The notes beneath the pieces are model-generated. The model was not told where the DNA came from. It did not search any database and saw only the letters and a program-made list of their open reading frames with translations. From assembly GCA_020852955.1 (NCBI GenBank), contig JADYZW010000047.1, positions 24,436 to 88,435 on the forward strand: a stretch of DNA of 64,000 bases. The letters are read 5' to 3'. The stretch is from Deltaproteobacteria bacterium (GTDB lineage: Bacteria; Desulfobacterota; Binatia; UTPRO1). This document shows, one piece after another, positions 1 through 64,000 of this stretch (position 1 is the first letter of the stretch; every line of letters begins with the position of its first letter). A program made the position numbers and the translations under genes.

Positions 1-1
1 C

Positions 2-676
2 CACGGCCTCACCCAGCAGCTCGACAAGCTCTCGCTCATGCACGCGCCCTTCCTGCTCGGGCTCGTGACCGGCGGCGCCGTCATCTACTGGTTCAGCGGC
101 GCGTCGATGCAGGCCGTCGCAACCGGCGCGTACCGGGCCGTCGAGTTCATCAAGCAGAACATCAAGCTGGAGAACACCGAGAAGGCCTCGATCACCGACT
201 CCAAGAAAGTCGTCGAGATCTGCACCCAGTACGCGCAGAAGGGCATGTTCAACATCTTCCTGACGGTCTTCTTCTCGACCCTCGCCTTCGCCTGCGTCGA
301 GCCGTTCTTCTTCATCGGCTATCTGATCTCGATCGCGCTGTTCGGCCTCTACCAGGCGATCTTCATGGCGAACGCCGGCGGCGCCTGGGACAACGCGAAG
401 AAGCTCGTCGAAGTCGAGCTCAAGGAGAAGGGCACCGAGCTCCACGCCGCGTCGGTGGTCGGCGACACCGTCGGCGATCCCTTCAAGGACACCTCGTCGG
501 TCGCCATGAACCCGATCATCAAGTTCACGACGCTCTTCGGCTTGTTGGCCGTGGAGCTCGCGATCACCATGTCCCGGAGCGCCAGCGCGGGGCTCGCCGT
601 CGTGTTCTTCGCGCTGTCGCTCGTGTTCGTGTACCGCTCCTTCTACGGGATGCGCATCCCGGTCGAAGGGAAGTAG
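2..676 (+). CDS. hppA: Membrane-bound proton/sodium-translocating pyrophosphatase, C-terminal part (5' end lies outside the window)
   Basis: The ORF runs off the left edge (track ORF 38..676, same frame open from nt 2). It carries the hallmark motifs GGAWDNAKK and GDTVGDPFKDTSSVAMNPIIKF plus hydrophobic C-terminal helices. Confidence 0.9.
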   Translation, partial: HGLTQQLDKLSLMHAPFLLGLVTGGAVIYWFSGASMQAVATGAYRAVEFIKQNIKLENTEKASITDSKKVVEICTQYAQKGMFNIFLTVFFSTLAFACVEPFFFIGYLISIALFGLYQAIFMANAGGAWDNAKKLVEVELKEKGTELHAASVVGDTVGDPFKDTSSVAMNPIIKFTTLFGLLAVELAITMSRSASAGLAVVFFALSLVFVYRSFYGMRIPVEGK

Positions 677-682
677 CTCCCG

Positions 683-723
683 TCGAGGCCGGCCTGCGCG
701 CGATCGCGGCAGGCCGGCCTCGA
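683..723 (+). terminator. GC-rich stem-loop immediately downstream of hppA
   Basis: A perfect 15-bp inverted repeat, tcgaggccggcctgc (683-697) and gcaggccggcctcga (709-723), begins 7 nt after the stop codon. No T-tract follows. Confidence 0.55.
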
Positions 724-1003
724 TGTTGCCGACCGGAGCGTTCGTTTCGACCGAGCCCTCGCCAAGGACAACGGCTGCCCGAAGGCCTGGACCGCCAGCA
801 CGTGCGGCGGGCAACCCGTACGGGGTGATCGCAAGTCGGAAACGCGACGTACCGGAAGTCGACCGTTGACGGTGTTCCGCGCGATCGACGCCGCGAATCC
901 GAACTGCGCGGTAGTCGCCAACGGCTGGTGCAGCGACCAGTCGCACCCCCTCACGGGAGGGCGATGGCGATACCACGACCAGAGCATTCCGGCTCACGGC
1001 TTC

Positions 1004-1372
1004 CTATGCCCACAGCACGCTCACGCCGTAGGGGCCAAACGTCGGATCGCGCGTCACCAGGGTCAGCTCCTCAATCCTGGTCTGCACGACGAGCAACCGG
1101 TCGAACGGATCGCGATGGTGCGCGGGAAGGCCAGCGACGGCATCGGCGTGCTCGACGGTCACCGGCAGCCGCGTGAACCCGTAATCGTCGATCGCATCCG
1201 CGACCGTTCCGCGTGCGGACAGCTTGCCGAGCGCAGTCTTGATTGCGATCTCCCAGGCCGTCACGGCGCTCACGTAGACCTCGTCGGCGCGCTGGATCTG
1301 TGTAGTGACCCGCTTCGGAAGGCGGGCGTTGTCCCACCAGATGAACGTATGCGTGTCGAGAAGGAGCCTCAC
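1004..1372 (-). CDS. vapC: Type II toxin, PIN-domain VapC family
   Basis: 122 aa with the N-terminal MRLLLDTHTFIWW motif and PIN-like acidic residues. It overlaps the upstream antitoxin ORF by 4 nt. Confidence 0.85.
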   Translation of the reverse strand: MRLLLDTHTFIWWDNARLPKRVTTQIQRADEVYVSAVTAWEIAIKTALGKLSARGTVADAIDDYGFTRLPVTVEHADAVAGLPAHHRDPFDRLLVVQTRIEELTLVTRDPTFGPYGVSVLWA

Positions 1373-1632
1373 TGCGTCGGTCCGTAGAAGAGCGCGAGCA
1401 CGTCCCCCGGAAGCTCGGTGTCGAACCCGGGGCCGGGCTTGAAGCGACCTTTCCCCTTTCCCGGGACGCGGAGGGCTTTGTGATCGTCGGCGAGCGGGAC
1501 CAACCGAGCACGCGGCCGCCCGGCGCGTGCGAGGATGATCTCTTCGCCACGAGCCGCCCGCTCGATCAGCTCAGGCAGTCGAGCCTTGGCGGAGGCGACG
1601 TTGACGATGACCGTGCTGGCGCGGCGAGGCAT
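1369..1632 (-). CDS. Type II antitoxin, Phd/YefM-like, partner of VapC
   Basis: 87 aa with an N-terminus typical of Phd/YefM antitoxins (VNVASAKARLPELIERAARGEEIILARAGRPRARLVP). Its stop overlaps the vapC start. Confidence 0.8.
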   Translation of the reverse strand: MPRRASTVIVNVASAKARLPELIERAARGEEIILARAGRPRARLVPLADDHKALRVPGKGKGRFKPGPGFDTELPGDVLALFYGPTQ

Positions 1633-1838
1633 GGGTCCCTCCGGTTGACCATCATGGTCTCCTCAGGTGTATCTTGACTGACCAAGATGGTCAACTAAAC
1701 GTCTGCCTGCGCCGCTCATTCGCTGTCCACCACTTCGTCCGGACAGATCCACTGCGCACCCGCTCTTGTCGGCGGAAGCGCTCGCCGGGCCATCGAGCTC
1801 GCGATCACCATGCCCCGGAGCGCGAAGGGCATCCTCGC

Positions 1839-3632
1839 TCACTTGCACTTCATGGTGGTGCCGGTCGCATTGTAGAGGCATTCGTGCGCGGAGAGCGGCG
1901 CCCCCGGCCACTGCGCGGTCGCACATTGCGCGGACTCCGGAGCGGTGACGTCGAACACCAAGCTCACGTTCTCGAGATCGTCGAAGGCGCTGAAGTCGGC
2001 GTCCTTGCCGGACATCTTGAGCGCGAGCTGCCCGGGAACCTTGGGCTTGCGCTTCAGCTGCAGGTACGTGATCCCCTGGATGCCGGCCTTGTTCTTGTAG
2101 GTCCACTGCGTCGCGCTGCGGTTCGTCTTCCAGCCGGCGCCGCCCGGGATGGTGACGTCGAGGTCGCCCTCGCCGACGATGAGGCGGATCCCATTGGCGG
2201 CCGGATCCACGGGCGCACCGGTCTCGTCGACGACCAGCAGGCCCTTCAGCGTCACCTTCTCGTCGCCGGTCGGAGCCCCGAGCTTGCCGAGGCTCAGGCT
2301 CGCAGCGGCAACCCCGCTGCAGCCGTCGCCCTCGTAGCGTCCGATGAGAAGCGACGTGACGCCCCCCGTCAACGGATAGTAGCGCCCCCAGCCGGCGGCG
2401 ATCGGTTGCCCGTCCGGCTGCACCACCACCCCGGCGAAGTGGCCGCTGAAGTTGTCGCCGTCGTCTCCCGGATCGAGCTGGGGCACGGCCGTCGTCGACC
2501 GTCCATCGCCATAGGGACCGAAGGTCGGGTCGAGGGTGCCCGTCTGCGTGACGCCCCAGATCCTCGGTGACGCGCCGGCGACGACCAGCAAACGGCCGTT
2601 CGGCTGCCGACCGACTCTGGTATTGAGCGTCGTCGGGTAGACGTTCTCCACCAGGACCATGCCGCCGGGCGGACCGAAGGTGGGATCGATCATCCCGCTC
2701 GGGTTCCAGCGCGCCATCGCCAGATTGGAGGCCTGCTCTCCGGCGGCGAAGATGCGATCGTCGGGATCGACGAGCAGGGCGAAGGCATTGAAGTTCGTGT
2801 CTTCGCCGACGCTCGCGACCTCGGCGCGGCCGGTGCCATAGGGGCCGAACGTGGTGTCGATCGTCCCATCGCTCGTGTAGCGCTCGACGCCGCCACCGGC
2901 GAGGACGATCTTGCCGTCCGACTGCAAAGCAAGTCCTTTCCCGAGCTCGGAGTTTCCGGAGGTGGCGATGGTGATACCGCCGGTACCGAACGCGGGATCC
3001 AGGGCGCCGTTGGAGAGGTGCCGGGCGAGCGTATTCCGCGCCGTGCCGTCCATCACCCCCGCGTAGCCGGCGGTGACCAACGCGCCGTCCGGTTGGCGGA
3101 CGATCGCGAGGGCCGCGTCACCGAAGGTGCCTGCGGCCACCGGCGTGATGACCTTGCCGCCGACGCCGAAGGAGGAATCGAGGGTGCCGTCGGCGAGATA
3201 GCGCACGAGAGCGGAATCGCGGCCGCCGGAGCCGAACGCGCCGCCGGCGACGACGATGGCGCCGTTCGGCTGGACGAGGACCGCGTAGGCTCTGCTGTCG
3301 CCGCTGCCGACGCTGGTGACGACGATGCCGTCGCCTCCGAAGGTCGGATCCAGCTCGCCGTCGGCATCGACGCGCGCCACGAACATATCGTCCGTGCCGG
3401 GCTTCCCGAACTCGCCGGCCACGACCAGCATGCCGTCCGGCTGCATCGCCACGGCCCTCGTGTAGACGGCGTTCGCGCCAGCGAAGACCTTCAGCGCAAC
3501 GCCGACACCATCGCTACCGTAGGAAAGATCGAGATCCCCCTGTACGCCGGCCCCGGCGCACGTGCCCAGGGAGAGCACGAGCATACAAGCGAGCATGGCG
3601 AAACGACGGGTCGAACGCAGCTCACCGGACAT
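1839..3632 (-). CDS. Secreted delta-60 repeat protein with an unassigned C-terminal module
   Basis: I re-called the start at the internal ATG 3632 (MSGELRSTRRFAMLACMLVLSLGTCAG signal peptide; RBS ggagggag upstream). The protein has multiple DP(T/S)FG..G repeats (DPTFGGDGIVV, DSSFGVGGKV, DPAFGTGGIT, DTTFGPYGTG) as in the delta-60 repeat family. The last ~155 aa form a separate module, discussed in the findings. Confidence 0.75.
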   Translation of the reverse strand: MSGELRSTRRFAMLACMLVLSLGTCAGAGVQGDLDLSYGSDGVGVALKVFAGANAVYTRAVAMQPDGMLVVAGEFGKPGTDDMFVARVDADGELDPTFGGDGIVVTSVGSGDSRAYAVLVQPNGAIVVAGGAFGSGGRDSALVRYLADGTLDSSFGVGGKVITPVAAGTFGDAALAIVRQPDGALVTAGYAGVMDGTARNTLARHLSNGALDPAFGTGGITIATSGNSELGKGLALQSDGKIVLAGGGVERYTSDGTIDTTFGPYGTGRAEVASVGEDTNFNAFALLVDPDDRIFAAGEQASNLAMARWNPSGMIDPTFGPPGGMVLVENVYPTTLNTRVGRQPNGRLLVVAGASPRIWGVTQTGTLDPTFGPYGDGRSTTAVPQLDPGDDGDNFSGHFAGVVVQPDGQPIAAGWGRYYPLTGGVTSLLIGRYEGDGCSGVAAASLSLGKLGAPTGDEKVTLKGLLVVDETGAPVDPAANGIRLIVGEGDLDVTIPGGAGWKTNRSATQWTYKNKAGIQGITYLQLKRKPKVPGQLALKMSGKDADFSAFDDLENVSLVFDVTAPESAQCATAQWPGAPLSAHECLYNATGTTMKCK

Positions 3633-3883
3633 CTTGAAGGTCTCCCTCCGGACAACGGAGTCGCTCGGCCTTACGACCGAACGGCGTTCGCCGTCAAGAC
3701 GATTCGCCTGCCGACCAGCAGCGGCATCGCCGAGCCGCGCCCCGGCAACGGGAGCCGCGGCGATCGACGCGATGGTCGGGCTACCCGGTCCGGGCGCGCT
3801 CACGCGGCCGGTCGACTCCCCGCGCACGCCAGGGTGCGCCGGACGCGACAAGCTCGCCGAAGTCCTCTATCACTCGGGACACC

Positions 3884-4165
3884 GTGACGCGCGACGATCG
3901 TTGGAAGAACCTGGTGACAGGGGCGTTCCACCTCGACGACGAGCTCGGCTCCGTCCGCGTGCGCGGGTCGGTCGCGCGCCGCCGCCGCGCCATCGAGTAT
4001 CTCGACAGCATCCTGGAGGTCTTCCCCCCGGACCTCGACCCGGTCGAGGACTTCGAGGGCTACGCGGTCCGCCGCCTCGCGCAGTCGCTGCGGCGGGCGC
4101 TCCACGACGCGGGCGCGCCGCCCCCGGCCCGCTCGCGCGTCCGACCGCCGCGCCGAACGTCGTGA
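3884..4165 (+). CDS. Small hypothetical protein (GTG start)
   Basis: 93-codon ORF in an otherwise empty 670-bp gap. It shows strong GC3 codon bias and a non-low-complexity first 70 aa (DDRWKNLVTGAFHLDDELGS...IEYLDSILEVFPPDLDPVEDFEGYAV). I recognise no homology. Confidence 0.3.
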   Translation: MTRDDRWKNLVTGAFHLDDELGSVRVRGSVARRRRAIEYLDSILEVFPPDLDPVEDFEGYAVRRLAQSLRRALHDAGAPPPARSRVRPPRRTS

Positions 4166-4305
4166 AGAGGCGCTGCGACCGGGCCGACCCCCGCGCCCCG
4201 ATCCCTCGGCCTGCGGCCCCGACCCCCGGCGTCCCGGGGCTCGCAGCGTCGAAGGCGGTACTTGCGAGCTTGATCCCGACGCGGCCGTGCCCTTAGGTGG
4301 AGCGC

Positions 4306-6255
4306 ATGACCGTCGCCCGTTCGCTCGCCGCCACGGCCTTCCTCCTCGCGCTCGCGTTCGGCCCTTCCGCCGAGGCCGCCGACTACTACGTGAAGACCGG
4401 CGGCAACGACGGGCTCGACGGCCTCTCGCTCGCGACGGCGTGGGCGACGCTCGGACAGGCCGCCGACGTCGTCGACCCCGGTGACACCGTGCACGTGCAG
4501 GACGGCGACTACCAGGGATTCTACCTGGAACGCTCCGGCGCGCCGGGTCAGCCGATCACCTTCGTCGCCGAGGGCGCCGCCGTCCGGATCACGAGCGACA
4601 ACGGCACCACGCCCGACGGCATCAACCTCGAAGGCGCGAGTCACGTCGTCATCGACGGCTTCGTGGTCGACGGCCGGACGCGCGCCGGCATCCGCGCCGT
4701 GCTGGGAGCGTTCGTGACGGTTCGCAACTGCCGCGCCGGATACAATGGCCGCTGGGGCATCCTCACGGGCTTCGTCGACGACTTCACCGCCGAGTTCAAC
4801 GAAACGCACCACTCGGTCGCCGAGCACGGCATCTACGTCTCGAACAGCGGCGACCGGCCGATCCTCCGCGCCAACCACTCGCACGACAACCACGCGAACG
4901 GCATCCACATGAACGGCGACGCCGAGCAGGGCGGCGACGGCATCATCGCGAACGCGCTCGTCGAGCGCAACGTCATCCACGGGAACGGCGTCGGGGGCGG
5001 ATCCGGCATCAACATGGACGGCGTCACGGACAGCGTCGTCCGGAACAACCTGCTCTACGACAACCACGCGAGCGGGATCAGTCTCTACCGTATCGACGGT
5101 GGCGCGGCCTCGAGCGGCAACCTGGTCGTGAACAACACGATCGTGACCGCCTCGAACGGACGCTGGTGCGTGAACATCAGCGACGGCTCGACCGGGAATC
5201 GCGTGGTGAACAACGCGCTCTACAACCTGCACGGCTTCCGCGGCGTCATCACGATCGATCCGGCGAGCCGGCCCGGCTTCACGAGCGACTACAACACGGT
5301 CATGAGCCGCTTCAGCCTCGATGGCGGCGACACCGTGTCGAGCCTCGCTGCCTGGCAGGGCCAGGGCTACGATGCGCACTCGTTCGTCGCGACGCCGGCC
5401 GAGCTCTTCGTCGCAGCCGGCAGCGACTTCCACCTGAAGCCGGGGAGCCCCGCGCGCGACGCCGGCAGCGCCGCCGACGCGCCGCCCTTCGATCTCGACG
5501 ATGCGCCCCGCCCCGTCGGCGCGGGCGTCGACATCGGCGCGTACGAGGAGCAGCTCGTGAGCTGCGGCGACGGCACGGTCGACCCCGGCGAGCAGTGCGG
5601 CGAGGCCGGGCTCGCCTGCGCCGATCCGTGCACCACGTGTAGCGGCTGCACCTGCGTCCCGCCGGCGCCGGTCTGCGGCGACGCCATCGTCTGCGGCGCC
5701 GAGGAGTGCGAGGACGACGGCCAGTGCGGCGCGGCCGAGGTCTGCGCCGGCTGCCGGTGCGTGAACGCTCCGGCCTGCGCGAGCGGGATCACGCTCGGGA
5801 AAGCATCGCTCACGATGCGCGTCGCGCCGGCGAGTCTGCGCGTGCAGGGCGAGGCGCTGATCCCGCGGCCGTGGGTCGGCGTGGACCCGCTCGCGAACGG
5901 CATGCGCGTCGTGGTCGATGCGACGAGCGGAGGCGGTGGGATCGACGTGACGCTCCCGGGCGGCGGCGGGTGGACCCGCAACCGGAGCGGCACGCAGTGG
6001 ACCTACAAGGATCGCACGGGAGCGGTCGGCGGCATCACGCGGGCCGTGCTGCGGGACCGGTCGAAGCAGCTCCCCGGTCTCGTCCGCGTCACCGTGCAGG
6101 GAAAGCCCGCCGGCCTCGTGCTGCCGGCGCCGACCGTCACGCGCACGGCCCTCGTGGTCGGTACCGCCGCCGAATGCGCAAGCCTCGCCTGGAATCCGCC
6201 GACGGGGCCGAAGCCCCGCTGCATCGGGACCAGCGCGAAGCTCGCGTGCAGATGA
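4306..6255 (+). CDS. Secreted right-handed parallel beta-helix protein with Myxococcus-type Cys-rich repeats and the shared C-terminal module
   Basis: ATG 4306 is preceded by aggtggag. It has a signal peptide (MTVARSLAATAFLLALAFGPSAEA) and YYVKTGGNDGLDG followed by repeated NxxxxN/G beta-helix turns. A CGDGTVDPGEQCGE...CGAEECEDDGQCG Cys repeat precedes the C-terminal PGGGGWTRNRSGTQWTYK module. Confidence 0.8.
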   Translation: MTVARSLAATAFLLALAFGPSAEAADYYVKTGGNDGLDGLSLATAWATLGQAADVVDPGDTVHVQDGDYQGFYLERSGAPGQPITFVAEGAAVRITSDNGTTPDGINLEGASHVVIDGFVVDGRTRAGIRAVLGAFVTVRNCRAGYNGRWGILTGFVDDFTAEFNETHHSVAEHGIYVSNSGDRPILRANHSHDNHANGIHMNGDAEQGGDGIIANALVERNVIHGNGVGGGSGINMDGVTDSVVRNNLLYDNHASGISLYRIDGGAASSGNLVVNNTIVTASNGRWCVNISDGSTGNRVVNNALYNLHGFRGVITIDPASRPGFTSDYNTVMSRFSLDGGDTVSSLAAWQGQGYDAHSFVATPAELFVAAGSDFHLKPGSPARDAGSAADAPPFDLDDAPRPVGAGVDIGAYEEQLVSCGDGTVDPGEQCGEAGLACADPCTTCSGCTCVPPAPVCGDAIVCGAEECEDDGQCGAAEVCAGCRCVNAPACASGITLGKASLTMRVAPASLRVQGEALIPRPWVGVDPLANGMRVVVDATSGGGGIDVTLPGGGGWTRNRSGTQWTYKDRTGAVGGITRAVLRDRSKQLPGLVRVTVQGKPAGLVLPAPTVTRTALVVGTAAECASLAWNPPTGPKPRCIGTSAKLACR

Positions 6256-6289
6256 CGTCGCATCGGTCTCGCCCTCTGCGGCGCGCGGC

Positions 6290-6541
6290 TCAGGGCAGCC
6301 GCAGCCGGTCGAGTTCGTCGAGCCAGTAGGTCGGAAGGGCGTCCCAAGGCGTCCCGGCATCGTGCGCCTCGATGCACGTGTCGGTCGCCTTGGTGAAGGC
6401 AGCCGCGAGCTTCTGCCAGCTCGCATTCGCGCCGACGACGCACGCCTGCTGGGTCCTGGTGAGAGCGCCGTGGGCCGGCACGGTGAGGACGAGGAGCGCG
6501 GCGCATCCACCCCCGGACGGCGGCGAGCCGGGCGGGCGCAT
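6290..6541 (-). CDS. Small secreted hypothetical protein
   Basis: 83 aa with a hydrophobic N-terminus (CAALLVLTVPAHG). It starts 2 nt after the stop of the upstream SHOCT lipoprotein gene. No family recognised. Confidence 0.4.
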   Translation of the reverse strand: MRPPGSPPSGGGCAALLVLTVPAHGALTRTQQACVVGANASWQKLAAAFTKATDTCIEAHDAGTPWDALPTYWLDELDRLRLP

Positions 6542-6543
6542 CC

Positions 6544-7155
6544 TCAGTGCTCTCCGAGGATGGACTTCCGTTTCGCCGCGTACTCCTTCTCGGTGATCAG
6601 CCCTTGCGCTCGCATGCTGTTCAGCTCTTCGAGTCGGCTCGTGGTCGAGCGGCCGGCGTCGGCGCCTTCCGCGTTCACGGGGACGGGGTCGCGCGCGTCA
6701 GCGGGCAACGCGCCAGCAGCGGCCCGCACGCTGGCGACGTCGTTGATCGCGTCGAGGACGTCTTGATTCGCGCCGGTCCAGACCATGCCCCGGCGCATGA
6801 AGCTCGTATGCATGTGTGTGCCGTAAGCGTAGTCCTTCACTTCAACCCAGCCCGACGTCGACCAGAATCCCGGAGACCAGCCGATCGAGACCGTGCACGC
6901 CTTCCTGCGGACGTCCGGGTGCGCGAGTCGCGGATCGCTGTCGCTGACGACGACGAACGATCGCTCGAGCGTCGCGCTCGCTCGTTGGTAGTACTCGCCC
7001 GCGGACTGCGCGGTGAGCACCGCGTAGTCGCATCTCGCGACCGGTCCGCCGGGACCGGTTTCGCGCTTCATCGCGCAGCCCGTCCCGACCACCGGGATCA
7101 CGGCGATACAGCAGAAGAACGCGAGGGTCTGGCGCGACGGCCGGCTGACACGCAT
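6544..7155 (-). CDS. Lipoprotein with C-terminal SHOCT domain
   Basis: I re-called the start at ATG 7155 (MRVSRPSRQTLAFFCCIAVIPVVGTGC, lipobox-like VGTGC). The C-terminus LEELNSMRAQGLITEKEYAAKRKSILGEH matches the SHOCT short oligomerisation motif. Confidence 0.65.
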   Translation of the reverse strand: MRVSRPSRQTLAFFCCIAVIPVVGTGCAMKRETGPGGPVARCDYAVLTAQSAGEYYQRASATLERSFVVVSDSDPRLAHPDVRRKACTVSIGWSPGFWSTSGWVEVKDYAYGTHMHTSFMRRGMVWTGANQDVLDAINDVASVRAAAGALPADARDPVPVNAEGADAGRSTTSRLEELNSMRAQGLITEKEYAAKRKSILGEH

Positions 7156-7260
7156 CGAGGCACTCCACGGAGACAGGGGTTCACGAGTCGCTAGCGCATC
7201 GGCGATTCGCTGCGCAAGGACGATGCGACCCCCGATGCGCCGTTTCCGCCGGCCAGCGGC

Positions 7261-7301
7261 TTGCAATTGAATGGAGTTCATCTAATCTTGGAGATTCTCC
7301 A
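7261..7301 (+). promoter_or_regulatory. Putative sigma70-type promoter plus palindromic operator for the TetR-NMO operon
   Basis: This is a locally AT-richer stretch. It reads TTGCAA (7261-7266), a 16-nt spacer, TAATCT (7283-7288), then the perfect palindrome tggaga-t-tctcca (7289-7301) ending in the A of the TetR ATG. Confidence 0.4.
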
Positions 7302-8014
7302 TGATTGCGCGATCCCAGACCGGCGGCGGCACGCTGCCCCTCGGCGACGCCTCCGAAGGGCGCCGCACCCGGCGGCGCCGCGAGCTGCACCAGAGCATCC
7401 TGGAAACGGCGGCCGAGCTCTTCGCGCGGGACGGCTACGAAACCACCACGGTCGAGAAGATCGCCGCCGCCGCCGACATCGCGCCCGCGACCTTCTTCAA
7501 CCACTTCCGCAGCAAGGAGGACGTGCTGCGGGAAATCGGTCAGGACGTGTTCTCGCGTTTCCGGCGGCTGGTCGACGAGCAGCTCGAGCGCCCGGTCACG
7601 AGCATGGAGCGGCTGCACGGGTTCGCGACGCGCGGCGCGGCCCTGGTGCGGCGAGCGCCCGAGATGACCCGACGGGTGCTCATGGCCGTGCTGCGCGCGC
7701 CGCGTCCCGGCGAGGCCGGCAACGAGCTCGCCTCGATGCAGGCCGCCTTCGCGCAACTGTTGCGCCGCGGCCGCGACGACGACGCGCCCGCGAAGGACGT
7801 CCCCGACGACCTCGACGTCGAGCTCGCGGCCGAGATCCTCGTCTCGGTCGTGATCGGCGCCATGACCCATTGGATCAACGATCCCGACTATCCGCTGGAA
7901 GGCCGGCTGCGTGCCTCGTTGACGCTGCTCGCCGACCGATTGCTGACCCCCACCACCACCGCGCCCGCGGCGTCCCGACGTCCGGCGCGCCAACGCCAGA
8001 GGAAGACACCATGA
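7301..8014 (+). CDS. TetR/AcrR family transcriptional regulator
   Basis: The N-terminal HTH (ILETAAELFARDGYETTTVEKIAAAADIAPATFFNHFRSKEDVL) is typical of TetR. Its stop overlaps the next start (ATGA). Confidence 0.9.
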   Translation: MIARSQTGGGTLPLGDASEGRRTRRRRELHQSILETAAELFARDGYETTTVEKIAAAADIAPATFFNHFRSKEDVLREIGQDVFSRFRRLVDEQLERPVTSMERLHGFATRGAALVRRAPEMTRRVLMAVLRAPRPGEAGNELASMQAAFAQLLRRGRDDDAPAKDVPDDLDVELAAEILVSVVIGAMTHWINDPDYPLEGRLRASLTLLADRLLTPTTTAPAASRRPARQRQRKTP

Positions 8015-9129
8015 AGACCGAGATCTGCAAGCGCCTCGGGATCGAGTTCCCGATTTTCGCGTTCAGCCATTGTCGCGACGTCGTCGCCGCGGTCAGCAAT
8101 GCCGGCGGGTTCGGCGTGCTCGGGGCGGTCGGCTTCTCAGCCGAGCAGCTCCGCGTCGAGCTCGACTGGCTCGACGAGCACGTCGTCGGCGGATACGGCG
8201 TCGACATCGTCATCCCCGGCAAGTACGTCGGCATGGGCGAGATGGACGTCGAGAAGCTGCAGGCCATGCTCGCCGCGCAGATCCCCGCCGAGCACCGCGC
8301 CTTCGCGAAGAAGCTCCTCGCCGACCACGGCGTGCCGGAGCTGTCCGCCGATGAGAAGCCGCGCGAGCTGCTCGGCTGGACGGAGGCGACCGCGGGCCTG
8401 CAGGTGGAGGTGGCGCTCCAGCACCCCAAAGTGAAGGCGATCGCGAACGCGCTCGGCACGCCGCCTCCCGAGGTCATCCAGGAGATCCAGGACACCGGCC
8501 GGCTGGTGGGCGCGCTCTGCGGCAGCGCCAAGCAGGCCCTGTCGCACAAGGCGGCGGGCCTCGATTTCATCATCGCGCAGGGCACCGAGGGCGGCGGCCA
8601 CACCGGCGAGATCGGCAGCATCGTACTCTGGCCCGAGGTCATCGACGCCGCGGCGCCGGTCCCCGTGCTCGCCGCCGGCGGCATCGGCAGCGGCAAGCAA
8701 ATGGCGGCCGCGATGGCGCTCGGCGCGCAGGGCGTATGGACCGGCTCGATCTGGCTGACCGTGACCGAAGCCGATACGCCGCCGGCGCAGAAGGAGAGCT
8801 ATTTGAAGGCGACGAGCAGGGACACGGTCCGGTCGCGCTCGTGGACGGGCAAGCCCTGCCGCATGCTGAAGAACGACTGGACCGAAGCCTGGGACAAGCC
8901 CGAGAACCCGAAGCCGCTCGGTATGCCGCTCCAGTTCATGGTGACGGCCGAGGCCGTGAGCCGCGGGCACCACTATGCCGCCAAGGCGCAGGCGGTCGGC
9001 TTCAATCCGGTCGGCCAGATCGTGGGCCGCATGAACGAGATCCGCTCGGCGCGCCACGTGATCCAGGACATGGTGCAGGACTACCTCGAGGCGGCCGAGC
9101 GCCTGCAGGGGCTTCTGCCGGAAGCCTGA
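8011..9129 (+). CDS. Nitronate monooxygenase (NMO / 2-nitropropane dioxygenase family, FMN-dependent)
   Basis: Start re-called at ATG 8011 (MKTEICKRLGIEFPIFAFSH...). The motifs IIAQGTEGGGHTG and AAGGIGSG are characteristic of the NMO family. Confidence 0.85.
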   Translation: MKTEICKRLGIEFPIFAFSHCRDVVAAVSNAGGFGVLGAVGFSAEQLRVELDWLDEHVVGGYGVDIVIPGKYVGMGEMDVEKLQAMLAAQIPAEHRAFAKKLLADHGVPELSADEKPRELLGWTEATAGLQVEVALQHPKVKAIANALGTPPPEVIQEIQDTGRLVGALCGSAKQALSHKAAGLDFIIAQGTEGGGHTGEIGSIVLWPEVIDAAAPVPVLAAGGIGSGKQMAAAMALGAQGVWTGSIWLTVTEADTPPAQKESYLKATSRDTVRSRSWTGKPCRMLKNDWTEAWDKPENPKPLGMPLQFMVTAEAVSRGHHYAAKAQAVGFNPVGQIVGRMNEIRSARHVIQDMVQDYLEAAERLQGLLPEA

Positions 9130-9151
9130 GGCGGAGGAGACGGGCCGCGCG

Positions 9152-9219
9152 GCGCCGCCCCCGACGCCGCGCGCGTACCGGGACGGCGTCGCCCCCGGCG
9201 CCGCGCGCGTGCCGGGACG
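9152..9219. repeat. Tandem 34-bp direct repeat (2 copies, 3 mismatches) between convergent genes; each copy can form a GC hairpin
   Basis: Copy 1 is gcgccgcccccgacgccgcgcgcgtaccgggacg (9152-9185) and copy 2 is gcgtcgcccccggcgccgcgcgcgtgccgggacg (9186-9219). Copy 2 contains the stem cccggc..gccggg. Confidence 0.7.
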
Positions 9220-9225
9220 ACGCGC

Positions 9226-10257
9226 TCAGCGCAGCGCCTTGACGCGCGCGATCGCGTCCCGCCAGCGCTCCATCATCGCGGGACCGCGCTCCCAGGCCTC
9301 GGTCGCGAAGTAGACGATGAGGCACTCGGCGACGCCGCCGTACTTCTCGACCAGACGCCGCGGCAGGTCGGCCCACGTGCTCGTCACGGCGTACACGTCG
9401 AGCATCTCGTCCGTGATGGCGTCCGCCATGGCGGACAGATCGCCCTGGCGCTGAAGGCGCGTCAGGCGCTCCGAGACCCCATGCCAGCCGTGCAGCTCGA
9501 AGACGCCCTTGTACGCGGGCGTCGACCCGTAGAAGGCGATCTGGAAGCGCGCCCGCTGCCGCCACTCGGCGCGCTCCTCCTCGGTGTCGCCCACGATCGT
9601 GAAGACCGGGCAGGCGAGCGCGATCGCCTGCGGATCGCGACCGGCCTTCGCGGCGCCGGCGGCGAGGTTCGGGCGGATCACTTCGTCGAGATAGCGGCGG
9701 GAGTGGAACGGATGCACGTGCACGCCGTCGGCGACCTCGCCGCAGGCGCGCAGCATCCACGGCCTGACGGCCGCCAGGTAGATCGGCACGTCGGGATGCT
9801 CGATCGGCCCCGGACTCCACAAACCGAGGAGGTCGAAGCGGTAGAACTCGCCCCGGAAGTCGAGCCGCTCCGTCCCCTGGAACGCCCGGAAGATGGCGCG
9901 GAGCGCCAGCGCGTACTCACGCAGGCGTGCACCCGGACGATCGTAGGTCGCCGAGAAGCGGCGCTCGATGTGCGCCTTGATCTGCGTCCCGAGCCCGAGG
10001 ACGAAGCGGCCGCGGGTCACCTCGGCGAGCTCCCACGCGGCCTGCGCGGTCACCATGGGGCTCCGCGGAAACGCCGTCGCCACGGCCGTGCCGATGCGGA
10101 GCTCCGGGGCCGCGAGCGCCGACGCCACGCACGTGAGGTAGGCCGTGCGTCCCGCTTCGGCGAGCCAGAGCCCGTCGAACCCGGCGCGCGCGAGCTCCGT
10201 GGCGCGAACGCCCGCGCGGTGCAGCTCCATCCCGGCTCCGAACGCTTCGATGCGCAT
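9226..10257 (-). CDS. LLM-class (luciferase-like) F420-dependent oxidoreductase
   Basis: The sequence is luciferase-like monooxygenase in character (FDGLWLAEAGRTAYL..., FVLGLGTQIKAHIERRF, ATYDRPGARLREY). The start is ambiguous between ATG 10257, ATG 10278 and GTG 10281. Confidence 0.8.
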   Translation of the reverse strand: MRIEAFGAGMELHRAGVRATELARAGFDGLWLAEAGRTAYLTCVASALAAPELRIGTAVATAFPRSPMVTAQAAWELAEVTRGRFVLGLGTQIKAHIERRFSATYDRPGARLREYALALRAIFRAFQGTERLDFRGEFYRFDLLGLWSPGPIEHPDVPIYLAAVRPWMLRACGEVADGVHVHPFHSRRYLDEVIRPNLAAGAAKAGRDPQAIALACPVFTIVGDTEEERAEWRQRARFQIAFYGSTPAYKGVFELHGWHGVSERLTRLQRQGDLSAMADAITDEMLDVYAVTSTWADLPRRLVEKYGGVAECLIVYFATEAWERGPAMMERWRDAIARVKALR

Positions 10258-10382
10258 GGGAGGTCCCTGTAGTCGCATCACGCGCCGCCGCCAACCCGGC
10301 CGCAGGTCCCCGTGGGCGACGCGACGTTGGATGCCGCGAGCCGGTTGACGGCGACGAGCCGTCCGCGCATCGCGCGCCCGCG

Positions 10383-10500
10383 ATGTACCTCGCTTACACC
10401 CCCGAGCGGGAAGCGCTCCGCGAAGAGCTCCGCGCCTACTTCGCCACCATGATGACCCCCGAGGTCGAGACCGAGGTGGCGAACGGCGATACCGGTCGCC
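10383..10500 (+). pseudogene. Possible remnant of an acyl-CoA dehydrogenase N-terminus
   Basis: MYLAYTPEREALREELRAYFATMMTPEVETEV resembles the conserved ACAD N-terminus. The frame then degenerates into Ser/Ala/Arg low complexity and runs antisense into the ABM gene, and no ACAD core follows. Confidence 0.3.
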
Positions 10501-10615
10501 GCGGCAACGCCGGGAGCTCCTGCCGCGCGTCGTCGACGGCTCCCTCGTCCTCGCCGTCGCGTTCCTCGCCCGCCTCGGGGAGCGGATCGTGGCGGGCGGC
10601 TGAACGGCGACGCGC

Positions 10616-10978
10616 TCAGCCGCCTGCCGGCGCCGGCTCGGTCGTCTGGATGACCTCGTGGATCTCGAGCACGCTCGGCCCCGCGAACATCTCGGCCGGC
10701 GGCCGGTTGCCGTGCGCGATCCGGAACGACTCGCTGTTCGTCCAATCCCAGAACGCCTGCTCGGACTCCCAGTAGGTCTGCACCAGGTAGTAGCCCTGCT
10801 CCTGGCGCTCCTCGATCCGTCCCGTTCGATGGTCGAAGCGGCGCTGCACCGGCCGCAGCACGAGGTTCTTCACGAAGCCCGGCGAGCGGTCGATCAGGTG
10901 GGCGCGCTTCCTGAAGCGCTCCTCGAACTCGGCCTCGAAGGCCTTGGTGACGGGGATGCGGTTGGTGACGACGAACAC
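10616..10978 (-). CDS. Antibiotic-biosynthesis-monooxygenase (ABM) family protein, IsdG/HmoA-like
   Basis: 120 aa with a GTG start preceded by aaggagg. The sequence MFVVTNRIPV...FEERF...GFVKNLVLRP...YLVQTYWESEQAFWDWTNSESFRIAH has the typical ABM ferredoxin-like fold signature. Confidence 0.8.
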   Translation of the reverse strand: MFVVTNRIPVTKAFEAEFEERFRKRAHLIDRSPGFVKNLVLRPVQRRFDHRTGRIEERQEQGYYLVQTYWESEQAFWDWTNSESFRIAHGNRPPAEMFAGPSVLEIHEVIQTTEPAPAGG

Positions 10979-11003
10979 GGGAGCCTCCTTCGCTGCCGGA
11001 AAT

Positions 11004-11711
11004 CTAGGGGAGCGCGGCGAGCAACGCGCGCAGTCGCTCCATCGCGGGCCGGTGATCCTCCGCTACGAGGATGCCGCGCATGCCGAGGCGCTCGGCCGCG
11101 GCGATGTTGCCGTGGAAATCGTCGAGGAAGACCGCCCGCTCGGGCGCGCCGACGCCGAGCCGCTCGAGCGCCAGCCGGAAGATCCGCGGATCGGGCTTCC
11201 GGACGCCGACGTGCGCCGAGTCGACCACCACGTCGAAGAGCTCGTCCACCGGCAGCATGGCGCGCCAGCCGTCGCCGAACTCCCGTACGTTGTTGGTGAC
11301 GATCGCCGTCTTGACGCCGAGCGCGCGGGTGTGGCGGGCGAGCGCGATCACGTCCTCGCGGATGCTCGTATCGCGAAGCGAGCCGAGCGCCTCGAAGAGA
11401 TCGATGCGGTGGCCCGGCGCCGCGAGATCGAAGATCGCCTGGCGGGCATCGGCGAGCGACACCTCGCCGCGCTCGAGGCGGTGCCACGGATGGTCGGTGT
11501 CGCGGTCGTAGGCTCCGAAGACGATCTCGACGACGCGCTCGGGCGCGAGTCCGAGTCCGGCGGCGAACACGCGCACCGCCGCGAAGGGCGATGCCATGAA
11601 GACGCCGCCGAAGTCGAAGAGGACGGCCTGGACGGAGGGCACCGGCACATCCTCGCGGTTTCTCCGCTCCGCCTCAAGCTCCCGGCGCGCGGCGCCGGCG
11701 AAGTCGGACAT
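11004..11711 (-). CDS. HAD-superfamily hydrolase (subfamily IA)
   Basis: Start re-called at ATG 11711. HAD motif I is AVLFDFGGV, motif II is IVTNN, and motifs III/IV are VGVRKPD and FLDDFHGNI. Confidence 0.85.
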   Translation of the reverse strand: MSDFAGAARRELEAERRNREDVPVPSVQAVLFDFGGVFMASPFAAVRVFAAGLGLAPERVVEIVFGAYDRDTDHPWHRLERGEVSLADARQAIFDLAAPGHRIDLFEALGSLRDTSIREDVIALARHTRALGVKTAIVTNNVREFGDGWRAMLPVDELFDVVVDSAHVGVRKPDPRIFRLALERLGVGAPERAVFLDDFHGNIAAAERLGMRGILVAEDHRPAMERLRALLAALP

Positions 11712-11767
11712 GGTCCGCCTCGACTCGACTCCTCTCTCCGCAGCCTGCGGGGACCGGCCGATGATCG

Positions 11768-13078
11768 TCAGCGGGTCGCCGACCAGCTCCCGCTGCTGAC
11801 GATGATCGGCGGCCAGCCGAGCAGGTAGTGACCGCTCCCCGGGAAGGCGGCCATCAGCCTCCCGTCCATGACCATGCGACAGAACCCGGCGCCAGTGCCG
11901 CCGCAGCTCGCGGCCGGCGAGGTCGGATCGGCCGCGGCGTAGCGGCCTTCGAAATGCCATCGACCCCGGGGCGATACCCAGCACTCTCCGCTGGAGAACG
12001 TGCCGCGCGTCGCGCCTTGTCCATCGATGTCGCTCGTCGCGGCGCAGGTTCCGATGCCGTCCGCCGGTACGGCGAGGTCGAACGCCGCATGCGACGTCGA
12101 TCCGAGCCCGTCGGGGCTGTGCGCGAACGTGAGGACGTGGGCGCCGTTCAGCGAGGGCGGGATGCCCGCCGCGGGTCGCGCCATCGCGAACGTCACGGTG
12201 CGATCGCCGTCGTAGCCGACGTACGCGACTCCCGTCACGCGGCGCTCCGTTCCGATGATGCTCACCGTGGCGGTGGCGTTCGCCGTGAACAAGATGTCGC
12301 CGCCCAACACGAGAGAGCCGTCGAGGACGAGAGCACCGGTATCCGCGTTCGGGCCGCGAAGCGACAGGGAGTCGTAGGGGCCGAACCGGAGCACGAGACC
12401 GAGGGTGCCGGCGGACACCTCCGCGATCCTGCCGAGCGCCTCGGAGGCGCCGACCACCGGCCGCGGATCGGGACCGATCACCGCATCGTAGGTGCCGAAG
12501 AGCGATGCGGGTTCGCCATCGGGCCCGAGGATGGTCACGAGATCGGCGACGAACGCCTCGAGGAGCCGATCGAGCGTGAGCTCTCCACCGGCGCTCCCGC
12601 ACGGACCCTTGGACTCGCCCCGCGCCCAGCGGATGTCGAGCCGCCGCTCGGCCGCACCGAAGCAGGCGGTCGTGCCGGGCATGCCCCGCACGGCACGCGA
12701 TCGGCAGTGGAGGACGTCCCGCACCGCTCCGATCGCGGCACGGTGCTTCGTGGTCGCGCAGCGGGACGCATCCGTCCCGACGATCCCGAGTACGGCATCC
12801 ACGAGCTGATCCGAGCGCGTCGCGAGCGCGGCAAGATCCTGCGTACCGAGGCAGGCGACGGCATGGGCGTCGGCGCGTGCCGCGACCTTCGCGAGACAGC
12901 GATCCGGCGCACGGCCTGCGGCCACGCCGACGTGACAGCGCAGCAGGGCGCGTACGCGCCAGCTCGCGTGATCCAGGGTGTCCGAGGCGCACGTCACGTC
13001 GATCTGTGCCGATGCGGCGGAGGCCGTCAGCAGCATCGCGATCGCCGCGCCGCCAAGACCCTTCGAGACACGTCCCAT
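11768..13078 (-). CDS. Secreted hypothetical protein with paired-Cys helical N-terminal region
   Basis: Signal peptide MGRVSKGLGGAAIAMLLTASAASAQ with RBS gggaggaa upstream. Good GC3 bias. No family recognised. Confidence 0.6.
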   Translation of the reverse strand: MGRVSKGLGGAAIAMLLTASAASAQIDVTCASDTLDHASWRVRALLRCHVGVAAGRAPDRCLAKVAARADAHAVACLGTQDLAALATRSDQLVDAVLGIVGTDASRCATTKHRAAIGAVRDVLHCRSRAVRGMPGTTACFGAAERRLDIRWARGESKGPCGSAGGELTLDRLLEAFVADLVTILGPDGEPASLFGTYDAVIGPDPRPVVGASEALGRIAEVSAGTLGLVLRFGPYDSLSLRGPNADTGALVLDGSLVLGGDILFTANATATVSIIGTERRVTGVAYVGYDGDRTVTFAMARPAAGIPPSLNGAHVLTFAHSPDGLGSTSHAAFDLAVPADGIGTCAATSDIDGQGATRGTFSSGECWVSPRGRWHFEGRYAAADPTSPAASCGGTGAGFCRMVMDGRLMAAFPGSGHYLLGWPPIIVSSGSWSATR

Positions 13079-13251
13079 CGCCGTTCCTCCCGCCCCCGCG
13101 AGCAGGGCGCTCCTGCGCGTATTAGGGCGTCGGCACGCACCGACGAGTCAAGCGGAAGATCTCGAATGGCGCGCCCGGCGTCCCCCGGATCGGTCGGAAG
13201 CGCAGAGCGCTTGCGATCCGCGGATCGTACGGGGCAAGCTCGAAGTCCCCC

Positions 13252-14100
13252 ATGTGCCCGCGCCGGATCCACGTTCTCGCCGCCGTCGTCGCGCTGGTCG
13301 CCACGGCGGCAGACCCCGCCGCGTTCGGGCACGCGCCGCCGGAGGCGATCGAGGCGGAGGCGCGCGCCGCGATCGCCCGTCACCCGGCCGACGCCGACGC
13401 GCACCTCGCCGCCGGACGCATGCAGCGCGCCGCACGGGCCTGGGACGCCGCGCTCGCCGCCTTCGCGCGCGCCGCGGAGCTCGGCGCCGATCCGAGCGTC
13501 GTCGCCGTCGCCACGGGCCAGGTCTGTCTCGACGCGGGATGGCCGCGCCTCGCCGAGCGGGCGTTCACGCGCGCGCTCGAACGCACGCCGGAAGACCTCG
13601 CGGCGCGCTACGATCGCGGGCGCGCCCGCATGGCGCTCGGCGATCCCGCGGGCGCAGCACGGGACTTCGAGCGCGCGATCGCGCGCATGCGCGAGCCGCG
13701 CCCCGAGCACGTGTTCGCATGGCGCGACGCGCGCATCGCGCTCGGCGACCGCGCCGGGGCGATCCGCGTGCTCGACGCCGGCATCGCGCACCTCGGCGCC
13801 GTGCCGTCCTTGCAGCTCGCCGCGCTCGACCTCGAGCTCGCCCTCGGGCGCTACCCCGACGCGCTCCGCCGCCTCGACGCGCTCCTCGCAACCGGCGCCC
13901 AGAGCCCCGTCTGGGTCGCGCGCCGGGCCGAGGTGCTCGATCGGCTCGCACGCCGCGACGACGCGCGGCGCGAGCGCGCCCGCGCCCTCGCCATGATCGA
14001 GCGCCGGCGCCCGGAACGGCGCGGCGCCGCCTTGACCGGACTCGCCGCCGATCTCCGCCGCGATCTCGCCACCACGGAGCTTCAGGAGGATCACCCATGA
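13252..14100 (+). CDS. Secreted tetratricopeptide-repeat protein
   Basis: It has a signal peptide (MCPRRIHVLAAVVALVATAADPAAFG) and repeated Ala-rich helical pairs of TPR character. Its stop overlaps the next start (ATGA). Confidence 0.7.
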   Translation: MCPRRIHVLAAVVALVATAADPAAFGHAPPEAIEAEARAAIARHPADADAHLAAGRMQRAARAWDAALAAFARAAELGADPSVVAVATGQVCLDAGWPRLAERAFTRALERTPEDLAARYDRGRARMALGDPAGAARDFERAIARMREPRPEHVFAWRDARIALGDRAGAIRVLDAGIAHLGAVPSLQLAALDLELALGRYPDALRRLDALLATGAQSPVWVARRAEVLDRLARRDDARRERARALAMIERRRPERRGAALTGLAADLRRDLATTELQEDHP

Positions 14101-15887
14101 CGCCGACCGCCCGGCGCGTCGCCGCCCTCGCCACGACCCTGCTCATCGCGACCGCTGCGGAGGCTGCGACCGTCATCCGCGGCCCGTACCTCCAGCAGCC
14201 GACGTCGACCGGCATGATCGTGCGCTGGCGAACGGACGTCCCCACCGACAGCCGCGTGCGCTACGGCGCGGCCCCGGGGGCGCTCGGCCAGAACGTCGAC
14301 GACGCGACCGCCACCACCGAGCACGCCGTGAACGTGTCGGCGCTCTCGCCCGACACCGTCTACTACTACGCCATCGGCACGACGAGCGCGGACCTCGAAG
14401 GCGACGACGCGGCACACTTCTTCCGGACGACCCCGCTCCCCGGCGCGGTGCGGCCCATGCGCATCTGGGTCACCGGCGACGGCGGCTACGCCGACGCGAA
14501 CGGCATGGCGGTGCGGGACGCGTATGCCGCGTACAACGGCGTGAATCCGACCGACCTCTGGCTCCTCCTCGGCGACAACGCCTATCCGACCGGCAACGAC
14601 GCCAACTACCAGGCGGCGCTCTTCGACGTGCACCACGACATGCTGCGCAGCGTCCCGGTGCTCTCGACGTTCGGCAACCACGAGGCCATGGCGGGGAACT
14701 CCGCTCTCCAGACCGGCCCCTACTTCGCCATGTTCAGCTTCCCGACCGCCGGCGAGGCCGGCGGCGTGGCCTCGGGCTCCGAGGCCTATTACTCGTTCGA
14801 CTACGGCAATGTCCACTTCGTCGTCCTCGACTCGGAGCACAACGCGAAGGCGGCGGGGAGTCCGATGATGCTCTGGCTCGAGGCCGACCTGCAGGCGACG
14901 ACCGCCGACTGGGTCGTCGCGCTCTTTCACCGGCCGCCCTACAGCAAGGGCCTGCTCCACGACTCGGACGTCGAGGTCGAGGAGATCACGATGCGCACGA
15001 ACGTCGTGCCGATGCTCGAGGACTATGGCGTCGATCTCGTCCTCTGCGGACACAGCCACTCCTACGAGCGCAGCTTTCTGCTCGACGGTCACTACGGCTT
15101 CTCCGACACGTTCGAGCGCTCGGTCCACACCCGCGATGACGGCGACGGCGATCCGAACGGCAACGGCCCCTACCGCAAGCCGAGCCTCGGCCAGCGCCCG
15201 CACGACGGCGCGGTGTACGTCGTTGCCGGCAGCTCGAGCGACGTGCGCACGACGACGCTGAATCATCCGGCGCTCCCCGTCGGGCTCCTCGAGCTCGGCT
15301 CGCTTGTCCTCGACGTCGACGACCAGACGCTCTCCGCCACGTTCGTGAACGCCGCCACGCAAACCCCCGACCGCTTCCGCATCGTGAAGGGCCCCTCGTG
15401 CCCGAGCGCCCCGCACGCGGGCTGCACCGACGCCCCCAAGGGCGGCGTGGCGATCAAGAACCATCCCGTCGACGGGCGGGACAAGCTGCAATGGACGTGG
15501 CAGAACGGCACGCTCGACAGCGCGCAGATCGGCGTGCCGAGCGGCCCGCACGACGTCGCGGTCTGCCTCTACGATCAGAACGGACGCCTGCTCGGCGACG
15601 CGCTCCGGCACGGCGCCTCGGCGTGGACGGCCAAGGCGGACCGCGTGCACTACATCGAGAAGTCCGGCGCGCACGCGGGCGTCACGAGCGTGAAGGGCAC
15701 GTCGGGCGTCGGAACGGGCCGGATCCGGGTGAAGGGCGCGGGACCCTCGCTCGGCCTCGCGCCGGGCGCCGCGGCGTTCCCGCTCACGGCGCAGCTGATC
15801 AACCTCCAGAGCGGGGCCTGCTGGCAGTCGGTGTTCCCGACCTCCAGGGTGAACGACGGCGTGAAGCTCTCGGCGAAGATCCCGTGA
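14097..15887 (+). CDS. Secreted purple-acid-phosphatase-like metallophosphoesterase with extra C-terminal module
   Basis: Start re-called at ATG 14097 (caggagga RBS) with signal peptide MTPTARRVAALATTLLIATAAEA. An N-terminal PAP Ig-like domain (VIRGPYLQQPTSTGMIVRW) is followed by the metallophosphatase motifs GDGG, GDNAY, GNHE and GHSHSYER. Confidence 0.85.
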   Translation: MTPTARRVAALATTLLIATAAEAATVIRGPYLQQPTSTGMIVRWRTDVPTDSRVRYGAAPGALGQNVDDATATTEHAVNVSALSPDTVYYYAIGTTSADLEGDDAAHFFRTTPLPGAVRPMRIWVTGDGGYADANGMAVRDAYAAYNGVNPTDLWLLLGDNAYPTGNDANYQAALFDVHHDMLRSVPVLSTFGNHEAMAGNSALQTGPYFAMFSFPTAGEAGGVASGSEAYYSFDYGNVHFVVLDSEHNAKAAGSPMMLWLEADLQATTADWVVALFHRPPYSKGLLHDSDVEVEEITMRTNVVPMLEDYGVDLVLCGHSHSYERSFLLDGHYGFSDTFERSVHTRDDGDGDPNGNGPYRKPSLGQRPHDGAVYVVAGSSSDVRTTTLNHPALPVGLLELGSLVLDVDDQTLSATFVNAATQTPDRFRIVKGPSCPSAPHAGCTDAPKGGVAIKNHPVDGRDKLQWTWQNGTLDSAQIGVPSGPHDVAVCLYDQNGRLLGDALRHGASAWTAKADRVHYIEKSGAHAGVTSVKGTSGVGTGRIRVKGAGPSLGLAPGAAAFPLTAQLINLQSGACWQSVFPTSRVNDGVKLSAKIP

Positions 15888-15900
15888 GTCCGTCGCGCGT

Positions 15901-17082
15901 TCAGAGTTTCAACTGTCGCGCGGCGAGATCGCGCATGATCTCCTCGCTGCCGCCGCCGATCGCGTTGACGCGTACCTCGCGGTAGATGCGCTCGACCTTG
16001 TTGCCGCGCAGATAGCCGGCCCCGCCGAGCACCTGCATCGCCTCGCGGGCGCAATACTCCATGGTGAGCGTCGCCTGGACCTTGAGGAGCGCCAGGTCGG
16101 CGACCGGCGTCTCGCCCTGTTGCACGCGCCAGGCGCAGCTCTCGAGATAGGCCTGCGTCGCGTTCACCTGGCGGAGCATCTCCGCGATCTTGTGGCGGAT
16201 GACCTGGTGATCGGCGAGGCGCTTGCCGAAGGTGCGGCGCTCCCGCGCGTAGCGCGCGGCCTCGACGAGGCAGACGCGAGCGTAGGCGTTCGCGCTCGCC
16301 GCCAGCCCGAGCCGCTCGCCGTTGAAGTTCAGCACGATGCCGAGAAAGCCCTGGTTCTCGGCGCCGATCAGGTTCGCCGCCGGCACCCGCACCTCGTCGA
16401 AATAGAGCGCCGCCGTGTCCGACGCCCACCATCCCATCTTCTCGAGCCGCGTGCGCGACACGCCGGGACGGTCGAGCTCGATCAGGAGGAGCGAGATGCC
16501 GCCATAGCCGGGCCCGCCCGTCCGGACCGCGGCCGTCACGTAGTCGGCGCGCAGCCCGCCCGTGATGAACATCTTGCTGCCGCGCACGACGTAGTCGTCG
16601 CCGTCGCGCACGGCGCGGGTCTGGATGTTGGCGACGTCGCTGCCGGCGTCGGGCTCGGTGATGCCGAGGCAGATGTGCCGCTCGCCGGAGAGCACGCGCG
16701 CCGCCACGCGGGCCTTCAGCTCGTCGGAGCCGAGCGCGAGCACCGGCGGAAGCCCGATCGAGTGCACCATCAACGAGGCGAAGACGCCGCCCGCGCCGAT
16801 CTGGGCGGCCTCCTCGGACGTGACGATGTGGTGGAAGTGGTCGATACCGGCCGACGTGCCGCCGTACCGCTCCGGGTACCCGAGCCCGAGCAGACCGACC
16901 TCGGCCGCCTTGCCGTACAGCGCGAGCGGGATCTCTCCCGCCGCTTCCCACGCCTCGACGTACGGCGCGACCTCCTTCGCGAGCCACCGGCGGAGCACAT
17001 CGCGCCACTCCCGGTGGCTGTCGGTGTAGAAGGGCGAGGTCGGCTTCGTAGAATCGAAATCGATGACGGCGGTGGACGGCAT
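15901..17082 (-). CDS. Acyl-CoA dehydrogenase
   Basis: Start re-called at ATG 17082 (MPSTAVIDFD...). The protein is ACAD-like throughout (GITEPDAGSD, YFDEVRVPAANLIG, GGAGYLRGNKVERIYREVRVNAIGGGSEEIM). Confidence 0.9.
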   Translation of the reverse strand: MPSTAVIDFDSTKPTSPFYTDSHREWRDVLRRWLAKEVAPYVEAWEAAGEIPLALYGKAAEVGLLGLGYPERYGGTSAGIDHFHHIVTSEEAAQIGAGGVFASLMVHSIGLPPVLALGSDELKARVAARVLSGERHICLGITEPDAGSDVANIQTRAVRDGDDYVVRGSKMFITGGLRADYVTAAVRTGGPGYGGISLLLIELDRPGVSRTRLEKMGWWASDTAALYFDEVRVPAANLIGAENQGFLGIVLNFNGERLGLAASANAYARVCLVEAARYARERRTFGKRLADHQVIRHKIAEMLRQVNATQAYLESCAWRVQQGETPVADLALLKVQATLTMEYCAREAMQVLGGAGYLRGNKVERIYREVRVNAIGGGSEEIMRDLAARQLKL

Positions 17083-17224
17083 GGCGGCGGGCTCCCGTGG
17101 CGAAGGTGACCGAGCGCGGCTCGGCCGCTCCCCATAGCAGCCGGCGCCGCACGCGCGCCACATGGTGGCCCGAGCGGGAAGCCGGCGAAGCGCCCGCGCG
17201 GCGCCCCGCCGGATCGGATCCCCC

Positions 17225-17788
17225 TCAGAGCTTGCCGACGAGCTCGAGCGACGGCTTCAGCGTCTTCGATCCCTGCTGCCACTTCGCCGGACACACCTCG
17301 CCCGGATGCGCCGCGACGTACTGGGCCGCCGTCACCTTGCGCAGCAGCTCCTTGGCGTCGCGCCCGATGCCGTTATCGTGGACCTCGTAGAGCTTGATCT
17401 TGCCCTTGGGATCGACGACGAAGCTGCCGCGCAGCGCGAGGCCCTCTTCCTCGATCAGGACCTCGAAGTTGCGGGCGAGCGTCGCGGTCGGGTCGCCGAC
17501 CAGGGGATAGCGGACCTTCTTGATGGCCGGCGACGTGTCGTGCCACGCCTTGTGGGCGAAGTGGGTGTCGGTCGACACGCCGTAGACTTCGACGCCGATC
17601 TTCTTGAACTCGTCGTAGTGATCGGCCAGATCCTCGAGCTCGGTCGGGCAGACGAAGGTGAAATCGGCGGGATAGAAGACGAAGACGCTCCACTTTCCGC
17701 GGATCGACTCGTCGGATACCTGGACGAAGTCCCCCTCGTGGAACGCGGTGGCCTTGAACGGCTTGATGGTCGTGTTGATCAGCGACAT
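17225..17788 (-). CDS. ahpC: Alkyl hydroperoxide reductase subunit C (typical 2-Cys peroxiredoxin)
   Basis: Start re-called at ATG 17788 (MSLINTTIKPFKATAF). The peroxidatic Cys context is FYPADFTFVCPTE and the resolving Cys context is EVCPAKW. Confidence 0.92.
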   Translation of the reverse strand: MSLINTTIKPFKATAFHEGDFVQVSDESIRGKWSVFVFYPADFTFVCPTELEDLADHYDEFKKIGVEVYGVSTDTHFAHKAWHDTSPAIKKVRYPLVGDPTATLARNFEVLIEEEGLALRGSFVVDPKGKIKLYEVHDNGIGRDAKELLRKVTAAQYVAAHPGEVCPAKWQQGSKTLKPSLELVGKL

Positions 17789-17916
17789 CTCGATTCCTCC
17801 TCCTGGGTGATTGGTTCGGCCGGGGCCTCCCGGCGCTCTTCCTATGTGCCCCGCGAGCGCTCGACAGTCCAATCGAACGTTTTGAACTTCCGATCGCTCC
17901 CGGTTATCAGACGGAG
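17789..17916. promoter_or_regulatory. Divergent ahpC/oxyR control region
   Basis: This 128-bp gap is AT-richer than its surroundings and contains the imperfect dyad atcgaa-N10-ttccgat (about 17870-17895). Divergent ahpC-oxyR regions classically carry OxyR operators. No consensus match was verified. Confidence 0.3.
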
Positions 17917-18888
17917 GTGGTCGATCTCGGGCAGATCACCCTCACCCAGATGCGCTACGCCGTGGCGGTCGAGACGACGCGGAACTTCCGGGAAGCCGCC
18001 GCGCGCTGTCACGTGTCGCAGTCGGGCCTCAGCATGCAGCTCCGGAAGCTCGAAGATCTCCTCGGGATCGTGCTCTTCGACCGCGGCAAGAAGCCGCTCC
18101 TCGTCACCTCCGACGGCGCGACGGCGCTCGCCCAGATGCGAGCGGTCCTGCGGGAGACCGAGCGGCTCGGCCAGGTCGTCGCCGAGGGCGAGGAGCCCGC
18201 GGGACCCTTCCGGCTGGGCGTCATCCCGACGCTCTCCCCGACCGTCCTGCCGTTGTTTCTCGGACGGTTCGCCGCCGCGCACCCCCGCGTCGAGCTCGTC
18301 ATCGAGGAGCTCAAGACGGAGGAGGTCATCGCGCGCCTGCGCGCCGACACGCTCGACGCCGGCCTCGTCGCGACGCCGCTCCGGGCCCTGGGACTCCGTG
18401 AGGAGACCCTCGGCCGCGAGCGCATGCTCGCCTATCTGCCGCCGGGCGACCCGCTCCTCCGCAAGAAGGTCGTCACCCAGGCGGCGCTCAGCGTGCGCGA
18501 CCTCTGGATCATGTCGGAAGGCCACTGCTTCCGGAGCCAGGTCCTGTCCTACTGCGGGACCGAGCCGCGCCCGCACCCCTCGCGCATCCACTTCGAGAGC
18601 GGCAGCTTCCAGACGCTCGTGCGGCTCGTCGACGAAGGACTCGGCGCCACCGTGCTGCCGGAACTGGTCGTGGACGGACTCCCGGCCACGCGCCGTCGCC
18701 GGCAGGTGCGCCCGCTGGTCGCCCCGACGCCGGTCCGCGAGATCGGGCTCGTCACCGCCCGGAGCCACCTGCGGCGGCGCGTCACCGACGCGCTCATGGC
18801 GGCGATCCGGCACGGGCTCGATCAGGCGCTGCCGCCCGCGGCGCGCAGCGCCGTCGTGCTGGATCCATTGGCGCCGCCGGCCGAGTGA
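17917..18888 (+). CDS. oxyR: LysR-family hydrogen-peroxide sensor OxyR
   Basis: It has a LysR HTH (MRYAVAVETTRNFREAAARCHVSQSGLSMQLRKLEDLLG) and the redox pair GHCFRSQVLSYC, with the same C-x8-C spacing as E. coli OxyR C199/C208. It is divergent from ahpC. The GTG start is uncertain. Confidence 0.85.
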   Translation: MVDLGQITLTQMRYAVAVETTRNFREAAARCHVSQSGLSMQLRKLEDLLGIVLFDRGKKPLLVTSDGATALAQMRAVLRETERLGQVVAEGEEPAGPFRLGVIPTLSPTVLPLFLGRFAAAHPRVELVIEELKTEEVIARLRADTLDAGLVATPLRALGLREETLGRERMLAYLPPGDPLLRKKVVTQAALSVRDLWIMSEGHCFRSQVLSYCGTEPRPHPSRIHFESGSFQTLVRLVDEGLGATVLPELVVDGLPATRRRRQVRPLVAPTPVREIGLVTARSHLRRRVTDALMAAIRHGLDQALPPAARSAVVLDPLAPPAE

Positions 18889-18963
18889 CGATCGCGAGCC
18901 GCGCCGGCGCGGCTCGCGCAGCCTTGAGGCGGGCGGTGAAACTCGGCATAGCAGCTCTCGGCG

Positions 18964-19692
18964 ATGGGCGCGGGGATCCAGACGAAGATCTTCGAGACCG
19001 GGGAGGCGCTGGCGCGAGCGGTGGCGGAGGATCTCGGCGCGCTCGCCGCGGCGACGGCCTCGACACCGTTCACGATCGCCCTCTCGGGCGGCTCGACGCC
19101 GAAGCGCCTCTACGAGATCCTCGCCGCCTCTCCCTTCCGCGAGCGGGTGCCGTGGACCAGGGTCGAGCTCTTCTTCGGCGACGAGCGTCGCGTTCCTCCC
19201 GAGCACCCCGACTCGAACTTCGGCATGGCGAAGCGCGCGCTCCTCGACCACGTCCCGGCCAAGGCGCACCGCATGCGCGCCGAGCACGACGACGCCGACG
19301 GCTATGCGCGCCTCCTCGGCGAGCGCATCGCGCGGCGGCGGAACGACGCGCCCGTGCTCGACGTCGTGCTGCTCGGCCTCGGGGAAGACGGTCACACCGC
19401 GTCGCTGTTTCCGGGAACCGCCGCGCTCGGCGAGCGCCGGCGCTGGGTCGTGATGAACGACGTCCCGCAGCTCCGCACGCGCCGCATGACCCTCACCTAC
19501 CCCGTGCTGAACGCTGCCGACCGCGTCTGGGTGCTCTCGGCCGGCGCGGGCAAGCGCCCCATGGTCGCCGCGTGCCTCGCGGCGGCGGCGCGCGGCGACG
19601 AGCCGCCGCCGCACCCCGTCCTCGGCGTCCGGCCGACCGACGGCGAGCTCGTCTGGTTCCTCGACAAAGCGGCCGCGGGGCCGACGGCCTGA
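18964..19692 (+). CDS. pgl: 6-phosphogluconolactonase
   Basis: Motifs IALSGGSTPKRLYE, FFGDERRVPPEHPDSNF and LLGLGEDGHTASLFPG. Confidence 0.88.
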   Translation: MGAGIQTKIFETGEALARAVAEDLGALAAATASTPFTIALSGGSTPKRLYEILAASPFRERVPWTRVELFFGDERRVPPEHPDSNFGMAKRALLDHVPAKAHRMRAEHDDADGYARLLGERIARRRNDAPVLDVVLLGLGEDGHTASLFPGTAALGERRRWVVMNDVPQLRTRRMTLTYPVLNAADRVWVLSAGAGKRPMVAACLAAAARGDEPPPHPVLGVRPTDGELVWFLDKAAAGPTA

Positions 19693-19733
19693 CGGCCGGG
19701 CGACGGCCGCACGGCCGAGAAAGGCAGTCGCGC

Positions 19734-21141
<1,408 letters not shown>

Positions 21142-21167
<26 letters not shown>

Positions 21168-22143
21168 CATCGGCGGCACCAACTCGCGCCTCGCGCTCTA
21201 CCAGACTGGAGCGGACGGGCTGACGCTCGTCCGCGGCGCGACGTTCCCGAGCCGCGACCACGCCGGCCTCGAGGAGGTGATCGCCCGCTTCCTCGCCGAA
21301 GCCTCGGCGCCGCCCGTCGCCGCCGCCGCGTTCGGCGTCGCGGGGCCGGTGGTCGACGACGCCGTCGTCGCCACCAACCTCCCGTGGCACATCCGGAGCG
21401 CGGCGCTGCGCGCGCGCCTCGGCACGCCCCTCGTGCGGCTGCTCAACGACCTCGAGGCGACGGCCCACGGCGCGCTCGCGCTCGCGCCGGAGAAGCTCCT
21501 CGCGCTGAACGCCGGGGTCGCCCGGCCGGGCAATCGCGCCGTAATCGCCGCGGGCACGGGCCTCGGCCAGGCGCTCCTCTTCTGGGACGGCGCGCGCCAC
21601 GTACCGGTCGCGACCGAGGGCGGCCACGCTGACTTCGCGCCGCGCGACGAGGTCGAGCACGACCTGCTCCGCTGGCTCGAGCGCAAGTACGATGGCCACG
21701 TCTCCTACGAGCGTGCGGTCTCGGGGCACGGGCTCGCCAACATCTTCGCGTTCCTGGACGAGCACTGCCGGATGCCGGTCGCCGACGAAACGCGCCGTCG
21801 CCTCCAGCACGAGGACCCGGCGGCCGTGATCGGCGAGCTCGGCGTCGCCGGCGCGTGCGGCACCGCCGTCGCGGCGGTCGAACGCTTCGTCTCGATCTAC
21901 GGCGCGCAGGCCGGAAACCTCGCGCTCACCGTCATGGCAACGAGCGGCGTCTACGTCGGCGGCGGCATCGTCAACAAGCTGCTGTCGGCCATGACGGGCG
22001 GCGCCTTCATGCGCGCCTTCGTCGCCAAGGGACGCTACGAACGGCTCGTGCGCGAGATCCCGGTGTGGATCATCCGCGAGCCGAACGCCGGGCTGTACGG
22101 CGCGGCGCACGTCGCCGCGGCGCTCCTGCACGCCCGAGCGTGA
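21142..22143 (+). CDS. glk: Glucokinase
   Basis: It has the MTTHVLAGDIGGTNSRLAL ATP-binding N-terminus and a ROK-less Glk family layout. It overlaps the gnd 3' end by 26 nt. Confidence 0.85.
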
Positions 22144-22456
22144 CGCGGCGACGGCGACGGAAACGCGGGGAATCGAACGAGACAGTGCCGGCGCAGAGGT
22201 TCCCGATGAACGGGGACGCGGCGCTGGCGAATGCCGCCCATCTCGATGACGGGCGTTCCCAGTGCTAGTGTTCTGGCCGAGTCGATGCGTCAACAGCGGC
22301 ACGACGCGCCTTCTCTCACCGGTGGATCGACATGACGCGCGCTATCGGACGTTCGCCTCTCTCCTGGCGTTTGCCACGGCGTCCGGGCTCGGATCGCAAG
22401 GAATGTCTCGAGTGGCCTGATCCGCTGCAGTCAACCGAGCGATGGGGAGACTCACC

Positions 22457-24001
22457 ATGAGCGACGCAAACGGCGAACTCGCCGGGCCAGACCTCTGCAA
22501 AGGGGTCCCGTTTTCGGCGCTCGCGGAATCGGTGCCGTTGCTCGGCCACGCGCAAGGCGAGCCGACGATCGTCGTGCGTCGCGGCAAGGATCTGTTCGCG
22601 ATCGGGGCCGTCTGTACCCACTACAGCGGCCCGCTCGCCGAAGGGCTGGTCGATGGCGACACGGTGCGCTGCCCGTGGCATCACGCCTGCTTCAGCCTGC
22701 GCACCGGGGAGGCCCTGCGCGCACCGGCACTCGATCCGGTGTCGTGCCGGCACGTCGAATTGCGCGACGGCACGGTCTACGTCGGCGACCGGATCGCAGC
22801 GGCGGCACCACCGCGGGCGCGCGCCGCGGGCAACGCCCCGACGCCCAAGGCGGTCGTGATCGTCGGCGGCGGCGCGGCCGGCAACGCCGCGGCCGAGACG
22901 CTGCGGCGCGAACGCTTCGAGGGCAGCATCACGCTGCTGAGCGCCGACGACTCGCCGCCTTGCGACCGGCCCAATCTGTCGAAGAGCTACCTCGCCGGAA
23001 CGGCGCGGGAAGACTGGATTCCGCTGCGCAGTGCCGAGTTCTATCGCGAGCAACGCATCGACCTGCGGCTCGGCACGCGCGTCGCGAACATCGACGTTCC
23101 GAGGCGCGAAGTGGTGCTCGAAGACGGCACGCGCCACGGCTACGACGCGCTGCTGCTCGCCACCGGCGCCGATCCGGTGCGGCTTTCGGTGCCGGGGTCC
23201 GATCTCCCGCACGTCCACCGGCTGCGCAGCTGGGCCGACAGCCGCGCGCTCGCCACCGCGGCAGCCAAGGCCAAGCGCGCGGTCGTCATCGGCGCGAGCT
23301 TCATCGGGCTCGAAGTCGCCGCGTCGCTGCGGGCACGGGGCATCGACGTCGATGTCGTCGGCCGCGAGACAGTGCTGATGGAGCGCGTGCTGGGCGCCGA
23401 GGTCGGCGCCTTTCTGCTCGCGCTGCATCAGGAGCACGGCGTGCGCGTTCATCTGGGCGCGACGCCCGCGTCGATCGACGAACGAGCGGTGCGGCTTGCA
23501 AGCGGCATGTCGCTCGCCTGCGATCTGGTCGTCGTCGGCGTCGGCGTGCGCCCGGCACTCGAACTTGCCGAGCGCGCCGGGCTTGCGATCGATCGCGGCG
23601 TCAGGGTCGACCGTTACCTCGCGACGAGCGTTCCCGGCATCTACGCGGCGGGCGACATCGCGCGCTGGCCGGATCGCCTGAGCGGCGAGCCGATCCGCGT
23701 CGAGCACTGGGTCGTCGCCGAGCGCGCCGGCCAGACCGCCGCGCGCAACATGCTCGGCCGGCGGGAGGCGTTCGACCACGTGCCGTTCTTCTGGACCGAG
23801 CAGTACGACTTCGTGCTCGGCTACGTCGGGCACGCCGAGCGCTTCGACCGCGTCGAGATCGACGGCTCACTCGCGGCACGCGATTGCACGCTGCGCTACA
23901 GCCGCGGCGGCAAGACGCTTGCCGTCGCCGTCGTGCGGCGCGACCTGGAGGGGCTGCGCAGCGAAGTCGAGTTCGAACGCGCGATCGCCGCCAGCAGCTG
24001 A
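22457..24001 (+). CDS. Rieske [2Fe-2S] domain fused to an FAD-dependent pyridine-nucleotide-disulfide (ferredoxin-reductase-like) oxidoreductase
   Basis: Start re-called at ATG 22457 (ggggag RBS). The Rieske motif is CTHYSGPL...CPWHHACF, followed by the VVIVGGGAAGNAAAE FAD fold, the VVIGASFIGLEVAA NAD fold and AAGDIARW. Confidence 0.8.
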   Translation: MSDANGELAGPDLCKGVPFSALAESVPLLGHAQGEPTIVVRRGKDLFAIGAVCTHYSGPLAEGLVDGDTVRCPWHHACFSLRTGEALRAPALDPVSCRHVELRDGTVYVGDRIAAAAPPRARAAGNAPTPKAVVIVGGGAAGNAAAETLRRERFEGSITLLSADDSPPCDRPNLSKSYLAGTAREDWIPLRSAEFYREQRIDLRLGTRVANIDVPRREVVLEDGTRHGYDALLLATGADPVRLSVPGSDLPHVHRLRSWADSRALATAAAKAKRAVVIGASFIGLEVAASLRARGIDVDVVGRETVLMERVLGAEVGAFLLALHQEHGVRVHLGATPASIDERAVRLASGMSLACDLVVVGVGVRPALELAERAGLAIDRGVRVDRYLATSVPGIYAAGDIARWPDRLSGEPIRVEHWVVAERAGQTAARNMLGRREAFDHVPFFWTEQYDFVLGYVGHAERFDRVEIDGSLAARDCTLRYSRGGKTLAVAVVRRDLEGLRSEVEFERAIAASS

Positions 24002-24037
24002 CCGCGCCCACCCGTTGCGAAACATGAGGAGAAGATC

Positions 24038-24391
24038 GTGGACAAGCACATGTACCCCGAGGCATCGATCGAACTGCACCGCCAGCGCCAGGCGCTCGCA
24101 CCCGAAATCGGGGCCGCGTTCAAGGCGTTCAGCAACGCGGTGTTCGCCGACGGCGCGCTGTCGGCGAAGACGAAGGATCTGATCGCGGTCGCCGTCGCCC
24201 ACGTCACGCAGTGCCCGTATTGCATCCGCGGCCACACCGCGAGCGCGTTGCGCAGGGGCGCGACGCAGCAGGAGATCATGGAGGCCATCTGGGTCGCCGC
24301 CGAGATGCGCGCCGGCGGGGCGTACGCGCATTCGAACCTGGCGCTCGACGCGATGAACCAGTTCGCGGCGAAGACGACCGGCGCCGACTGA
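24038..24391 (+). CDS. Carboxymuconolactone decarboxylase / AhpD-like alkylhydroperoxidase family protein
   Basis: 117 aa with the core motif [14 protein letters not shown] (CxxC-containing AhpD-type helix). Confidence 0.8.
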
Positions 24392-24577
24392 AGCCACGTC
24401 TACCACCCCCGCCCGTTCGTTCGCGTCAGCCACGGTCTCTACGCCCCGAACCCCGCCCTCGACGTCGGCGATCACGACGAATGGGACCTGATCGCCGACC
24501 TCAGGGGGCTGCCGCAGCTGTTCGCGACCACCGGCCTCGAACGCTCCCGGAGCGGCGATCCGTCGCCATGCCGGGCG

Positions 24578-26053
24578 TCAGAAGCGGAAGATTGCCTGCA
24601 TCCTGGCGAGCAGGCGGCGCGCCCTGCCCTCGTTGCTTTCCGTCGCCACGCTCTGGCCGCGGCGCTCGCGGAGCTCGCTCTGCCGGGTCGCCAGAATGCG
24701 GCTCACCGCGGCCGCGACGCTCGGCCGGGTCTTGAAGAGGGCCTCGAACCCGGCCCGCGCGACGATCAGGAGCTCCGCGTCGCCCCTGGCGCGGACCGTC
24801 GCCGAGCGCGCCTCTCCCGTGAGGAGCGCCATCTCTCCGAAGAACGCCGGCGCGCGGAGATCGGCGACGTGGGTCTCGTGGCCAGCGGCGCCCCGCGCGA
24901 CGACCTCCACGGTTCCCCGCCGCAGCACGAAGAAGGCGTCACCGGCATCGCCCTCGCGACAGATGACCTCGTCCCGGCCGAACGCGGCCTCCCGGACGTC
25001 CGGCCGCAGCATGCCGAGCGCCGCGTCGTCGAGCTCCGCCAGGAAGTCGACCTGCCGGAGGGCCGCGAGGCGCTGCTCCTGGGCGCGCGCGTCCGGGTCC
25101 CGCTGCGGCGCCGCTTCGTGCAGGTAGACGTTCCGGATCGGGAACGGAATCTCCATGTCGTGGCGGCGAAGCGCGTACCAGAGCCTGCTCATGATCGCGT
25201 CGCGGACCGCGGGCTGACGCGTGTAGTCGCGGATCCAGAACCGGATCCGATACTTGATCGCAGAGTCGCCGTAGTCCACCACCTCCGCCGTCGCCGGCGG
25301 CGTCGCGACGACGTCGGGCACGCCGCGCAGCACCTCGACGATGACCTCCTTCACCTCGTTCGGCGGAATCGCGTACGCGACGCCGACGAAGAGCTCGTCG
25401 CCGATGGCCTCGCCCCGGAAGTTGCGTACGACCTCGCGCGCGAGGAACGCGTTCGGGACGTCGAGGATCTCGAGGTTGCGGGTGACGATCGACGTCGAGC
25501 GCCACCCGATGCCCTGCACCCGGCCGACGTTGCCACCGAAGCCGATCCAGTCGCCCGGCTCGAAGGGCTTCTGCATCTGCAGCGACAGGCCGCTGAAGAC
25601 GTTGCCGAGCGTCTCCTGGAGCGCGAGGCCGATCACCGCGGTCACGATCGCGGAGGTCGTGAGGAGGCCGGAGACGTCGACGTCCACCGAGTGCAGCACC
25701 GCGAGGATGACCACGGCGTAGACCAGGAGCGTCGCGAGGTCGCGGAAGATCGTCGAGAAGTGCGCCTGGCGGCGGCGCATGACGAGGTCGGCGGTCACGG
25801 CGATGCCGCGCACGACCGCGAACGACACGGCGGCGATCGCCAGCACGAACGCGACGTTGGCCGGCCGCGACGCCAGCCACGGCATGACGGCCTCGACGAC
25901 GGTCGCGGCGACGAGGCACCAGAGCGCGCCCCCGAACCGCCGGAAGGCCGGCTGATCCCGCCCGAGCCACCACCCCCCCACCAGGATCAGAGCTCCCGCG
26001 AGCCACAGGGCGGATGTCACGAGCGGTGAGCTGAGCGTCGCAGCGTCCATCAC
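24578..26053 (-). CDS. MscS-family mechanosensitive channel with C-terminal cyclic-nucleotide-binding domain
   Basis: N-terminal TM helices are followed by an MscS beta-domain (FEPGDWIGFGGNVGRVQGIGWRSTSIVTRNLEILDVPN). The C-terminal CNB domain reads FFVLRRGTVEV...FFGEMALLTGEARSATVRA. Confidence 0.85.
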   Translation of the reverse strand: MMDAATLSSPLVTSALWLAGALILVGGWWLGRDQPAFRRFGGALWCLVAATVVEAVMPWLASRPANVAFVLAIAAVSFAVVRGIAVTADLVMRRRQAHFSTIFRDLATLLVYAVVILAVLHSVDVDVSGLLTTSAIVTAVIGLALQETLGNVFSGLSLQMQKPFEPGDWIGFGGNVGRVQGIGWRSTSIVTRNLEILDVPNAFLAREVVRNFRGEAIGDELFVGVAYAIPPNEVKEVIVEVLRGVPDVVATPPATAEVVDYGDSAIKYRIRFWIRDYTRQPAVRDAIMSRLWYALRRHDMEIPFPIRNVYLHEAAPQRDPDARAQEQRLAALRQVDFLAELDDAALGMLRPDVREAAFGRDEVICREGDAGDAFFVLRRGTVEVVARGAAGHETHVADLRAPAFFGEMALLTGEARSATVRARGDAELLIVARAGFEALFKTRPSVAAAVSRILATRQSELRERRGQSVATESNEGRARRLLARMQAIFRF

Positions 26054-26137
26054 GCCTGTCGGGTCGACGGCGCGGCACTATGCAGAAGGCGCCGCGCGCC
26101 TGTCAAATCATCCGCCCGCGTGCTAGCCCTGCGGACC

Positions 26138-27019
26138 ATGGCGGACGCGCCGATCACCGTCATCTTCGCCGACATCAGCGGCAGCACCATGCTCTGCGCG
26201 GTGCGGGGCGACGAGACCGCCTACAAGCTGGTCTCGACCTGCCTGAGCACGCTCGAAGCCGAGGTCGAGCGCTTCAACGGCCGCGTGATCAAGCGGGTCG
26301 GCGACGCCATCCTCGCCATCTTCGACGCTGCCGAGCCGGCGGTGCACGCGGCGCACGCGATGCAGGTCGCGCTTGAGGCCCCCGGCAGCGAGGTCCACGC
26401 CGAGGGCGTCCGCGTCCGGGTCGGCATCGCGACCGGCACAGCCGTCCTCGACGCGGGCGACATCTACGGCGACGTCGTCAACGTCGCCGCCCGACTCACC
26501 TCGCTCGCCGGCGCGGACGAGGTGTTCATGGCCGGCGAGACCTACGAAGGGATCCCGGCGTCGATGAAGGACAACGTCCGCGTCATCGACCAGCTCGCGC
26601 TCCGCGGCCGTCCCGACTGGGTGCTCGTCTACCAGTACCTCTGGAAGCAGGAAGGCGCGACGGTCAGCACGACCGTCCGCCCGCGCGGCTACACGGCGGC
26701 GCTCGAGGTCGCCTACCGCGGCGAGAAGTACGCCCTCGGCCCGTCGCGTCCGAAGCTCACGGTCGGCCGCGATCCCGACAACGACATCAGCATCGACGAG
26801 ACGGTCGTTTCGCGCCATCACTGCGAGGTGGTGCTGCGCGGCGACAAGTTCCTGCTGGTCGATCGCAGCACGAACGGCACCTGGGTGCTGACCGACGGCG
26901 GCGACACGTTCCGCGTGACCCGCGAGGAGATCACCCTCGCCGGCAGCGGCCGAATCCTGCCGGGACGTCAGAATCTGGAACCCCTGCGCTATAGAGTCGG
27001 GCCGCAAACCCCGGCGTGA
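26138..27019 (+). CDS. Class III adenylate/guanylate cyclase fused to an FHA domain
   Basis: The cyclase core is ITVIFADISGST...RVIKRVGDAILAIFD...VRVGIATG. The C-terminal FHA is LTVGRDPDNDISIDETVVSRHHCEVVLRGDKFLLVDRSTNGTWV. The start could instead be GTG 26120. Confidence 0.85.
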   Translation: MADAPITVIFADISGSTMLCAVRGDETAYKLVSTCLSTLEAEVERFNGRVIKRVGDAILAIFDAAEPAVHAAHAMQVALEAPGSEVHAEGVRVRVGIATGTAVLDAGDIYGDVVNVAARLTSLAGADEVFMAGETYEGIPASMKDNVRVIDQLALRGRPDWVLVYQYLWKQEGATVSTTVRPRGYTAALEVAYRGEKYALGPSRPKLTVGRDPDNDISIDETVVSRHHCEVVLRGDKFLLVDRSTNGTWVLTDGGDTFRVTREEITLAGSGRILPGRQNLEPLRYRVGPQTPA

Positions 27020-27094
27020 TCCCGGCCGCGTCACGCCCGCTTCGCGAACCCGCGTTGCGCGAACGTGGGTCGATATGGGACAACGGTGGAGTTC

Positions 27095-27799
27095 ATGGTG
27101 GTCGTGGGTGACGTGCTGTCGGATCGCGGGCTCCGCCGCGAGCTGAACGAGGACGCGTACGCGTACGAGCCCGCGCTCGATCTCTTCCTGGTCGCGGACG
27201 GCATGGGCGGCCACGCCGCGGGCGAGATCGCGAGCCGCACGGCCGCCGAGACGATCACGACCAAGCTCCAGGAGCTCCTGGCCGACGACGATCTGACCCC
27301 GTTCCGCGACGCCGACGGCAAGCCCTGCGTCGGAGCCCGCCGGCTGGTGATCGCGGTCGAATGCGCCAACGACGCCATCTTCCGGACGGCCGCGAGCAAC
27401 CCGAGCCAGCGCGGCATGGGAACCACGGTCGCCGCCCTGCACTTCGCCGACGGGTTCGCGAACCTCTGCCACGTCGGCGACAGCCGCATCTACCGCATCC
27501 GCAACGGCGCCATCGAGCGCCTCACGGAGGACCACGCGATCGCGGCGAACGTCCTCTCCCGCGCGCTCGGCGCCGAGCCGATGGTCGAGGCGAGCTGGCG
27601 GGTCGAGCCGGTTCGTCCCGGCGAGTGCTTCGTCCTCTGCACCGACGGCGTCCATGGCCAGGTGAAGGACGAGGAGATGCTCGAGATCGTCGAGCGCAAC
27701 GGCGACGATTTCGGCGCCGCCTGCCGCGAGCTGATCGCCCTCGCCAACGACCGCGGCGGCCGCGACAACTCGACCGCCCTCGTCGTCGGCGTCCGCTGA
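27095..27799 (+). CDS. PP2C-family Ser/Thr protein phosphatase
   Basis: Motifs SDRGLRRELNEDAY, FLVADGMGGHAAGEIAS, LCTDGV and GGRDNSTALVV. The start could instead be GTG 27065. Confidence 0.88.
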   Translation: MVVVGDVLSDRGLRRELNEDAYAYEPALDLFLVADGMGGHAAGEIASRTAAETITTKLQELLADDDLTPFRDADGKPCVGARRLVIAVECANDAIFRTAASNPSQRGMGTTVAALHFADGFANLCHVGDSRIYRIRNGAIERLTEDHAIAANVLSRALGAEPMVEASWRVEPVRPGECFVLCTDGVHGQVKDEEMLEIVERNGDDFGAACRELIALANDRGGRDNSTALVVGVR

Positions 27800-27823
27800 C
27801 CGGCGCCGTCCGCCCCGAACGAG

Positions 27824-29155
27824 CTACCTCGTGGGCGCCCGAGCGCGCGGCGCCTCTCTGCCGAAGATCGCCTCGATGGTGATCTCCTTGCGCCGAGCAT
27901 CCCGCAGCACATGGTCCTTGCTGGTGTCGTGGTACAGGTGGCAGAGCATGCAGCTCGTGCCCGCCGACCGCGTCTCGCCGTCGATGTGGCAGCGCTGGCA
28001 GACGTCCTTCATCGGGAGGTTCACGTCGGCGGTCTCGGCGCTCTCGCGCACGTCGGGATGGCAGTGCTCGCACTTCAGGAGGTCGTGCGCCCGGTGCGAG
28101 AACTCGCCCCGTACGAGCCAGCGCGTCGGGATCATGGTCGGCTCGATCTCGGGGAGATCCCCCGGCGCGTGCGTGCCCTCCTCGTCGTGGCACAAGAAAC
28201 AGTACTTGTTGGCGTCGAGGAGCGACGAGGCGCCGTCGCCGAGGTTCGGGTCGAGTGGCTGATAGAGCTTGGCCTCGGCCTTGGCGAGTGCGCTCTTCGG
28301 GTTGGTCGGGTCGATAAAGGCGGCCAGCGAGACCGAGGCGTCGAGCGGGTCGCGGCGGACGCGGCCCGGGAGGCCCGGATCGGTCGAGCCGAAGATGCCG
28401 TCGGGGTTGTTCACGGCCGCGAAGAGAAGCTTCGCCTTCAGATCCTCGCGCACGACGTCGGGCGCCTCGTGCACCGCCTCGACCGACGAGTCCGGACCGA
28501 GCCCCGACTGCGCATGGCACTTCTTGCAATGCCGCTCGAAATCGATCGGCAGCATCAGCGCGCCGTCCTTCGCGGGCACGTGGCACTCGACGCACGAGAG
28601 CGTGTCGTCGGGATCGATCTTGGTGCTCGACAGATGGATCTCGTGATCGAAGCGGATCGCGGCTTCGTCGCGACGCCCGGCGCGGAGCGCCCCGAACTCC
28701 GGGTGGTCGGCGAAGGTCCGGACCGAACGCCGGATCTCGGGCTGCTCGCGCGTCGACGCAAGCTCGCCGTGGCACTCGACGCAGCTCGCGTTCGCGACGG
28801 CGAGGAACACGCCGGTGGCTCGATGCTCGACGTGACACGCCGCGCAGTCCGGCGTCTCCACCTCGGACTTCGCGTGCGTACGGTCGGTATGACAGCCGAG
28901 ACACGCCTCGGTCGGAACCCCGGCGTACGCGGCATGGCAGGTTTCGCAGCGGTCGCCGAAGCTCGCGTGCCCCTGCGACACGGGTCCCGGCAGGTACTGG
29001 CGCTGCTTCGTGCCGGCGTGGAGCCCCCACCACGCGAGGCCGCCGATCGCGACGAACAGCACCCCCACGAGCCAGTACCAGCGCCGGAAGAAGTCGGGAC
29101 GCGGGAAGAGGTCGAAGCGGAGGCGTTTCGCGAGGTCTTTGCTGTTCCGGACCAC
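27824..29155 (-). CDS. Membrane-anchored decahaem c-type cytochrome (class III/c3-like)
   Basis: One N-terminal TM helix (WYWLVGVLFVAIGGLAWWGL) followed by ten CxxCH motifs: CETCH, CLGCH, CAACH, CVECH, CVECH, CKKCH, CFLCH, CEHCH, CQRCH, CMLCH. Confidence 0.85.
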   Translation of the reverse strand: MVRNSKDLAKRLRFDLFPRPDFFRRWYWLVGVLFVAIGGLAWWGLHAGTKQRQYLPGPVSQGHASFGDRCETCHAAYAGVPTEACLGCHTDRTHAKSEVETPDCAACHVEHRATGVFLAVANASCVECHGELASTREQPEIRRSVRTFADHPEFGALRAGRRDEAAIRFDHEIHLSSTKIDPDDTLSCVECHVPAKDGALMLPIDFERHCKKCHAQSGLGPDSSVEAVHEAPDVVREDLKAKLLFAAVNNPDGIFGSTDPGLPGRVRRDPLDASVSLAAFIDPTNPKSALAKAEAKLYQPLDPNLGDGASSLLDANKYCFLCHDEEGTHAPGDLPEIEPTMIPTRWLVRGEFSHRAHDLLKCEHCHPDVRESAETADVNLPMKDVCQRCHIDGETRSAGTSCMLCHLYHDTSKDHVLRDARRKEITIEAIFGREAPRARAPTR

Positions 29156-29167
29156 CGGTACACCGAC

Positions 29168-30076
29168 TCAGTACTTGAGCGCCATGACGATGTGGAACGC
29201 CGCGAGCACGAAGAGCGCGAACGAGAGCGGCGCGTGGACGAAGAGCCAACCGTGCAGCACGTCGTGCAGGCGGCGCTGCACCGCGAGCTGGTGTGACTCC
29301 TCGCAGATGGCCGCGAGGCGCTCGAGCTTCGGGGCCCACTCCCCGGGCGCCCGCACGACGAGGGTGCGGATGTCGGGCGGGTTGGTGCGCGTGCGGGCGT
29401 CGCGCAGGAGGTACGGGCGGATCTCGCGTAGGTAAACGTCCCTGAGCAGCGCGGCCTCGGGCACGGGATCAGTCACCGGGGGCTTCCGCGCCACGGCCTT
29501 CCAGTTGCCCGGGCGCGTCTGCAGGGCGGCCTGCTCGGCGGCGAGCCGGGCCTGCTCCTCGGCGGCCTCGGGGACGACGCCGGCCAGGCTCGCGACGAGC
29601 TCGTACGCGTCGGTCGCGAGCCCCTCGCGCACGTGGTCCATCTGACCGACGAGCGTCTCGAGCGGCACGCGCTCGGTCATGATCCCCGGCAGGTACTGCT
29701 GCAGCGCCAGCCCGAAGAGGCCGCTCACCGTAACGACCGCGAACAGCGCCATGAGCGTCGTCGTGAGGGCGCCGCCGAGCCGGAGGCCGGCGTGGAAGAG
29801 GATCAGCGGCACGGCGAGGAGGCCGAGCCAGACGTGCATCTGCATCCAGACGCGCGCCGGCCCGATCCGCCACGTGCGAACCTTCTTCCGCCCCGCGAGG
29901 AGGCCGGCGAGCAGCATCGCGAGCGTCCCGAGGACGCCGTACGCGAGCCCGGGCCAGCTGCCTCCCGACGCACCGTACGGGCTCGCCGCTACGTAGAGGC
30001 GGTAGCTCACCGCGCCGGCGATCGTCGCGACGATCGTGAACGCGAGCCAGCCGCGGTGGTCCCTGTTGAGCCTCAT
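29168..30076 (-). CDS. Five-TM membrane protein with two H-x13-H pairs (putative dihaem b-type cytochrome)
   Basis: Start re-called at ATG 30076, overlapping the upstream stop (ATGA). TM3 reads HVWLGLLAVPLILFH and TM5 reads HAPLSFALFVLAAFH. A helical soluble insert of about 140 aa lies between TM4 and TM5. Confidence 0.7.
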   Translation of the reverse strand: MRLNRDHRGWLAFTIVATIAGAVSYRLYVAASPYGASGGSWPGLAYGVLGTLAMLLAGLLAGRKKVRTWRIGPARVWMQMHVWLGLLAVPLILFHAGLRLGGALTTTLMALFAVVTVSGLFGLALQQYLPGIMTERVPLETLVGQMDHVREGLATDAYELVASLAGVVPEAAEEQARLAAEQAALQTRPGNWKAVARKPPVTDPVPEAALLRDVYLREIRPYLLRDARTRTNPPDIRTLVVRAPGEWAPKLERLAAICEESHQLAVQRRLHDVLHGWLFVHAPLSFALFVLAAFHIVMALKY

Positions 30077-31941
30077 CGCAGATCGGAGGGCGCGAGAAAC
30101 TCGCCAGGAGCGACCCGGATCGCGGCGTCGTGGGGACACGCGTAGACGCAGTTCGGGCCGTCGTAGCCGGCGCAGAGGTCGCAGACCGTGGCGCGCAGCG
30201 ACACGCCCTCGCGCGGGGGCGGCGGCCGCTTCAGCTCGGAGAGCTCGACCATGTTGATGTTCCCGAAGGGACACTGGTTGGCGCAGCGCTCGCAGCCGAT
30301 GCACCAGTCCTCGATCTTGATCTCGAGCGAATCCTCGCGGCGGATCGAGCCGACCGGGCAGCCGACCATGCACTTCGGGTCGGTGCAGGAGCGGCAGGCC
30401 ATGGTGACGAGGTACCGGCCGATGCGCGGCCCGTCGCGGGTAAAGCGCGCCACCCCGTCGTGGGCGTCGGCGCAGGCGCGCACGCACTCGTCGCAGCGCG
30501 TACAGCGTTCGAGATCTATGAGCAGGACGTTCTGCGAGTTGTAGAGGTTGAGCTCGACGGTCTCCTCGAGCATCGCCTGCTCGTTCGCCGAGCGGCTGAA
30601 GGCGGCCGTCTCGAGCGCGCGCCCAGCCCGCGTCGCGGCCGCCAGCGCCGCGGCATTGGCCTCCGCGAGGCGGCCGAGCGCCTCGGCCGGGACGCGGACC
30701 ACCTCGAAGCTGTCGAGTCCGGAGGCGCGCGCGACCCGCACCGCCGCAGGCGCGTCGACCGCGGTGACGTCCTCGCGTCCGATCTCGAAGACGTACTCGA
30801 CGACGCCGATGTGATCGCCCTCGGCGAGGATGGCCTCGCGGATGCGCTCGCCGTTCAGAAGCGTGTGATTCGCGCTGTCGAGATCGACGATCCAGAGCTC
30901 GCCGTCCCGCTCCTCGACGCGGCAATGGCGACGGCCGATCGCACGGCTCTCCTTCGGCACCAGCATGTCGCAGGACTCGCTGCGACCGATCGTGATGGGC
31001 TTGGTGAGCGCCAGCTCCCGGAAGAGAGTCGGGTGCGACGCGCAGCGCAGGACCAGCCTGGTCCGCGGACGCGCCGGCATGAGCGCCTCGAAGCCGAAGG
31101 CTCCGCCGCGACCGAGATAGGTGAAGACGAACTCCCCGCCGGCCTTCGTCTGCGACATCTTGATGGTGCCGGCACGCACGAGATACAGCGCGTCGGCCGG
31201 CGTGTCCTCCGCGTAGACGACGCCGTCCGAAACCTCGTCGGAGTCGGGCGTGAGGAGCGTGCTCACCGCCGCGAGCGCCTCGATCTGCGAGGCGCTCAGC
31301 TCCGCCAGGAGCGCGCTCTGATGCAGGGTGCTGCGGATGGCGTGCGCCTCGTAGGCCTCGTCGATGGCGTCGCCGGCGCCGCGAATCGTGTCGAGCACCG
31401 AGCGCAGCATCTCGAGCGCGACGCACCGGGTCTCGGCGCGCACCGTCGCCTCGCGCGGGTAGAAATTCACGCAGGTATCGAGCCCGAAGATCTCGCCGGG
31501 ACGGATCGCCGCGGGCCCGAGGCGGCGGTCGTGCGCGAGCGTCGCGTAGCGGCTCACCTCGCCGACCTCGGGACGTCCGGGTGTCCGCTCGGCGCGCCGC
31601 GTACGGCGCCGGAAACCGTCCAAGATCCGGGCGAGCGAGCGCGGCGTACGTCCCTCGACGCTCTTCGCCTCGACCCGCTCGGGAAGGAACGCGGTCGCGG
31701 CGCCCTCGACGAGGAGAAACGCGGTCGAGCCGTAGGCGCCGGCCTCGCAGATGACCTCGCCGGGCTCGTACTCGCGCCGTACGACGGCCTTGATGCCGGG
31801 CTCGCCGGCGTCCGGCGCGGCCCCGAGCAGCGTCGGCAGCTTCAGCTTCGCGCGCTTGCTGCTCTTGAAGAAGTCGAGCTCGGCGACCTCTTCGAGTGAG
31901 AGCCACTGGCCGTCGAGGCCATCGGCGTGTCGTCGTGTCAC
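30073..31941 (-). CDS. Cytoplasmic polyferredoxin (NrfC/DmsB-like 4x[4Fe-4S]) fused to two cNMP-binding-like domains and an FHA domain
   Basis: Start re-called at GTG 31941 (gagggtgag RBS), because the upstream part of the track ORF overlaps hldD in another frame. Domains are CNB1 (GEIFGLD...REATVRAETRCVALEM), CNB2 (LYLVRAGTIKM...GGAFGFEAL) and FHA (ITIGRSESCDMLV...RRHCRVEERDGELWIVDLDSANHTLLNG). The Cys clusters are CTRCDECVRAC, CRSCTDPKCMVGCP, CIGCERCANQCP and CDLC...CVYACP. No signal or Tat motif. Confidence 0.8.
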   Translation of the reverse strand: MTRRHADGLDGQWLSLEEVAELDFFKSSKRAKLKLPTLLGAAPDAGEPGIKAVVRREYEPGEVICEAGAYGSTAFLLVEGAATAFLPERVEAKSVEGRTPRSLARILDGFRRRTRRAERTPGRPEVGEVSRYATLAHDRRLGPAAIRPGEIFGLDTCVNFYPREATVRAETRCVALEMLRSVLDTIRGAGDAIDEAYEAHAIRSTLHQSALLAELSASQIEALAAVSTLLTPDSDEVSDGVVYAEDTPADALYLVRAGTIKMSQTKAGGEFVFTYLGRGGAFGFEALMPARPRTRLVLRCASHPTLFRELALTKPITIGRSESCDMLVPKESRAIGRRHCRVEERDGELWIVDLDSANHTLLNGERIREAILAEGDHIGVVEYVFEIGREDVTAVDAPAAVRVARASGLDSFEVVRVPAEALGRLAEANAAALAAATRAGRALETAAFSRSANEQAMLEETVELNLYNSQNVLLIDLERCTRCDECVRACADAHDGVARFTRDGPRIGRYLVTMACRSCTDPKCMVGCPVGSIRREDSLEIKIEDWCIGCERCANQCPFGNINMVELSELKRPPPPREGVSLRATVCDLCAGYDGPNCVYACPHDAAIRVAPGEFLAPSDLR

Positions 31942-32036
31942 CCGCTCACCCTCGCTTCCCAGCCGGACCGAAAAGCCGGTCGCTCTTAGCAGGAAGGCGC
32001 GAGCCAGGGCAACGATTCCGTCGGGGCGGGGCGGCG

Positions 32037-33011
32037 CTACGCCTCCGCCAGCAAGCGCGCGACGTAGCGCCGCGCGCCTTCCTCGAGCGTCGTGAACGGC
32101 GTCGTCCACCCGGCGCCGCGCACGCGGTCCATCCTCGCTTCGGTCGCGTACTGGTAGCGCGCGCGCAGGCTCTCGGGCATCTCGATGAAGCGGATCCTCG
32201 GGGGAACGCCGAGCGCGGCAAACGTCGCGCGGGCGAGGTCGAGGAAGCTGCGGCTCGCGCCACTGCCGAGATTGAAGATGCCGCGCGCGAGCGGGCGCTC
32301 GAGCGCGAACCAGAGAACCGCGACGACGTCCTCGACATGGACGAAGTCGCGCCGCTGCTCGCCGTCGGCGACGTCCGGCCGATAGCTCTTGAAGAGCCGC
32401 ACCTCGCCGTCGGCGCGGATCTGGTCGTACGCGTGCAGGATGACGCTCGCCATCTTGCCCTTGTGGCGTTCGCCGAAGCCGTAGACGTTGAAGAACTTGA
32501 AGCCGCTCCAGGCCGGCGGCGTCCGACCGGCGCCCTCCTCGCCGAGCGCCCACAGATCGAACCGCTGCTTCGACTCGCCGTAGGGGTTGAGAGGACGGAG
32601 CTTCGGGATCGAGGCCTCGTCGTCGTCGTACCCGTTCGCTCCGTCGCCGTAGGTGGCGGCGCTGCTCGCGTAGACGAAGGGCACGCGGTGCGCGCTCGCC
32701 CAACGCCACAGCCGTTGCGAGTACTCGAGGTTGACCCGCCGGAGATGGTCGAGGTCCATCTCGGTCGTGTCGGTGCACGCGCCGAGGTGGACGATGCCGG
32801 CGAGCCCGGGCGCCTCCGCCGCGAGCCATCCGTCGAGCCCGTCGACGTCCACCCTGGCGCCGAAGTCGAGCCCCCGGTGCTCGGGGCGGTCCACGAAGCT
32901 CGCGAGGCGATCCACCGAAACGAGCGGCACGCCGCGCCGATTGCACGACTCGACGAAGCGCGCGCCGATGAAGCCGGCGGCGCCGGTGACGAGAAGCGCG
33001 CGCGCCGCCAT
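32037..33011 (-). CDS. hldD: ADP-L-glycero-D-manno-heptose 6-epimerase-like NAD-dependent epimerase
   Basis: It has a VTGAAGFIG Rossmann motif, the YASSAATYG catalytic region, and FKFFNVYGFGERHKGKMASVILH typical of HldD/RfaD. Confidence 0.72.
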   Translation of the reverse strand: MAARALLVTGAAGFIGARFVESCNRRGVPLVSVDRLASFVDRPEHRGLDFGARVDVDGLDGWLAAEAPGLAGIVHLGACTDTTEMDLDHLRRVNLEYSQRLWRWASAHRVPFVYASSAATYGDGANGYDDDEASIPKLRPLNPYGESKQRFDLWALGEEGAGRTPPAWSGFKFFNVYGFGERHKGKMASVILHAYDQIRADGEVRLFKSYRPDVADGEQRRDFVHVEDVVAVLWFALERPLARGIFNLGSGASRSFLDLARATFAALGVPPRIRFIEMPESLRARYQYATEARMDRVRGAGWTTPFTTLEEGARRYVARLLAEA

Positions 33012-33018
33012 GGCCGCC

Positions 33019-33999
33019 TCAGTCGCCGAGGAGATACGCGAAGATCAACGGCGCCACGATCGTCGCGTCCGACTGGATCATGAACTTCGGCGTCGCGACC
33101 TCGAGCTTGCCCCAGGTGATCTTCTCGTTCGGCACGGCGCCGGAATAGCCGCCGAAGCTCGTCACCGCATCCGAGATCTGCGCGAAGTATCCCCAGTACG
33201 GCACGTCGTCGCGCTGGAGATCCTGGATGATGGTCGGCACGGCGCAGATCGCGAAGTCGCCTGCGATGCCGCCGCCGACCTGGAAGAAGCCGACGCTCGG
33301 CGTCCCGTCGTCCTTGCCGCAGCTCTCGAGGTACCACTCGATGAGATGCTGCATCTGCTCGGTGCCGCTCTTCACGCACTGGTGATGCGGCAGCGCACCG
33401 CGCAGCACGCCGGCCGCGAACATGTTGCCGGTCGTGCTGTCCTCCCAGCCGGGCGAGTACACCGGAATCCCCTTCTCCCACGCGGCGAGGAGCCAGCTGT
33501 GCTCCGCGGGGATCTGGTAGAACCGCTCCATCTCGCCGTCGCGGAAAAGATCGTGGAGGAACTCGGCCTCGAACTTCCGCTCGCCGCGCTCGCAGGCGAG
33601 TTTCCAGCGCTCGAGGAGCCGACTCTCCAGGTGGCGCATGACGGTCTCGGGGATGCAGGTGTCCGTCACGCGGTTGAAGCCGCGCGCGTAGAGATCGGCC
33701 TCGTCCTGAGCGGAGAGCGCGCGCCAGTCCGGAATGATCTCGTACTCCTCGTAGGCCAGGAGGTTGAAGAGATCCTCTTCGAGATTGGCCCCGGTGCAGC
33801 TGATGGCGTGCACCTTGCCCGCCCGGATCATCCGGCTCAAGATCTGGCCGAGCTTGGCGGTGCTCATCGCGCCGGCGAGCGCCACCAGCATCTTGCCGCC
33901 CGCCGCGAGGTGCGCCTCGTAGGCCTTCGCGGCGGCGACCGTCTCCCGGCTGTTGAAGTGGAGGAAGTGCTTCTCCATGAACGCACGCACGGTGCTCAT
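33019..33999 (-). CDS. Deoxyhypusine synthase-like protein (DHS/homospermidine-synthase family)
   Basis: LVALAGAMSTAKLGQILSRMIRAGKVHAISCTGANLEEDLFNL and the remaining sequence match the bacterial DHS-like family. Confidence 0.82.
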   Translation of the reverse strand: MSTVRAFMEKHFLHFNSRETVAAAKAYEAHLAAGGKMLVALAGAMSTAKLGQILSRMIRAGKVHAISCTGANLEEDLFNLLAYEEYEIIPDWRALSAQDEADLYARGFNRVTDTCIPETVMRHLESRLLERWKLACERGERKFEAEFLHDLFRDGEMERFYQIPAEHSWLLAAWEKGIPVYSPGWEDSTTGNMFAAGVLRGALPHHQCVKSGTEQMQHLIEWYLESCGKDDGTPSVGFFQVGGGIAGDFAICAVPTIIQDLQRDDVPYWGYFAQISDAVTSFGGYSGAVPNEKITWGKLEVATPKFMIQSDATIVAPLIFAYLLGD

Positions 34000-34095
34000 G
34001 GCCCCGCTTGTAGGTGATATTCCGATGCTGCACCAGTCGGCGCGCCGGTTGCAGCTGGCGCGCGGCGCGTGTTACTCGGCGCACCGGGGGTGGGG

Positions 34096-35421
34096 ATGAT
34101 GCGCGCGACGTTCCTCCTGATCGCCTCGATCGGCTTCGGGATGCTGACGGCGACGCCCGTGGCGGCCGGCCCCGGGTTCCTCGGCGACGGGCGGTGCGGC
34201 AATCCCACGTGCCACGGCGCCGGACTCCCGAACCGCGAGAAGCCCGACCCCAAGTGGCGCCCGTGGAAGTCGGCGCGGACGCAGTGGATCAACACCAACA
34301 TCGACCGCCACTCCCGCGCCTATCGCACCCTCGAGACCGACGAGGGGAGGACGATCGCGCGCTACATGGGTATCGAGGCGACTCAGAGCGACAAGTGCCT
34401 CGCCTGCCATGCCCCCGCGGCGACGGCCGCGCCCGGCGGTCGTTACAAGAAGAGCGACGGCGTCACCTGCGAGCACTGTCACGGCCCCGCCGAGCTCTGG
34501 CTCGAGCCGCACTCGCAGAAGGATTGGCCGCAAACGCGCCGCCAGTACGTCTCGAAAGGCTTCTACGACAACGACGACTATGTGCTGCGCGCCCGTAACT
34601 GCGCGCGCTGTCACGTCGCGATCGACCATGAGATCGTGGCCGGCGGCCACCCGCCCCTCCAGTTCGAGCTGGTCGCGTACGCACAGATCATGAAGCACTG
34701 GGACGACCAGGACGAGCTGCCGGCGGGTGCGTTCAGCGTCGACCCCACGATCTGGGCGCTCGGGCAGGTCACCGGCCTCCGCGACGCGCTTCGCATGCTC
34801 TCGGAACGCGCCGACGGCGCCAACTACCAGTCGTTCGACCAGTTCCCCCACTTCGCCGACCGCAACTGCTACACCTGTCATCACAAACTCGTGGACGACG
34901 CGCTCCGCCAGGCGCGCGGCCACTACCTGATGGTCGACGCCGTGCTCTCGGGCGTCGCCACCGGCAAGCGCGACGAGCTCGCCGGCCTCTGGAACGCCGT
35001 CGCCGCCGCCGTCCCGTCGAGCCCGCAGGCCGCCAAGCAGAAGGCCGACGCCATGATCGGCTGGCTCGGAGCGCTGGAAGGGCGGCTCGATGCGATCGAC
35101 CAGAGTGCGACGCGCCGCATGCTCGCCCGCGTGACCGCGGGCGGCGACCGCCTGAAGCTCGCCGAGCGCTTCTCCTTCAGCCGCTCGAAGAGCTCCAACT
35201 GCGTCGACATCGACAACCCGAGCACCCCCTGGTGGTGGACGACCGGCGGCCCAGAGCAGAGCTATCTCGCGATCCGCGCCCTCTGCCGCCCCGCCTGGGG
35301 CGACCGCTGCGACGTCGTCAAGAGCGACATGCGCACGATGCTCGATGCGATCGACCGCTTCGCCTACAAGCCGGACCAGTTCGCAGCGAGCCTCGGAGCG
35401 GTGGGCGCGAAGCTGAAGTGA
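34096..35421 (+). CDS. Periplasmic multihaem cytochrome c (cytochrome c554-like family)
   Basis: Start re-called at ATG 34096 (MMRATFLLIASIGFGMLTATPVAAG). It has four CxxCH motifs (CLACH, CEHCH, CARCH, CYTCH) plus one CX4CH (CGNPTCH). Confidence 0.75.
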   Translation: MMRATFLLIASIGFGMLTATPVAAGPGFLGDGRCGNPTCHGAGLPNREKPDPKWRPWKSARTQWINTNIDRHSRAYRTLETDEGRTIARYMGIEATQSDKCLACHAPAATAAPGGRYKKSDGVTCEHCHGPAELWLEPHSQKDWPQTRRQYVSKGFYDNDDYVLRARNCARCHVAIDHEIVAGGHPPLQFELVAYAQIMKHWDDQDELPAGAFSVDPTIWALGQVTGLRDALRMLSERADGANYQSFDQFPHFADRNCYTCHHKLVDDALRQARGHYLMVDAVLSGVATGKRDELAGLWNAVAAAVPSSPQAAKQKADAMIGWLGALEGRLDAIDQSATRRMLARVTAGGDRLKLAERFSFSRSKSSNCVDIDNPSTPWWWTTGGPEQSYLAIRALCRPAWGDRCDVVKSDMRTMLDAIDRFAYKPDQFAASLGAVGAKLK

Positions 35422-35501
35422 CGGGCGTTCGAACGATCCGCACCGCTACAGTGTCGCGCTCGCATCCAGGCAACCGGACGCGGAACTCCGGGCCCGAAAA
35501 C

Positions 35502-35540
35502 GCGAGGGGACCAACCCCGGTGCGGGATCGGCCCCCTCGC
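35502..35540. terminator. Bidirectional stem-loop between convergent genes
   Basis: An 8-bp stem, gcgagggg (35502-35509) paired with cccctcgc (35533-35540), with an inner cccg/cggg pairing. It lies in the 139-bp gap between the convergent cytochrome and Cys-rich genes. Confidence 0.45.
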
Positions 35541-35560
35541 CGCGCTGCAGCGTCAGCCGG

Positions 35561-37915
35561 TCACGGAACCTTGATCACCGTCTCGCGCTGGATCAGGGCA
35601 CCCGGCCCGGCGAAGCCGGCCGCGATGTCGATCGCGCCGTTGTTCTGCGGCACGCAGTAGACCGCGGCCGTGTCCCTCGTGGGGGTGCCCGGCACGCCCT
35701 CGCGGATGATGCCGCTGTTCACGAAGCACGCACGCGGCCTGAGCTGGCAGGTGTCGCCCGCCGTACAGTAGGGGCACCCGGCCGATGGCTGGCAATCCGC
35801 GGCGGTGTTGCAGCCGCGGATCGGCGTCAGCACGCAGAACTTGTCGGGCGGGCCGTCCGTGCACTTGCCCTCTTGATTGGAGTCGGTGTCGGACGGATCG
35901 GCGCGGCAGTCCGCCGGATGGCAGAAACCCCCGCCGGTGCAATCGGCGTTGGTGTCGCACGGCGCGGCGTCGTTGTCGCCGCCGACGCACGCCTCGAAGC
36001 AGGCATTCGGCCGCTTCTGCCCCGAGCAGAAGCATTGGCCGTTGCACGTGCCTCCCGGGCACTCCGACGGCACCGTGCACGACCGGCCTTCGCTCGTACC
36101 GCCGACGCACGTCTTGTTGCCGAACCCGGCTTCGGTACAGTTGAAGTTGGGGACCAGGGTGACGGTCCCGGTCGTGCGCGGGTTCGCGTTGATGTCGAGC
36201 CCGGTGCCGTTCGGATTGGTGATGAAGTCGGTGTCGGGCGGACAGTCGACGCTCGTCAGGCCGAAGAACGGCAGCTCGCCCCCGAATGGCGGCGTACGCC
36301 GGCACGCTTTGTCCCTGCGGGTGCCGTCGCTGCACACGGCCTCCGTGACGCACGGGCCCATGCCGGGGGCGCAGTCGGTGTCGTCGTCGCAGCGCTGGCG
36401 ATCGACGCCGCAGAAGTTCCCGCATACGGGACAGGGCTTGTCCTGCGTGATCGCGAGGCGCGTGATCGCGCGCTGACGGACCTTCACGGCGGACGTGCCC
36501 GCCGTCAGGTTGACGGTGCCGACGACGTCCTCGCTGAAGAAGCTGACGTTGCAGACCGCGATGCCGCCGGCCGCCTGCGCGACGGGAGACGCATGGAAGG
36601 TCGTCGCGCAGAAGTCGCCCGGAGCGTTGCAGACCGGATCGTTCACGTTCCTGAGGTCGCACTTCTTGTTGATGTCCATGAAGCAGTGCGGACCCGTCGC
36701 GGTGCGCTCCTTGCGACAGGTTCCCTGACCGAGGCCGGCGCAGATCGAATCCGAGGTGGTCCCGGACGGTGCGTTCTCGGCGACGCTGCACGGCGAGTGC
36801 GGCGCGAGCGAGCAGCTCGGGCCGGCATTGCAGAGGCCGCTCATGTCGCAGTCGTAGAGATCGACGAGGAAGCCGCCCTCCTCCACGACGTCGCCGTCGG
36901 CGCTGACCCCCGTCCAGCCGTTGTCGACATCGGCGTTGGCGTCTTCGATGACCACCATGCGAGGCTTGGTCTTGCAGAGGCACGCGAAGAAGCCGTCCGG
37001 TGTGGTGGCGGTGCCGCACTGGCCCGGACACGCCGAATCGTCCGGCCCGTCACACTCCTCGTTCAGGTTGTTCACGACGTTGTCGCCGCAGAGGCCGCCG
37101 CGCGTGGCGTACTCGTAGTCGACGAGATCGGGGGGCACGATGATCTCCGGGCCGTCCGTCAACACGGTCGTCGCGTCGATCAGGCACGTCGCCGCGCCGG
37201 CGGCGTCCGTCTGATCGGGCGTGCACACCTTGAGGGTCGAAACCTGGGGGTTCGTGCACTTCTTCTCGAGGGCGGCCGTGAGCTTGTCCTTGCACTTCTG
37301 GATGGCGGCGCTCGTCTTCGGGTCGTTGGTGGCGCAGTAGTCGGGCGGCACGCCGAGCGGCTTGCCCTTGAGGATCGCGTCGCGGCACTTCGAGACGTTC
37401 TTGAGGACGCAGCTCGAAAACCCGGTCGTCTGCTTCGCGACCTCGGTCTGGCACTTGAGGTCGTCGCCGAGCGGCCCCGTCACGGTCGCGTCGTAGGCGA
37501 GCGCCATCGCCGCGGTCACGAACGCGTCGTGGGTATCCTTCATGCAGAGCTGGAGGTCGGCGGTCGTGAAGCCGTCGCCGGGATCCGGGTCCGTACAGGG
37601 GCCCGGGAATCCCATCAGGTCGAAGTCGGTCGGCGTGAGCGCGCAGGATTTCGCGATGGAGCTCGAGAGCTTTCCGTCGATCTTCGCGAGGGCCCCAGCG
37701 TCCGGCGTCGGACAGGTGCCGTCCTTCAGGTGGGTGTTCTTGCACTTCTGCAGCAGCTTCAGCTTCCCGATCGTGTACTTCTGGGAAGCCTTCGCGCTCG
37801 CGAGCAGGCACTTCAGACGATTCTTGCTGAGCTGCGCGTCGGCGTGCGACGCGGTCAGCATGACCGCGGTCAGTCCGGCGACGATGAAGGACGCTCGGGT
37901 TCGGCCGATCGTCAT
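35561..37915 (-). CDS. Large secreted cysteine-rich protein (about 60 Cys) of unknown function
   Basis: Signal peptide MTIGRTRASFIVAGLTAVMLTASHADA. My hand count gives about 62 Cys in 784 aa and no CxxCH. It contains one Myxococcus-type Cys repeat (CGDNVVNNLNEECDGPDDSACPGQCG). Confidence 0.7.
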   Translation of the reverse strand: MTIGRTRASFIVAGLTAVMLTASHADAQLSKNRLKCLLASAKASQKYTIGKLKLLQKCKNTHLKDGTCPTPDAGALAKIDGKLSSSIAKSCALTPTDFDLMGFPGPCTDPDPGDGFTTADLQLCMKDTHDAFVTAAMALAYDATVTGPLGDDLKCQTEVAKQTTGFSSCVLKNVSKCRDAILKGKPLGVPPDYCATNDPKTSAAIQKCKDKLTAALEKKCTNPQVSTLKVCTPDQTDAAGAATCLIDATTVLTDGPEIIVPPDLVDYEYATRGGLCGDNVVNNLNEECDGPDDSACPGQCGTATTPDGFFACLCKTKPRMVVIEDANADVDNGWTGVSADGDVVEEGGFLVDLYDCDMSGLCNAGPSCSLAPHSPCSVAENAPSGTTSDSICAGLGQGTCRKERTATGPHCFMDINKKCDLRNVNDPVCNAPGDFCATTFHASPVAQAAGGIAVCNVSFFSEDVVGTVNLTAGTSAVKVRQRAITRLAITQDKPCPVCGNFCGVDRQRCDDDTDCAPGMGPCVTEAVCSDGTRRDKACRRTPPFGGELPFFGLTSVDCPPDTDFITNPNGTGLDINANPRTTGTVTLVPNFNCTEAGFGNKTCVGGTSEGRSCTVPSECPGGTCNGQCFCSGQKRPNACFEACVGGDNDAAPCDTNADCTGGGFCHPADCRADPSDTDSNQEGKCTDGPPDKFCVLTPIRGCNTAADCQPSAGCPYCTAGDTCQLRPRACFVNSGIIREGVPGTPTRDTAAVYCVPQNNGAIDIAAGFAGPGALIQRETVIKVP

Positions 37916-38155
37916 GTGGAGGCCTCCTCTCTCGGCATGGGCGTACGTTGGCTTGGGGCTCGTCGGCTAGCAGCGCTCGCTCCATCGCTGCAAGCCGCAT
38001 CGCGGCGTAGGGATTCCGACATCGGCACTGGTCTCCGGAACGGGGACGCCCCCCGGGGACTTGGCGGAAGCCTAGCAGACTCGGATTGCCGAACGGGAGG
38101 GAAAAATTACATCGCAGGTCGAAAAGCAACCGCGCTGCCCGCGCCGGCCCCCGGG

Positions 38156-41100
38156 CTAGCGACGTCCCGGGAGGAGACGCTCTTCCTCGGGCGCGGCCGG
38201 CTGTACGACGGGCCCGCCGATCGGGCCCATGCCCGCCTCGGGAAGCTCGGGGCGCAGAAAGGCCCGAGGCTTCGCGGGGGCCGAGTTGGCGACCGTGAAG
38301 ACCTCGCCCCCGTGCATGAAGAGGCGTTCCATTTCGGGGCGGGTGAAGGGCCGCGCGCCGAGCCGGCCGAATACGGCCACCTGATGGCCGCTCTCGTCGA
38401 CCGCTCGGTCGCGCTCGAGGCCGCGGGACAGCGCGACGGCCGGCCCATGCGTGTGGCGGGTGGCGATGAGCCGCGGCGTCGGGATCGGACTGAATCCGGC
38501 GCTTCCCGGGGTCTCTCCCGGAGTGACGAGTTGGAGGATGCGCAGGCCGTTCTTCCCGTCCGCGACATAGGCGAAGACGCTGGCGTCGGTGCCGCCGACC
38601 CGCACCGCACGGGTATCGTCGAGGGTGCCATTGGCGTCGAACATCTGGAAGAGGACGGGCCTGGTCGGGCGTTCGACGTCGACGATCGCGAGGCCCTGCG
38701 ATCCGGCCGGCACGTAGGCGTAGGTGCGCGAGACGGTGAGGTCGCCGGCTTCCGCAATGTCGAGCGACGCCACGAAGCGCGGCTGGTCGAGGCGCGTCAC
38801 GTCGAGCACGCGCAGGCCGCGGGCGTCGGTCACGAACGCGTAGCGGAACTGGACCTGCACCGCGCGGGGCTCGACGACGTCCGGCGCACCCACCTCCGAC
38901 ACGATCCGCGGATGGACCGGGTCGGCGATGCTCACGACGACGAGGCCGCGCTTACACAGCACGTAGGCGTACTCGCCGGCGATCGTGACGTAGCGAGCGT
39001 CGTCGAGCGCGCCCGCCGGATTGAAGCTCGCGACCTTCTCCAGGAAGTTGTTGAGCGGATCGCCATCGGCGAGCATGTCGACGTCCACCACGACGAGCCC
39101 TTCGACCTTGTCGCTCACGTAGGCGTACTTGTAGATCGGGTGCATCGGCTGCTCTTCGTTCGCCGGGTCGCGCTCGCGCCCGTAGTGGATCGGTTGGTTC
39201 GTCGGCAGCGCGACGCCGGTGGCCCACGGCGTCTTCACGTAAGCGCGTTGCCCGAGCGGCGAGACCGGAGCGGTGACGATGCGCTCCGAGAAGCCCTTGT
39301 TGTCGGTGTTGGCGACGTCGAAGACCCGGAACCCGCCCGGCCCGTTGGCGACGTAGAGGTACTCGCCGCGGAGTTGGACCGACTGCACGTCGACGGCCCG
39401 GCTCGCGAGGTCGACGCCCGGATGCTCGTACGCCTCCTGGAGTTCCAGGTCGTGATCGAGGTGGGTCTGGAAATTGTCGGGGTACACCATGCGGTGCAGG
39501 TTCGAGCCGATCACCGCCTGCGGCTCGTCCCATTCCGTCACGGCGACGGCCTCGAGCCCGTGCTCGCCCTCGCCGACCCACGCGAAGCGGCCGACGAAGT
39601 TCACGAAGTTCGTCCCGAGCGTCAGCACCTGCGCCATCCAGGCGTTGTTGTCGCCGTTCGCCGACACGTGGCAGTCGTCGCACTGCCGCGTCTCCCTGGC
39701 GCGCACCGTGTGCGCGAAGTGGGCGTTGAACGCCTGCGAGCTGTAACCTTCGGCCGAGACGGGCGGCTGCTGGTAGTACTGCCGCTCGCGGTTCGCGTTG
39801 GTGGTGCTGATGATGACGGCGCTCGACGAGCGCACCGGCGCGACCGTGTGGCCCTTCACCGTGCTGTGCCGGCCGAGCATGAAGATGTCGTGGCGCAGCA
39901 CTTGCGGATTGTACGAGGTCCAGTTGCGGGTCTCGCCGCCGTCGTAGTGCTTCTTCGCGATCTTCCAGTTCGCCTGCTGCGGCAGGTGGCAGCCGAAGCA
40001 GCTCGTCACCCACGACGTGTGGCACGCGATGCACGACATCTTGTCGGCGCCGTGCGCGAGCGCATCGGTCTTTTCGGGCACGTCGCCCCAGGTCTTGCCG
40101 TCGGCGCGCATCGTCTTCGCGAGGCGCGCCTTCTCGCTGTAGTGCTTGGAGAGCGGGTCGATCACGTCGACGACCTGCGGCACCTCCCACTCCTTGCCCT
40201 CCTCGAGCATCGAGCGCTGAATCAGCTCGCCGCCGATCCATTCGAAGCGCCGCTCGCCCCAGGGCGTGAGGCCGGTGAGGAGGTTCGTACCCCCGTCCGG
40301 CGCCGCCGGGCCGCTCGTCGTGACGGTCGCCCAGGTGTTCACGGTCCCGTGACAATCGACGCAGCCGATCTCGATCGCGTCGGGATACTCGCCGTAGATC
40401 TTGCCGTTGGAGTGGACGTCCTGCTGGAAGTGGCAGTCCACGCAGTGCATGCCCTTCTCGAGGTGGATGTCCTTCAGGTGCACGGCCTTGTCGAACTTCT
40501 TCGGGTCGTTCGGGTCGACGATCGTGCCGTTCTTGTCGAGGAGATTGCCCTTGCGGTCCTGGCTGTAGACGGCGCGGAAGATCCAGCCGTGGCCGTGATA
40601 GTCGGCGAAGGTCGTCTCCTTGGTCTTGGCATTGAGGTCGCTGACGTTCTTCAGAAACTCGCGGTCGGTCCAGAGTCCGCGGATGGCGGCCTCTTCCGGG
40701 TTGTGGTCGAGGCTCCTGTGCATGGGCTCGTAGTCCGCGACGTTGAGCGGCCATGGCTTGTCCACCGTCCGATGCCGCTGCTCGGCCGGCCAGAGCAGCT
40801 GGCCGTCGGTCTCGTAGTCCCACATCTGGTAGCCGAGGAACGTGTTCACGAACGAGTTCGGCTGGTGCATGTGGCAGACCATGCACTGGCTCGTCGGGAT
40901 CGCGCGCGTGAGGCGGTGCTCGATCGGGTGACCGGACTCGTCCTTCGGGATCGTCGGGTCCTTGCCGAAGTAGCGGCCGTCGTGGCCGTATTTCGCGTAC
41001 GACGCGGAGTGCGCCGGATCCTTGTCGTTGGCGTAGACGACGTGGCAGCCGGTGCAGCCGCTCGAGCGATAGTCGCCGGGGTGGTCGTTGGTGCCGAGAA

Positions 41101-42082
41101 ACGAGAGGTGCGGGTCGTTCAGGCGCGTCTTCTGGATGTTCAGCACGCCGGCGCTGATGCGGAGGTCGGTGCCGAGCCCGCGCGTGCCGAACTTCATGTC
41201 CGGCTTGCCGGGGAGATCGGGGAGCGGGCCGAGCCCAGGGTTCCCGACCTCGGACACGACCGAACGGTCGATCTTGCCCCCGCGCTCGAAGGCGCGGAGC
41301 GGATCGGGAGGCTGCGCGACGTTCCAGGCCGGAAGCGGCAGGAGGAACGGCAGCACGCCCTTGCGCCGCTCCTCGGGCGTCGGCGGCGGCACGGTATTGA
41401 GCTTCCGCGGCTTCCCGTCCCTCGTGTACGACTCGCCGACGATGTAGCGCTTGGCCGGCAGGATCCCGTTGTTGTACGCGGCGCCGCCCCAGAGCAGCGC
41501 CGACGTCGTCATGAGGCTGCGCTCGACCTGGCGCACCTCGTTCAGGTGGCACCCGCCGCAGGTCTCCGGAGCGACGCGGAGATCCCCGGGATTGATGAAC
41601 TGCAGGTATTCCGGCGACTCCTCGTTCAGCGCGGTGTAGCTGCGCTCGGGATTCGCGGAGCTGATCCGGTCATGGTTCTTCGGATCGCGCCAGACGTCGG
41701 GGCGGCGCGGGGCCACGTGCGCGTCCCGCTGCGCCGCCGCGTACTCGTCGGTGCCGGGCTTGGCGCCGCGCGCGCTCGCCTGCACGTTGCCTCCGTGGCA
41801 ATCGACGCAGCCGAGGTTCACCTGCCCCGAGACGTGCATCGGCTCGATGCCCTGATGGCAGGAGAGGCAGCCGGCGCTCTTCGCGTCGGCCTCGCCCTGC
41901 GTCTGGCGCAGGAGCTTCGGCGCGCTGTCCGGGATGCCGCCGACGCCCGGCTCGTGTGCCGCCGCCCCCGCCCCGGTCGCCGTCGTCTCGTCGGCCCGTA
42001 CGGGGCCGGTCACGCCGGTGGCCGCCATGACCGCCAGCGCCGACGCCACGCCGACGCCGACCCATCGCGTTCGATCGCTCAT
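38156..42082 (-). CDS. Decahaem c-type cytochrome fused to a C-terminal LVIVD-repeat beta-propeller
   Basis: Start re-called at ATG 42082 (gggagggtgga RBS; signal peptide MSDRTRWVGVGVASALAVMAATGVTGPVRA). The ten CxxCH motifs are CLSCH, CVDCH, CGGCH, CTGCH, CMVCH, CVDCH, CVDCH, CIACH, CFGCH, CDDCH. Six or more LVIVD-like units lie at about 38525-39380 (YLYVANGPGGFRVFDV, YAYVSDKVEGLVVVDV, YAYVLCKRGLVVVSI, YAFVTDARGLRVLDV, YAYVPAGSQGLAIVDV, FAYVADGKNGLRILQL). Confidence 0.85.
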   Translation of the reverse strand: MSDRTRWVGVGVASALAVMAATGVTGPVRADETTATGAGAAAHEPGVGGIPDSAPKLLRQTQGEADAKSAGCLSCHQGIEPMHVSGQVNLGCVDCHGGNVQASARGAKPGTDEYAAAQRDAHVAPRRPDVWRDPKNHDRISSANPERSYTALNEESPEYLQFINPGDLRVAPETCGGCHLNEVRQVERSLMTTSALLWGGAAYNNGILPAKRYIVGESYTRDGKPRKLNTVPPPTPEERRKGVLPFLLPLPAWNVAQPPDPLRAFERGGKIDRSVVSEVGNPGLGPLPDLPGKPDMKFGTRGLGTDLRISAGVLNIQKTRLNDPHLSFLGTNDHPGDYRSSGCTGCHVVYANDKDPAHSASYAKYGHDGRYFGKDPTIPKDESGHPIEHRLTRAIPTSQCMVCHMHQPNSFVNTFLGYQMWDYETDGQLLWPAEQRHRTVDKPWPLNVADYEPMHRSLDHNPEEAAIRGLWTDREFLKNVSDLNAKTKETTFADYHGHGWIFRAVYSQDRKGNLLDKNGTIVDPNDPKKFDKAVHLKDIHLEKGMHCVDCHFQQDVHSNGKIYGEYPDAIEIGCVDCHGTVNTWATVTTSGPAAPDGGTNLLTGLTPWGERRFEWIGGELIQRSMLEEGKEWEVPQVVDVIDPLSKHYSEKARLAKTMRADGKTWGDVPEKTDALAHGADKMSCIACHTSWVTSCFGCHLPQQANWKIAKKHYDGGETRNWTSYNPQVLRHDIFMLGRHSTVKGHTVAPVRSSSAVIISTTNANRERQYYQQPPVSAEGYSSQAFNAHFAHTVRARETRQCDDCHVSANGDNNAWMAQVLTLGTNFVNFVGRFAWVGEGEHGLEAVAVTEWDEPQAVIGSNLHRMVYPDNFQTHLDHDLELQEAYEHPGVDLASRAVDVQSVQLRGEYLYVANGPGGFRVFDVANTDNKGFSERIVTAPVSPLGQRAYVKTPWATGVALPTNQPIHYGRERDPANEEQPMHPIYKYAYVSDKVEGLVVVDVDMLADGDPLNNFLEKVASFNPAGALDDARYVTIAGEYAYVLCKRGLVVVSIADPVHPRIVSEVGAPDVVEPRAVQVQFRYAFVTDARGLRVLDVTRLDQPRFVASLDIAEAGDLTVSRTYAYVPAGSQGLAIVDVERPTRPVLFQMFDANGTLDDTRAVRVGGTDASVFAYVADGKNGLRILQLVTPGETPGSAGFSPIPTPRLIATRHTHGPAVALSRGLERDRAVDESGHQVAVFGRLGARPFTRPEMERLFMHGGEVFTVANSAPAKPRAFLRPELPEAGMGPIGGPVVQPAAPEEERLLPGRR

Positions 42083-42123
42083 CGTCCACCCTCCCATGCC
42101 GCGCCTGCCCCGCATGGGCTTCA

Positions 42124-43842
42124 TCAGAAGACCAGCACCACTTCGGTGCCGACCTGATAGAGCGTGTTGCTCTCCGTAATGTCCGTGAGCCCCCCGAACG
42201 GCTGGAGGATCGCCCCGAAGCCCTTCACGATGACGTTGTTGTTGAGGAAGGGCCGGTACTCGACGCCAAGGCTCAGGTCGATGCCGATGTCCTGGCGAAC
42301 GTCGGGCTGCTTCAGCAGGATCTGGAGCGGCTCGGTGTCGACGAACCGGAGGTAGGTGGCGTTGCCGATCAGGCTCACCTTCTGGGTGAGATCGGCCGTC
42401 GCGCCGACGTTCACCATCAGGATGCCGGGATTCACGAAGTTCGGCTGGCCCTGGGTCTTCGAGCTGCGCAGATCGGGCACGACGCTGTTGCGCTGCATGA
42501 GCGCGACGCCGCCGCGATCGGTGACGCGGATCGATTGGCGCTGCCAGTAGCCGAAGTTGCCGCCCATGATCTGCGGGTTGTCGAGGATCGTGTCGAAGCC
42601 CCGCGCGGTGTCGTCGCGCGGGTCGCTGTCGCCGGACGACCAGAAGACCGACGCCTGGTAGCGCATCCAGTCGCGGTCCATCGAGAGCTCGAGGAACGCC
42701 TGCTGCGCCTCGATGTCCACGTCGCGTCCCGCGATCGGGTTCGACGTGTCGTGACCGAGGGCCTGGTAGAAGGCGTGGCTGACGTTCACCCAGCCGAGGT
42801 GCCCCTCGCCGGTCCACCCGAGGTAGAAGACGTCGAGGTTGTGGGGCCGCGCGATGCCGACGGGATCGGGCCGGACCAGGAAGCCCTGGTTGTCGAAGAC
42901 GAACCCCGCGTCCTTCCCGTCGTCGTTCAGGTAGTGGACGCTGAACTGGGTCGTGTAGCCGAGCTTCAGGAAGTCCTGGATGTAGAGGTTGCCGATCGCG
43001 ATCTGCTGGTCGCGCAGACCGAACGTGTTGAGGTCCGAGTTCGTGTCCTTCTCCGCCGGATAGAAATACGCGAGGTTGTACTGGTAGCGGTTCGAATTGG
43101 CGTTGCCGAAGAACCGGATGCCCTGGTTCACGTCCGAGAAGACGAGGCTCCGGAAGTCGCTGTTGAACGGCTGCCGGCCGATCTTCGTCGAGAGGAAGTC
43201 GTAGTTCACCGAGGTGTCGAGGAGGTGGATCTCGACGAAGGCCTCCTGCAGGGCCGCGTGGGTCGTGAGCCGATCGGTCGCGTCGCGGACGTCGGGATCG
43301 ACGAGACCGTTCTCACCGGTCGCGAGCAGGTTCACGTCGAAGGCGCCCGCGAGGACGATCTGCCATTCGAACGGCTTGAACGACGTCTGGCCCTTCTGCA
43401 GCTCGAATCGCGTCACGAACTTCTGATCGAAAAGGATCGCGTTGCGGTTCCCGAAGAAATCGAAGCTGCCCGGGTCCTCGGTGGACACGCCGCTCGGCGA
43501 CGGCGCGCCTCGGCCCTCGACGCTCGTCTTCGAAATGCCGGTCAGCTTCATGAAGACGTCGTCGCCGAGGATCGGTATGTCGCCCTTGAGCACGTTCTGG
43601 TTGTAGGGATCCCACCAGTGGCCCTTGGTGTTGAGTTGGTAGGGCGGCAGCTCCATCCGCCAGCGATCCTCGAAGAGCTCCGTCGCGGGCGTATCGCTGC
43701 CGACCGCCGGGCTCTCGACCGTGACGCTCGGTCCGCCCCCGGGAGCGTCCTCGGCCCGCGCTGACGGCGCGGCGAGCGCCCACGCGAGCACGGCGGCGCA
43801 GGCGACGAACGGAACGACGTCGTGACGCGCGCGGCGGGCCAT
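42124..43842 (-). CDS. Outer-membrane beta-barrel protein (porin-like partner of the cytochrome)
   Basis: Start re-called at ATG 43842 (MARRARHDVVPFVACAAVLAWALAAPSARA signal peptide). It shows an alternating amphipathic strand pattern, abundant Tyr/Asn/Gly/Asp, and a C-terminal ...YQVGTEVVLVF ending in Phe, as in the OMP beta-signal. Confidence 0.75.
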   Translation of the reverse strand: MARRARHDVVPFVACAAVLAWALAAPSARAEDAPGGGPSVTVESPAVGSDTPATELFEDRWRMELPPYQLNTKGHWWDPYNQNVLKGDIPILGDDVFMKLTGISKTSVEGRGAPSPSGVSTEDPGSFDFFGNRNAILFDQKFVTRFELQKGQTSFKPFEWQIVLAGAFDVNLLATGENGLVDPDVRDATDRLTTHAALQEAFVEIHLLDTSVNYDFLSTKIGRQPFNSDFRSLVFSDVNQGIRFFGNANSNRYQYNLAYFYPAEKDTNSDLNTFGLRDQQIAIGNLYIQDFLKLGYTTQFSVHYLNDDGKDAGFVFDNQGFLVRPDPVGIARPHNLDVFYLGWTGEGHLGWVNVSHAFYQALGHDTSNPIAGRDVDIEAQQAFLELSMDRDWMRYQASVFWSSGDSDPRDDTARGFDTILDNPQIMGGNFGYWQRQSIRVTDRGGVALMQRNSVVPDLRSSKTQGQPNFVNPGILMVNVGATADLTQKVSLIGNATYLRFVDTEPLQILLKQPDVRQDIGIDLSLGVEYRPFLNNNVIVKGFGAILQPFGGLTDITESNTLYQVGTEVVLVF

Positions 43843-44543
43843 CACCAACTCCCCCACAGCCACAGCGCCGCCGCCACCAGCGCCCCGATCGCGAGCACGA
43901 GCCACCGCCGGCCGCCGGGCTTCGCGCCCGTCCCGGCTCCCTCTTCCGCCGCCGGAGCGCCGCGCTCGTCGAGGAAGATCAGCTCGTCGCCTCCGAGCTG
44001 CACTCGCATTTTGTGCGTCAAGGGAACCTCCTCCTTCACCTGTGTGCCGTCCACCAGCACGACCTTCCCGGTGACCGGCGTGAGGTACCAGTGGCCGTCG
44101 CGCACCGTCAGCTGCGCGTGCTCGCGCGACGCCGTCTGCGAATAGAGCCGGAGGTCGCACGAGGGCAGCCGGCCCATCAGATAGTGCGCGCGCTCGAGCG
44201 TGACGATGTCGGAGCGTCCCGGCGGCTGCACGCGCTGGAGGCGCGCCGGCGGCGGCGCCTGCGGCTGGAGGTCGGCGAGCAGGATCGTGTGCTCCGCGAA
44301 GTCGCCGCCCGCGGCCGGAGCCGTCGGCACGATCGTCCCGGGCGTCGCGGACGTCTTCGGCATCGGAGGCGGCGTCGCCGCGAGGCGCGTCGACTCGTCG
44401 AGCGGCGGCGCCGGGCTCGCGGGCGCGGCGGGTGTCGGCGGGGACGGAGGCGACGAGACTTGCGGCGCCCCCGGCAGCTTCGGCGGCGCGCCGCCGATCC
44501 GCGTGTGCTCGTCGAATCCCGTGTCGTCCCCGTCCTTCGCCAT
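43842..44543 (-). CDS. Tail-anchored FHA-domain protein
   Basis: A Pro/Ala-rich disordered N-terminus is followed by an FHA core (YLMGRLPSCDLRLYSQTASREHAQLTVRDGHWYLTPVTGKVVLVDG) and a single C-terminal TM helix (WLVLAIGALVAAALWLWGSW). Its stop overlaps the barrel ATG by 1 nt (TGATG). Confidence 0.8.
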   Translation of the reverse strand: MAKDGDDTGFDEHTRIGGAPPKLPGAPQVSSPPSPPTPAAPASPAPPLDESTRLAATPPPMPKTSATPGTIVPTAPAAGGDFAEHTILLADLQPQAPPPARLQRVQPPGRSDIVTLERAHYLMGRLPSCDLRLYSQTASREHAQLTVRDGHWYLTPVTGKVVLVDGTQVKEEVPLTHKMRVQLGGDELIFLDERGAPAAEEGAGTGAKPGGRRWLVLAIGALVAAALWLWGSW

Positions 44544-44587
44544 CGCTCGTGCTCGCGCCTACCTCGCCGCGCCTCGGCGACGCGCCG

Positions 44588-46432
44588 TCACTGATTGGGC
44601 TGCCGGTTGAACTTGAGGTACGGCAGCCGCACGCCGCGCACCTTCACCCGATCCGCGCGGATCGCCGACGGCGGCTCGAAGCCCGGTGGGGCGTTCGCGC
44701 CCGCGTTCGTCACGATGTCGTCCTGCTCGACACCGTCGCCGCTGACGCCGAAGCCCCCGATCAGCGTGCCGTCCCGGTAGAGCGGGGCACTGCCGGGAAA
44801 GAAGACGATGCCGTTCTGCCGTCCGTTCTCCGGCTCCTGGCCGTTGGTGCACGGATTCGCCGAGTCGAAGAGGAACACGCGCCGGAACGGGCCGGGCTGC
44901 GTGCCGTCGATGCCGGACGGAAAGAGCGGCTGCGCGCCGAAGCTCAGCGTGCGGTTGGTGATCGCCGTCCCGGGCTCGTAGGCCGTGCCGATCGTGACGT
45001 CGAGGCCCGGGCTGTCCCGCGTGTCGACGGGATCGATCGCCGGGTTGCTGAACCAGATCACGTTGCGCGACTTGGCGACGGCGACGTCGATCGAGAAGAC
45101 GGTCGCATCGTCCATACGATAGAGGCCGAGCAGCACGCCGTTGGCGTCCGAGACGGCGAGTATCATCGCGGTGCGCTCCTCGAGCGGCAGCCGGATCGCG
45201 GCGCGGGTCCTGCGCGCCTCCGCCACGCCCGTGTCGATGATCGCGCGCACCTCGGCGGCGCCGATCGGCGGCACGCCCGGCGAGGAATCGCGCGGACCGA
45301 CGAGCCAGCCGCCCGGCACGACGTCCGCGGCGGGCGCGCCCGCCGGGTCCATCACGAACGAGAGGGCGCGCGCGACGGGGCCCGAGCCGGCCTCGACCGG
45401 GGGATCGTTCGCGACCTCGGGCACCTCGATGCCGTCGATGAAGATCACCGGGTCGATGCGCTGAACGTTCGGCAGAATGCTGAAGGTGCAGGGACTCACC
45501 GGGTCCGCGCAACACGCCGGGCGTGCGATCGCGGTGTTGGCGCAGACGTTCACGAGCCCCTTGTCGACGACGGTCGGCACCACCGCCTTCACGTCGCCGG
45601 CGAAGGCGCGTGCGGCGAACTCGCCGACGTCGAAGTCCGGGTCGCCGTCCTGCCGGCGCAGCACGACGTCGCCCTCGGGCGCGGCCTCGGAATCGGGTCC
45701 GGGATCCTGGCCGCGCAGGAAGACGCCGATGCCGCCCGCCAAGCGTCCGTTCTTGAAGATCGGCACGCCGCCCGGAAGGGTCGCGATGCCGGTCGTGCAT
45801 CCGGCGCGCGACCCGCCGCTCTCGCACGCGAGCGGCGCGGCGCCGGCGAGATCGACGAGCGTCGCCGCGAGGCTGCGCGCGCGCGGGATCACCTGGTCCG
45901 CCTCGAAGAGCCCGTCGCCCGCTGCCGCGTCGAAGCTGCAGCCGCGGTTCGTGTTCTCGATGCCGAAGAGGGCGGCCGCCCCCGTGTTGTCGATGCGCGG
46001 CGGGAAGTGGATGTCGCTGATGAAGCGGATCGAGCGCGAGGTGAGCGGCGTCTGGTCGGCGCTGAAGAAAGCGGCGGTGCGCGCCAGCTGGGTCGCGAAG
46101 CTCGCGACCGCGCAATCGGTGCCCGGCGTCGGGTTCGGCGCCTCGCAGGCCGTCGCGTCGATCGCGAAGTTGGCGCCGACGCCGAGGATCACGCCGCGGC
46201 GGTCGGTCACGGCGACGACTAGATCGCGGTCGACCGCCCGCGCCGCGTGCTCCATGAGCGAACGCACCTCGTCGCGCTCAAGCGTCGGCGCCGTCGCCGC
46301 CGGCGGGGGACCCGTGCCGGGACCCTCGCCTTGTCCGGCGCCGCCGCCGCACGCGGCCAGCATCGTCACGAGCGCCGCTGCCAGCCACTCCGACCGCCTC
46401 CCGTACTGCGCCCCCATCACGGCTCTCCGCAT
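44588..46432 (-). CDS. Lipoprotein with two GlcG/HbpS-like (DUF336, haem-degrading/haem-binding family) domains
   Basis: Start re-called at ATG 46432 (…WLAAALVTMLAAC lipobox). Domain 1 reads LVVAVTDRRGVILGV...LPGGVPIFKNGRLAGGIGV. Domain 2 reads MILAVSDANGVLLGLYRMDDATVFSIDVAVAKSRN...PLYRDGTLIGGFGVSGDGVEQDDIV. Confidence 0.7.
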   Translation of the reverse strand: MRRAVMGAQYGRRSEWLAAALVTMLAACGGGAGQGEGPGTGPPPAATAPTLERDEVRSLMEHAARAVDRDLVVAVTDRRGVILGVGANFAIDATACEAPNPTPGTDCAVASFATQLARTAAFFSADQTPLTSRSIRFISDIHFPPRIDNTGAAALFGIENTNRGCSFDAAAGDGLFEADQVIPRARSLAATLVDLAGAAPLACESGGSRAGCTTGIATLPGGVPIFKNGRLAGGIGVFLRGQDPGPDSEAAPEGDVVLRRQDGDPDFDVGEFAARAFAGDVKAVVPTVVDKGLVNVCANTAIARPACCADPVSPCTFSILPNVQRIDPVIFIDGIEVPEVANDPPVEAGSGPVARALSFVMDPAGAPAADVVPGGWLVGPRDSSPGVPPIGAAEVRAIIDTGVAEARRTRAAIRLPLEERTAMILAVSDANGVLLGLYRMDDATVFSIDVAVAKSRNVIWFSNPAIDPVDTRDSPGLDVTIGTAYEPGTAITNRTLSFGAQPLFPSGIDGTQPGPFRRVFLFDSANPCTNGQEPENGRQNGIVFFPGSAPLYRDGTLIGGFGVSGDGVEQDDIVTNAGANAPPGFEPPSAIRADRVKVRGVRLPYLKFNRQPNQ

Positions 46433-46461
46433 GGCTCCGGACCCTCCAAGGATGCGCGCGC

Positions 46462-48882
46462 TCAGGCGGGTGGAATCGTCAACTTCACGGGACCTTTGAT
46501 CTTCGCGACGCACGCCAACCGATACTTCACGGGATTCCAGTCGAGCTGCCGCACCTTTTCGATGGTGGGCCGCTCCATGCCGCCCGGATCGGGCGGCACG
46601 AAGTGCTCGGCGCCCTCGATGATCTCGACCGTGCAGAGGCCGCACTGGCCGATCTTGCACTCCCAATCGAGCGGCTCTTCGTGATGATCGCGCGGCGCGC
46701 CGTCCTTGCCGACCTTGCAATCGGGAAAGCGCGTGACGAGCTCGTGGAAATACGCGTGCAGCAGGTCCTGGTCCGGCGCGACCGGGATCGTGAGCTTGTA
46801 CTTCTCGTAGTCGAGCGCGGCGACGAGCCCGCCCGCGGTGGCGGCGGCGAGCGCGGCCGGAGCGGGTGCGGCCGGAGCGGCCGCGGCAGGCGGCGCGGCG
46901 GCGTGCGGCGCGGCGACGACCACGTCGCTCGGCGCGAGCTTCGATACCGGCGCGAACCGTTCGAAGCGGAACCGCTTGCTCGCGACCCGGAACTCGTCGC
47001 CGTTCGCGAGCCGGGTCGGCGCCGTCAGCTTCACGTACGTGCCGTTCTTGCTCCCGAGATCGAAGATGCCGAGCGCGCCGCCCTCGATCCGCAACTGCGC
47101 GTGGCGCCGGGACAAGCTCAGATCCGCCTTGTCGAGGGACACCGCCTCGACCCGGCCGACGATCATCCCCTTGCCTGGGATCGGATAGGTTTCCCGCTGC
47201 ACGCCCTCGGCGTCGAAGTGGGTGACGGCCCAGCCGTTCCCCTGCTCCACGACCATGAGGATCTGCGCGCCGATCCAGACGAGGTCGTTCGCGACGAGCG
47301 GCCGCCCCTCCTGCCCTTTGGCGCGGAGCCACACGCCGGCCCCGCCGCTCTCGTCCTCGAGCGCGTAGCCGTCGTCCTGGCGGGTCAGGAGCGCGTGCGT
47401 GTCGGCCATGTAGACGTCGTCGGCGCAGGCGATGTCGGGCGTCTTCCTGCCGATCGTGACCTGATCCTTCGTGAGCGGGAACGCCTCTTCCGGCGAGTCG
47501 TCGGGATGGAGGCTCACCAGCTGCGCCGCGCTCGCCGGACGCTTGGCGGCCTCGGCGTGCGACGGCGCCGGCGGCACGACGACCGGCGGCGGCGGAGCGC
47601 TCGGCGCCACGGACGGCGCGCTCGAGGGCGCGGCGGCCGCCGGCTTCGGCGGCGCGGGCGCCGGCGTCGGCGTCGGCGCCACCTCGGACTTCGGCACCTC
47701 CATGCCGGCGCGCAGCGCGATCGCCTCGACCGCCTTCACCGCATCGACCATGGCGGCCTTGATGTTGCGCTTCTCGACGACCTGCTCGTACGAGCCCGCG
47801 TCGTCGAAATCCTTGCAGCGCAGATATTTCGGCCCGCGCGCGTCGCCCACCAGGAACACGCCCGGCAACGACACCTCGCCGTCGTGGTTCACCAGCATCT
47901 GCGGTCGGTTGTTGAGGAGCGGGATCTTGATGCCGCAGCCTTGCAGCAGCTTCACCGGCAGGTCCTCGCCGATGCAGGCCACCACCTGATCCTTGGCGAA
48001 CTCGAGGTGGACGGTCTCACAGGGCCTGCCCGCCGAGATCTTGCGGTCGATCCGCACCGACAGGTACTCGAGCTTGTCGTCGGCGGTGACCACCGCGACG
48101 GGCTCCGAGAACGCGAGATAGCGGACGTTGCCGTTCCCGACGTAGGCGGAGAAGAACACCTCGGAGAGCGCCCGCGACACCTTCGGCATGCCGCCGCCGC
48201 GATACGACCAGTAGATCGCGCTCTGATCCTCGCCCGCGATCTTCGCGCCCGAGATCGCGATCACCGCCTCCGCCGCCGACGTGCCGCCGCCGATCACGAG
48301 CGCGGGCCTCCCGACGTAGTCCTTCGCGTCGTCGAGGCGGAACGCGATGCCGTCGGTGTTGCCGGGGATGTCGAACCGGCGCGGCACGCCCGCGCCGATC
48401 GCGAGGAGGACATTGCGCGCTTGGTAGCGCTCTTCCTCGCCGGTGCGATGGTTCCAGGTCCGGACGCTCCACACGCCCTCGGGCAGCCGGTCGAGCCCCG
48501 TGAACTCGTGGCCGATCTTCGCGGTCAGGCCGTACTCCTTGTACTTGGCCTTCCAGACCTTCACGAGATCGTCCTTGTCGATGTCGTCGAACGCGAGGGC
48601 CGCGAGCATCGGCCCGCCGGCCGGGAACTGGAGCTTGTCGCCGCCGCCGTAGCTCGGAAGGATCTGCTTCTCCTTCGGGTAGTCGCGGATGCGCTTCATC
48701 AGGTCGTCGTAGTCGACGACCAGGCAGGAGAGTCCGAGCTCCTTGCAGCGCACCGCCGCCGCGGTGCCGGCGGGACCGCCGCCCGCGACGAAGACGTCGA
48801 CGACGTCCGGCACGGCAGCCGGCTGGTCGACCTTCAGCGTCCCTCGGCGGGTATAGTCCGCCTCGTCTATCTTGTCGGACAT
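46462..48882 (-). CDS. FAD/NAD(P)-binding oxidoreductase fused to two FHA domains and a plant-type [2Fe-2S] ferredoxin domain
   Basis: Start re-called at ATG 48882 (MSDKIDEADY). FAD fold VDVFVAGGGPAGTAAA, second nucleotide fold PALVIGGGTSAAEA, then GVFLVGDA. After a Pro/Ala linker come FHA1 (VTIGRKTPDIACADDVYMADTHALLTRQDDGYALEDES) and FHA2 (MIVGRVEAVSLDKADLSLSRRHAQLRIEGGALGIFDLGSKNGTYV). The C-terminal CKIGQCGLC...LAC matches the C-x4-C-x2-C...C ferredoxin pattern. No signal peptide. Confidence 0.8.
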   Translation of the reverse strand: MSDKIDEADYTRRGTLKVDQPAAVPDVVDVFVAGGGPAGTAAAVRCKELGLSCLVVDYDDLMKRIRDYPKEKQILPSYGGGDKLQFPAGGPMLAALAFDDIDKDDLVKVWKAKYKEYGLTAKIGHEFTGLDRLPEGVWSVRTWNHRTGEEERYQARNVLLAIGAGVPRRFDIPGNTDGIAFRLDDAKDYVGRPALVIGGGTSAAEAVIAISGAKIAGEDQSAIYWSYRGGGMPKVSRALSEVFFSAYVGNGNVRYLAFSEPVAVVTADDKLEYLSVRIDRKISAGRPCETVHLEFAKDQVVACIGEDLPVKLLQGCGIKIPLLNNRPQMLVNHDGEVSLPGVFLVGDARGPKYLRCKDFDDAGSYEQVVEKRNIKAAMVDAVKAVEAIALRAGMEVPKSEVAPTPTPAPAPPKPAAAAPSSAPSVAPSAPPPPVVVPPAPSHAEAAKRPASAAQLVSLHPDDSPEEAFPLTKDQVTIGRKTPDIACADDVYMADTHALLTRQDDGYALEDESGGAGVWLRAKGQEGRPLVANDLVWIGAQILMVVEQGNGWAVTHFDAEGVQRETYPIPGKGMIVGRVEAVSLDKADLSLSRRHAQLRIEGGALGIFDLGSKNGTYVKLTAPTRLANGDEFRVASKRFRFERFAPVSKLAPSDVVVAAPHAAAPPAAAAPAAPAPAALAAATAGGLVAALDYEKYKLTIPVAPDQDLLHAYFHELVTRFPDCKVGKDGAPRDHHEEPLDWECKIGQCGLCTVEIIEGAEHFVPPDPGGMERPTIEKVRQLDWNPVKYRLACVAKIKGPVKLTIPPA

Positions 48883-48962
48883 CGACCCCGATCCCTTCTC
48901 GGGAACACCACGCCGCCCCACCGTAGAAGCCGCGCCTTCCTACTGATTCGGCGTCGAAGTTG

Positions 48963-50504
48963 TCAAGGATTCGCGGCCGGACGCGAGCGGAAGTAGTCGA
49001 CGATCGCGGCCGCGAAGGCGGGCACCGTGTAGTCCTTCGGCTCGACATCGACCGCGAGGCCGAGATCGCGCGCCGTCGCCGCGGTCACCGGACCGATACA
49101 TCCGACGGCGACGCCCGCGAGCACCGCGCCCAGGTCGCGGCCCGGAAAGAGCCCCGCGAAGTGCGTGACCGTACTCGAGCTCGTGAAGGTGACGAGGTCG
49201 GGACGCGGCGAGCCGGCGAAGAGCGCGGGCGCGGCCGCGGCCTCCGGCGGCAGCACCGTCCGGTAGGTCGCGACGTCGTCGACGAGCGCGCCCGCCGCCC
49301 GCAGGCGCTCCGGCAGGACCCGGCGCGCGCCGGCGGCGCGGGCAAGGAGCACCCGCTTCCCGGCGACGCCGCGCGCGACGAGGCCGTCGGCGACCGCCTC
49401 GGCGCGGTACTCCCCGGGCGTGAGCGCCGCCGCGAGCCCGCGCGCTCCGATGGCAGCCGCCGTCGCCGGCCCGATCGCCGCGATCGCGACGCCGGCGAGC
49501 TCGCGGACGTCGCGCCCGAGCGCGCGCAGGCGGTCGAAGAACACCTCGACGCCGTGCGGGCTCGTGAGCACGAGCCAGGCATAGCGGCCGAGGTCGGCGA
49601 GCGCGGCGTCCCACGCGGCGAACGACGCGGGAGGCTCGGGCGCGATCGTCGGCAGCGACACCACCTCGGCGCCCTCGCCCTCGAGGAGTGCGGCGAACGC
49701 CTCGGCCCGTCCGCGCGGCCGCGTCACGACGACGCGACGGCCGAAGAGCGGGCGGCGCTCGAACCAGCCGAGCTCCGCGGCCAATCCGACGACTCCCCCG
49801 ATCACGACGAGCGCCGGCGGCCGCAGTCCGGCGGCCGCGACGAGCGCCGGCAGTGTCGCAACGGTGCCGCGCACCACGCGCTGGCGCGCGGTCGTGCCCC
49901 AGCGGATCGCCGCGGCGGGCGTCGCGGGGTCGAGCCCGCCGGCGGTCAGGCGGTCGAGGTTGCCAGAGAGTTGCAGCACGCTCATGTAGAGCACGAGCGT
50001 GCCGCCCTGCCGCGCGAGCGCCTCCCACGGCACGGCACGGTCGCCCTCGCGGTCCGCCTCGTGACCGGTCACGAAGCTCACGACCGACGCGTGATCGCGG
50101 TGGGTGAGCGGGATCCCCGCGTAGGCCGGCGCCGCGACGGCCGCCGTGACGCCCGGCACCACCTCGAACGGAACGCCGGCCCGCACGCACGCGCGCGCCT
50201 CCGCGCCGCCACGACCGAACACGAAGGGATCGCCGCCCTTGAGGCGCACGACCGAGCGTCCGGCGCGCGCGTATCCGAGCATCGTCTCGGTGATCTGCGC
50301 TTGCGTGAGGCGCACGCCGGAGCCGTGCTTGCCGGTGAAGATCACCTCGCAGTCGGGTCGGGTGAACGCGAGCAGACTCGGGTTCGAGAGGGCGTCGTAG
50401 ATCACGACGTCGGCGCTCTCGAGACGGCGCTTGCCGTGGAGCGTGAGGAGCCCCGGGTCGCCCGGCCCGGCGCCGACCAGGCTGACGCGGCCGCCGGCGC
50501 TCAC
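48963..50504 (-). CDS. cobA/hemD: Bifunctional uroporphyrinogen-III C-methyltransferase / uroporphyrinogen-III synthase
   Basis: N-terminal SUMT (VSLVGAGPGDPGLLTLHGKRRLESADVVIYDAL, VRLKGGDPFVFGRGGAE) with a C-terminal HemD-like half. Confidence 0.88.
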   Translation of the reverse strand: MSAGGRVSLVGAGPGDPGLLTLHGKRRLESADVVIYDALSNPSLLAFTRPDCEVIFTGKHGSGVRLTQAQITETMLGYARAGRSVVRLKGGDPFVFGRGGAEARACVRAGVPFEVVPGVTAAVAAPAYAGIPLTHRDHASVVSFVTGHEADREGDRAVPWEALARQGGTLVLYMSVLQLSGNLDRLTAGGLDPATPAAAIRWGTTARQRVVRGTVATLPALVAAAGLRPPALVVIGGVVGLAAELGWFERRPLFGRRVVVTRPRGRAEAFAALLEGEGAEVVSLPTIAPEPPASFAAWDAALADLGRYAWLVLTSPHGVEVFFDRLRALGRDVRELAGVAIAAIGPATAAAIGARGLAAALTPGEYRAEAVADGLVARGVAGKRVLLARAAGARRVLPERLRAAGALVDDVATYRTVLPPEAAAAPALFAGSPRPDLVTFTSSSTVTHFAGLFPGRDLGAVLAGVAVGCIGPVTAATARDLGLAVDVEPKDYTVPAFAAAIVDYFRSRPAANP

Positions 50505-51427
50505 GAACGGCTCGTGCCGGCGCGCGCGACCAACGCCGCCGCGCCGCGCGTGAGGAGGGCCTCGGCGAGCCGCGTTCCGATGTCGGCGGCGGCGTCGCGC
50601 GGCCCGTCGAAGGCGTCGCCGAGGATCTCGCGACCGTCGACCGACGCCACGATCGCCCGCATGCGGAGCTGGTCGCGGTGGACGGTCGCGTACGCCGCGA
50701 GCGGCGTGTGGCAGTCGCCGCCGATCGCGGCGAGAAAAGCGCGCTCGGCCACCGCCGCGGCGCGGGTCGGAGGATCGTCGAGCGCCGCGACGACCCGGCG
50801 CGTCGCCGCGTCGTCCTCCCGCACCTCGAGCGCGAGGATGCCCTGACCGATCGCGGGCAGGAAGCGCGCCGCCGGGATCGCCACGAGGCCGGCGGGCGCG
50901 AGACCGAGGCGCTCGAGCCCCGCCGCGGCGAGCAGGATGGCGTCGACCTCGCAGGCCCCGAGCTTGCGCAGGCGCGTATCGACGTTACCGCGCATGTCGA
51001 CGACGCCGAGATCGGGCCGCAGCGCCGCGAGCTGGGCGCGTCGGCGGAGGCTCGACGTGCCGACCCGCATGCCGGCCGGCAGGCGTCCGAGCCCGACGCC
51101 GACCGGCGAGATCACCACGTCGCGCGGGTCGGCGCGCGGCGGCGTGGCGGCGATCTCGAGCCCCGCGGGCAGTACCGCCGGCACGTCCTTCAACGAGTGC
51201 ACCGCGAGGTCGATGCGACCGCGCGCCAATGCCTCCTCGATCTCCTTCACGAACAGACCCTTGCCCCCGAGAGCGGCGAGGCTTCCGGTCGCGACGTCGC
51301 CGCTCGTGCGGATCGTGATGAGCTCGACGGGCGTGCCGCGGCGCTCGATCTCCGCCGCGACCATGCCGGACTGACGGAGCGCGAGCGCGCTGCCGCGGGT
51401 GCCGAGGCGAAGCGGCTCGACGCTCAT
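50501..51427 (-). CDS. hemC: Hydroxymethylbilane synthase (porphobilinogen deaminase)
   Basis: Motifs LRLGTRGSALALRQ, HSLKDVP and RGNVDTRLRKL. It has 4-nt overlaps on both sides. Confidence 0.92.
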   Translation of the reverse strand: MSVEPLRLGTRGSALALRQSGMVAAEIERRGTPVELITIRTSGDVATGSLAALGGKGLFVKEIEEALARGRIDLAVHSLKDVPAVLPAGLEIAATPPRADPRDVVISPVGVGLGRLPAGMRVGTSSLRRRAQLAALRPDLGVVDMRGNVDTRLRKLGACEVDAILLAAAGLERLGLAPAGLVAIPAARFLPAIGQGILALEVREDDAATRRVVAALDDPPTRAAAVAERAFLAAIGGDCHTPLAAYATVHRDQLRMRAIVASVDGREILGDAFDGPRDAAADIGTRLAEALLTRGAAALVARAGTSRS

Positions 51428-52734
51428 TTCTCCTCCTCGGGATCGTCCGTCAGGCGCGCCGCCGGGATCTCCAGGTCGAAGAGGCGCCGGACACTGGCGG
51501 CGAGATCGGGATCGTCGGGCGCCCCTTCGCGCTTCAGCGAGGCGAGCGGCGTGTGCAGGATCTTGTTCACGATCGACGACGTCAGCGCGTCGAGCAGCGC
51601 GCGGTGGCGCGGCGCCGCGTCCTGGAGCGCCGTCAGCGCCTTTTCGAGCTCGGCCCGGCGGATGGTCTCGAGCTTCTCCCGCAGCGCCACGATCGTCGGC
51701 ACGACGTCGAGGCCCGCGAGCCAGCGCACGAACCGCTCGACCTCGTCCTCGACGATGGCCTCGGCGCGCAGCGCCTCGCGCTCGCGCTCGCCGGTGTGGT
51801 CGGCGCTCGTCCGGGCGAGATCGTCCATGTCGTAGACGTAGACGTTGTCGAGGTCGTTGATCGCCGGATCGAAGTTGCGGGGCACGGCGAGGTCGATGAA
51901 GAACATCGGCCGCTGCTTGCGGGCGCGCAGGACCTCCTGGACGAGCTGCGGACCGACGAGGTGGTCGGCGGCGCCGGCGGAGCCGATCACGATGTCGGCG
52001 TGCTTCAGGTACTCGGCGAGGCGCTCGAACGGAATCGCCAGGCCGCCGAACGCGTGGGCGAGCGCGGCCGCGTGGTCGAAGGTGCGGGTCGTCACCATGA
52101 TGTCGCCGGTGCCGCGCGCCTGGAGATGGCGCGCGACGAGCTGGCTCATCTTGCCGGCGCCGACCAGCATCACCGTCTTGTCCTCCAGCGTCTCGAAGAT
52201 GGTGCGGGTGAGGTCGGCGGCAACCGACGCGACCGACACGGACTTGCTGGCGATGCCCGTCTCGGTGCGGACGCGCTTCGCCACCGTGAAGGCCCGGTGA
52301 AACGCCTTGTGCAGCACCGGCCCCGACGTCCCGGCCGCCGCGGCCGCCACGTACTGATCCTTCATCTGACCGAGGATCTGCGGCTCGCCGACGACCATCG
52401 AATCCAGGCTCGCCGCGACCCGGAAGAGGTGGCGGATCGCGTCCCGGCCGTGGTGGACGTAGAGGTGGGGCGCGAACGCCGAGCGCTCCACTTCGCGCAC
52501 GCGCGTGAGGTACGCCTCCACCTGGGCGGCCACCATCGCGGCCGGCACCGACGTGCCGGTCACCACCTCCACGCGGTTGCAGGTGGAAACGATCGCCGCC
52601 TCCTGCACGCCCGGCACCGCTTTGAGCTCGCCGAGCGCCGTCGCGATCCCATCCGCCGGGAACGCCAGACGCTCGCGCAGCGCGACCGGCGCGGTGCGAT
52701 GGTTCACGCCGACGATACAGAGGTCGCGCGCCAC
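51424..52734 (-). CDS. hemA: Glutamyl-tRNA reductase
   Basis: Start re-called at GTG 52734 (VARDLCIVGVNHRTAPVALRERLAF). It has the catalytic STCNRVE motif and the NADPH fold VMLVGAGKMSQL. Confidence 0.9.
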   Translation of the reverse strand: MARDLCIVGVNHRTAPVALRERLAFPADGIATALGELKAVPGVQEAAIVSTCNRVEVVTGTSVPAAMVAAQVEAYLTRVREVERSAFAPHLYVHHGRDAIRHLFRVAASLDSMVVGEPQILGQMKDQYVAAAAAGTSGPVLHKAFHRAFTVAKRVRTETGIASKSVSVASVAADLTRTIFETLEDKTVMLVGAGKMSQLVARHLQARGTGDIMVTTRTFDHAAALAHAFGGLAIPFERLAEYLKHADIVIGSAGAADHLVGPQLVQEVLRARKQRPMFFIDLAVPRNFDPAINDLDNVYVYDMDDLARTSADHTGEREREALRAEAIVEDEVERFVRWLAGLDVVPTIVALREKLETIRRAELEKALTALQDAAPRHRALLDALTSSIVNKILHTPLASLKREGAPDDPDLAASVRRLFDLEIPAARLTDDPEEEK

Positions 52735-52736
52735 GG

Positions 52737-53558
52737 TCAGTCGAAGCTCCCTCCGTGCTTGCCGGGGAAGATCATCTGTCCGAAGACGAACGACGCGAAG
52801 AGCAGCGTGAAGCCGACGATGGTGACGGTCGCGGCGCGCCGGCCGCGCCACCCGGCCACCATGCGCGCCTCGAGCAGCCCCGCGTAGACGCCCCAGGTGA
52901 CGAGCGAGAATATCTCTCGCTCGTCCCACGACCAGAACCGTCCCCAGGTGTGCTTCGCGAAGAGCGCGCCGGTCACGATGCCGAGCGTGAGGAGCGGAAA
53001 GCCCCAGGCGAGGGCGCGATAGTTGAGCGTATCGAGCGCCTCGAGCGACGGCAGCCGGCTGGAGAGCCCACCGATGCGCTTCTCCTTCAACTGCCGTTCG
53101 CGAAAGAGGTAGACGAGGCTCACGCAGAATGCGAGCGCGAGGATCGCGTTGCCGAGAAAGGCCGCGGTCACGTGCACGGGCAGCCACGCGCTCCGGAGGT
53201 TCGGGGGTAGCTCGCGCACCCCGGCGTAGAACGCGAAGGACGCGAGCGTCACCGTGAAGGCGAGCGGCGCGACGACCGCCCCGACGGCGGGCAGGTGATA
53301 GCGCGCTTGCACCCCGAGATAGACGCCGACGGTGAGCCAGGCGAAGAACGACAGCGCCTCGTATTCCGTCGTGAAGGCGGGATAGCCCGCCGCGACCGAC
53401 CGCAGGAAGATGCTCGCGCCGTGCGCCGCGAAGGCCGCCGCGAGGCCGAGGGTGCCGAGGCGGCGCGCGGCCGGCATGAGGCTCAGGAGGTGCAGGCTCA
53501 GGCCGACCGCGGCGGCCAGATAGGCGACGAGCGCGATCTTCAGCAGCAGGAGGTCCAT
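52737..53558 (-). CDS. Cytochrome c assembly protein, CcsA/HemX-like
   Basis: Start re-called at ATG 53558 (MDLLLLKIALVAYL). It is polytopic and carries the Trp-rich haem-handling motif WGRFWSWDEREI. Confidence 0.8.
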   Translation of the reverse strand: MDLLLLKIALVAYLAAAVGLSLHLLSLMPAARRLGTLGLAAAFAAHGASIFLRSVAAGYPAFTTEYEALSFFAWLTVGVYLGVQARYHLPAVGAVVAPLAFTVTLASFAFYAGVRELPPNLRSAWLPVHVTAAFLGNAILALAFCVSLVYLFRERQLKEKRIGGLSSRLPSLEALDTLNYRALAWGFPLLTLGIVTGALFAKHTWGRFWSWDEREIFSLVTWGVYAGLLEARMVAGWRGRRAATVTIVGFTLLFASFVFGQMIFPGKHGGSFD

Positions 53559-53563
53559 GGCGA

Positions 53564-54238
53564 TCAGCGATCCTCTCCGACCGCGAGGTCGATGCCGAGC
53601 TCGGCGAGCGTCGTGCGCGTCCCGGCGTGCTCGCGCAAGAGCGCATCGACGCGCGCCGCGTCGCGGGCGCGGAGCGCGTCGAGGAGCGGCGCGTCGGCGA
53701 GCGCCGCGAAGATCCGGCCGCGCGTCGACGCGTCGCCGGCGCCGAGCCGGGTCCGGAGCGCGCCGAGAATGCGCGCCGCCGTGCCCCACTCCACGCCGAG
53801 CGTGGCGTCGAGGTCGCGCGCGAGGCGCTTCGCGAGTGCCGGGCTCGCCCCGCCGGTCGAGACCGCGACCTGCACGGGGCCGCGGCGCACCACCGCGGGA
53901 ACGATGAAACCACACCGGCGCGGCTGGTCGACGACGTTGAGGAAGACGCGCGCCTCCTCGGCCTCGACCGCGATGGCCGCGAGCTGGGACTCGTCGCCTG
54001 CGGCGGCGCAGGCGAGCCACGCGCCGTCCAGGTCGCCCCGCCGGTACGCCCGCGCGTGGTGGACGATCTCGTGCGTATCGGCGAGCCCCCGGAGCTCCTC
54101 GGCGAGCGTCGGGCTCACCACGGTCACGCGCGCCCCGGCCTCGAGAAGCGCCGCGACCTTGCGCGCGGCGATCTCTCCGCCCCCGATCACGATGCACGGA
54201 CGCCCACGCAGGTCGAGATACGCCGGGTAATACTGCAC
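53564..54238 (-). CDS. sirC: Precorrin-2 dehydrogenase / sirohydrochlorin ferrochelatase (siroheme synthase N-terminal type)
   Basis: MQYYPAYLDLRGRPCIVIGGGEIAARKVAALLEAGARVTVVSP is typical of the CysG-N/SirC/Met8 family. Confidence 0.85.
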   Translation of the reverse strand: MQYYPAYLDLRGRPCIVIGGGEIAARKVAALLEAGARVTVVSPTLAEELRGLADTHEIVHHARAYRRGDLDGAWLACAAAGDESQLAAIAVEAEEARVFLNVVDQPRRCGFIVPAVVRRGPVQVAVSTGGASPALAKRLARDLDATLGVEWGTAARILGALRTRLGAGDASTRGRIFAALADAPLLDALRARDAARVDALLREHAGTRTTLAELGIDLAVGEDR

Positions 54239-54344
54239 GCCCGGTCACCCTATTATCGGCCGCCCCGACGCTCAAGGCGGATCGCGGGACAGGACGCGCG
54301 CGCGCATCGGCGCCGGAGGATTCGCGGCGGCGCCGAAGGCGCGC

Positions 54345-55766
54345 TCAGCCCGCCGGGATCTTCAGGACCTGCCCCGCCTTGACCGAGTTCCCGCGCAGGC
54401 GGTTCGCGTCGCGCAGCTTGCCGACCGGCACGCGGTAGCGCTCGGCGATGTGCGAGAGCGTCTGGCCACGGGTGACGGTGTGGGTGCGCGCGGCGACCGC
54501 GCCGGCGGCGGCCGCGCGTACGGCGCCGCTCCTGCCGTCGGCTCTGCGCCCGCGGCCCGACTTCGTCGCGACGACCGGCACGTCGGCGGCGACCTGCGCG
54601 AGGCGCTCCCGGAACGCACCCGCGGTGCCCTGCGGCACGCGCAACACGTAGCCGCGCGGGAGGTTGCCGCTCCCGAGAAAGACCGCGCCGTCGACCGCCG
54701 GGTTCAGGGCCGCGAGCGCCGCCGGCGGGACGTTGGCGCAGCGCGCAGCGACGTGTCCGGCGAGCGCCTCCGAGAGCTGCACCTCGTCGCCGACGAAGGG
54801 CCCTTCGAACTGCAGATCGCCGAAGTAGTCCCGATAGCGCCGTTCGACGTGGAGCGCGGCGAGGAACTCGGCGTAGAAGTTCCGCGAAGCGAACCCGAAG
54901 AGCGGCCCGCGGTACCGCCGCACGATCGCGCCGATATCGTCGGTGCCCGTCTCGCGGGCGGCGCGGGCCATCCCGGCGCGACCGTGATTGTAGGCGGTGA
55001 TCGCGAGCGGCCAGGTGCCCAGGACCTCGTAGTTCTCCTTCAGATGGAGGGCCGCGCCGTGCGTCGCCCGCAGGGGGTCGCGGCGCTCGTCGACCACGCC
55101 CGAGATCGCCAGGTAGCGCCGTCCCGTCGACGGCATGAACTGCCAGATACCGGCGGCGCCGACCTTCGAGTACGCCTCGATGTCGAAGCACGACTCGACG
55201 AGCGGCAGACGCGTGAGCTCGGTCGGCAGGCCCTCGCGACGGAAGATCTCTTCCATCTCGGCCAGGTAGCGACGGGAGACGCGCACGCCCTCGGCGAACC
55301 GCTCGCGGAGCCCGCGTTGCGACCGGATGCGCCCGGGGTCGGCGGCGAGCGCGAACCGCTTCGCATCCTTGTCTTTCCCGAAGAGGTCCCATAGCTTCCG
55401 CTCCTCGTCGTCGAGGCCGCCGGTGTTGCCCTGGCGCGCGTCGAGGCGGAGGAGAACCCCCCGGATGCGCTCCCGCTCCCGTGCGACGGCGTCGCGCTCG
55501 GCGAGCTCGAGCGCGAGCGCGCTCTCGCCGGCGGCCGCGCGATCGCGGAAGTCGAGGACGCTGTAGACGCGGGCGAGGTGTTCGGGATCGTGCAGGACGA
55601 TCTGGTGCTTCGAGTAGACGCCGAAGATCCGCTCCCAGAACTCGACCTGGGCGCGGAGGACGGCGGGCTCGGGAAAGAGCGGCGGCGCCTTCGCCCGGCT
55701 CGCGTCGACGCTCGCGACGACGGCCGAGAGCGTCAGAAGCGCGATGCGTACGCTACGCGCGGTCAC
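54345..55766 (-). CDS. Membrane-bound lytic murein transglycosylase D-like protein with C-terminal LysM
   Basis: It has a signal peptide and an SLT catalytic region (ESCFDIEAYSKVGAAGIWQFMPSTGRRY). The C-terminal LysM reads HTVTRGQTLSHIAERYRVPVGKLRDANRLRGNSVKAGQVLKIP. Confidence 0.85.
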   Translation of the reverse strand: MTARSVRIALLTLSAVVASVDASRAKAPPLFPEPAVLRAQVEFWERIFGVYSKHQIVLHDPEHLARVYSVLDFRDRAAAGESALALELAERDAVARERERIRGVLLRLDARQGNTGGLDDEERKLWDLFGKDKDAKRFALAADPGRIRSQRGLRERFAEGVRVSRRYLAEMEEIFRREGLPTELTRLPLVESCFDIEAYSKVGAAGIWQFMPSTGRRYLAISGVVDERRDPLRATHGAALHLKENYEVLGTWPLAITAYNHGRAGMARAARETGTDDIGAIVRRYRGPLFGFASRNFYAEFLAALHVERRYRDYFGDLQFEGPFVGDEVQLSEALAGHVAARCANVPPAALAALNPAVDGAVFLGSGNLPRGYVLRVPQGTAGAFRERLAQVAADVPVVATKSGRGRRADGRSGAVRAAAAGAVAARTHTVTRGQTLSHIAERYRVPVGKLRDANRLRGNSVKAGQVLKIPAG

Positions 55767-55820
55767 GAGCCGTCCTCGCCTTCTCCGTCACGGTCGGGAA
55801 TCGTATGGCACGGTCGAAAA

Positions 55821-57425
55821 ATGTGTCAACGCGGTTTCGTCATCGCGAAACGCCGCGGACGTCGCGCGCGCGCCGCGCTCGCGGTCCTGCTGCTCTGCGT
55901 GTTGTCATGTAGCCGTCCGGTCGCGCCCGCCGCGCCGCCCGGCACCGTGGTGATCGCCCTCGAGAGCGCGCCGACGGTGCTCGATCCCCGCTTCACGACC
56001 GACGCGAACTCTTCGCTCGTCTCCGAGCTCGTGAGCGACGGCCTCACCACGAACGACGCGCGGGGAGAGACCGTCCCGGCCCTCGCGGAGTGGCGGCATC
56101 CATCGCCGCTCGAGTGGCAGTTCAGCCTGCGTCCGAACGTCCGCTTCCACGACCGGACGCCGCTCACCGCCGCCGACGTGGTCGCGACCTACCGGTCCAC
56201 GCTCGATCCCGCCCTCGGCTCCCCGAAGCGCGAGGCCCTCGCGGCGATCGCCGCCGTCGAGGCGCCCGATCCCAAGACCATCGTCTTCCGGCTGCGCGAG
56301 GTGTCGGCGTCGTTCCTCGAGAGCACGAGCCTCGGCATCCTGCCCGCCCGCCTCACGGCGACGGGCCCGGTCGCGCCGGCGGCGGTCGTCGGCACCGGGC
56401 CGTTCCGGGTGGCGGAGCCGCTCGCCGGCGGCGGCATCGATCTCGTGCCGTGGGCGGAGGCGCACGACGGAGCGCCCCGCCTCGCGCGCGTACGCTTCCG
56501 CGTCGTACCGGACGGGATCGTGCGCGCGCTCGAGCTCGCGAACGGCGGCGTCCATCTCGTGCAGAACGCCCTCGATCCGGACCTCCTGCCGTGGCTCGCG
56601 GCGCGCCCCGGGCTCGAACTCCTCGTCTCGCCGGGCACGACGTTCCAGTACCTCGGCATGAACCTCCGCGACCCGCGCCTCGCCGACCGCCGCGTACGGG
56701 CCGGGATCGCCGCCGGAATCGACCGCGAGGCGATCGTCCACCACCTGCTGCGCGACACCGCGACGCCCGCAACGGGCCTCCTGCCGCCGTCGCATTGGGC
56801 CTACACGGACGAGGTCGCTCGCCACCCCTACGACCCGGCGCGCGCCGCCGCCCTGCTGCGCGAGGCCGGGCTCGGCCCCGATGCGGACGCTGCGCTCCGC
56901 CGCTTCTCCTACAAGACCTCGACGGTGGAGCTGCGCCGCCGGATCGCCGAGGTGTTCCAGCACGACCTGGAAGCGCTCGGGCTCGGCCTCGACATCCGCA
57001 GCTACGAATGGGCGACCTTCTACGAGGACATCAAGCGGGGCAATTTCGACCTCTACGCGCTGGCCTGGGTCGGGGTCCGGGATCCCGACATCTATTTCCG
57101 GATGTTCCACTCGACAATGCGGCCGCCGGCCGGTGTGAACCGCGGCGGCTACGCCGATCCCGCGATGGACGATCTGGTCGCCGCGGCGCACGCGACCGAG
57201 GACCGCGCCGAGCGTCGCCGCCTCTACGCCGAGGTGCAGCGCCGCGCCGCGGAGGATCTGCCGATCGTTCCGCTCTGGTGGGCAGAGAACGTCGTCGTGA
57301 AACACCGCGCGCTCACGGGCTTCGCGCCGGCGCCGGACGGGAGCTTGCGCTCGCTGGCGGGCGCGCGCTTCGCCGAGCCCGCGGACCAGGCGCCGCCGGG
57401 CCCCCGCACGTCGGGCGCCGACTGA
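55821..57425 (+). CDS. ABC transporter substrate-binding protein, family 5 (peptide/nickel type)
   Basis: Start re-called at ATG 55821, with a lipoprotein-like N-terminus (ALAVLLLCVLSC). The sequence is SBP_bac_5-like (LDPRFTTDANS..., WQFSLRPNVRFHD, NFDLYALAW). Confidence 0.85.
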   Translation: MCQRGFVIAKRRGRRARAALAVLLLCVLSCSRPVAPAAPPGTVVIALESAPTVLDPRFTTDANSSLVSELVSDGLTTNDARGETVPALAEWRHPSPLEWQFSLRPNVRFHDRTPLTAADVVATYRSTLDPALGSPKREALAAIAAVEAPDPKTIVFRLREVSASFLESTSLGILPARLTATGPVAPAAVVGTGPFRVAEPLAGGGIDLVPWAEAHDGAPRLARVRFRVVPDGIVRALELANGGVHLVQNALDPDLLPWLAARPGLELLVSPGTTFQYLGMNLRDPRLADRRVRAGIAAGIDREAIVHHLLRDTATPATGLLPPSHWAYTDEVARHPYDPARAAALLREAGLGPDADAALRRFSYKTSTVELRRRIAEVFQHDLEALGLGLDIRSYEWATFYEDIKRGNFDLYALAWVGVRDPDIYFRMFHSTMRPPAGVNRGGYADPAMDDLVAAAHATEDRAERRRLYAEVQRRAAEDLPIVPLWWAENVVVKHRALTGFAPAPDGSLRSLAGARFAEPADQAPPGPRTSGAD

Positions 57426-57693
57426 GCGTACGCGGCCGCACGTTCCGCGCGCGGAGGCTGGTAGCGTCTCGGTTTGGTCATGCACCGGAGCCTCGGCCTG
57501 CCACGAGCCGTCTCTCGTTCGGTGTCGCAACACCGCCCGAGCGATCCGCGTGCCGCCTCGCCGTGCCGCACCCAACGGCGGCACGACGACTGAGGGATGC
57601 TGCCGCCGGCGCCGACCCCTTTCGAATGACTCCGCCGGCGGCCACCCATCCACCTGGCGCAGGCGCGCGACGCTCGCTAGGGTCGGCGCGCCG

Positions 57694-58632
57694 ATGCTGC
57701 GACTCGCGCTCCGCCGTCTCGCGCTCGCCGTCCCGACGATGCTCGCGGCCGCGACGTTCGTCTTTCTCTTGATCCACCTCGTCCCGGGCGACCCCGTCGA
57801 CGTGATGCTCGGCGAGAGCGCGGCCCGGGCGGACCGCGAAGCGCTCCGCCGGACGCTCGGCCTCGACCGGCCGATCGCCGCGCAGTACGCGGCCTTCCTC
57901 TCCGGCCTCGCGCGCGGCGACCTCGGCCGCTCGCTCGTCCACGGGACGCCGGTCGCGCGCCTCCTCGCCGACCGCGTTCCCGCGACCGCGGAGCTGACCT
58001 TCGCGGCGCTCGCCGTCGCCGTCGCGCTGGCGCTGCCGCTCGGGCTCGCCGCGGCGGCGCGGCCCGGCACGTGGATCGACCGCGGCTCGGTCGGCGTGGC
58101 GCTCCTCGGGGTCTCGGTGCCGAGCTTCTGGCTCGGGCCGATGCTCGTCATCCTCTTCGCGATCGACCTCGGCTGGCTGCCGGTCTCGGGCCGGGGCACG
58201 TGGGCGCATCTCGTGCTCCCCGCCGCGACCCTCGGCTTCGGCATGGCCGCGATCCTCACCCGCATGACGCGCGCGAGCGTCCTCGAGTGCCTGGCGGAAG
58301 AGTACGTCCGGACGGCGCGCGCCAAGGGGGTGAGCCGTGCCGGCATCCTGGCGCGGCACGCGCTCCGCAACGCGCTCGCCCCGGTCGTGACCATCCTCGG
58401 CCTCCAGTTCGGCGCGCTCCTCGCCGGCACCGTCATCACCGAGACGATCTTCGCGTGGCCCGGCCTCGGGCGGCTCCTCATCGACGCCATCAACCAGCGC
58501 GACTACCCGGTGGTGCAGGGCTGCATCCTCGCCATCGCGGCCGGATTCGTCGCCGCCAACGCGCTCGCCGACGTCGCGAACGGGTGGCTCGACCCCCGGA
58601 TCGGCGCTGCGGCGGCCCGGGCCCGCCCGTGA
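57694..58632 (+). CDS. ABC transporter permease (DppB/OppB-like)
   Basis: Start re-called at ATG 57694. It has the MLRLALRRLALAVPTMLAAATFVFLLIHLVPGDP N-terminus and the EAA-type loop EEYVRTARAKGVSRAGILARHALRNAL. Confidence 0.88.
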   Translation: MLRLALRRLALAVPTMLAAATFVFLLIHLVPGDPVDVMLGESAARADREALRRTLGLDRPIAAQYAAFLSGLARGDLGRSLVHGTPVARLLADRVPATAELTFAALAVAVALALPLGLAAAARPGTWIDRGSVGVALLGVSVPSFWLGPMLVILFAIDLGWLPVSGRGTWAHLVLPAATLGFGMAAILTRMTRASVLECLAEEYVRTARAKGVSRAGILARHALRNALAPVVTILGLQFGALLAGTVITETIFAWPGLGRLLIDAINQRDYPVVQGCILAIAAGFVAANALADVANGWLDPRIGAAAARARP

Positions 58633-59453
58633 GGCCGCCCGTTGCGGCGCTGCGCTTGCGGCTCGGAGCGACGATCGTCGCCGGACTGCTCGTCGTCGCG
58701 GCCGCGGCCGCCTGGATCGCGCCGTACGACCCGACGACGCAGGTGCTCGCCGAGAACCTCGCGCCGCCGACCGCGGCGCATCTGCTCGGGCAGGACAAGC
58801 TCGGACGCGACATCCTGGCGCGCATCGTCTACGGCACACGCGTGTCGCTCGCGGTCGGAGTCGTGACGGTCCTCGTGTCGCTCGGAATCGGCGCCGCGAT
58901 CGGCGCGCTCGCGGGCTTCGCGGGCGGCTGGGTCGACGAGATCGTCATGCGCGCCATCGACGTCCTGCTCGCCTTCCCCGGCCTGCTCCTCGCCATCGCG
59001 CTCACCGGCATCCTCGGTCCGAGCCTCCGCAACGTCGTCATCGCCCTCTGCCTGATCGGCTGGACCGGTTATGCGCGCCTCGCGCGCTCCGAGGTCGTGC
59101 GCCTGCGCGAGCGGGAGTTCGTGGAAGCGGCGCGCGCGCTCGGCGTCCCGGAGCGCCGCATCCTCGTCCGCCACGTCGCGCCGCTCCTCGCGACGCCCAT
59201 GCTCGTGCAAGCGACCTTCGGCATGGCGGCGGCGATCGTCGCCGAGGCGTCGCTCAGCTTCCTCGGGCTCGGCGCCCAACCGCCGACGCCTTCGTGGGGC
59301 GCCATGCTGAACGACGGGCGCGCGTTCGTGCTCGTCGCGCCCCATCTCACCGTCTTTCCCGGGCTGGCGATCTTCGTCACGGTGCTCGGGCTGACCTTCC
59401 TGGGCGACGGGCTCCGCGATCGACTCGACGTCCGGAGACCGACGGAGCTCTGA
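58629..59453 (+). CDS. ABC transporter permease (DppC/OppC-like)
   Basis: GTG 58629 overlaps the upstream stop (GTGA). Motifs are HLLGQDKLGRDILARIVYG and REFVEAARALGVPERRILVRHVAP. Confidence 0.88.
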   Translation: MRPPVAALRLRLGATIVAGLLVVAAAAAWIAPYDPTTQVLAENLAPPTAAHLLGQDKLGRDILARIVYGTRVSLAVGVVTVLVSLGIGAAIGALAGFAGGWVDEIVMRAIDVLLAFPGLLLAIALTGILGPSLRNVVIALCLIGWTGYARLARSEVVRLREREFVEAARALGVPERRILVRHVAPLLATPMLVQATFGMAAAIVAEASLSFLGLGAQPPTPSWGAMLNDGRAFVLVAPHLTVFPGLAIFVTVLGLTFLGDGLRDRLDVRRPTEL

Positions 59454-59491
59454 CGCCGCGCGCGCCGGTCGCTCGCTCCCTCGCGCCGGGC

Positions 59492-60985
59492 CTAGCCCGT
59501 CCCCTGCGCCGCACGGGCGGCGGGGAGACGCACGGTGACGGAGGTTCCCCGTCCCCGCATCGACGCGATCTCGATGCGCCCGCCGTGGCGCGCGACGATG
59601 GCGTGCGAGATCGCGAGGCCGAGGCCGCTGCCGCGTCCGGGCTCCTTCGTGGTGACGAAGGGCTCGAAGACGCTCGGCAGTAGATCGTCCGCGATGCCGA
59701 CGCCGTCGTCGCGGACGACGAGGCAGACGTCGCCGCCGTCGCGCGCGAGCGCGAGCCAGAGGTTGCCGCCGGGCGCGAGGGCGTCGAGGGCGTTCATCAG
59801 GAGATTGATGACGACCTGGTTGATCTCCGCGGGCACGCAGACCACGGGGGGCACCTCGCCGTAGTCTTCGTGCACCGTCACGCCGGGCGGGACCCGATAG
59901 CGCAGGAGCGCGAGGGTAGCTACGAGCCCCGGCGCGAGCGGCGCCGCGCGCCGCACCGTCCCTTTGCCGCCGCGGCCGAAATCGCGCAACTGCGCAAGGA
60001 GCCCGGTCGCGCGGCTCGTCGCTTCGGCGCAGTTCGCGAGGAACCACGGCGCTTCGCGCCGCGCCGCGGCCGCCGCAACGAGCGCCGCGGTCGCGGCGCA
60101 CGACGCGCCGGGGGCATCGGCCGCGCCGGGAGGCGCGCAGAGCGCGAGCGCACGCTCGTACGCGCGCACCGCTTCCGTGAGGGGCTCGATCGTGCCGGCG
60201 AGGACCGCGAGCGGGTTGCCGAGCTCGTGGGCCATGCCGGCGACGAGGAGTTGCAAAGTCTTCATGCGGTCGGTCTCGACGAGCCCCGCCTCGGCGCGCG
60301 CGAGACGGTCGTACGCGTCCCGCAACGAGGCGTGGGTCGCGGTCAGCCGGCGGAGCGAGCGCGCCAGCCGGCGATGGGTGCCCGCGAGCGCGCGCTCGCT
60401 CCTGGTCAGCCGGCGCGCGAGCACGCCGCCCACGAACACGAGGAAGAGGAGCGTGGTCCCGAACGAGGCGAGACGGACGGCGGCCTCCGCGACGGCGACG
60501 GGCCGGGCGGCGTTCCCGAGCCCGGCCGGCTCCGCGAGCGACGCGGCCGTCAGGAGGGCGAGGCTCGCGGCGCCCGTCGCCGCGCCGAGCCCGACGTCGA
60601 CCACGATCGCGGTCGTCAGCACCTGCACCACATAGAGGAAGAGGAACGGGCTCGCGGCGCCGCCGGTCCACGCCACCACGTAGGTGATGAGGACCGCGTC
60701 GCCCGCCCCCGTCCACGCCAGCATCCCCGGAATGCGTTCCCACCGCGCGATCCGGCCCGCCGCGAGCCGGTTCATGACGCCGCCCACGACCGCGGCGACG
60801 AGCGCCGGGCCGAGCGCCGGCAGCACGCCGCGCCGCCATCCCGCGACGGCGACCGCGAGGAACACGACGATCACCGTGGCGCGCACCCGCACCGACCAGC
60901 GCAGCCGGTCGGGCGTGACGCGGACGCGCGCGCGCCGCGCGTAGCGGCGAAGCGCGCGGACGATCCGGCGGCCTCCACGGGTCAT
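59492..60985 (-). CDS. Membrane sensor histidine kinase (no adjacent response regulator)
   Basis: Start re-called at ATG 60985. A multi-TM N-terminus is followed by the HisKA H-box LVAGMAHELGNPL and HATPase N/G boxes (NLLMNALDA, DDGVGI, GSGLGLAISH). Confidence 0.8.
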   Translation of the reverse strand: MTRGGRRIVRALRRYARRARVRVTPDRLRWSVRVRATVIVVFLAVAVAGWRRGVLPALGPALVAAVVGGVMNRLAAGRIARWERIPGMLAWTGAGDAVLITYVVAWTGGAASPFLFLYVVQVLTTAIVVDVGLGAATGAASLALLTAASLAEPAGLGNAARPVAVAEAAVRLASFGTTLLFLVFVGGVLARRLTRSERALAGTHRRLARSLRRLTATHASLRDAYDRLARAEAGLVETDRMKTLQLLVAGMAHELGNPLAVLAGTIEPLTEAVRAYERALALCAPPGAADAPGASCAATAALVAAAAARREAPWFLANCAEATSRATGLLAQLRDFGRGGKGTVRRAAPLAPGLVATLALLRYRVPPGVTVHEDYGEVPPVVCVPAEINQVVINLLMNALDALAPGGNLWLALARDGGDVCLVVRDDGVGIADDLLPSVFEPFVTTKEPGRGSGLGLAISHAIVARHGGRIEIASMRGRGTSVTVRLPAARAAQGTG

Positions 60986-61138
60986 GCGCGCCAGCCAAGC
61001 CCGCGCGTCCGGGGCCGGGCAACGACGCCGGCGGGCTACGCGTATCCGTTCGCCCCGCCCCTCGTTCCGCAGACCCGATGCTGTTAGAAGGACGCCCGTG
61101 ACGCGTCCTTCCCCGCGGCTCCGCATCCCCCGTCCCGC

Positions 61139-61933
61139 ATGACCGAGGCGCACGTCGAGCTTTCGCACGTGCGCGTGGCGTTCGGCGCGCGCGAGGTGCT
61201 GCGGGATCTGTCGTGCCGGTTTCCGCGCGGTAGGATCTCGGTGATCCTCGGCGGCAGCGGCTCGGGCAAGAGCACGCTGCTGCGGACGATCGGCGGCCTC
61301 GTGCGACCGCGCTCCGGTTCGGTCGTGGTCGACGGCGAGGACGTCACCCGGCTCTCGGAGTCGGAGCTCTACCGGGTGCGCAAGAAGCTCGGGATGATGT
61401 TCCAGCACGGCGCGCTCCTCGACGCCCTGACGGTGTTCGACAATCTGGCGTTTCCGCTCCGCGAGCACACGCGTCTTCCCGCGCGCGAGATCGCCGACGC
61501 CGTCCACGCCTGCATCGAAGCGGTCGGCCTGCAGAACGTCGACGCGCTCCTTCCGGGCCAGCTCTCGGGCGGGATGGTGAAGCGCGTGGCGCTCGCGCGC
61601 GCCATCGTGCGCGAGCCCGACATCCTGCTCTGCGACGAGCCGTTCTCGGGCCTCGACCCGATCTCGGCGCGACGGATCGAAGGGCTCCTCGTCGAAATCA
61701 ACCGCCGCCGCGGCGTCACGTTGATCGTCGTTTCGCACAGCATCCCGTCCACCATGCGGATGGCCGATCACGTCGTCGTGCTCCTCCCCGACGGGCCGGT
61801 CGAGGGCACTCCGGCGGCGCTACGGGCGAGCACCGATCCGCGCATCGTCGCCTTCCTGAGCGACGGCGAGGATCCGTCGGTCGGCGCGCCCGACGATCTC
61901 CCCGGCACGTCCGCCGTCGCGAGGCCCGCGTGA
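61139..61933 (+). CDS. mlaF: Phospholipid ABC transporter ATP-binding protein
   Basis: Walker A GGSGSGKST, signature LSGGMVKRVALARA and Walker B ILLCDEP. It is followed by mlaE/D/A-like genes. Confidence 0.88.
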   Translation: MTEAHVELSHVRVAFGAREVLRDLSCRFPRGRISVILGGSGSGKSTLLRTIGGLVRPRSGSVVVDGEDVTRLSESELYRVRKKLGMMFQHGALLDALTVFDNLAFPLREHTRLPAREIADAVHACIEAVGLQNVDALLPGQLSGGMVKRVALARAIVREPDILLCDEPFSGLDPISARRIEGLLVEINRRRGVTLIVVSHSIPSTMRMADHVVVLLPDGPVEGTPAALRASTDPRIVAFLSDGEDPSVGAPDDLPGTSAVARPA

Positions 61934-61946
61934 GGGGCGCGCGCTG

Positions 61947-62723
61947 ATGTTGCGACCGATTCAGGATCTCGGCTGGGCGTCGCTGCGCTTCGTCGCCGAC
62001 CTCGGCGCGCTCGCGATCTTCACGCTCCAGGTGCTCCGCGCGACCGTGATACCGCCCTGGCGTTTCCGGCTCTTCGTCGACGAGATCTACAAGCTCGGCG
62101 TACTGTCGCTCGTCATCATCTGCGTCTGCGGGCTGGCGGTCGGCATGGTGCTCGGCCTCCAGGGCTACAACACGCTGGTGCGCTTCGGCGCGGCCGAGTC
62201 GCTCGGGGCGGTGGTGGGGCTGAGCCTCGTGCGCGAGCTCGGACCGGTGCTGACGGCGCTGCTGGCCACGGGACGCGCCGGATCCGCGACCGCCGCCGAG
62301 ATCGGCACGATGGTCGCGACCGAGCAGCTCGACGGGCTCCGCATGATGTCGGTCGACCCGGTGGATCTCGTCGTGCAACCGAAAGCCCTGGCCATGGTCG
62401 CGGTGATGCCGCTCCTCTCCGCGCTCTTCATTGTCTGCGGGCTCGCCGGCGGGTATCTCGTCGGCGTGGGGCTGATGGGGCTCGACGGCGGCAACTACCT
62501 GGCGAGCCTGCAGTCGGCGGTCGACTTCCACGACGACGTCCTCGGGAGCCTGCTGAAAGCGCTCATCTTCGGCGTGCTGATCGGCCTGATCGCGACCTAT
62601 CGCGGCTACCACGCCGCGCCGACGTCCGCGGGCGTGAGCGCCGCCACCACGTCCACCGTGGTCGTCGGATCGGTGAGCATCCTTATCTTCGACTACTTCG
62701 TGACCGCCCTCTGGGGAGTGTGA
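61947..62723 (+). CDS. mlaE: Phospholipid ABC transporter permease
   Basis: MlaE/Ttg2B-like sequence (VRELGPVLTALLATGRAGSATAAEIGTM). Confidence 0.88.
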   Translation: MLRPIQDLGWASLRFVADLGALAIFTLQVLRATVIPPWRFRLFVDEIYKLGVLSLVIICVCGLAVGMVLGLQGYNTLVRFGAAESLGAVVGLSLVRELGPVLTALLATGRAGSATAAEIGTMVATEQLDGLRMMSVDPVDLVVQPKALAMVAVMPLLSALFIVCGLAGGYLVGVGLMGLDGGNYLASLQSAVDFHDDVLGSLLKALIFGVLIGLIATYRGYHAAPTSAGVSAATTSTVVVGSVSILIFDYFVTALWGV

Positions 62724-62726
62724 CCC

Positions 62727-63197
62727 ATGACTCGATCCCCCCTCCGCGACCTCGTCGTCGGCCTCTTCGTGCTCGCCGGGCTCGGCGCGATGGCCTACCT
62801 CTCGATCAACGTCGGCGGGCTCTCGTACAGCGGCCCGGGCGGCCTCACGCTCTATGCGTCCTTCGATCAGACCGGCGGACTCAAGGTGCGGGCGCCGGTG
62901 GTCATCGCCGGGGTGAAGGTCGGGCAGATCTCCAAGATCGAGCTCGCCGACGACTACCGCGCCCGGGCCACCCTCGATCTCGACCCGAAGCTCGCGCTGC
63001 CGACCGACACCACCGCGTCGATCCAGACGGCCGGTCTCCTCGGCGACCGCTACGTCGCGCTCCAGCTCGGCGGCGAGGAGCAGATGCTGAAGCCCGGCGA
63101 CGACATCACCTTCACCGAATCGGCGGTGATTCTCGAGCGCCTGATCGGCAAAATGGTGCACGACGCTCCCGGCGAGCGCGACACGAAAAAGGAATAG
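62727..63197 (+). CDS. mlaD: MCE-domain phospholipid-binding protein
   Basis: An N-terminal TM helix followed by an MCE fold (GLKVRAPVVIAGVKVGQISKIEL). Its position lies between mlaE and mlaA. Confidence 0.8.
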   Translation: MTRSPLRDLVVGLFVLAGLGAMAYLSINVGGLSYSGPGGLTLYASFDQTGGLKVRAPVVIAGVKVGQISKIELADDYRARATLDLDPKLALPTDTTASIQTAGLLGDRYVALQLGGEEQMLKPGDDITFTESAVILERLIGKMVHDAPGERDTKKE

Positions 63198-63207
63198 AGG
63201 AGCCCCG

Positions 63208-63963
63208 ATGGTCCTGATGCGAACGATGCTCGCCCTGTTGGCGGCGCTCGCGCTCGCGGCGCCCGCGGCCGCGCGCGCGGACGAGGAGGCGGGCGCCGAC
63301 TACGATCCGTGGCAGCGCATGAACCGCGGCATCTTCTGGTTCAATGACCGGTGCGACGTCTACGTGCTCGAGCCCGTCGCGAAGGGCTGGGACCTGGTGA
63401 TGCCCGAACGCGCCGAGACCAGCATCGCGAACTTCTTCGCGAACCTGCGCTTCCCGGTCGTGATGGTGAACAACCTGCTGCAGGGAAAGCCCGGCGCGGC
63501 AGCGATCGACGTCGGCCGCTTCATGGTGAACACCAGCTTCGGCATCGCCGGCCTGTTCGATCCGGCGACCATCTGGGGCCTGACCAAGCACGACGAGGAC
63601 TTCGGACAGACGCTCGGAGTCTGGGGCGTTCCGCCGGGACCGTATCTCGTGCTCCCGCTGCTCGGGCCGTCGAACCCGCGCGACACGGGCGGCATGCCGG
63701 TCGACTACGTGCTCAGCATCACGCCCCTCGTCCTCGACTCGTTCTGGTGGACGGGCGCGGGGATCGTGAACGTCGTCAACACGCGGGCGCAGTACCTCGA
63801 CGAGGTCCGGAACGCGAAGGAGGCCTCGCTCGACTACTACGTCTTCGCACGGAACGCGTACTATCAACGACGCAAGGCGCTCGTGAACGACCAACAGGAG
63901 GAAAGCGGCCAGGCGCCGCCGGACGATCTCTATGACCTCAACGCCACCGAAGGCTCGAACTAG
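63208..63963 (+). CDS. mlaA: MlaA/VacJ family lipoprotein
   Basis: Motifs NRGIFWFNDRCDVYVLEPVAKGW, FGQTLGVWGVPPGPYLVLPLLGPSNPRD and a signal peptide. Confidence 0.85.
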   Translation: MVLMRTMLALLAALALAAPAAARADEEAGADYDPWQRMNRGIFWFNDRCDVYVLEPVAKGWDLVMPERAETSIANFFANLRFPVVMVNNLLQGKPGAAAIDVGRFMVNTSFGIAGLFDPATIWGLTKHDEDFGQTLGVWGVPPGPYLVLPLLGPSNPRDTGGMPVDYVLSITPLVLDSFWWTGAGIVNVVNTRAQYLDEVRNAKEASLDYYVFARNAYYQRRKALVNDQQEESGQAPPDDLYDLNATEGSN

Positions 63964-64000
63964 GGAAGGTCTGCGCAGCCGGGAGCCATCCGTACGGAGC

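What the first reader, a model, noticed from the sequence alone, without database searches (positions are those of the whole stretch)
24578..27799. cNMP / phosphothreonine signalling island abutting the redox module, with no kinase in sight
Seen: a cNMP-binding MscS channel sits on the minus strand. Divergent from it are a class III cyclase fused to FHA and then a PP2C phosphatase. The PP2C stop is 24 nt from the convergent decahaem gene. The window contains five FHA domains in four proteins, three proteins with CNB domains, one cyclase and one PP2C. I found no Hanks-type Ser/Thr kinase among the ORFs.

Established: the FHA + PP2C + STPK triad is the standard bacterial pThr circuit, for example the T6SS threonine-phosphorylation pathway.

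Inference: the cyclase makes the ligand read by the CNB domains of the channel and of the polyferredoxin. PP2C resets pThr marks read by the FHA domains. The cognate kinase would be encoded elsewhere.
Basis: partly seen in the sequence, partly recalled or inferred. Interest (0 to 1): 0.6.

Follow-up and report, generated by a model that had tools for sequence, protein, structure and literature searches.

The report
FHA-fused adenylate cyclase signalling island
In an uncultured Binatia bacterium, a cAMP-making enzyme fused to a phosphothreonine reader sits with its phosphatase and a cAMP-binding channel next to an electron-transfer gene cluster; the 'missing' kinase lies about 46 kb upstream, which suggests, untested, that a membrane kinase controls cAMP output and perhaps electron flow.

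Summary
The genes are a bCNG-type MscS+CNB channel (24578-26050, -), a class III cyclase-FHA fusion (26138-27019, +) and a PP2C (27095-27799, +). The PP2C stop is 24 nt from a convergent decahaem gene. One count is wrong: the window has three CNB domains in two proteins, not three CNB proteins.

All five FHA domains of the 4.4-Mb genome lie within 21 kb of this window. The cyclase keeps every catalytic residue and the Lys/Asp pair that specifies ATP, so it should make cAMP. The PP2C and the channel's CNB cassette are canonical. The polyferredoxin's CNB domains are not.

The kinase is not missing. A 1844-aa receptor-type Hanks kinase with its own PP2C lies about 46 kb upstream on the same contig. 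Its orthologues sit 3-5 kb from the cyclase in sister genera. Across 41 Binatia genomes, 17 of 17 with the cyclase-FHA have a Hanks kinase, against 4 of 24 without it. In 83 loci from many phyla, 44 have a kinase within 5 kb.

A linker threonine (T175) is conserved in 81 of 82 homologues and lies in a disordered stretch of the model. It is a candidate phospho-switch.

Verdict: a new variant of a known kind, supported only in silico.

The parts
24578..26050 (-). [quoted passage not shown] It has about five N-terminal hydrophobic helices. The phosphate-binding cassette reads FFGEMALLTGEARSATV.
   Evidence: Pfam. It aligns to E. coli MscS residues 22-275 and to PKA/PKG CNB domains. Helices. The orthologue is 490 aa. 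It is divergent from the cyclase in 7 of 8 genomes of the genus.
26077..26106 (-). Sigma-70-like promoter match (TTGACA-18-CATAGT) in the 87-nt divergent intergenic region, facing the channel gene.
   Evidence: 1 site found against 0.1 expected in shuffles. This is a consensus match only.
26138..27019 (+). Class III adenylate cyclase (residues 1-167) joined by a disordered linker with conserved T175 to an FHA domain (residues 187-289); 293 aa.
   Evidence: Pfam. Best PDB relatives are Ma1120 and Rv1900c. Catalytic and pThr-binding residues are invariant. AF2 gives two ordered domains (mean pLDDT 86.9) with linker 173-184 below pLDDT 50.
27095..27799 (+). PP2C/PPM Ser/Thr phosphatase, 234 aa (alternative starts at 27065 and 27086). 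It is probably co-transcribed with the cyclase.
   Evidence: PP2C_2 at 70 bits. Best PDB relatives are PppA 6jkv, tPphA and PstP; the motifs NED, DGMGGH, GDSR, TDG and DN are present. It lies directly downstream of the cyclase-FHA in every Binatia locus with sequence there, except L003, L007 (PP2C about 2-3 kb upstream) and G035 (none detected).
27824..29155 (-). Decahaem c-type cytochrome with an N-terminal membrane anchor (PtdG-like), convergent on the PP2C gene.
   Evidence: Pfam. Ten CxxCH motifs and one TM helix.
29168..30076 (-). Integral membrane protein with His pairs on two helices (PtdF-like, ferric-reductase-like).
   Evidence: No Pfam hit. Helices. It lies between the polyferredoxin and decahaem genes wherever they were seen.
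30073..31941 (-). CNB-CNB-FHA fused to a ferredoxin with four [4Fe-4S]-type Cys motifs (PtdE-like), 622 aa. It is a second FHA reader and a possible cAMP receptor.
   Evidence: Pfam. The family alignment A2 shows non-canonical CNB cassettes, an FHA with Gly-Arg and Arg-x-His invariant, and 16 invariant Cys.
43842..44543 (-). Small FHA protein with a C-terminal membrane anchor, 233 aa.
   Evidence: Pfam. TM helix.
46462..48882 (-). Pyridine-nucleotide-disulfide-type flavoenzyme fused to two FHA domains and a [2Fe-2S] ferredoxin, 806 aa.
   Evidence: Pfam. FHA positions.

Best explanation
This is the output half of a phosphothreonine-to-cAMP signalling module.

Proposed sequence of events:
1. 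A receptor-type Hanks kinase (contig C47:4215-9749, outside the window) phosphorylates threonines. It has an N-terminal kinase domain, about 1000 aa of helical repeats, one membrane helix and periplasmic Ig/PKD-like repeats.
2. The FHA domain of the cytoplasmic adenylate cyclase reads these marks. The likely marks include the conserved T175 in the cyclase's own flexible linker and/or sites on the kinase.
3. This changes the activity or placement of the cyclase dimer.
4. The cyclase makes cAMP from ATP.
5. The PP2C encoded directly downstream removes the marks. A second PP2C is encoded with the kinase.
6. The nearest cAMP receptor is the divergently transcribed MscS-type channel, which has a canonical CNB domain.
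7. FHA domains fused to the neighbouring electron-transfer proteins are parallel readers of the same kinase.

Shown by computation: the domain identities, intact catalytic and ligand-binding residues, and conserved linkage and co-occurrence with the kinase. Inferred: who phosphorylates what, the direction of the effect on the cyclase, and which CNB domains bind its cAMP.
For: Cyclase chemistry:
- D12, D56 and N115 are present in 82 of 82 homologues, D108 in 81, K52 in 77 and R119 in 75. The homologues are 32-97% identical.
- Lys/Asp is the ATP-specifying pair (established knowledge of class III cyclases).

FHA domain:
- The pThr-contact residues R211, S225, H228 and N246 are present in 82 of 82.

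Linker threonine:
- T175 is present in 81 of 82 sequences, while neighbouring linker columns are 17-52% conserved. The single exception has a Thr one position away.
- AF2 places T175 in the only disordered segment, 173-184, pLDDT below 50.

Kinase linkage:
- 44 of 83 cyclase-FHA loci have a Hanks kinase within 5 kb, most within 200 bp.
- A gammaproteobacterial group has a cyclase-FHA, PP2C, kinase operon.
- Binatia loci L003 and L007 read PP2C, kinase, 235-aa gene, cyclase-FHA.
- Orthologues of the C47 kinase (847 and 604 bits full length) lie 2.4-4.6 kb from the cyclase in L004 and L002, and about 3-4.5 kb away in G018, G010 and G014.

Phyletic pattern:
- A kinase is present in 17 of 17 genomes with the cyclase-FHA and in 4 of 24 without it. 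Fisher p = 5e-8 by genome and 7e-5 by genus.

Whole-genome inventory: 2 Hanks kinases, 2 PP2Cs and 4 FHA proteins.

The kinase has intact GxGxxG, Lys, HRD, DFG and APE motifs.

cAMP receptors occupy the slot next to the cyclase:
- MscS-CNB in 7 of 8 genomes of this genus.
- CNB-patatin in the sister genus.
- The CNB-FHA polyferredoxin operon in L006.
- An independent MscS-CNB in a Rubrivivax locus, L071.

Precedent: the FHA-GGDEF enzyme DgcB is activated by a phosphopeptide from its own tail (PMC6733907).
Against:
- In this genome the kinase is 41-46 kb from the cyclase, and 43-110 kb in other members of the genus. Operon-level coupling is absent here.
- A second Hanks kinase on contig C60 could equally be the writer.
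- The genome has about 10 other cyclase-domain proteins and 5 other CNB proteins.
- CNB genes are next to the cyclase-FHA in only 3 of the 83 loci of the wide sample (L004, L006, L071). The cyclase-to-channel link therefore rests on the Binatia loci (genera g1 and g3, and L006) plus one betaproteobacterium.
- The residues after T175 do not fit a classical FHA pT+3 preference.
- T175 could serve another role.
Confidence: 0.6

Rival explanations
1. The kinase-FHA-cyclase-PP2C module is real, but its cAMP is a global signal. It would be read by CRP-type regulators or other CNB proteins elsewhere, not specifically by the neighbouring channel or polyferredoxin. The position next to the channel and the redox genes would reflect a variable chromosomal slot.
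For: - The genome has CRP-sized CNB proteins on C65 and C3, and three large CNB proteins elsewhere.
- Only 3 of 83 cyclase-FHA loci have a CNB gene within 10 kb.
- G005 has the cyclase-PP2C pair without the channel.
- The stretch between glucokinase and the haem operon differs even between close relatives.
Against: - Two different CNB effectors, MscS-CNB and CNB-patatin, occupy the same position directly upstream of the cyclase in two Binatia genera.
- An unrelated betaproteobacterial locus also pairs an MscS-CNB with the cyclase.
- The channel's cassette is fully canonical.
Confidence: 0.2
2. The signalling genes and the cytochrome/Fe-S genes are neighbours by accident of insertion. The cyclase-FHA/PP2C pair would have nothing to do with the redox module.
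For: - Loci L085, L086, G005, G008 and G009 have the cyclase-FHA/PP2C pair with no ptd-type gene adjacent.
- Seven relatives have the cyclase-FHA but no polyferredoxin, and two have the polyferredoxin but no cyclase-FHA.
- None of the proteobacterial loci carries ptd-type genes.
Against: - The redox proteins themselves carry three of the genome's five FHA domains. A fourth FHA is on a small protein inside the same cluster.
- 10 of 12 polyferredoxin-bearing relatives have the cyclase-FHA, against 7 of 29 without the polyferredoxin.
- Three different rearrangements keep the two sets adjacent: this window, L006, and L002/G014.
- In G032 a Hanks kinase is embedded directly upstream of the polyferredoxin gene.
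Confidence: 0.12
3. The FHA domain of the cyclase acts without phosphothreonine, for example as a dimerisation or scaffold domain. The PP2C would then serve other substrates.
For: Phospho-independent FHA interactions are known in general (review cited, not read here). The sequence after T175 is not a classical FHA motif.
Against: All canonical phosphate-contact residues are invariant in 82 of 82 sequences despite 32% overall identity. The gene is linked to kinases and PP2Cs across phyla.
Confidence: 0.05

Closest known systems
Bdellovibrio DgcB, an FHA-GGDEF diguanylate cyclase (PMC6733907)
   Same: A nucleotide-cyclase catalytic domain is fused to a consensus FHA domain. Activation is by a phosphopeptide from a flexible part of the same protein. 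The kinase is not encoded in the protein itself.
   Different: DgcB has FHA at the N-terminus, a GGDEF domain and c-di-GMP as product. Here a class III cyclase is N-terminal, FHA is C-terminal and cAMP is the predicted product. The candidate phospho-site (T175) lies in the inter-domain linker and has not been shown to be phosphorylated.
FHA / Hanks kinase / PP2C triads: PpkA-PppA-Fha1 of the Pseudomonas T6SS; PknB/PknG-PstP-GarA/OdhI; PknF with the two-FHA ABC transporter Rv1747 (PMC3138270)
   Same: The three component types are the same. The PP2C here is most similar among solved structures to PppA, tPphA and PstP. As in Rv1747, FHA domains are fused to the regulated machinery.
   Different: No T6SS gene is present in the window. 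The output is a second-messenger cyclase.
bCNG channels: MscS-like channels with a C-terminal CNB domain (Caldwell et al. 2010 and Malcolm et al. 2012, as cited in PMC13591265)
   Same: It has the MscS pore, beta and alpha-beta domains followed by a canonical CNB domain.
   Different: The family was described mostly from cyanobacteria, and its physiological role and the effect of cAMP are unknown. Here the channel gene is paired divergently with a specific adenylate cyclase.
Minimal class III adenylate cyclases Ma1120 (4wp3) and the Rv1900c cyclase domain (1ybt)
   Same: These are the best solved relatives of the catalytic domain (E = 5e-14). The compact core of about 165 aa and the catalytic residues are the same.
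   Different: Neither carries an FHA domain.
Synechocystis Cya1, an FHA-bearing adenylate cyclase (recalled from memory; no paper in the library confirmed it)
   Same: FHA is combined with a class III cyclase in one polypeptide.
   Different: As I recall it, the domain order is the opposite (FHA N-terminal). The two sequences were not compared here.
ptdABCDEFG putative porin-cytochrome cluster (Elbon et al., bioRxiv 10.1101/2023.11.21.568154)
   Same: The neighbouring genes fit the published descriptions of PtdE (CNB protein with 4Fe-4S clusters), PtdF (ferric-reductase-like membrane protein) and PtdG (decahaem).
   Different: That paper does not mention FHA domains, kinases, phosphatases or cyclases (0 occurrences). 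The match here is by described architecture only, not by sequence comparison.

Membership tests
Class III nucleotidyl cyclase (Pfam PF00211), adenylate-specific | Domain match above the curated cut-off | tested here: met
   61.4 bits against a cut-off of 21.9. PDB relatives are Ma1120 and Rv1900c.
Class III nucleotidyl cyclase (Pfam PF00211), adenylate-specific | Two metal-binding Asp and the transition-state Asn and Arg | tested here: met
   D12, D56, N115 and R119 are present. They occur in 82, 82, 82 and 75 of 82 homologues respectively.
Class III nucleotidyl cyclase (Pfam PF00211), adenylate-specific | Lys/Asp substrate-specifying pair for ATP (Glu/Cys or Glu/Ser would indicate GTP) | tested here: met
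   K52 (77 of 82) and D108 (81 of 82).
Class III nucleotidyl cyclase (Pfam PF00211), adenylate-specific | Head-to-tail homodimer with measured cAMP synthesis | not testable with these tools
   Only a monomer model was made.
FHA domain (PF00498), phosphothreonine-binding type | Domain match plus the conserved Gly-Arg, Ser-x-x-His and Asn | tested here: met
   51.9 bits against 20.7. G210, R211, S225, H228 and N246 are present in 82 of 82.
PPM/PP2C phosphatase | Domain match plus the metal-binding Asp motifs | tested here: met
   PP2C_2 at 70.1 bits against 24. In the alignment to PppA and tPphA, NED, DGMGGH, GDSR, TDG and DN are all present.
bCNG (MscS-like channel with C-terminal CNB) | MscS pore-lining helix, beta and alpha-beta domains followed by a CNB domain | tested here: met
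   The three MS_channel Pfam domains plus cNMP_binding at 76 bits. It aligns to MscS residues 22-275.
bCNG (MscS-like channel with C-terminal CNB) | Phosphate-binding cassette with Gly-Glu and Arg-Ser/Thr-Ala | tested here: met
   The cassette reads FFGEMALLTGEARSATV.
bCNG (MscS-like channel with C-terminal CNB) | Channel activity modulated by a cyclic nucleotide | not testable with these tools
   The review states that the role of the nucleotide is unknown even for the founding members.
Canonical cAMP-binding CNB domains in the polyferredoxin (30073-31941) | Conserved Glu and Arg of the phosphate-binding cassette | tested here: not met
   CNB1 has R162 invariant, but the Glu position is Ile/Leu followed by an invariant Asp. 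CNB2 has an invariant Glu shifted by one position and no conserved Arg.
FHA / Hanks kinase / PP2C triad encoded as one locus | Hanks-type kinase gene in the same gene cluster | tested here: not met
   There is no Pkinase in the window. The nearest is C47:4215-9749, about 41-46 kb upstream. The feature is met in sister genera and many other phyla.
FHA / Hanks kinase / PP2C triad encoded as one locus | Kinase, phosphatase and FHA reader co-occur in the genome | tested here: met
   The genome has 2 kinases, 2 PP2Cs and 4 FHA proteins. A kinase is present in 17 of 17 genomes with the cyclase-FHA against 4 of 24 without.
T6SS threonine-phosphorylation pathway | Type VI secretion structural genes next to the triad | tested here: not met
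   No T6SS family appears among the Pfam hits of 47 of the 53 called window genes; 6 short calls (44-156 aa) were not scanned.
ptdABCDEFG cluster (Elbon et al.) | PtdE/F/G architectures in a row: CNB plus 4Fe-4S protein, ferric-reductase-like membrane protein, decahaem | tested here: inconclusive
   The architectures match the published description. No Ptd sequence was available for a direct comparison.

The most novel reading that the evidence does not exclude
A single receptor Hanks kinase gates a whole trans-envelope electron conduit (the ptd-type cluster) post-translationally. Phosphothreonine marks would recruit or release the FHA domains that are built into the NAD(P)H-flavin reductase and the cytoplasmic Fe-S subunit. 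The FHA-cyclase would convert the same marks into a local cAMP pulse. That pulse would be read by the adjacent channel and by the atypical CNB domains of the Fe-S subunit. This would be phospho-control of respiratory or extracellular electron flow in bacteria, using a kinase-to-cAMP relay that has not been described.
Probability: 0.3. Interest if true: 0.8.

Novelty: new variant of a known kind. Interest (0 to 1): 0.55.

Why it matters
- Hanks kinases and cAMP are usually treated as separate bacterial signalling systems. A widespread small protein family wires an FHA reader directly to an adenylate cyclase: at least 544 loci were found among species-representative genomes. It is encoded next to a kinase in about half of the loci examined. 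It would be a direct relay between the two systems, and it is easy to test in vitro.
- In Binatia the module is attached to the uncharacterised ptd-type multihaem cluster, whose own subunits carry FHA and CNB domains. The signalling genes therefore give a handle on when that conduit is switched on.
- The divergent pairing with a bCNG-type channel offers a natural cyclase partner for a channel family whose ligand response and physiological role are still unknown.

Tried and rejected
Readings rejected:
- **Partner-switching (SpoIIE/RsbU-type) role for the PP2C.** The best matches are the Hanks-kinase partners PppA, tPphA and PstP. No STAS or anti-sigma gene is nearby.
- **T6SS threonine-phosphorylation pathway.** No T6SS genes are in the window.
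- **A third CNB protein in the window.** Neither Pfam at E <= 0.01 nor my own CNB profile at E <= 10 finds one.
- **A kinase hidden in the window's unannotated proteins.** These are 302, 422, 577 and 784 aa long and have no Pfam hit, and no match to my kinase profile.
- **General adjacency of the cyclase-FHA to CNB genes.** Only 3 of 83 loci show it, so I do not claim it outside Binatia.
- **General adjacency to ptd-type genes outside Binatia.** None was seen.

Searches and tools that led nowhere:
- Literature searches for a characterised cyclase-FHA protein returned nothing relevant. The Cya1 comparison therefore rests on memory.
- A whole-genome search with the full 1844-aa kinase failed. 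I used its first 395 residues instead.
- A look-up of earlier notes by the cyclase sequence found nothing.

Full report
**What is there**

The window is about 70% G+C. It is part of contig C47 (window = C47:24436-88435) of a 4.43-Mb, 67-contig assembly that is about 90% complete. The closest public relatives are MAGs labelled Candidatus Binatia.

I called genes with a codon log-odds model trained on the genome and annotated them with Pfam. The finding's three genes are real.
- An MscS-family channel with a C-terminal cNMP-binding domain lies at 24578-26050 (-).
- A class III cyclase fused to an FHA domain lies at 26138-27019 (+).
- A PP2C lies at 27095-27799 (+).

Orthologue lengths of 490, 293 and 234 aa fix the likely starts at ATG 26050, 26138 and 27095.

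The PP2C stop is 24 nt from the stop of a convergent cytochrome gene with exactly ten CxxCH motifs. The 87-nt divergent intergenic region holds one sigma-70-like match facing the channel gene.

**Checking the counts**

|---|---|---|
| Five FHA domains in four proteins | correct | 10, 11, 15 |
| One cyclase, one PP2C | correct | 38 |
| No Hanks kinase in the window | correct | 6, 38 |
| Three proteins with CNB domains | not reproduced: three domains in two proteins | 16, 71 |

A stronger fact emerged. The five FHA domains are the only ones detectable in the whole assembly (my own profile agrees). They span 20.7 kb (window 26759-47460). By my arithmetic, four genes landing that close by chance in 4.43 Mb has a probability near 4e-7.

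The genome-wide phosphothreonine inventory is small: two strong Hanks kinases, two PP2Cs and four FHA proteins.

**Are the parts functional?**

*Cyclase.* Its best solved relatives are the minimal mycobacterial cyclases Ma1120 and Rv1900c.
- In 21 metagenomic homologues, and then in 82 non-identical homologues at 32-97% identity, the two metal-binding Asp (D12, D56) and the Asn (N115) are invariant.
- The Arg (R119) is present in 75 of 82.
- The substrate-specifying pair is Lys52 (77 of 82) and Asp108 (81 of 82). In class III cyclases this pair specifies ATP.
- The enzyme should therefore make cAMP.

*FHA domain.* It keeps Gly-Arg, Ser-Arg-x-His and Ser-x-Asn-Gly in 82 of 82 sequences.

*PP2C.* It is most similar to the kinase-partner phosphatases PppA, tPphA and PstP, and has all metal-binding motifs.

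*Channel.* It aligns over the whole MscS core. Its CNB cassette, FFGEMALLTGEARSATV, is canonical. It fits the described bCNG family, whose ligand response and role remain unknown.

*Polyferredoxin.* In an 18-member family alignment, CNB1 keeps an invariant Arg but replaces the Glu. CNB2 has no conserved Arg.

**A conserved threonine in a disordered linker**

Between the two domains, Thr175 is present in 81 of 82 sequences. The single exception has a Thr one position away. Neighbouring linker columns are only 17-52% conserved.

An AlphaFold2 model has mean pLDDT 86.9 and two well-ordered domains. Its only segment below pLDDT 50 is residues 173-184. A near-invariant Thr in a flexible linker next to a consensus FHA domain is what one expects of a phospho-acceptor read in cis or across the dimer.

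There is precedent. The FHA-GGDEF enzyme DgcB is activated by a phosphopeptide from its own tail (PMC6733907). GarA/OdhI works in a similar way (my knowledge). For T175 this is inference only; phosphorylation has not been shown.

**Where the kinase is**

The nearest Hanks kinase is C47:4215-9749, 41-46 kb upstream of the cyclase and outside the window.
- It has an N-terminal kinase domain with intact GxGxxG, Lys, HRD, DFG and APE motifs.
- About 1000 aa of Ala/Glu/Arg-rich helical repeats follow.
- It then has one membrane helix (residues 1348-1366) and periplasmic Ig/PKD-like repeats.
- It is preceded, with a 4-nt overlap, by a second PP2C that is 39% identical to the one in the window.

Comparative evidence ties this kinase to the cyclase.

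1. In Binatia relatives, full-length orthologues of this kinase (847 and 604 bits) lie 2.4-4.6 kb from the cyclase-FHA/PP2C pair (L004, L002). In genomes G018, G010 and G014 the distance is about 3-4.5 kb. In L003 and L007 the order is PP2C, kinase, 235-aa gene, cyclase-FHA.
2. In locus L085 the order is kinase-type PP2C, TAL/PGI, G6PD, 6PGL, 6PGD, glucokinase, FHA protein, cyclase-FHA, PP2C, haem biosynthesis. In L085 the gene beside the PP2C is cut off by the contig end. L086 has the same TAL/PGI-to-haem gene order but a histidine kinase, not a PP2C, upstream of TAL/PGI.
3. The present genome has the same backbone. Here G6PD (C47:14347-15945) is separated from 6PGL (window 18964) by about 27 kb of unrelated genes. 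Further genes are inserted around the cyclase.
4. Within the genus the separation between kinase and cyclase is 43-110 kb. 'No kinase in sight' is thus a rearrangement specific to this genus.
5. Of 83 cyclase-FHA loci from Binatia and from Beta- and Gammaproteobacteria, 44 have a Hanks kinase within 5 kb, most within 200 bp. A gammaproteobacterial group has the operon cyclase-FHA, PP2C, kinase. With a handful of kinases per genome, I estimate the chance expectation at about 1%.
6. Among 41 Binatia genomes, all 17 with the cyclase-FHA have a Hanks kinase matching at E <= 1e-30. Only 4 of 24 without it do. Fisher p = 5e-8 by genome and 7e-5 when collapsed to genera.

**Relation to the redox genes**

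The neighbouring genes fit the published description of PtdE/F/G of the putative ptdABCDEFG porin-cytochrome cluster. That paper does not mention FHA domains, kinases, phosphatases or cyclases.

Synteny between the signalling pair and these genes is frequent but not obligatory.
- In 6 of 8 genomes of the genus the decahaem, membrane and polyferredoxin genes converge on the PP2C.
- In L006 the same three genes lie directly upstream of the cyclase on the same strand.
- In L002/G014 the flavoenzyme-FHA-ferredoxin, HbpS-like, 577-aa and LVIVD-cytochrome genes abut the cyclase.
- L085, L086, G005, G008 and G009 have the pair without adjacent redox genes.
- Of 12 relatives with the polyferredoxin, 10 have the cyclase-FHA, against 7 of 29 without it.
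- In G032, which lacks the cyclase-FHA, a Hanks kinase sits directly upstream of the polyferredoxin gene.

I conclude that the kinase/FHA layer belongs functionally with the redox cluster in Binatia. The cyclase-FHA/PP2C pair is an autonomous module that is often, but not always, attached to it.

**Who reads the cAMP**

Support for local reading:
- The channel is divergent from the cyclase in 7 of 8 genomes of the genus.
- In the sister genus the same slot holds a CNB-patatin phospholipase.
- A Rubrivivax locus independently pairs an MscS-CNB with the cyclase.

Against a general rule:
- Only 3 of the 83 loci have a CNB gene nearby.
- This genome has about ten other cyclase-domain proteins and five other CNB proteins.

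**Verdict**

This is a kinase-linked, FHA-regulated adenylate cyclase with its eraser phosphatase and a probable cAMP-binding channel. Its kinase is identifiable 46 kb away. Its link to the polyferredoxin's CNB domains is doubtful.

Every component type is known. The following have not, as far as I could find, been described or tested:
- the specific cyclase(N)-FHA(C) family;
- its conserved linker threonine;
- its systematic pairing with Hanks kinases;
- its attachment to the ptd-type cluster.

I rate it a new variant of a known kind, of moderate interest, and entirely in silico.

Noticed in passing
window 31942-32036, compared with L084:13402-15621: A relative whose cyclase is 92% identical carries a 739-aa molybdopterin oxidoreductase gene between the epimerase and the polyferredoxin gene. 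Here only 95 nt separate those two genes. The Fe-S/membrane/decahaem trio may therefore serve a molybdoenzyme in some strains.
   Followed up: no
window 1-18900 (C47:16015-43398): About 27 kb of unrelated genes splits the pentose-phosphate operon between G6PD (C47:14347-15945) and 6PGL (window 18964). The insert includes a beta-propeller, a NosD-like beta-helix protein, TetR, nitronate monooxygenase, a luciferase-like enzyme, acyl-CoA dehydrogenase, AhpC and LysR. The operon is contiguous in L085 and L086.
   Followed up: partly
window 22457-24391: A Rieske + pyridine-nucleotide-disulfide oxidoreductase fusion and a CMD-family gene lie between glucokinase and the channel gene. In the relative G008, whose cyclase is 97% identical, glucokinase is followed directly by the channel gene. 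This slot is hypervariable.
   Followed up: partly
window 31390-31563 (CNB1 of the polyferredoxin): The CNB1 cassette has invariant Cys156 and Asn158, and an invariant Asp in place of the usual Glu, across an 18-member family. This suggests a ligand other than cAMP, or a redox-sensitive site.
   Followed up: partly
L004:7805-9889 (also G018 and G010): In the sister genus a CNB-patatin-like phospholipase gene sits directly upstream of the cyclase-FHA on the same strand, in the position held here by the MscS-CNB channel.
   Followed up: partly
genome contig C60:~2870-6835 (outside the window): The only other strong Hanks kinase of the genome is a Pkinase + degenerate cyclase-like + AAA_16 (STAND-type) protein. 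It is an alternative writer for the FHA readers.
   Followed up: no
genome C47:112873-115728, C59:63633-66854, C30:54785-56524 (outside the window): Three other large proteins end in CNB domains very similar to the channel's (E = 1e-43 to 1e-49 against my CNB profile). They are further candidate receptors for the same cAMP.
   Followed up: no
L002:8282-9976, L085:8782-9996, L086:8664-10004: In several Binatia relatives a 404-564-aa FHA protein is encoded immediately upstream of the cyclase-FHA on the same strand. This genome has no orthologue of it.
   Followed up: partly

Follow-up and report, generated by a model that had tools for sequence, protein, structure and literature searches.

Two neighbouring cytochrome loci in a Binatia genome probably encode one NAD(P)H-fed electron-transfer system

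Background

Bacterial porin-cytochrome systems can run in either direction, as exemplified by PioAB and MtoAB. The barrel of the Mtr type, MtrB, has 26 strands, and to our knowledge no cytochrome sheath as small as 18 strands has been demonstrated. The HbpS family, members of which resemble one protein described below, includes an extracellular haem-binding sensor of oxidative stress. For the ptd operon, which is related to the system reported here, a role in iron reduction has been proposed (Elbon et al.).

The window analyzed is a stretch of 64,000 nucleotides from a Binatia genome (Deltaproteobacteria bacterium, GCA_020852955.1). A first-pass annotation suggested that two cytochrome loci and a haem operon within it may encode a single electron path from NAD(P)H to the cell exterior. 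Genes were called by their GC3 frame pattern, and Pfam and NCBIfam supplied the annotation. All components listed in the first-pass annotation were recovered where it had placed them, give or take a few codons. The system to which they belong is widespread among bacteria and uncharacterized. The loci at 27824-31944 and 34096-48882 together form one conserved electron-transfer system, whose genes have been separated and reordered in the genus of this Binatia genome. We consider it rather probable that the system provides an NAD(P)H-fed path across the inner membrane to a decahaem protein beside an outer-membrane barrel.

Gene content of the two loci

The system has seven parts: an input formed by J and C, followed by B, A, I, G, F and D. 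The corresponding genes in the window are as follows.

27824-29155, reverse strand: A, inner-membrane-anchored decahaem cytochrome c, core (motifs, TM scan)
29168-30076, reverse strand: B, inner-membrane protein, candidate transmembrane dihaem b protein resembling ferric reductases, core (TM scan, Pfam)
30073-31944, reverse strand: C, cytoplasmic protein with two cNMP-like domains, one FHA domain and four [4Fe-4S] clusters, core (Pfam)
34096-35421, forward strand: D, periplasmic c554-like cytochrome, core (Pfam)
38156-42082, reverse strand: F, secreted decahaem cytochrome fused to an LVIVD beta-propeller, core (motifs, Pfam)
42124-43842, reverse strand: G, 18-strand AlgE-like outer-membrane beta-barrel, core (AF2, Foldseek)
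44588-46432, reverse strand: I, lipoprotein with two GlcG/HbpS-like domains, core (Pfam PF03928, 64 bits, two stretches)
46462-48882, reverse strand: J, NAD(P)H-type flavoprotein, split form of the input module (Pfam)

J consists of a Pyr_redox_2/3 region with two dinucleotide motifs, FHA domains and a C-terminal Fer2 domain ([2Fe-2S]), while C carries four cluster motifs of the form C-x2-C-x(2-7)-C-x3-C(P). No TM segment or signal peptide is predicted for either protein, and both of these cytoplasmic entry proteins contain FHA domains (two in J, one in C), as the first-pass annotation had observed. In the window's copy of C the phosphate-binding motif of the cNMP domains is degenerate and departs from the canonical FGE...R[ST]A, which counts against the reading given above. 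The C and B genes overlap by 4 nt, judging from their coordinates. B has at least five TM segments and two H-x13-H pairs, and the four histidines (H81, H95, H281, H295) are conserved in 98-100% of 51 homologues. However, its Pfam matches are weak, to DUF4405 and to Ferric_reduct (16 bits, below the cut-off of 28), and this also weighs against the proposed path.

A has a single N-terminal TM segment (residues 29-47) and ten CXXCH motifs, a number shared by 54 of 59 homologues. D contains four CXXCH motifs and one conserved CX4CH, probably for five haems in total; 48 of 52 homologues share this 4+1 pattern.

The lipobox of I is LAAC, and in many homologues the lipobox is followed by a Gly-rich linker. 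The outer-membrane barrel noted in the first-pass annotation proved to be G, but it is AlgE-like and small. The AF2 model is confident (pLDDT 81.9, pTM 0.81), its top Foldseek match is AlgE (E = 5.5e-17), and a C-terminal aromatic (F/Y) beta-signal is present in G and among the G homologues listed. F has a Sec signal peptide, ten CXXCH motifs and an LVIVD match of 82-84 bits, and a Shine-Dalgarno-like GGGAGGG precedes its ATG at 42082. The propeller is modelled confidently and the haem domain only moderately, with no match to the haem domain among solved structures. F has no lipobox and is not a lipoprotein.

Conservation of the system across bacteria

The two cytochrome loci constitute one system, because in other phyla their genes lie in a single operon and are partially fused into single polypeptides. 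This arrangement is found in Nitrospirota, Thermoanaerobaculia and Proteobacteria, where the FAD and FeS proteins that are separate in the window are joined. In a Nitrospirota locus (L002) and a Thermoanaerobaculia locus (L003) the operon encodes a FAD-cNMP-Fer4 fusion, a B homologue, a fusion of FHA, TM segment and decahaem A, then I, G, F, D and a CHASE2 cyclase, and all of the operon proteins align with proteins of the window. The N-terminal FAD domain of J matches the fused FAD-cNMP-Fer4 proteins with E = 2e-9 (L002) and 3e-15 (L003), and A matches the fused decahaem protein of L002 with E = 8e-58. Full-length homologues of J occur in L001, L008 and L015. In Terriglobia, a NuoE/NuoF-like NADH-FMN gene lies directly upstream of C in place of the FAD domain; this gene and the two dinucleotide-binding motifs of J point to NAD(P)H as the donor.

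We compared 59 informative F loci from at least eight phyla. G is adjacent to F in all 59, and I (54 loci), A (53), C (53), B (49) and D (44) are nearly as persistent; only these seven families occur in more than 11 loci. In canonical operons the D gene directly follows F. Of 81 Binatia genomes, 14 carry F and 11 carry A. All 11 genomes with A also have F, and A is found in none of the 67 F-negative genomes (Fisher p = 3e-11), so the co-occurrence of the two loci, singled out as a check by the first-pass annotation, is strict within the Binatia. In one Binatia genome (G022) the genes are contiguous in the order I-G-F / D / C-B-A with nothing between them. In eight genomes A is missing from the 10 kb around F; seven of these carry it elsewhere, and in the only two where the distance can be judged (G487, G488) it lies about 14 kb from F. 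A, B, C, D, F, G, H, I and J are all single copy, without paralogues, in the window's genome.

Proposed electron path and regulation

Most likely the system is a regulated chain that exports electrons from NAD(P)H independently of quinones, with electrons probably flowing from the cytoplasm through the inner membrane to the ten-haem propeller protein near the outer-membrane barrel. J would oxidize NAD(P)H in the cytoplasm, and the electrons would pass through its [2Fe-2S] cluster and then the four [4Fe-4S] clusters of C. Two bis-His b-haems of B would carry them across the inner membrane, with no need for a quinone, and the anchored decahaem A would gather them on the periplasmic side. Pentahaem D would then relay them to the outer module of lipoprotein I, barrel G and F, and F would reduce an acceptor at the outer membrane.

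The proposed order, from NAD(P)H through FAD, FeS clusters and dihaem b to the c-haems and with no quinol dehydrogenase, fits the conserved parts and is reinforced by the Terriglobia NADH module. Across the surveyed loci neither a quinol dehydrogenase nor a terminal nitrogen or sulfur enzyme is conserved in the cluster, and no catalytic enzyme of the nitrogen or sulfur cycle, which the first-pass annotation would have taken as a sign of another process, is consistently adjacent. Export of NAD(P)H electrons that bypasses the quinone pool would dissipate rather than conserve energy, making routine respiration an unlikely role.

Four further genes in the window are candidate accessories.

24578-26053, reverse strand: MscS-like channel with a cNMP-binding domain, possible accessory (Pfam)
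26120-27019, forward strand: class III nucleotidyl cyclase with FHA domain, candidate regulator (Pfam)
27065-27799, forward strand: PP2C phosphatase, candidate regulator (Pfam)
43842-44543, reverse strand: H, tail-anchored FHA protein of the inner membrane, accessory (Pfam; C-terminal TM segment, residues 214-232)

The stop codon of H overlaps the start of G by 1 nt. H corresponds to the FHA domain that, in Thermoanaerobaculia and Nitrospirota, forms the N-terminal part of a fusion with A. Genes encoding FHA-FHA-TM proteins are found in L015, L055 and L072, CHASE2-type cyclase genes adjoin the system in 11 loci, and PP2C genes do so in six to eight. The MscS-like channel has a canonical FGE..RSA motif and is also near the system in G022. 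The recurrence of the cyclases, PP2C and FHA-TM proteins agrees with the earlier suggestion of a link to cNMP and phospho-threonine signalling. Control of the flow probably lies with the cyclic-nucleotide domains of C and with phospho-threonine signalling through FHA and PP2C, and the FHA domains may help to re-dock the split subunits.

Alternative functions

A tentative alternative, clearly less probable than export, is that F is a periplasmic terminal reductase and uses its propeller to bind a soluble substrate, probably an anion, that enters the periplasm through G; the inner module would then merely supply NAD(P)H electrons and nothing would exit the cell. F is the best-conserved protein of the system (50-62% identity across phyla), followed by G (31-51%), with median identities of 53% and 41% compared with 27% for A and B. 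A pair so much more conserved than the inner module resembles an enzyme with its substrate channel more than a generic wire, and fits the export chain less well. At 90% identity F gives more than 7,800 clusters; these shrink to about 20 full-length matches within the 150 top-ranked representatives of clusters formed at 50% identity, a further sign of strong conservation. F is weakly similar to octahaem nitrite reductase, ExtM and NrfB. The modelled AlgE/OccD fold of G and the missing lipobox of F suit such a reductase. A barrel of this width can probably not enclose a cytochrome, and electrons may therefore have no protein route through the outer membrane; this narrowness, the missing lipobox and the moderately modelled, structurally unmatched haem domain of F also count against the export chain. 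Furthermore, ptd-type loci pair the inner module with another terminal cytochrome and porin, as interchangeable reductases would. However, F has at least 11 invariant non-motif histidines for its ten haems, which suggests that all may be bis-His without an open catalytic site; no CXXCK or other catalytic motif was found in F, and the gene context yields no candidate substrate.

Classical extracellular electron transfer, the reading of the first-pass annotation, seems unlikely; a surface-exposed or G-wired F would here reduce electrodes, humics or insoluble Fe(III)/Mn(IV). The tight linkage of barrel and decahaem genes gives a porin-cytochrome-like layout, the Pfam text calls LVIVD a cell-surface repeat, and iron reduction is the role proposed for ptd. 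Some carrier classes or phyla include known metal reducers, for example Thermoanaerobaculia. Against this, G has fewer strands than any cytochrome sheath known to have been demonstrated, F is not a lipoprotein, and a path bypassing quinones conserves no energy. Multihaem ORFs number only about ten in this genome, which also has six haem-copper-oxidase genes. Aerobes are numerous among the carriers, for example Methylobacter, Limnobacter and Fontimonas.

The predominance of aerobes would suit a NOX-like oxidase, switched on by cNMP or phospho-threonine signals, that reduces O2 at the envelope or an extracellular oxidant for superoxide/H2O2 production, redox signalling or defence. The regulatory domains within the input subunit, the nearby cyclases, the HbpS-like lipoprotein and the NOX-like order of cofactors would agree with such an activity, but producing reactive oxygen species needs neither 25 c-type haems nor a propeller nor a barrel, and direct evidence is absent. 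We regard it as improbable. Inward uptake, with F oxidizing Fe(II), Mn(II) or another external donor and electrons reducing NAD(P)+, is very improbable despite the reversibility of porin-cytochrome systems, as NAD(P)+ reduction by such donors is strongly uphill, inward electrons oppose the membrane potential and the cluster has no energy-coupling component.

Neighbouring genes

Two further features lie beside or between the loci.

35561-37915, reverse strand: E, secreted 784-aa protein with 62 Cys, non-core neighbour (hydrophobic N-terminal leader)
48963-54238, reverse strand: tetrapyrrole operon of sirC-like, CcsA/HemX-like, hemA, hemC and cobA-hemD genes, non-core (Pfam)

The part of the first-pass annotation that joined the cytochrome loci is upheld by operons, fusions and co-occurrence, whereas its inclusion of the haem operon and of E is not, and the exterior end of its path is putative. 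The haem operon is a housekeeping neighbour outside the system. Its haem-synthesis genes are the genome's sole copies, and it adjoins the system only in the window's genus (G058, L001), not in G022, G015, G016 or other phyla. E has no Pfam or NCBIfam family match, has three or four paralogues elsewhere in the genome, and stands beside the system only in L001 and G058. Both E and the DHS/epimerase pair are likewise excluded, since all these genes are neighbours only at the genus level and are housekeeping or multi-copy. That annotation had placed F and E as surface or secreted; the signal peptide of F and the leader of E are consistent with export, and are the single basis for a putative surface position. 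That the two loci are functionally independent, or the haem operon a dedicated part of the pathway, is scarcely credible: the sirC-to-F genes do form a tight co-directional array in this genus, in which 41 nt separate cobA-hemD from J, but fusion, synteny and co-occurrence contradict independence, and the single-copy haem genes do not accompany the system outside the genus.

Comparison with known systems

At 18 strands, the barrel G falls short of the size of an Mtr-type sheath. The outer module of the export chain, consisting of a GlcG lipoprotein, an AlgE-like 18-strand barrel and a decahaem-propeller protein, differs from that of ptd, and we found no description of it in the literature. The inner-membrane module, however, matches that of the ptdABCDEFG operon, which has been named but is uncharacterized. 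In J, C and B, the passage of electrons from NAD(P)H through flavin to a transmembrane dihaem b would follow a logic similar to that of NOX and ferric reductases.

Gene content of the two loci

Genes were called by the GC3/GC1/GC2 frame pattern together with translation (the G+C content of the window is 71%) and annotated with Pfam and NCBIfam. The first-pass annotation had listed redox components for every cell compartment, and this inventory proved correct. Locus 1 consists of C, B and A. Locus 2 is a co-directional minus-strand array transcribed in the order sirC-like gene, CcsA/HemX-like gene, hemA, hemC, cobA-hemD, J, I, H, G, F, E; the c554-like gene D lies on the opposite strand.

Genes of the two cytochrome loci and their surroundings (position, strand, product)
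24578-26053, minus: MscS-like channel with cNMP-binding domain, signalling gene beside locus 1
26120-27019, plus: class III cyclase-FHA protein, signalling gene beside locus 1
27065-27799, plus: PP2C phosphatase, signalling gene beside locus 1
27824-29155, minus: A, one transmembrane segment and ten CXXCH motifs, locus 1
29168-30076, minus: B, membrane protein, 4-nt overlap with C, locus 1
30073-31944, minus: C, two cNMP-binding-like domains, FHA domain and four [4Fe-4S] motifs, locus 1
32037-33999: deoxyhypusine-synthase-like (DHS-like) gene and NAD-dependent epimerase gene, between the two cytochrome loci
34096-35421, plus: D, c554-like cytochrome
35561-37915, minus: E, 784 aa, secreted, 62 Cys
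38156-42082, minus: F, ten CXXCH motifs and LVIVD propeller
42124-43842, minus: G, outer-membrane barrel
43842-44543, minus: H, FHA domain and C-terminal transmembrane segment
44588-46432, minus: I, lipoprotein with two GlcG/HbpS-like domains
46462-48882, minus: J, FAD, FHA, FHA and Fer2 domains
48963-50504, minus: cobA-hemD
between cobA-hemD and the CcsA/HemX-like gene, minus: hemC and hemA, locus 2
52737-53558, minus: CcsA/HemX-like, upstream of hemA (Pfam Cytochrom_C_asm)
53564-54238, minus: sirC-like, locus 2

The three signalling genes stand convergent or divergent relative to locus 1. A promoter and terminator scan of 35400-55000 gave fewer matches than shuffled sequence. Just upstream of the signalling genes, at 22442-24391, are a fusion of a Rieske [2Fe-2S] domain with an FAD pyridine-nucleotide-disulfide oxidoreductase (519 aa) and a carboxymuconolactone-decarboxylase-family protein. 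Neither was found adjacent to the system in any other genome that we inspected.

The genome comprises 4.43 Mb in 67 contigs, and the closest homologues of F are labelled Candidatus Binatia or 'Deltaproteobacteria bacterium'. Only about ten ORFs in the genome carry three or more CXXCH motifs, three of them within the window, and there are six haem-copper-oxidase (COX1-family) genes. The genome is of an aerobe type and not that of a cytochrome-rich metal reducer.

The two cytochrome loci form one system

The two cytochrome loci had been proposed to serve one NAD(P)H-to-exterior electron path. They are indeed one system, and six lines of evidence agree on this. On the contigs of one Nitrospirota and one Thermoanaerobaculia homologue of F, the decahaem-propeller protein, the genes form a single operon in each case. 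These operons encode a fused protein (Pyr_redox FAD, two cNMP and Fer4 domains), a 277-aa membrane protein, a protein combining FHA domain, transmembrane segment and multihaem region, an HbpS-like protein, a protein of about 580-700 aa that matches no family, the F homologue, a c554-like cytochrome and a CHASE2 cyclase. Proteins of the window align with their members by BLAST: the FAD part of J (E 2e-9 and 3e-15), C (1e-30), B (2e-19), A (8e-58), I (2e-108), G (3e-180), D (2e-34) and F (57-62% identity). Proteins of both window loci are therefore fused or adjacent elsewhere.

F has more than 7,800 homologue clusters, with identities of 58-62% even across phyla. A scan of species-representative genomes yielded at least 599 confirmed F loci among the 600 matching stretches listed. 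The best 80 of these loci come from Binatia, Acidobacteriota, Nitrospira, Methylomirabilia, Bdellovibrionota, Myxococcales, Chitinophagales and Alpha-, Beta- and Gammaproteobacteria (carriers are named as labelled in public records) and include two cultured isolates. Among the 59 loci with sufficient flank, the barrel G is present in all 59, the lipoprotein I in 54, A and C in 53 each, B in 49 and D in 44. All-against-all clustering of the neighbourhoods showed that only the seven system families occur in more than 11 loci, and no nitrogen- or sulfur-cycle enzyme was found conserved beside the system. In several Alphaproteobacteria (L039, L042, L049, L053, L059, L074, L076), a secreted protein of about 170 aa without a Pfam match is conserved between A and the GlcG lipoprotein.

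Co-conservation of the loci across genomes had been named as a check on the proposal, and it is found in Binatia. F occurs in 17% of the sampled genomes (14 of 81) and A in 11, all of which also carry F; A is absent from the 67 F-negative genomes (Fisher p = 3e-11). Three Binatia genomes have F and lack A, two of which are incomplete and two of which have a broken F gene. The gene order in genome G022 is contiguous (I-G-F / D / C-B-A), and genome G058 shares the layout of the window. Among eight genomes seemingly without A near F, seven carry A elsewhere, at about 14 kb in G487 and G488, the two in which the distance could be judged. We found no paralogues of the nine system proteins in the window's genome.

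Neighbouring genes outside the system

Two further elements of the first-pass proposal, the haem operon and the Cys-rich secreted protein E, do not belong to the pathway. The genes hemA, hemC and cobA-hemD lie next to J in the window's genus alone (G058, L001); haem genes are absent beside the system in G022, G015, G016 and all other phyla examined. A dedicated haem supply is ruled out, as these are the only genomic copies and are not adjacent outside the genus. Similarly, E belongs to a multi-copy family, without a Pfam or NCBIfam match, that has three to four paralogues elsewhere in the genome (C37:24936-27365, C45:39897-42485, C23:28388-31069, C45:47203-48984; 27-52% identity). E adjoins the system only in the same genus, and the paralogues together with this limited neighbourhood rule it out as a core part. 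The DHS-like/epimerase pair at 32037-33999 is conserved at 76-95% identity in the same genus only, and is a genus-specific insertion rather than part of the system.

Inner-membrane module and electron input

The membrane protein B contains four histidines, H81, H95, H281 and H295, that are conserved at 98-100% in 51 homologues, with 13 residues between the histidines of each pair (H81/H95 and H281/H295). Its matches to Ferric_reduct and DUF4405 are weak (PF01794, 16.1 bits, under the cut-off of 28). By its sequence B carries the signature of a putative transmembrane dihaem b. The ten CXXCH motifs of A, the anchored decahaem cytochrome, are retained in 54 of 59 homologues, and the four CXXCH motifs and one CX4CH motif of D in 48 of 52.

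The input module occurs in three forms. In most lineages the FAD domain is joined to the cNMP-FeS protein. A split form, consisting of J (FAD-FHA-FHA-Fer2) and C (cNMP-FHA-FeS), is found in Binatia, in L008 and in a Chitinophagales genome (L015). Terriglobia lack the FAD domain; the gene directly upstream of their C homologue encodes a fused NuoE/NuoF-like protein (2Fe-2S_thioredx, Complex1_51K, NADH_4Fe-4S; L025:18316-20042, also L019, L023, L040, L043, L075, L083), which appears to give the system a different NADH input. The same position is thus taken by two unrelated NAD(P)H-oxidising modules, which points to NAD(P)H as the donor. No conserved quinol dehydrogenase was found among the conserved neighbours. 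A closely related Binatia genome has an insertion just upstream of its C homologue (L001:21229-23424), made up of a SnoaL-like gene and the gene of a 731-aa molybdopterin oxidoreductase (Molybdop_Fe4S4, Molybdopterin, Molydop_binding). This insertion, seen in one occurrence, could be an extra electron input.

Outer-membrane module

F consists of a decahaem domain and a propeller. In addition to ten CXXCH motifs it has at least 11 invariant histidines, enough for all-bis-His ligation, and it contains no CXXCK motif. F has a Sec signal and no lipobox; lipobox-like strings in 4 of 74 homologues look spurious. The propeller matches LVIVD (PF08309) at 82-84 bits, above the cut-off of 20.2, and was modelled with pLDDT mostly 80-95, whereas confidence in the haem domain is moderate (mean pLDDT 69). 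A Foldseek search with this model returned only generic seven-bladed propellers and no match for the haem domain, and a sequence search of the PDB gave only weak haem-motif matches to octahaem nitrite reductase.

The model of G is an 18-strand barrel (pLDDT 82, pTM 0.81), and the C-termini of G and of its homologues carry a typical aromatic beta-signal. The top 17 Foldseek matches are AlgE, with Campylobacter MOMP and OccD/OccK channels ranking next; the top 50 contain no MtrB. The best AlgE match also has 18 strands (TM-score normalised to the target 0.65-0.70, E 5.5e-17). However, sequence identity to AlgE is only 12-13%, and no alginate genes are nearby. N-terminal to the barrel, residues ~59-95 of G form a strongly conserved segment (DRWR ... 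W.DPYNQN.LKGD.P). Confidence in the model is low here, and AlgE has no corresponding segment. It might plug the barrel from the periplasmic side or serve to dock F. The third member of the module, the lipoprotein I, matches PF03928 (GlcG/HbpS-like) over two stretches at 64.3 bits (cut-off 25).

Regulatory domains

Signalling genes recur around the system. CHASE2 cyclases flank it in 11 loci from five lineages, and in Gammaproteobacteria and Bacteroidota the recurring genes are PP2C and FHA-FHA-TM. An FHA domain is fused to the cytoplasmic N-terminus of A in Thermoanaerobaculia and Nitrospirota; this domain corresponds to the separate tail-anchored protein H in the window.

The canonical cNMP phosphate-binding motif (FGE...R[ST]A) is present in 36 of 51 homologues of C and lacking in 15. 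The cNMP domains of C in the window are without it, and the adjacent MscS-cNMP protein (24578-26053) has it. The absence of the motif makes cNMP control of this copy uncertain, and such control may be partly replaced by FHA/phospho-threonine control. A motif search found only two Ser/Thr-kinase-like ORFs in the genome. The nearest stands beside a second PP2C paralogue, 38% identical to that of the window, at C47:3472-9749, approximately 15-20 kb upstream of the window start, and is a candidate kinase for the window's five FHA domains. The split, FHA-decorated version suggests how such complexes may be regulated or assembled via phospho-threonine signalling.

Proposed electron path and function

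The most likely order of carriers is NAD(P)H-J-C-B-A-D-F. NAD(P)H would reduce the FAD of J, from which electrons would pass through the [2Fe-2S] domain of J to the four [4Fe-4S] clusters of C. The clusters of C would then reduce the dihaem b of B, carrying electrons across the inner membrane to the decahaem A and the pentahaem D. D in turn would deliver them to the decahaem-propeller F, located at the barrel G and the lipoprotein I. Each of the carriers belongs to a low-potential type, and flow inward to NAD(P)+ would be strongly uphill. Such a path would bypass quinone and pump nothing, which suggests a gated reductase or redox valve more than a respiratory chain. The regulatory domains built into the system agree with this reading, as does the predominance of aerobes among the carriers.

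The final step may be a periplasmic reaction of F on a solute admitted by G, as the small barrel of G and the lack of a lipid anchor on F suggest. F and G are also far more conserved than A and B (median identity 53% and 41%, respectively, versus 27% for A and B), and of the best 150 cluster representatives (50% identity) only roughly 20 are full-length relatives of F, both of which point the same way. Alternatively, F could act as a surface-exposed wire to minerals, either instead of or besides the periplasmic solute reaction.

A broader interpretation is speculative, and we think it improbable in its entirety. The window would carry a rearranged copy of a very widespread, signal-gated, NAD(P)H-driven machine for electron export through the envelope, with NOX-like logic and found mostly in aerobes, and the GlcG/AlgE-like/decahaem-propeller module would constitute an outer-membrane redox complex of a new kind. 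Its purpose would be non-respiratory, namely reduction of environmental oxidants, reductive acquisition of Fe, Mn or humic substances, or deliberate production of extracellular superoxide, and in this lineage the input subunits would be brought together by FHA/phospho-threonine docking in place of covalent fusion.

If the carrier path proposed above is right, many bacteria of soil, freshwater and the sea, a large share of them, possess a regulated connection from NAD(P)H to the outer membrane that does not involve quinone. It would be a new class of envelope redox machine, bearing on the unexplained extracellular redox activity of aerobes (metal and humic reduction, reactive-oxygen production). 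A, the marker of the system, was searched for in 401 alphaproteobacterial species genomes and found in 25 (~6%), and carriers include Nitrospira, methanotrophs and Acidobacteriota. Direct tests are possible in cultured carriers, among them Limnobacter alexandrii LZ-4 and a Fontimonas sp.

Comparison with known systems

Several leads from the literature are other systems: a Tenderiales LVIVD protein, FoxY, and a Verrucomicrobia cluster of porin and octahaem cytochrome. Multihaem cytochromes with a beta-propeller and an outer-membrane barrel have been described in Desulfovibrio ferrophilus (DFE_0448-0451/0461-0465) and in the Acidobacteriota 'EET1' porin-NHL-cytochrome cluster (PMC5815863; bioRxiv 10.64898/2026.05.27.727921). 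These too are different: their NHL-type propeller is a separate protein and the EET1 porin is MtrB-like, whereas in the window an LVIVD propeller is fused to the decahaem domain and the barrel is AlgE-like.

The Tmc, Hmc and Nhc complexes of sulfate reducers and Geobacter Cbc likewise combine a cytoplasmic FeS subunit, a membrane cytochrome b and a periplasmic multihaem c. However, their protein families are other than those of the window, which has no CCG/HdrD-type or NrfD-type subunit, and these complexes connect to the quinone pool or DsrC. NCBIfam matches of window proteins to TmcA, QrcA and HmcB are far under the cut-offs.

MtrCAB, PioAB, MtoAB and Geobacter Pcc/Ext resemble the window in the tight linkage of a barrel gene to a decahaem gene, the periplasmic multihaem relays and the trans-envelope logic. 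Sequence similarity to these conduits is restricted to haem motifs. The Mtr/Pcc sheath has 20-26 strands, in contrast to the 18 of the AlgE-like G, and the outer-surface multihaem cytochrome is a lipoprotein, unlike F. These conduits are fed by a quinol dehydrogenase (CymA, ImcH or CbcL), whereas the input in the window is an NAD(P)H flavo-FeS module and none of its proteins has a NapC/NirT-type match in Pfam.

NOX, STEAP and MsrQ-Fre share with the window two conserved bis-His pairs on two transmembrane helices (in B), an NAD(P)H flavoprotein feed and a predicted quinone-free transfer. Unlike the NOX superfamily, the window has a flavoprotein of the Pyr_redox rather than FNR-like type, a four-cluster ferredoxin is interposed, and the acceptor is a decahaem cytochrome.

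We found one description of a related cluster in the literature, the ptdABCDEFG operon, a putative porin-cytochrome complex of unknown function in marine Alphaproteobacteria, Gammaproteobacteria, Nitrospirales and others (Elbon et al., bioRxiv 10.1101/2023.11.21.568154). It encodes a pentahaem cytochrome, a porin, an FAD oxidoreductase, a tetrahaem cytochrome, a cNMP/4Fe-4S protein, a ferric-reductase-like membrane protein and a decahaem cytochrome (bioRxiv 10.1101/2023.11.21.568154). Most of the 25 alphaproteobacterial carriers of A are of the window's type (B-A-I-G-F). Two loci, L111 (G453:C19:33000-52900) and L114 (G213:C7:98000-117900), are called ptd-type by their match to the published description, not by accession. 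In one further locus (L113, G337) the cassette and D occur with no outer module within 10 kb.

An FAD/NAD(P) oxidoreductase, a cNMP-binding 4Fe-4S protein, a ferric-reductase-like membrane protein, a decahaem and, by CXXCH count, a tetrahaem cytochrome are common to ptd and the window, and J, C, B, A and D align with proteins of L111 and L114. Residues 41-363 of J (Pyr_redox_2/3) align to the FAD domain of both. C, which has the features of PtdE (cNMP-binding, 4Fe-4S) and a degenerate phosphate-binding motif, also aligns with its counterparts in the two loci. B (PtdF features) is 25-26% identical to its counterparts, and A (PtdG features, 26-29%) and D (PtdD features, 30-32%) to proteins with 10 and 4 CXXCH motifs, respectively. 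Unlike in ptd, the FAD and FeS parts in the window are separate proteins with FHA and Fer2 additions.

The ptd outer module comprises a pentahaem of ~600 aa and a porin of ~535 aa with no GlcG lipoprotein, in contrast to the GlcG lipoprotein, G and F of the window. The L111/L114 pentahaem and porin have no significant similarity to F and G in BLAST or profile searches, which rules out F as PtdA and G as PtdB, and the window contains no PtdA/PtdB-type pair of pentahaem (C-terminal beta-sandwich) and porin. The window's type of outer module is the commoner of the two, and we found no description of it in the literature searched. Given the likeness of J, C, B, A and D and the dissimilarity of the pentahaem and porin to F and G, an inner-membrane export cassette is common to the ptd-type and window-type systems and is combined with alternative outer modules.

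Follow-up and report, generated by a model that had tools for sequence, protein, structure and literature searches.

The window analysed here is a stretch of 64,000 nucleotides from contig JADYZW010000047.1 of a Deltaproteobacteria bacterium (Binatia; assembly GCA_020852955.1). Three genes lie tightly packed on its minus strand. Gene 1 (30073..31941) encodes a cytoplasmic regulatory Fe-S subunit of 622 residues, gene 2 (29168..30076) a membrane subunit of 302 residues with five transmembrane (TM) helices, and gene 3 (27824..29155) a periplasmic decahaem cytochrome c of 443 residues. Genes 1 and 2 share an ATGA overlap (30076–30073), and a 12-nt gap (29167–29156) separates gene 2 from the GTG start of gene 3. 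All three open reading frames look coding (GC3 0.91–0.96). An earlier note, made from the sequence alone, had described this arrangement, and every detail of its description that could be checked was confirmed.

An FHA domain inside a CNB domain

Gene 1 was examined with Pfam, an alignment of 56 homologues, an AlphaFold (AF2) model (pLDDT 77, pTM 0.70) and Foldseek. It starts with the GTG at 31941, the end of the upstream gene is at 32037, and the homologues share the start region. The regulatory domains are therefore not a separate gene, and the later start considered in the note can be set aside. No hydrophobic stretch follows the N-terminal ‘TRRH’, so the protein carries neither a Tat nor a Sec signal, as had been read from the sequence. 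The protein has two cyclic-nucleotide-binding (CNB) segments, one FHA domain and four Cys clusters, with Pfam matches to cNMP_binding in three stretches (7e-19), to FHA at residues 316–378 (2.6e-14) and to Fer4-type families at residues 512–606. The order is CNB-A, CNB-B with the FHA domain inside it, and a four-cluster ferredoxin domain.

CNB-A (31372..31809, minus strand; about residues 45–190) is delimited by Pfam, the alignment and the model. It contains a family-wide helical insertion of ~50 residues and, in the window protein, the phosphate-binding cassette FGLD...PREAT. CNB-B is divided. Its N-terminal part (31072..31299, minus strand; about residues 215–290) closes with the cassette helix ‘FGFEAL’. 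Its C-terminal part (30553..30744, minus strand; about residues 400–463) brings ‘RVARA’ with the cassette Arg402, strands β7/8 and a long C-helix leading into the Fe-S domain; both parts were placed by the alignment and the model. Between them, within the cassette, lies the FHA domain (30766..31062, minus strand; about residues 294–392), recognised by Pfam, Foldseek (3poa_A, TMt 0.87) and the alignment. Compared with relatives lacking it, the insert of ~110 residues interrupts the CNB-B cassette precisely after ‘FGE..L’ and before ‘R-[ST]-A-T’. In the AlphaFold model the FHA strands (294–391) precede the last two CNB-B strands (405–418) and the C-helix. The nesting suspected in the earlier note is thus borne out by both the alignment and the strand order. 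The CNB pair resembles that of the regulatory subunit of protein kinase A (PKA-R); Foldseek returned PKA-R/PKG tandem CNB domains at about 1e-11.

The canonical FGE...R[ST]AT cassette is present in both CNB domains of all 65 sequences outside tier 1. In the window lineage the cassettes read FG[ILV]D...PREAT (CNB-A) and FG[LF]E...RxATA (CNB-B): both domains have the cNMP-contacting Glu of the ‘GE’ motif shifted by one position, and in CNB-A the Ser following the cassette Arg is replaced by Glu. Given these substitutions, the binding of cyclic nucleotides may have changed or disappeared in this lineage, and for the direct gating by cAMP/cGMP proposed in the note the window protein is a weaker candidate than its relatives. 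In the FHA domain G319, R320, H339 and N358 are conserved among the 56 homologues; the canonical Ser that contacts phospho-threonine is Gly336 in the window protein and Gly in most tier-1 sequences.

The ferredoxin domain (30103..30534, minus strand; about residues 470–613) was assigned by PDB search, NCBIfam and Cys conservation, all 16 Cys of the four [4Fe-4S] motifs being invariant in the 56 homologues. A PDB sequence search matched residues 473–613 to 7qv7_A (1.1e-12) and also to 8c0z_C, 6cz7_B and 7z0s_B; NCBIfam matches to HydN/AegA stayed below cut-off. The domain is closest to cytoplasmic proteins of the HycB/HydN type (7qv7_A, 7z0s_B), with all four clusters covered. These matches speak against the Tat-exported NrfC/DmsB/HybA type to which it had been assigned.

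Membrane and periplasmic subunits

The AF2 model of gene 2 (pLDDT 82) shows five TM helices and, between TM4 and TM5, a helical domain of about 110 residues; the positive-inside rule places this domain (134–270) on the cytoplasmic side. The two H-x13-H pairs already recognised in the sequence are H81/H95 on TM3 and H281/H295 on TM5, and these residues are retained across phyla in 81–82 of 83 gene 2 sequences. According to the model and the positive-inside rule, H81/H281 and H95/H295 lie near opposite membrane faces. The four histidines presumably ligate two stacked b haems. No Pfam or NCBIfam match reached threshold (the weak Pfam matches were Ferric_reduct, 0.012, and DUF4405, 0.025) and no significant structural neighbour was found in the PDB (best E 0.49), so that the presumed haem b binding is read from the His pattern only. 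The family itself is large, with 3657 representatives at 50% identity. Pfam and NCBIfam searches led us to reject an NrfD-like identity.

Gene 3 contains ten CXXCH motifs, as had been counted, and a single N-terminal TM anchor; Pfam returned Cytochrome_C7, Cytochrom_CIII and Paired_CXXCH. Exactly ten haem motifs are found in 68 of 76 homologues.

Distribution and gene neighbourhood

Genes 1, 2 and 3 are adjacent in nearly all of 80 inspected loci. In essentially every sufficiently long locus the trio is contiguous, in Myxococcota, Binatia, Acidobacteriota, Planctomycetota, Verrucomicrobiota and Actinomycetota, which supports the co-conservation on which the earlier note depended. Its author knew of no four-cluster ferredoxin subunit fused to CNB or FHA domains. 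Such fusions are in fact widespread: the exact architecture of the window protein forms more than 100 clusters at 90% identity, and relatives occur in at least 556 species, the FHA-less family numbering thousands of proteins. A matching operon of unknown function received the name ptdDEFG in a 2024 preprint, where PtdE/F/G are a CNB/4Fe-4S protein, a TM protein resembling ferric reductases and a decahaem protein; a 2026 preprint described a similar trio. Apparently not reported before are the FHA insertion and two features described below, a PilZ domain that can take its place and the forms fused to Nuo domains.

Most relatives (Acidobacteriota, Planctomycetota) have no FHA domain and instead carry a NuoG-like N-terminus on gene 1, with a gene for a NuoE/F flavoprotein directly upstream. 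At locus L058, for example, gene 1 begins with Fer2_4, NADH-G_4Fe-4S_3 and Fer4 domains, and the upstream neighbour combines 2Fe-2S_thioredx, Complex1_51K and NADH_4Fe-4S domains. This arrangement recurs in about 50 loci, including that of the anammox bacterium Kuenenia stuttgartiensis. Where the FHA domain is present NuoEF is absent, and several such loci have an adjacent Pyr_redox_2-FHA-Fer2 protein instead. In different relatives the same CNB-B cassette site takes an FHA or a PilZ insert; Bryobacterales carry a degenerate FHA-like insert missed by Pfam, and additional C-terminal FHA domains occur in Bryobacterales and Acidimicrobiia.

Several redox genes accompany the trio. A secreted C554-like cytochrome (34090..35421, plus strand; signal peptide, four CXXCH and one CX4CH, Pfam Cytochrome_C554 4e-11) lies directly upstream of gene 1, divergently, in most relatives. 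A secreted decahaem cytochrome of 1322 residues with LVIVD β-propeller repeats (38156..42124, minus strand; Pfam and CXXCH count) is co-conserved with the trio across phyla at 50–57% identity in a tblastn matrix. It is itself co-conserved with a secreted 577-residue protein (42124..43857, minus strand), which has a signal peptide and the C-terminus ...TEVVLVF, and whose L058 homologue has a CarboxypepD_reg N-terminus. From sequence and synteny, this protein is likely an outer-membrane β-barrel. A 610-residue HbpS-like (DUF336) lipoprotein (44588..46420, minus strand; Pfam 1.4e-17) is co-conserved with the cluster. An 806-residue flavoprotein (46462..48882, minus strand) combines Pyr_redox_2, two FHA domains and a 2Fe-2S ferredoxin domain according to Pfam. 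It adjoins the trio in L002, L003, L004 and L016, lies 15 kb from it in the window and was not found in the 8–10 kb flanks of several tier-1 loci; we regard it as a candidate NAD(P)H-oxidising electron donor in the window lineage. AhpC/LysR and AhpD-like genes are also found near the trio, as are pentose-phosphate genes or G6PD.

Signalling genes also cluster densely around the trio. A class III nucleotidyl cyclase-FHA fusion (26120..27019, plus strand; Guanylate_cyc 1e-16, FHA 1e-13) recurs near the trio in L002, L006–L010, L015 and L020. A PP2C Ser/Thr phosphatase (27065..27799, plus strand; PP2C_2 2.5e-19), convergent with gene 3 in the window, is found close to the trio only where gene 1 has an FHA domain. 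An MscS-type channel (24578..26053, minus strand), in which Pfam recognises a canonical CNB domain at the C-terminus, directly follows the trio in L001 and is near it in L007–L010. The window further encodes a 233-residue FHA-TM protein (43842..44543, minus strand; FHA 5.7e-12) with a Pro/Thr-rich N-terminus and a C-terminal TM helix. Of the loci that have an inserted or extra domain, 12 of 23 have PP2C and/or cyclase-FHA genes within 10 kb; of those that lack one, none of 59 does (Fisher 1.6e-8, uncorrected for phylogeny). Among the window genes run against Pfam there was no Ser/Thr kinase.

Proposed electron route and its regulation

We consider it probable that the trio forms a regulated, quinone-independent route by which electrons from NAD(P)H reach the periplasm or the outside of the cell. 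The HycB-type domain of gene 1 would dock on the gene 2 protein, in which the His pairs on the parallel TM3 and TM5 would bind a stack of two b haems spanning the bilayer, and these would pass electrons to the membrane-anchored decahaem cytochrome. The anatomy of the wire drawn in the earlier note (Fe-S clusters, two presumed b haems, ten c haems) and its cytoplasmic Fe-S side are thereby retained; the NAD(P)H input modules and the periplasmic and outer-membrane cytochrome set had been overlooked. The NuoG-like N-terminus and upstream NuoE/F gene suggest that the partner in the cytoplasm is NAD(P)H, in keeping with the pentose-phosphate genes or G6PD nearby. The NuoE/F flavoprotein and the NuoG-like N-terminus would be the donor in most other lineages, and the nearby Pyr_redox_2/FHA/2Fe-2S protein likely serves in the window lineage. 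The direction is most likely outward, to the tetrahaem C554-like protein in the periplasm and from there to the putative pair of outer-membrane barrel and decahaem β-propeller protein, beyond which we infer a terminal acceptor.

Flavoprotein modules of complex I (NuoEF type) are reversible in principle. The same chain could then run inward: donors in the periplasm or outside the cell would feed electrons via the decahaem protein, b haems and Fe-S clusters to a cytoplasmic acceptor such as NAD+ or ferredoxin, with the CNB/FHA domains controlling uptake. Relatives in K. stuttgartiensis, with its very low-potential periplasm-equivalent electrons, would fit this, as would an apparently similar trio in the Fe(II) oxidiser Ferrigenium straubiae, discussed as a possible inward route. 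We nevertheless hold it unlikely: electrons would move from the positive to the negative side, against the membrane potential; on thermodynamic grounds the transfer from Fe(II)-type donors to NAD(P)+ would be strongly uphill, with no coupling device visible; the carriers are mostly Acidobacteriota, Planctomycetota and Myxococcota from soil, for which no low-potential donor in the periplasm is evident; and the pentose-phosphate genes adjoining the trio generate NADPH.

The haem chain might instead serve mainly to relay the redox state in the periplasm or outside the cell to the Fe-S clusters, whose own state would alter CNB/FHA binding and feed a circuit of cyclase-FHA, PP2C and MscS-CNB. In Streptomyces, HbpS-like proteins have been connected with redox sensing, and the HbpS-like gene, the AhpC/LysR and AhpD-like genes and the dense signalling genes, with the FHA-TM protein and the FHA-bearing flavoprotein among them, agree with such a sensor. 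Ten c haems, two b haems and four clusters, to which most lineages add a dedicated NADH dehydrogenase module, far exceed what it would need, and strict conservation of cofactor ligands across phyla fits bulk electron flow, which makes sensing an improbable main function. It is quite doubtful that the wire is constitutive and the window-lineage CNB/FHA domains only structural spacers or docking surfaces free of small-molecule or phospho-threonine control, as the displaced Glu residues, the Ser-to-Glu and FHA Ser-to-Gly changes and the degenerate Bryobacterales insert might suggest: the altered positions (D155, E285, R163, R402, G319, R320, H339) are themselves invariant, which points to retuning instead of decay, forms with an FHA domain are found together with PP2C and cyclase-FHA, and independent insertion of FHA or PilZ at one cassette site argues for selection for a regulatory function.

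Outward flow through the b haems, the reading we prefer, would be electrogenic and dissipate the membrane potential, and for this reason a switch on the path is to be expected. The PKA-R-like tandem CNB stands directly before the ferredoxin domain and, in the fused forms, between the Fe-S modules for input and output. If a ligand shifted the CNB-B hinge and C-helix, the cluster chain could be brought within tunnelling distance or taken beyond it. With an FHA domain in the CNB-B cassette, and cyclase-FHA, PP2C and further FHA genes alongside, phospho-threonine signalling would have been added to, or would partly replace, cyclic-nucleotide control in the window lineage.

Gene structure and domain anatomy of the Fe-S subunit

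The trio was recovered by a gene call based on third-position GC in the window, the G+C content of which is ~70%. Gene 1 (30073-31941), gene 2 (29168-30076) and gene 3 (27824-29155) lie tightly packed on the minus strand, with GC3 values of 0.91-0.96. The junctions are as the earlier note had described them: the end of gene 1, CTG CGA TGA, overlaps the ATG AGG of gene 2 at 30076-30073, and the stop of gene 2 is separated by a 12-nt spacer from the GTG start of gene 3 at 29155. The epimerase gene before gene 1 ends at 32037, gene 1 itself starts with GTG at 31941, and the N-terminal region is common to full-length homologues; the regulatory domains and the ferredoxin are therefore parts of one protein. 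Together with the unbroken ORF, this rules out a later start that would split the two. No promoters or terminators were found in a scan of 27000-34200.

Pfam assigned cNMP_binding (7e-19, three stretches), FHA (2.6e-14, residues 316-378) and several Fer4 families (residues 512-606) to the gene 1 protein. An AlphaFold model was built on a 56-sequence alignment (pLDDT 77, pTM 0.70) and, submitted to Foldseek, returned matches to the tandem cyclic-nucleotide-binding (CNB) domains of PKA regulatory subunits and PKG (1e-11 to 1e-8) in which both CNB domains are spanned. Profile and structure comparison hence agree on the CNB fold that had been read from the sequence. Like PKA-R and PKG, gene 1 has two tandem CNB domains (CNB-A and CNB-B), each with a terminal C-helix, but its module is fused to an electron-transfer domain and a whole domain sits inside the phosphate-binding cassette of CNB-B. 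In the model, the C-helix of CNB-B runs straight into the ferredoxin domain.

The inserted domain is the FHA domain. Its nesting in the second CNB domain, which the earlier note had suspected, is borne out both by alignment with relatives from other genomes and by the AlphaFold model. At the CNB-B cassette, FHA-less relatives read '...FFGELSLLGG--GVRTATCTALDH...', and the window protein reads '...AFGFEALMPARPRT[about 110 aa FHA]PAAVRVARASGLDS...'; this alignment places FHA between the cassette helix and the cassette Arg. In the model, the strands of CNB-B extend to residue 276, the FHA strands occupy residues 294-391, and CNB-B continues with strands at 405-418 and the C-helix at 419-448. The FHA fold was also recognised by Foldseek (Rv0020c FHA, 3poa_A; TMt 0.87, rmsd 2.2). 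Among the phosphothreonine-contacting residues of FHA domains (G-R, S-x-x-H, N), G319, R320, H339 and N358 are kept in the alignment; the phosphate-contacting Ser is replaced by Gly (Gly336) in the window protein and most of its close relatives but is present in deeper branches.

The insert at the CNB-B cassette differs by group. It is FHA in Myxococcota and Binatia, and a degenerate FHA-like domain in Bryobacterales and Acidimicrobiia, in which a canonical FHA has also been added at the C-terminus of gene 1 (Pfam 1e-18 in the relative's locus L019). In yet another lineage, a PilZ domain (PF07238, 4e-13) occupies exactly the site of the window FHA in the homologue at L018:9935-11848 and in the homologous proteins P0390-P0392; this form comprises three distinct clusters, down to 62% identity.

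The ferredoxin domain carries the Cys motifs CTRCDECVRAC, CRSCTDPKCMVGCP, CIGCERCANQCP and CDLC-x7-CVYACP (CX2CX2CX3C / CX2CX4CX3CP type), all of them invariant; 16 of 16 ferredoxin Cys are unchanged throughout the 56-sequence alignment (49-89% identity). These are the four motif types of the Tat-exported subunits NrfC, DmsB and HybA, the type to which the earlier note had assigned the Cys clusters. Beyond the motifs the likeness ends: gene 1 has no Tat signal peptide, as the note had already seen, and no adjacent NrfD/PsrC-like subunit. The N-terminus ('MTRRHADGLDGQW...') is without a twin-arginine signal or a hydrophobic region, and the CNB and FHA domains stand ahead of the ferredoxin. The 'TRRH' at the N-terminus was considered as a mark of Tat export and rejected, since no hydrophobic region follows it and cytoplasmic domains come next.

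In a PDB sequence search, residues 473-613 aligned over all four cluster motifs with cytoplasmic four-cluster ferredoxins (E 1e-12 to 7e-8). The matches are HycB3 of hydrogen-dependent CO2 reductase (7qv7_A, 1.1e-12), the Fe-S subunit of an aldehyde oxidoreductase (8c0z_C), a 4Fe-4S ferredoxin Fe-S binding-domain protein (6cz7_B) and formate hydrogenlyase subunit 2 (HycB; 7z0s_B). Ferredoxins of the HycB/HydN/AegA type thus resemble gene 1 in being cytoplasmic and in the alignment of all four motifs, but they serve soluble or membrane-bound catalytic subunits and are without a CNB/FHA module; we know of none that docks on a dihaem 5-TM protein.

The membrane protein and the multihaem cytochromes

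Gene 2 encodes, as the earlier note had it, a 5-TM protein with two H-x13-H pairs, and each of the four His is present in 81-82 of 83 sequences, which come from several phyla. In the AlphaFold model (pLDDT 82) the TM helices span residues 5-31, 41-64, 74-96 and 103-133, with the fifth within 245-301 and a helical domain between TM4 and TM5. Positive residues in the sequence place this domain and the loop after TM2 on the putative cytoplasmic side. H81-x13-H95 on TM3 and H281-x13-H295 on TM5 then lie on two parallel helices, with H81/H281 and H95/H295 near opposite membrane faces. H271 and H275, just before TM5, are conserved in 78-79 of 83 sequences and might bind a third cofactor or touch the Fe-S subunit.

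The family affiliation of gene 2 fell below threshold in Pfam (Ferric_reduct, 0.012, 16.1 bits against a cut-off of 28; DUF4405, 0.025). It has no NCBIfam model and no NrfD match in Pfam or NCBIfam, the PDB sequence search gave nothing meaningful, and Foldseek of the model against the PDB returned nothing at E <0.4, with NOX, STEAP and MsrQ not retrieved. A profile search of 1.84 billion representatives yielded 3657 relatives that differ in loop length, and E was <= 1e-30 for 554 of these; among the matches listed, all close homologues are without a name or called 'hypothetical'.

In NOX, FRE and MsrQ, NAD(P)H-derived electrons cross the membrane via two b haems. The His ligands are spaced ~13 residues apart, with one such pair on each of two parallel helices. 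Gene 2 shares this working principle inasmuch as it has the two bis-His, two-parallel-helix pattern, haem binding being presumed. It differs in having five TM helices rather than six and in the lack of a significant profile or fold match; furthermore, the donor here is an Fe-S protein and not a fused FNR domain, and the acceptor is a multihaem cytochrome c and not O2, Fe(III) or MsrP.

The reading of gene 3 as a decahaem protein with one N-terminal TM helix was upheld: it has 10 CXXCH motifs, and exactly 10 are present in 68 of 76 homologues. A PDB sequence search gave nothing meaningful for gene 3, and no NCBIfam model reached its cut-off for any protein of the cluster. A QrcA-like stretch in gene 3 is weak (5e-10) and below the NCBIfam cut-off.

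The Tmc, Hmc, Dsr and Qrc complexes of sulfate reducers place an Fe-S protein in the cytoplasm, a b-type cytochrome in the membrane and a multihaem cytochrome c in the periplasm, which is the general layout of the trio. The trio, however, is without a CCG/HdrD-like domain, an NarI/HdrE-like or NrfD-like subunit and a Tat-exported ferredoxin, and matches to HmcB and DsrO in Pfam/NCBIfam were weak and far under cut-off. An identity of the trio with NrfCD, Hmc, Tmc, Dsr or Qrc was ruled out, as none of the defining subunits was recognised by Pfam or NCBIfam.

Four periplasm-side proteins encoded in the window are co-conserved across phyla. The first is a secreted C554-like tetrahaem protein (34090-35421) with a signal peptide, four CXXCH and one CX4CH motif, whose gene is divergent and adjoins the trio in most relatives. 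The CX4CH motif, CGNPTCH, lies close to the N-terminus and may bind a fifth haem at an atypical site. The others are a 1322-aa decahaem protein with LVIVD propeller repeats (38156-42124), a secreted 577-aa protein with a signal peptide (42124-43857) and an HbpS-like lipoprotein (44588-46420). The 577-aa protein ends in '...TEVVLVF', and its acidobacterial homologue has a CarboxypepD_reg N-terminus; a PDB sequence search gave nothing meaningful, and from its sequence we infer a putative outer-membrane barrel. A secreted, Cys-rich protein of 784 aa (35561-37915) has no Pfam match; its counterparts were detected for the most part in L009 and L010, the closest relatives, and a weak one in L001. 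Between the C554-like gene and gene 1 lie deoxyhypusine-synthase-like and NAD-dependent epimerase genes (32037-33999). They are interposed only in the Polyangiaceae-like lineage; elsewhere the C554-like gene and gene 1 are directly divergent.

Distribution, electron input and signalling genes

A protein 100% identical to gene 1 is present in a 'Deltaproteobacteria' MAG, and the nearest species representatives are Polyangiaceae MAGs. Relatives of gene 1 were found in at least 556 genomes in a scan of one genome per species. The exact CNB-FHA-Fer4 architecture (620-650 aa) is carried by >100 clusters at 90% identity, for which the most specific name is 'cyclic nucleotide-binding domain-containing protein'; the earlier statement that no such ferredoxin subunit with CNB or FHA fusions was known is thus overturned. 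Co-conservation of the trio, in contrast, is upheld: among the best 80 loci and six found by protein identity, genes 1-3 follow one another in every contig long enough to show it, except in a few Planctomycetota (Kuenenia among them), where genes 2 and 3 lie ~5 kb upstream. In a MAG of the anammox organism Candidatus Kuenenia stuttgartiensis (L078, ~4900-11500) the order is gene 2, gene 3, a NuoEF-like gene and a NuoG-like/CNB/four-cluster ferredoxin gene. Electron flow in this organism could be inward, from anammoxosome cytochromes.

Acidobacteriota and most Planctomycetota have a gene 1 homologue of ~720 aa that begins with a NuoG-like segment (Fer2_4, NADH-G_4Fe-4S_3, Fer4) and is preceded by a NuoE/NuoF fusion (2Fe-2S_thioredx, Complex1_51K, NADH_4Fe-4S). 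This makes an NAD(P)H dehydrogenase module the cytoplasmic end of the wire. This Nuo-type module is absent where gene 1 carries FHA; several FHA loci, and the window at 46462-48882, have instead a protein composed of Pyr_redox_2, two FHA domains and a 2Fe-2S ferredoxin. With the flavoprotein PtdC of a published gene set (see below), this makes three interchangeable NAD(P)H-type inputs (NuoEF/NuoG-like, Pyr_redox_2-FHA-Fer2 and PtdC), which are the main argument for both direction and substrate.

Oxidative pentose-phosphate genes are found near the cluster: 6PGL, 6PGD and glucokinase genes lie at 18964-22143 in the window, and G6PD adjoins the trio in two distant loci (L004, 9947-11473; L006, 12208-13803). 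These neighbours hint at NADPH as the electron source. The cluster is also flanked by oxidative-stress-type genes, namely an AhpC peroxiredoxin gene divergent from a LysR regulator gene (17225-18888) and a Rieske-Pyr_redox_2 fusion beside an AhpD-like (CMD) protein (22442-24391). The Pyr_redox_2-FHA operon is directly preceded, on its own strand, by haem-biosynthesis and cytochrome c assembly genes (48963-54190), which encode glutamyl-tRNA reductase, porphobilinogen deaminase, a uroporphyrinogen-III synthase/tetrapyrrole methylase fusion, a sirohaem synthase fragment and a Cytochrom_C_asm protein.

Outside the window lineage, all 65 sequences have canonical cassettes in both CNB domains (FGE[ML]...PRSAT in CNB-A, FGE...R[T/x]AT in CNB-B), which, at the level of sequence, argues for real cyclic-nucleotide binding in the family. 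The 18 sequences of the window lineage read FG[ILV]D...PREAT in CNB-A and FG[LF]E...RxATA in CNB-B. Compared with the canonical G-E...R-[ST]-A, window gene 1 keeps Arg and Ala in both domains, the acidic residue (Glu) is displaced by one in both, and in CNB-A of this lineage the residue after the cassette Arg is Glu. Direct gating by cAMP or cGMP, one of the options in the earlier note, is a hypothesis for the window variant, and a weaker one than for its relatives.

Genes for PP2C and/or a cyclase-FHA protein lie within 10 kb in 12 of 23 loci in which gene 1 has an inserted or extra domain, as opposed to 0 of 59 loci without one (Fisher 1.6e-8, ignoring phylogeny). In the window these are a cyclase-FHA gene (26120-27019) and a PP2C phosphatase gene (27065-27799); a small FHA-TM protein is also encoded. 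No Ser/Thr kinase was found among the part of the window genes that was scanned with Pfam. An MscS channel gene with a canonical CNB domain (24578-26053) adjoins the trio in the window lineage, and in a 58%-identity relative it directly follows gene 3 (L001, 12223-13722).

Published counterparts and a model of electron flow

Two preprints describe comparable gene sets. The ptdABCDEFG genes of marine UBA11136 Alphaproteobacteria, Nitrospirales and Planctomycetes encode, among others, an FAD/NAD(P) oxidoreductase (PtdC), a tetrahaem protein (PtdD), a CNB and 4Fe-4S protein (PtdE), a ferric-reductase-like TM protein (PtdF) and a decahaem protein (PtdG); their function is stated to be completely unknown, and extracellular electron transfer is proposed (bioRxiv 10.1101/2023.11.21.568154, 2024). 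By description only, PtdD to PtdG show the same gene types and order as here (tetrahaem, CNB/Fe-S, multi-TM, decahaem). The window features that match are the tetrahaem C554-like neighbour, the CNB/4Fe-4S gene 1, gene 2 with its weak Ferric_reduct similarity, and then the decahaem gene 3; an NAD(P)H-type flavoprotein and a porin-plus-multihaem pair, the porin of the window being a putative barrel, are close by in both. There are, however, several differences: two 4Fe-4S clusters are reported there and four are found here; FHA is absent there and lies inside CNB-B here; a pentahaem protein with a beta-sandwich there stands against the decahaem LVIVD-propeller protein here; and PtdC is flavohaemoprotein-like, the flavoprotein here being Pyr_redox_2-FHA-Fer2.

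For Ferrigenium straubiae, the second preprint describes a [4Fe-4S] protein and a 5-TM protein together with a nonahaem cytochrome that has a single TM helix; its authors favour an inward or quinone-linked role (bioRxiv 10.64898/2026.01.22.701106, 2026). By description, this trio shares the three-part layout, a 5-TM protein without an InterPro match and an FHA domain on the cytoplasmic side. It differs in that FHA is on the N-terminus of the cytochrome and not on the Fe-S subunit, in its nine haems and in that no CNB is mentioned. Beyond these two preprints, no such gene combination was found in the literature that could be searched; a Tenderiales LVIVD/multihaem match proved unrelated. The nested FHA, the PilZ alternative, the four-cluster count and the Nuo-fused majority form are undescribed in this searchable literature.

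The trio and its domain anatomy are real and were well described. The window trio is a lineage-specific variant of a widespread, already named, uncharacterised module. Comparative evidence supports its reading as a wire from Fe-S clusters via haem b to ten haems c, but not its uniqueness, given the >100 clusters that share the exact architecture.

In the model we propose, electrons from NAD(P)H would pass via the four-cluster domain and two putative b haems across the membrane to the decahaem protein, and from there to periplasmic and outer-membrane cytochromes. Electron flow across the membrane in NOX-type enzymes is electrogenic, and these enzymes are tightly regulated. Outward flow through the trio would likewise be electrogenic and would drain the membrane potential, so that a switch would make sense. 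Fused forms have the tandem CNB domains between input and output clusters. PKA-R and Epac undergo a ligand-driven hinge movement; by analogy, such a movement could alter the cluster-to-cluster distance. FHA domains on the presumed donor and on gene 1, and the presence of PP2C, suggest phosphorylation-dependent assembly or release of the wire in the window lineage.

It is possible, if on balance rather unlikely, that the CNB-B cassette has served in evolution as the docking site of a second signal receiver, creating a composite allosteric switch (cyclic nucleotide plus phospho-threonine or c-di-GMP) that makes or breaks the Fe-S wire. The module would then be a signal-gated valve by which thousands of soil and sediment bacteria discharge electrons from NAD(P)H outside the cell without involving the quinone pool.

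If the proposed model of electron flow holds, its regulation would switch the wire itself and not its expression; we know of no such control in another respiratory-type electron wire. The family offers handles on this in a defined insertion site, natural FHA, PilZ and insert-free variants, and three alternative NAD(P)H inputs. Even if the model fails, >3600 clusters of 'hypothetical' 5-TM proteins gain a tentative functional label.

The gene set occurs widely among soil Acidobacteriota, Planctomycetota (anammox bacteria included), Myxococcota and Binatia. If the model is true, this very common, unannotated gene set would let electrons from NAD(P)H reach periplasmic and extracellular cytochromes directly, with no quinone step, under the control of second messengers and protein phosphorylation. 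It would then be relevant to the disposal of reducing power by non-model soil bacteria, to their reduction of minerals or humic substances, or to their formation of extracellular reactive species.
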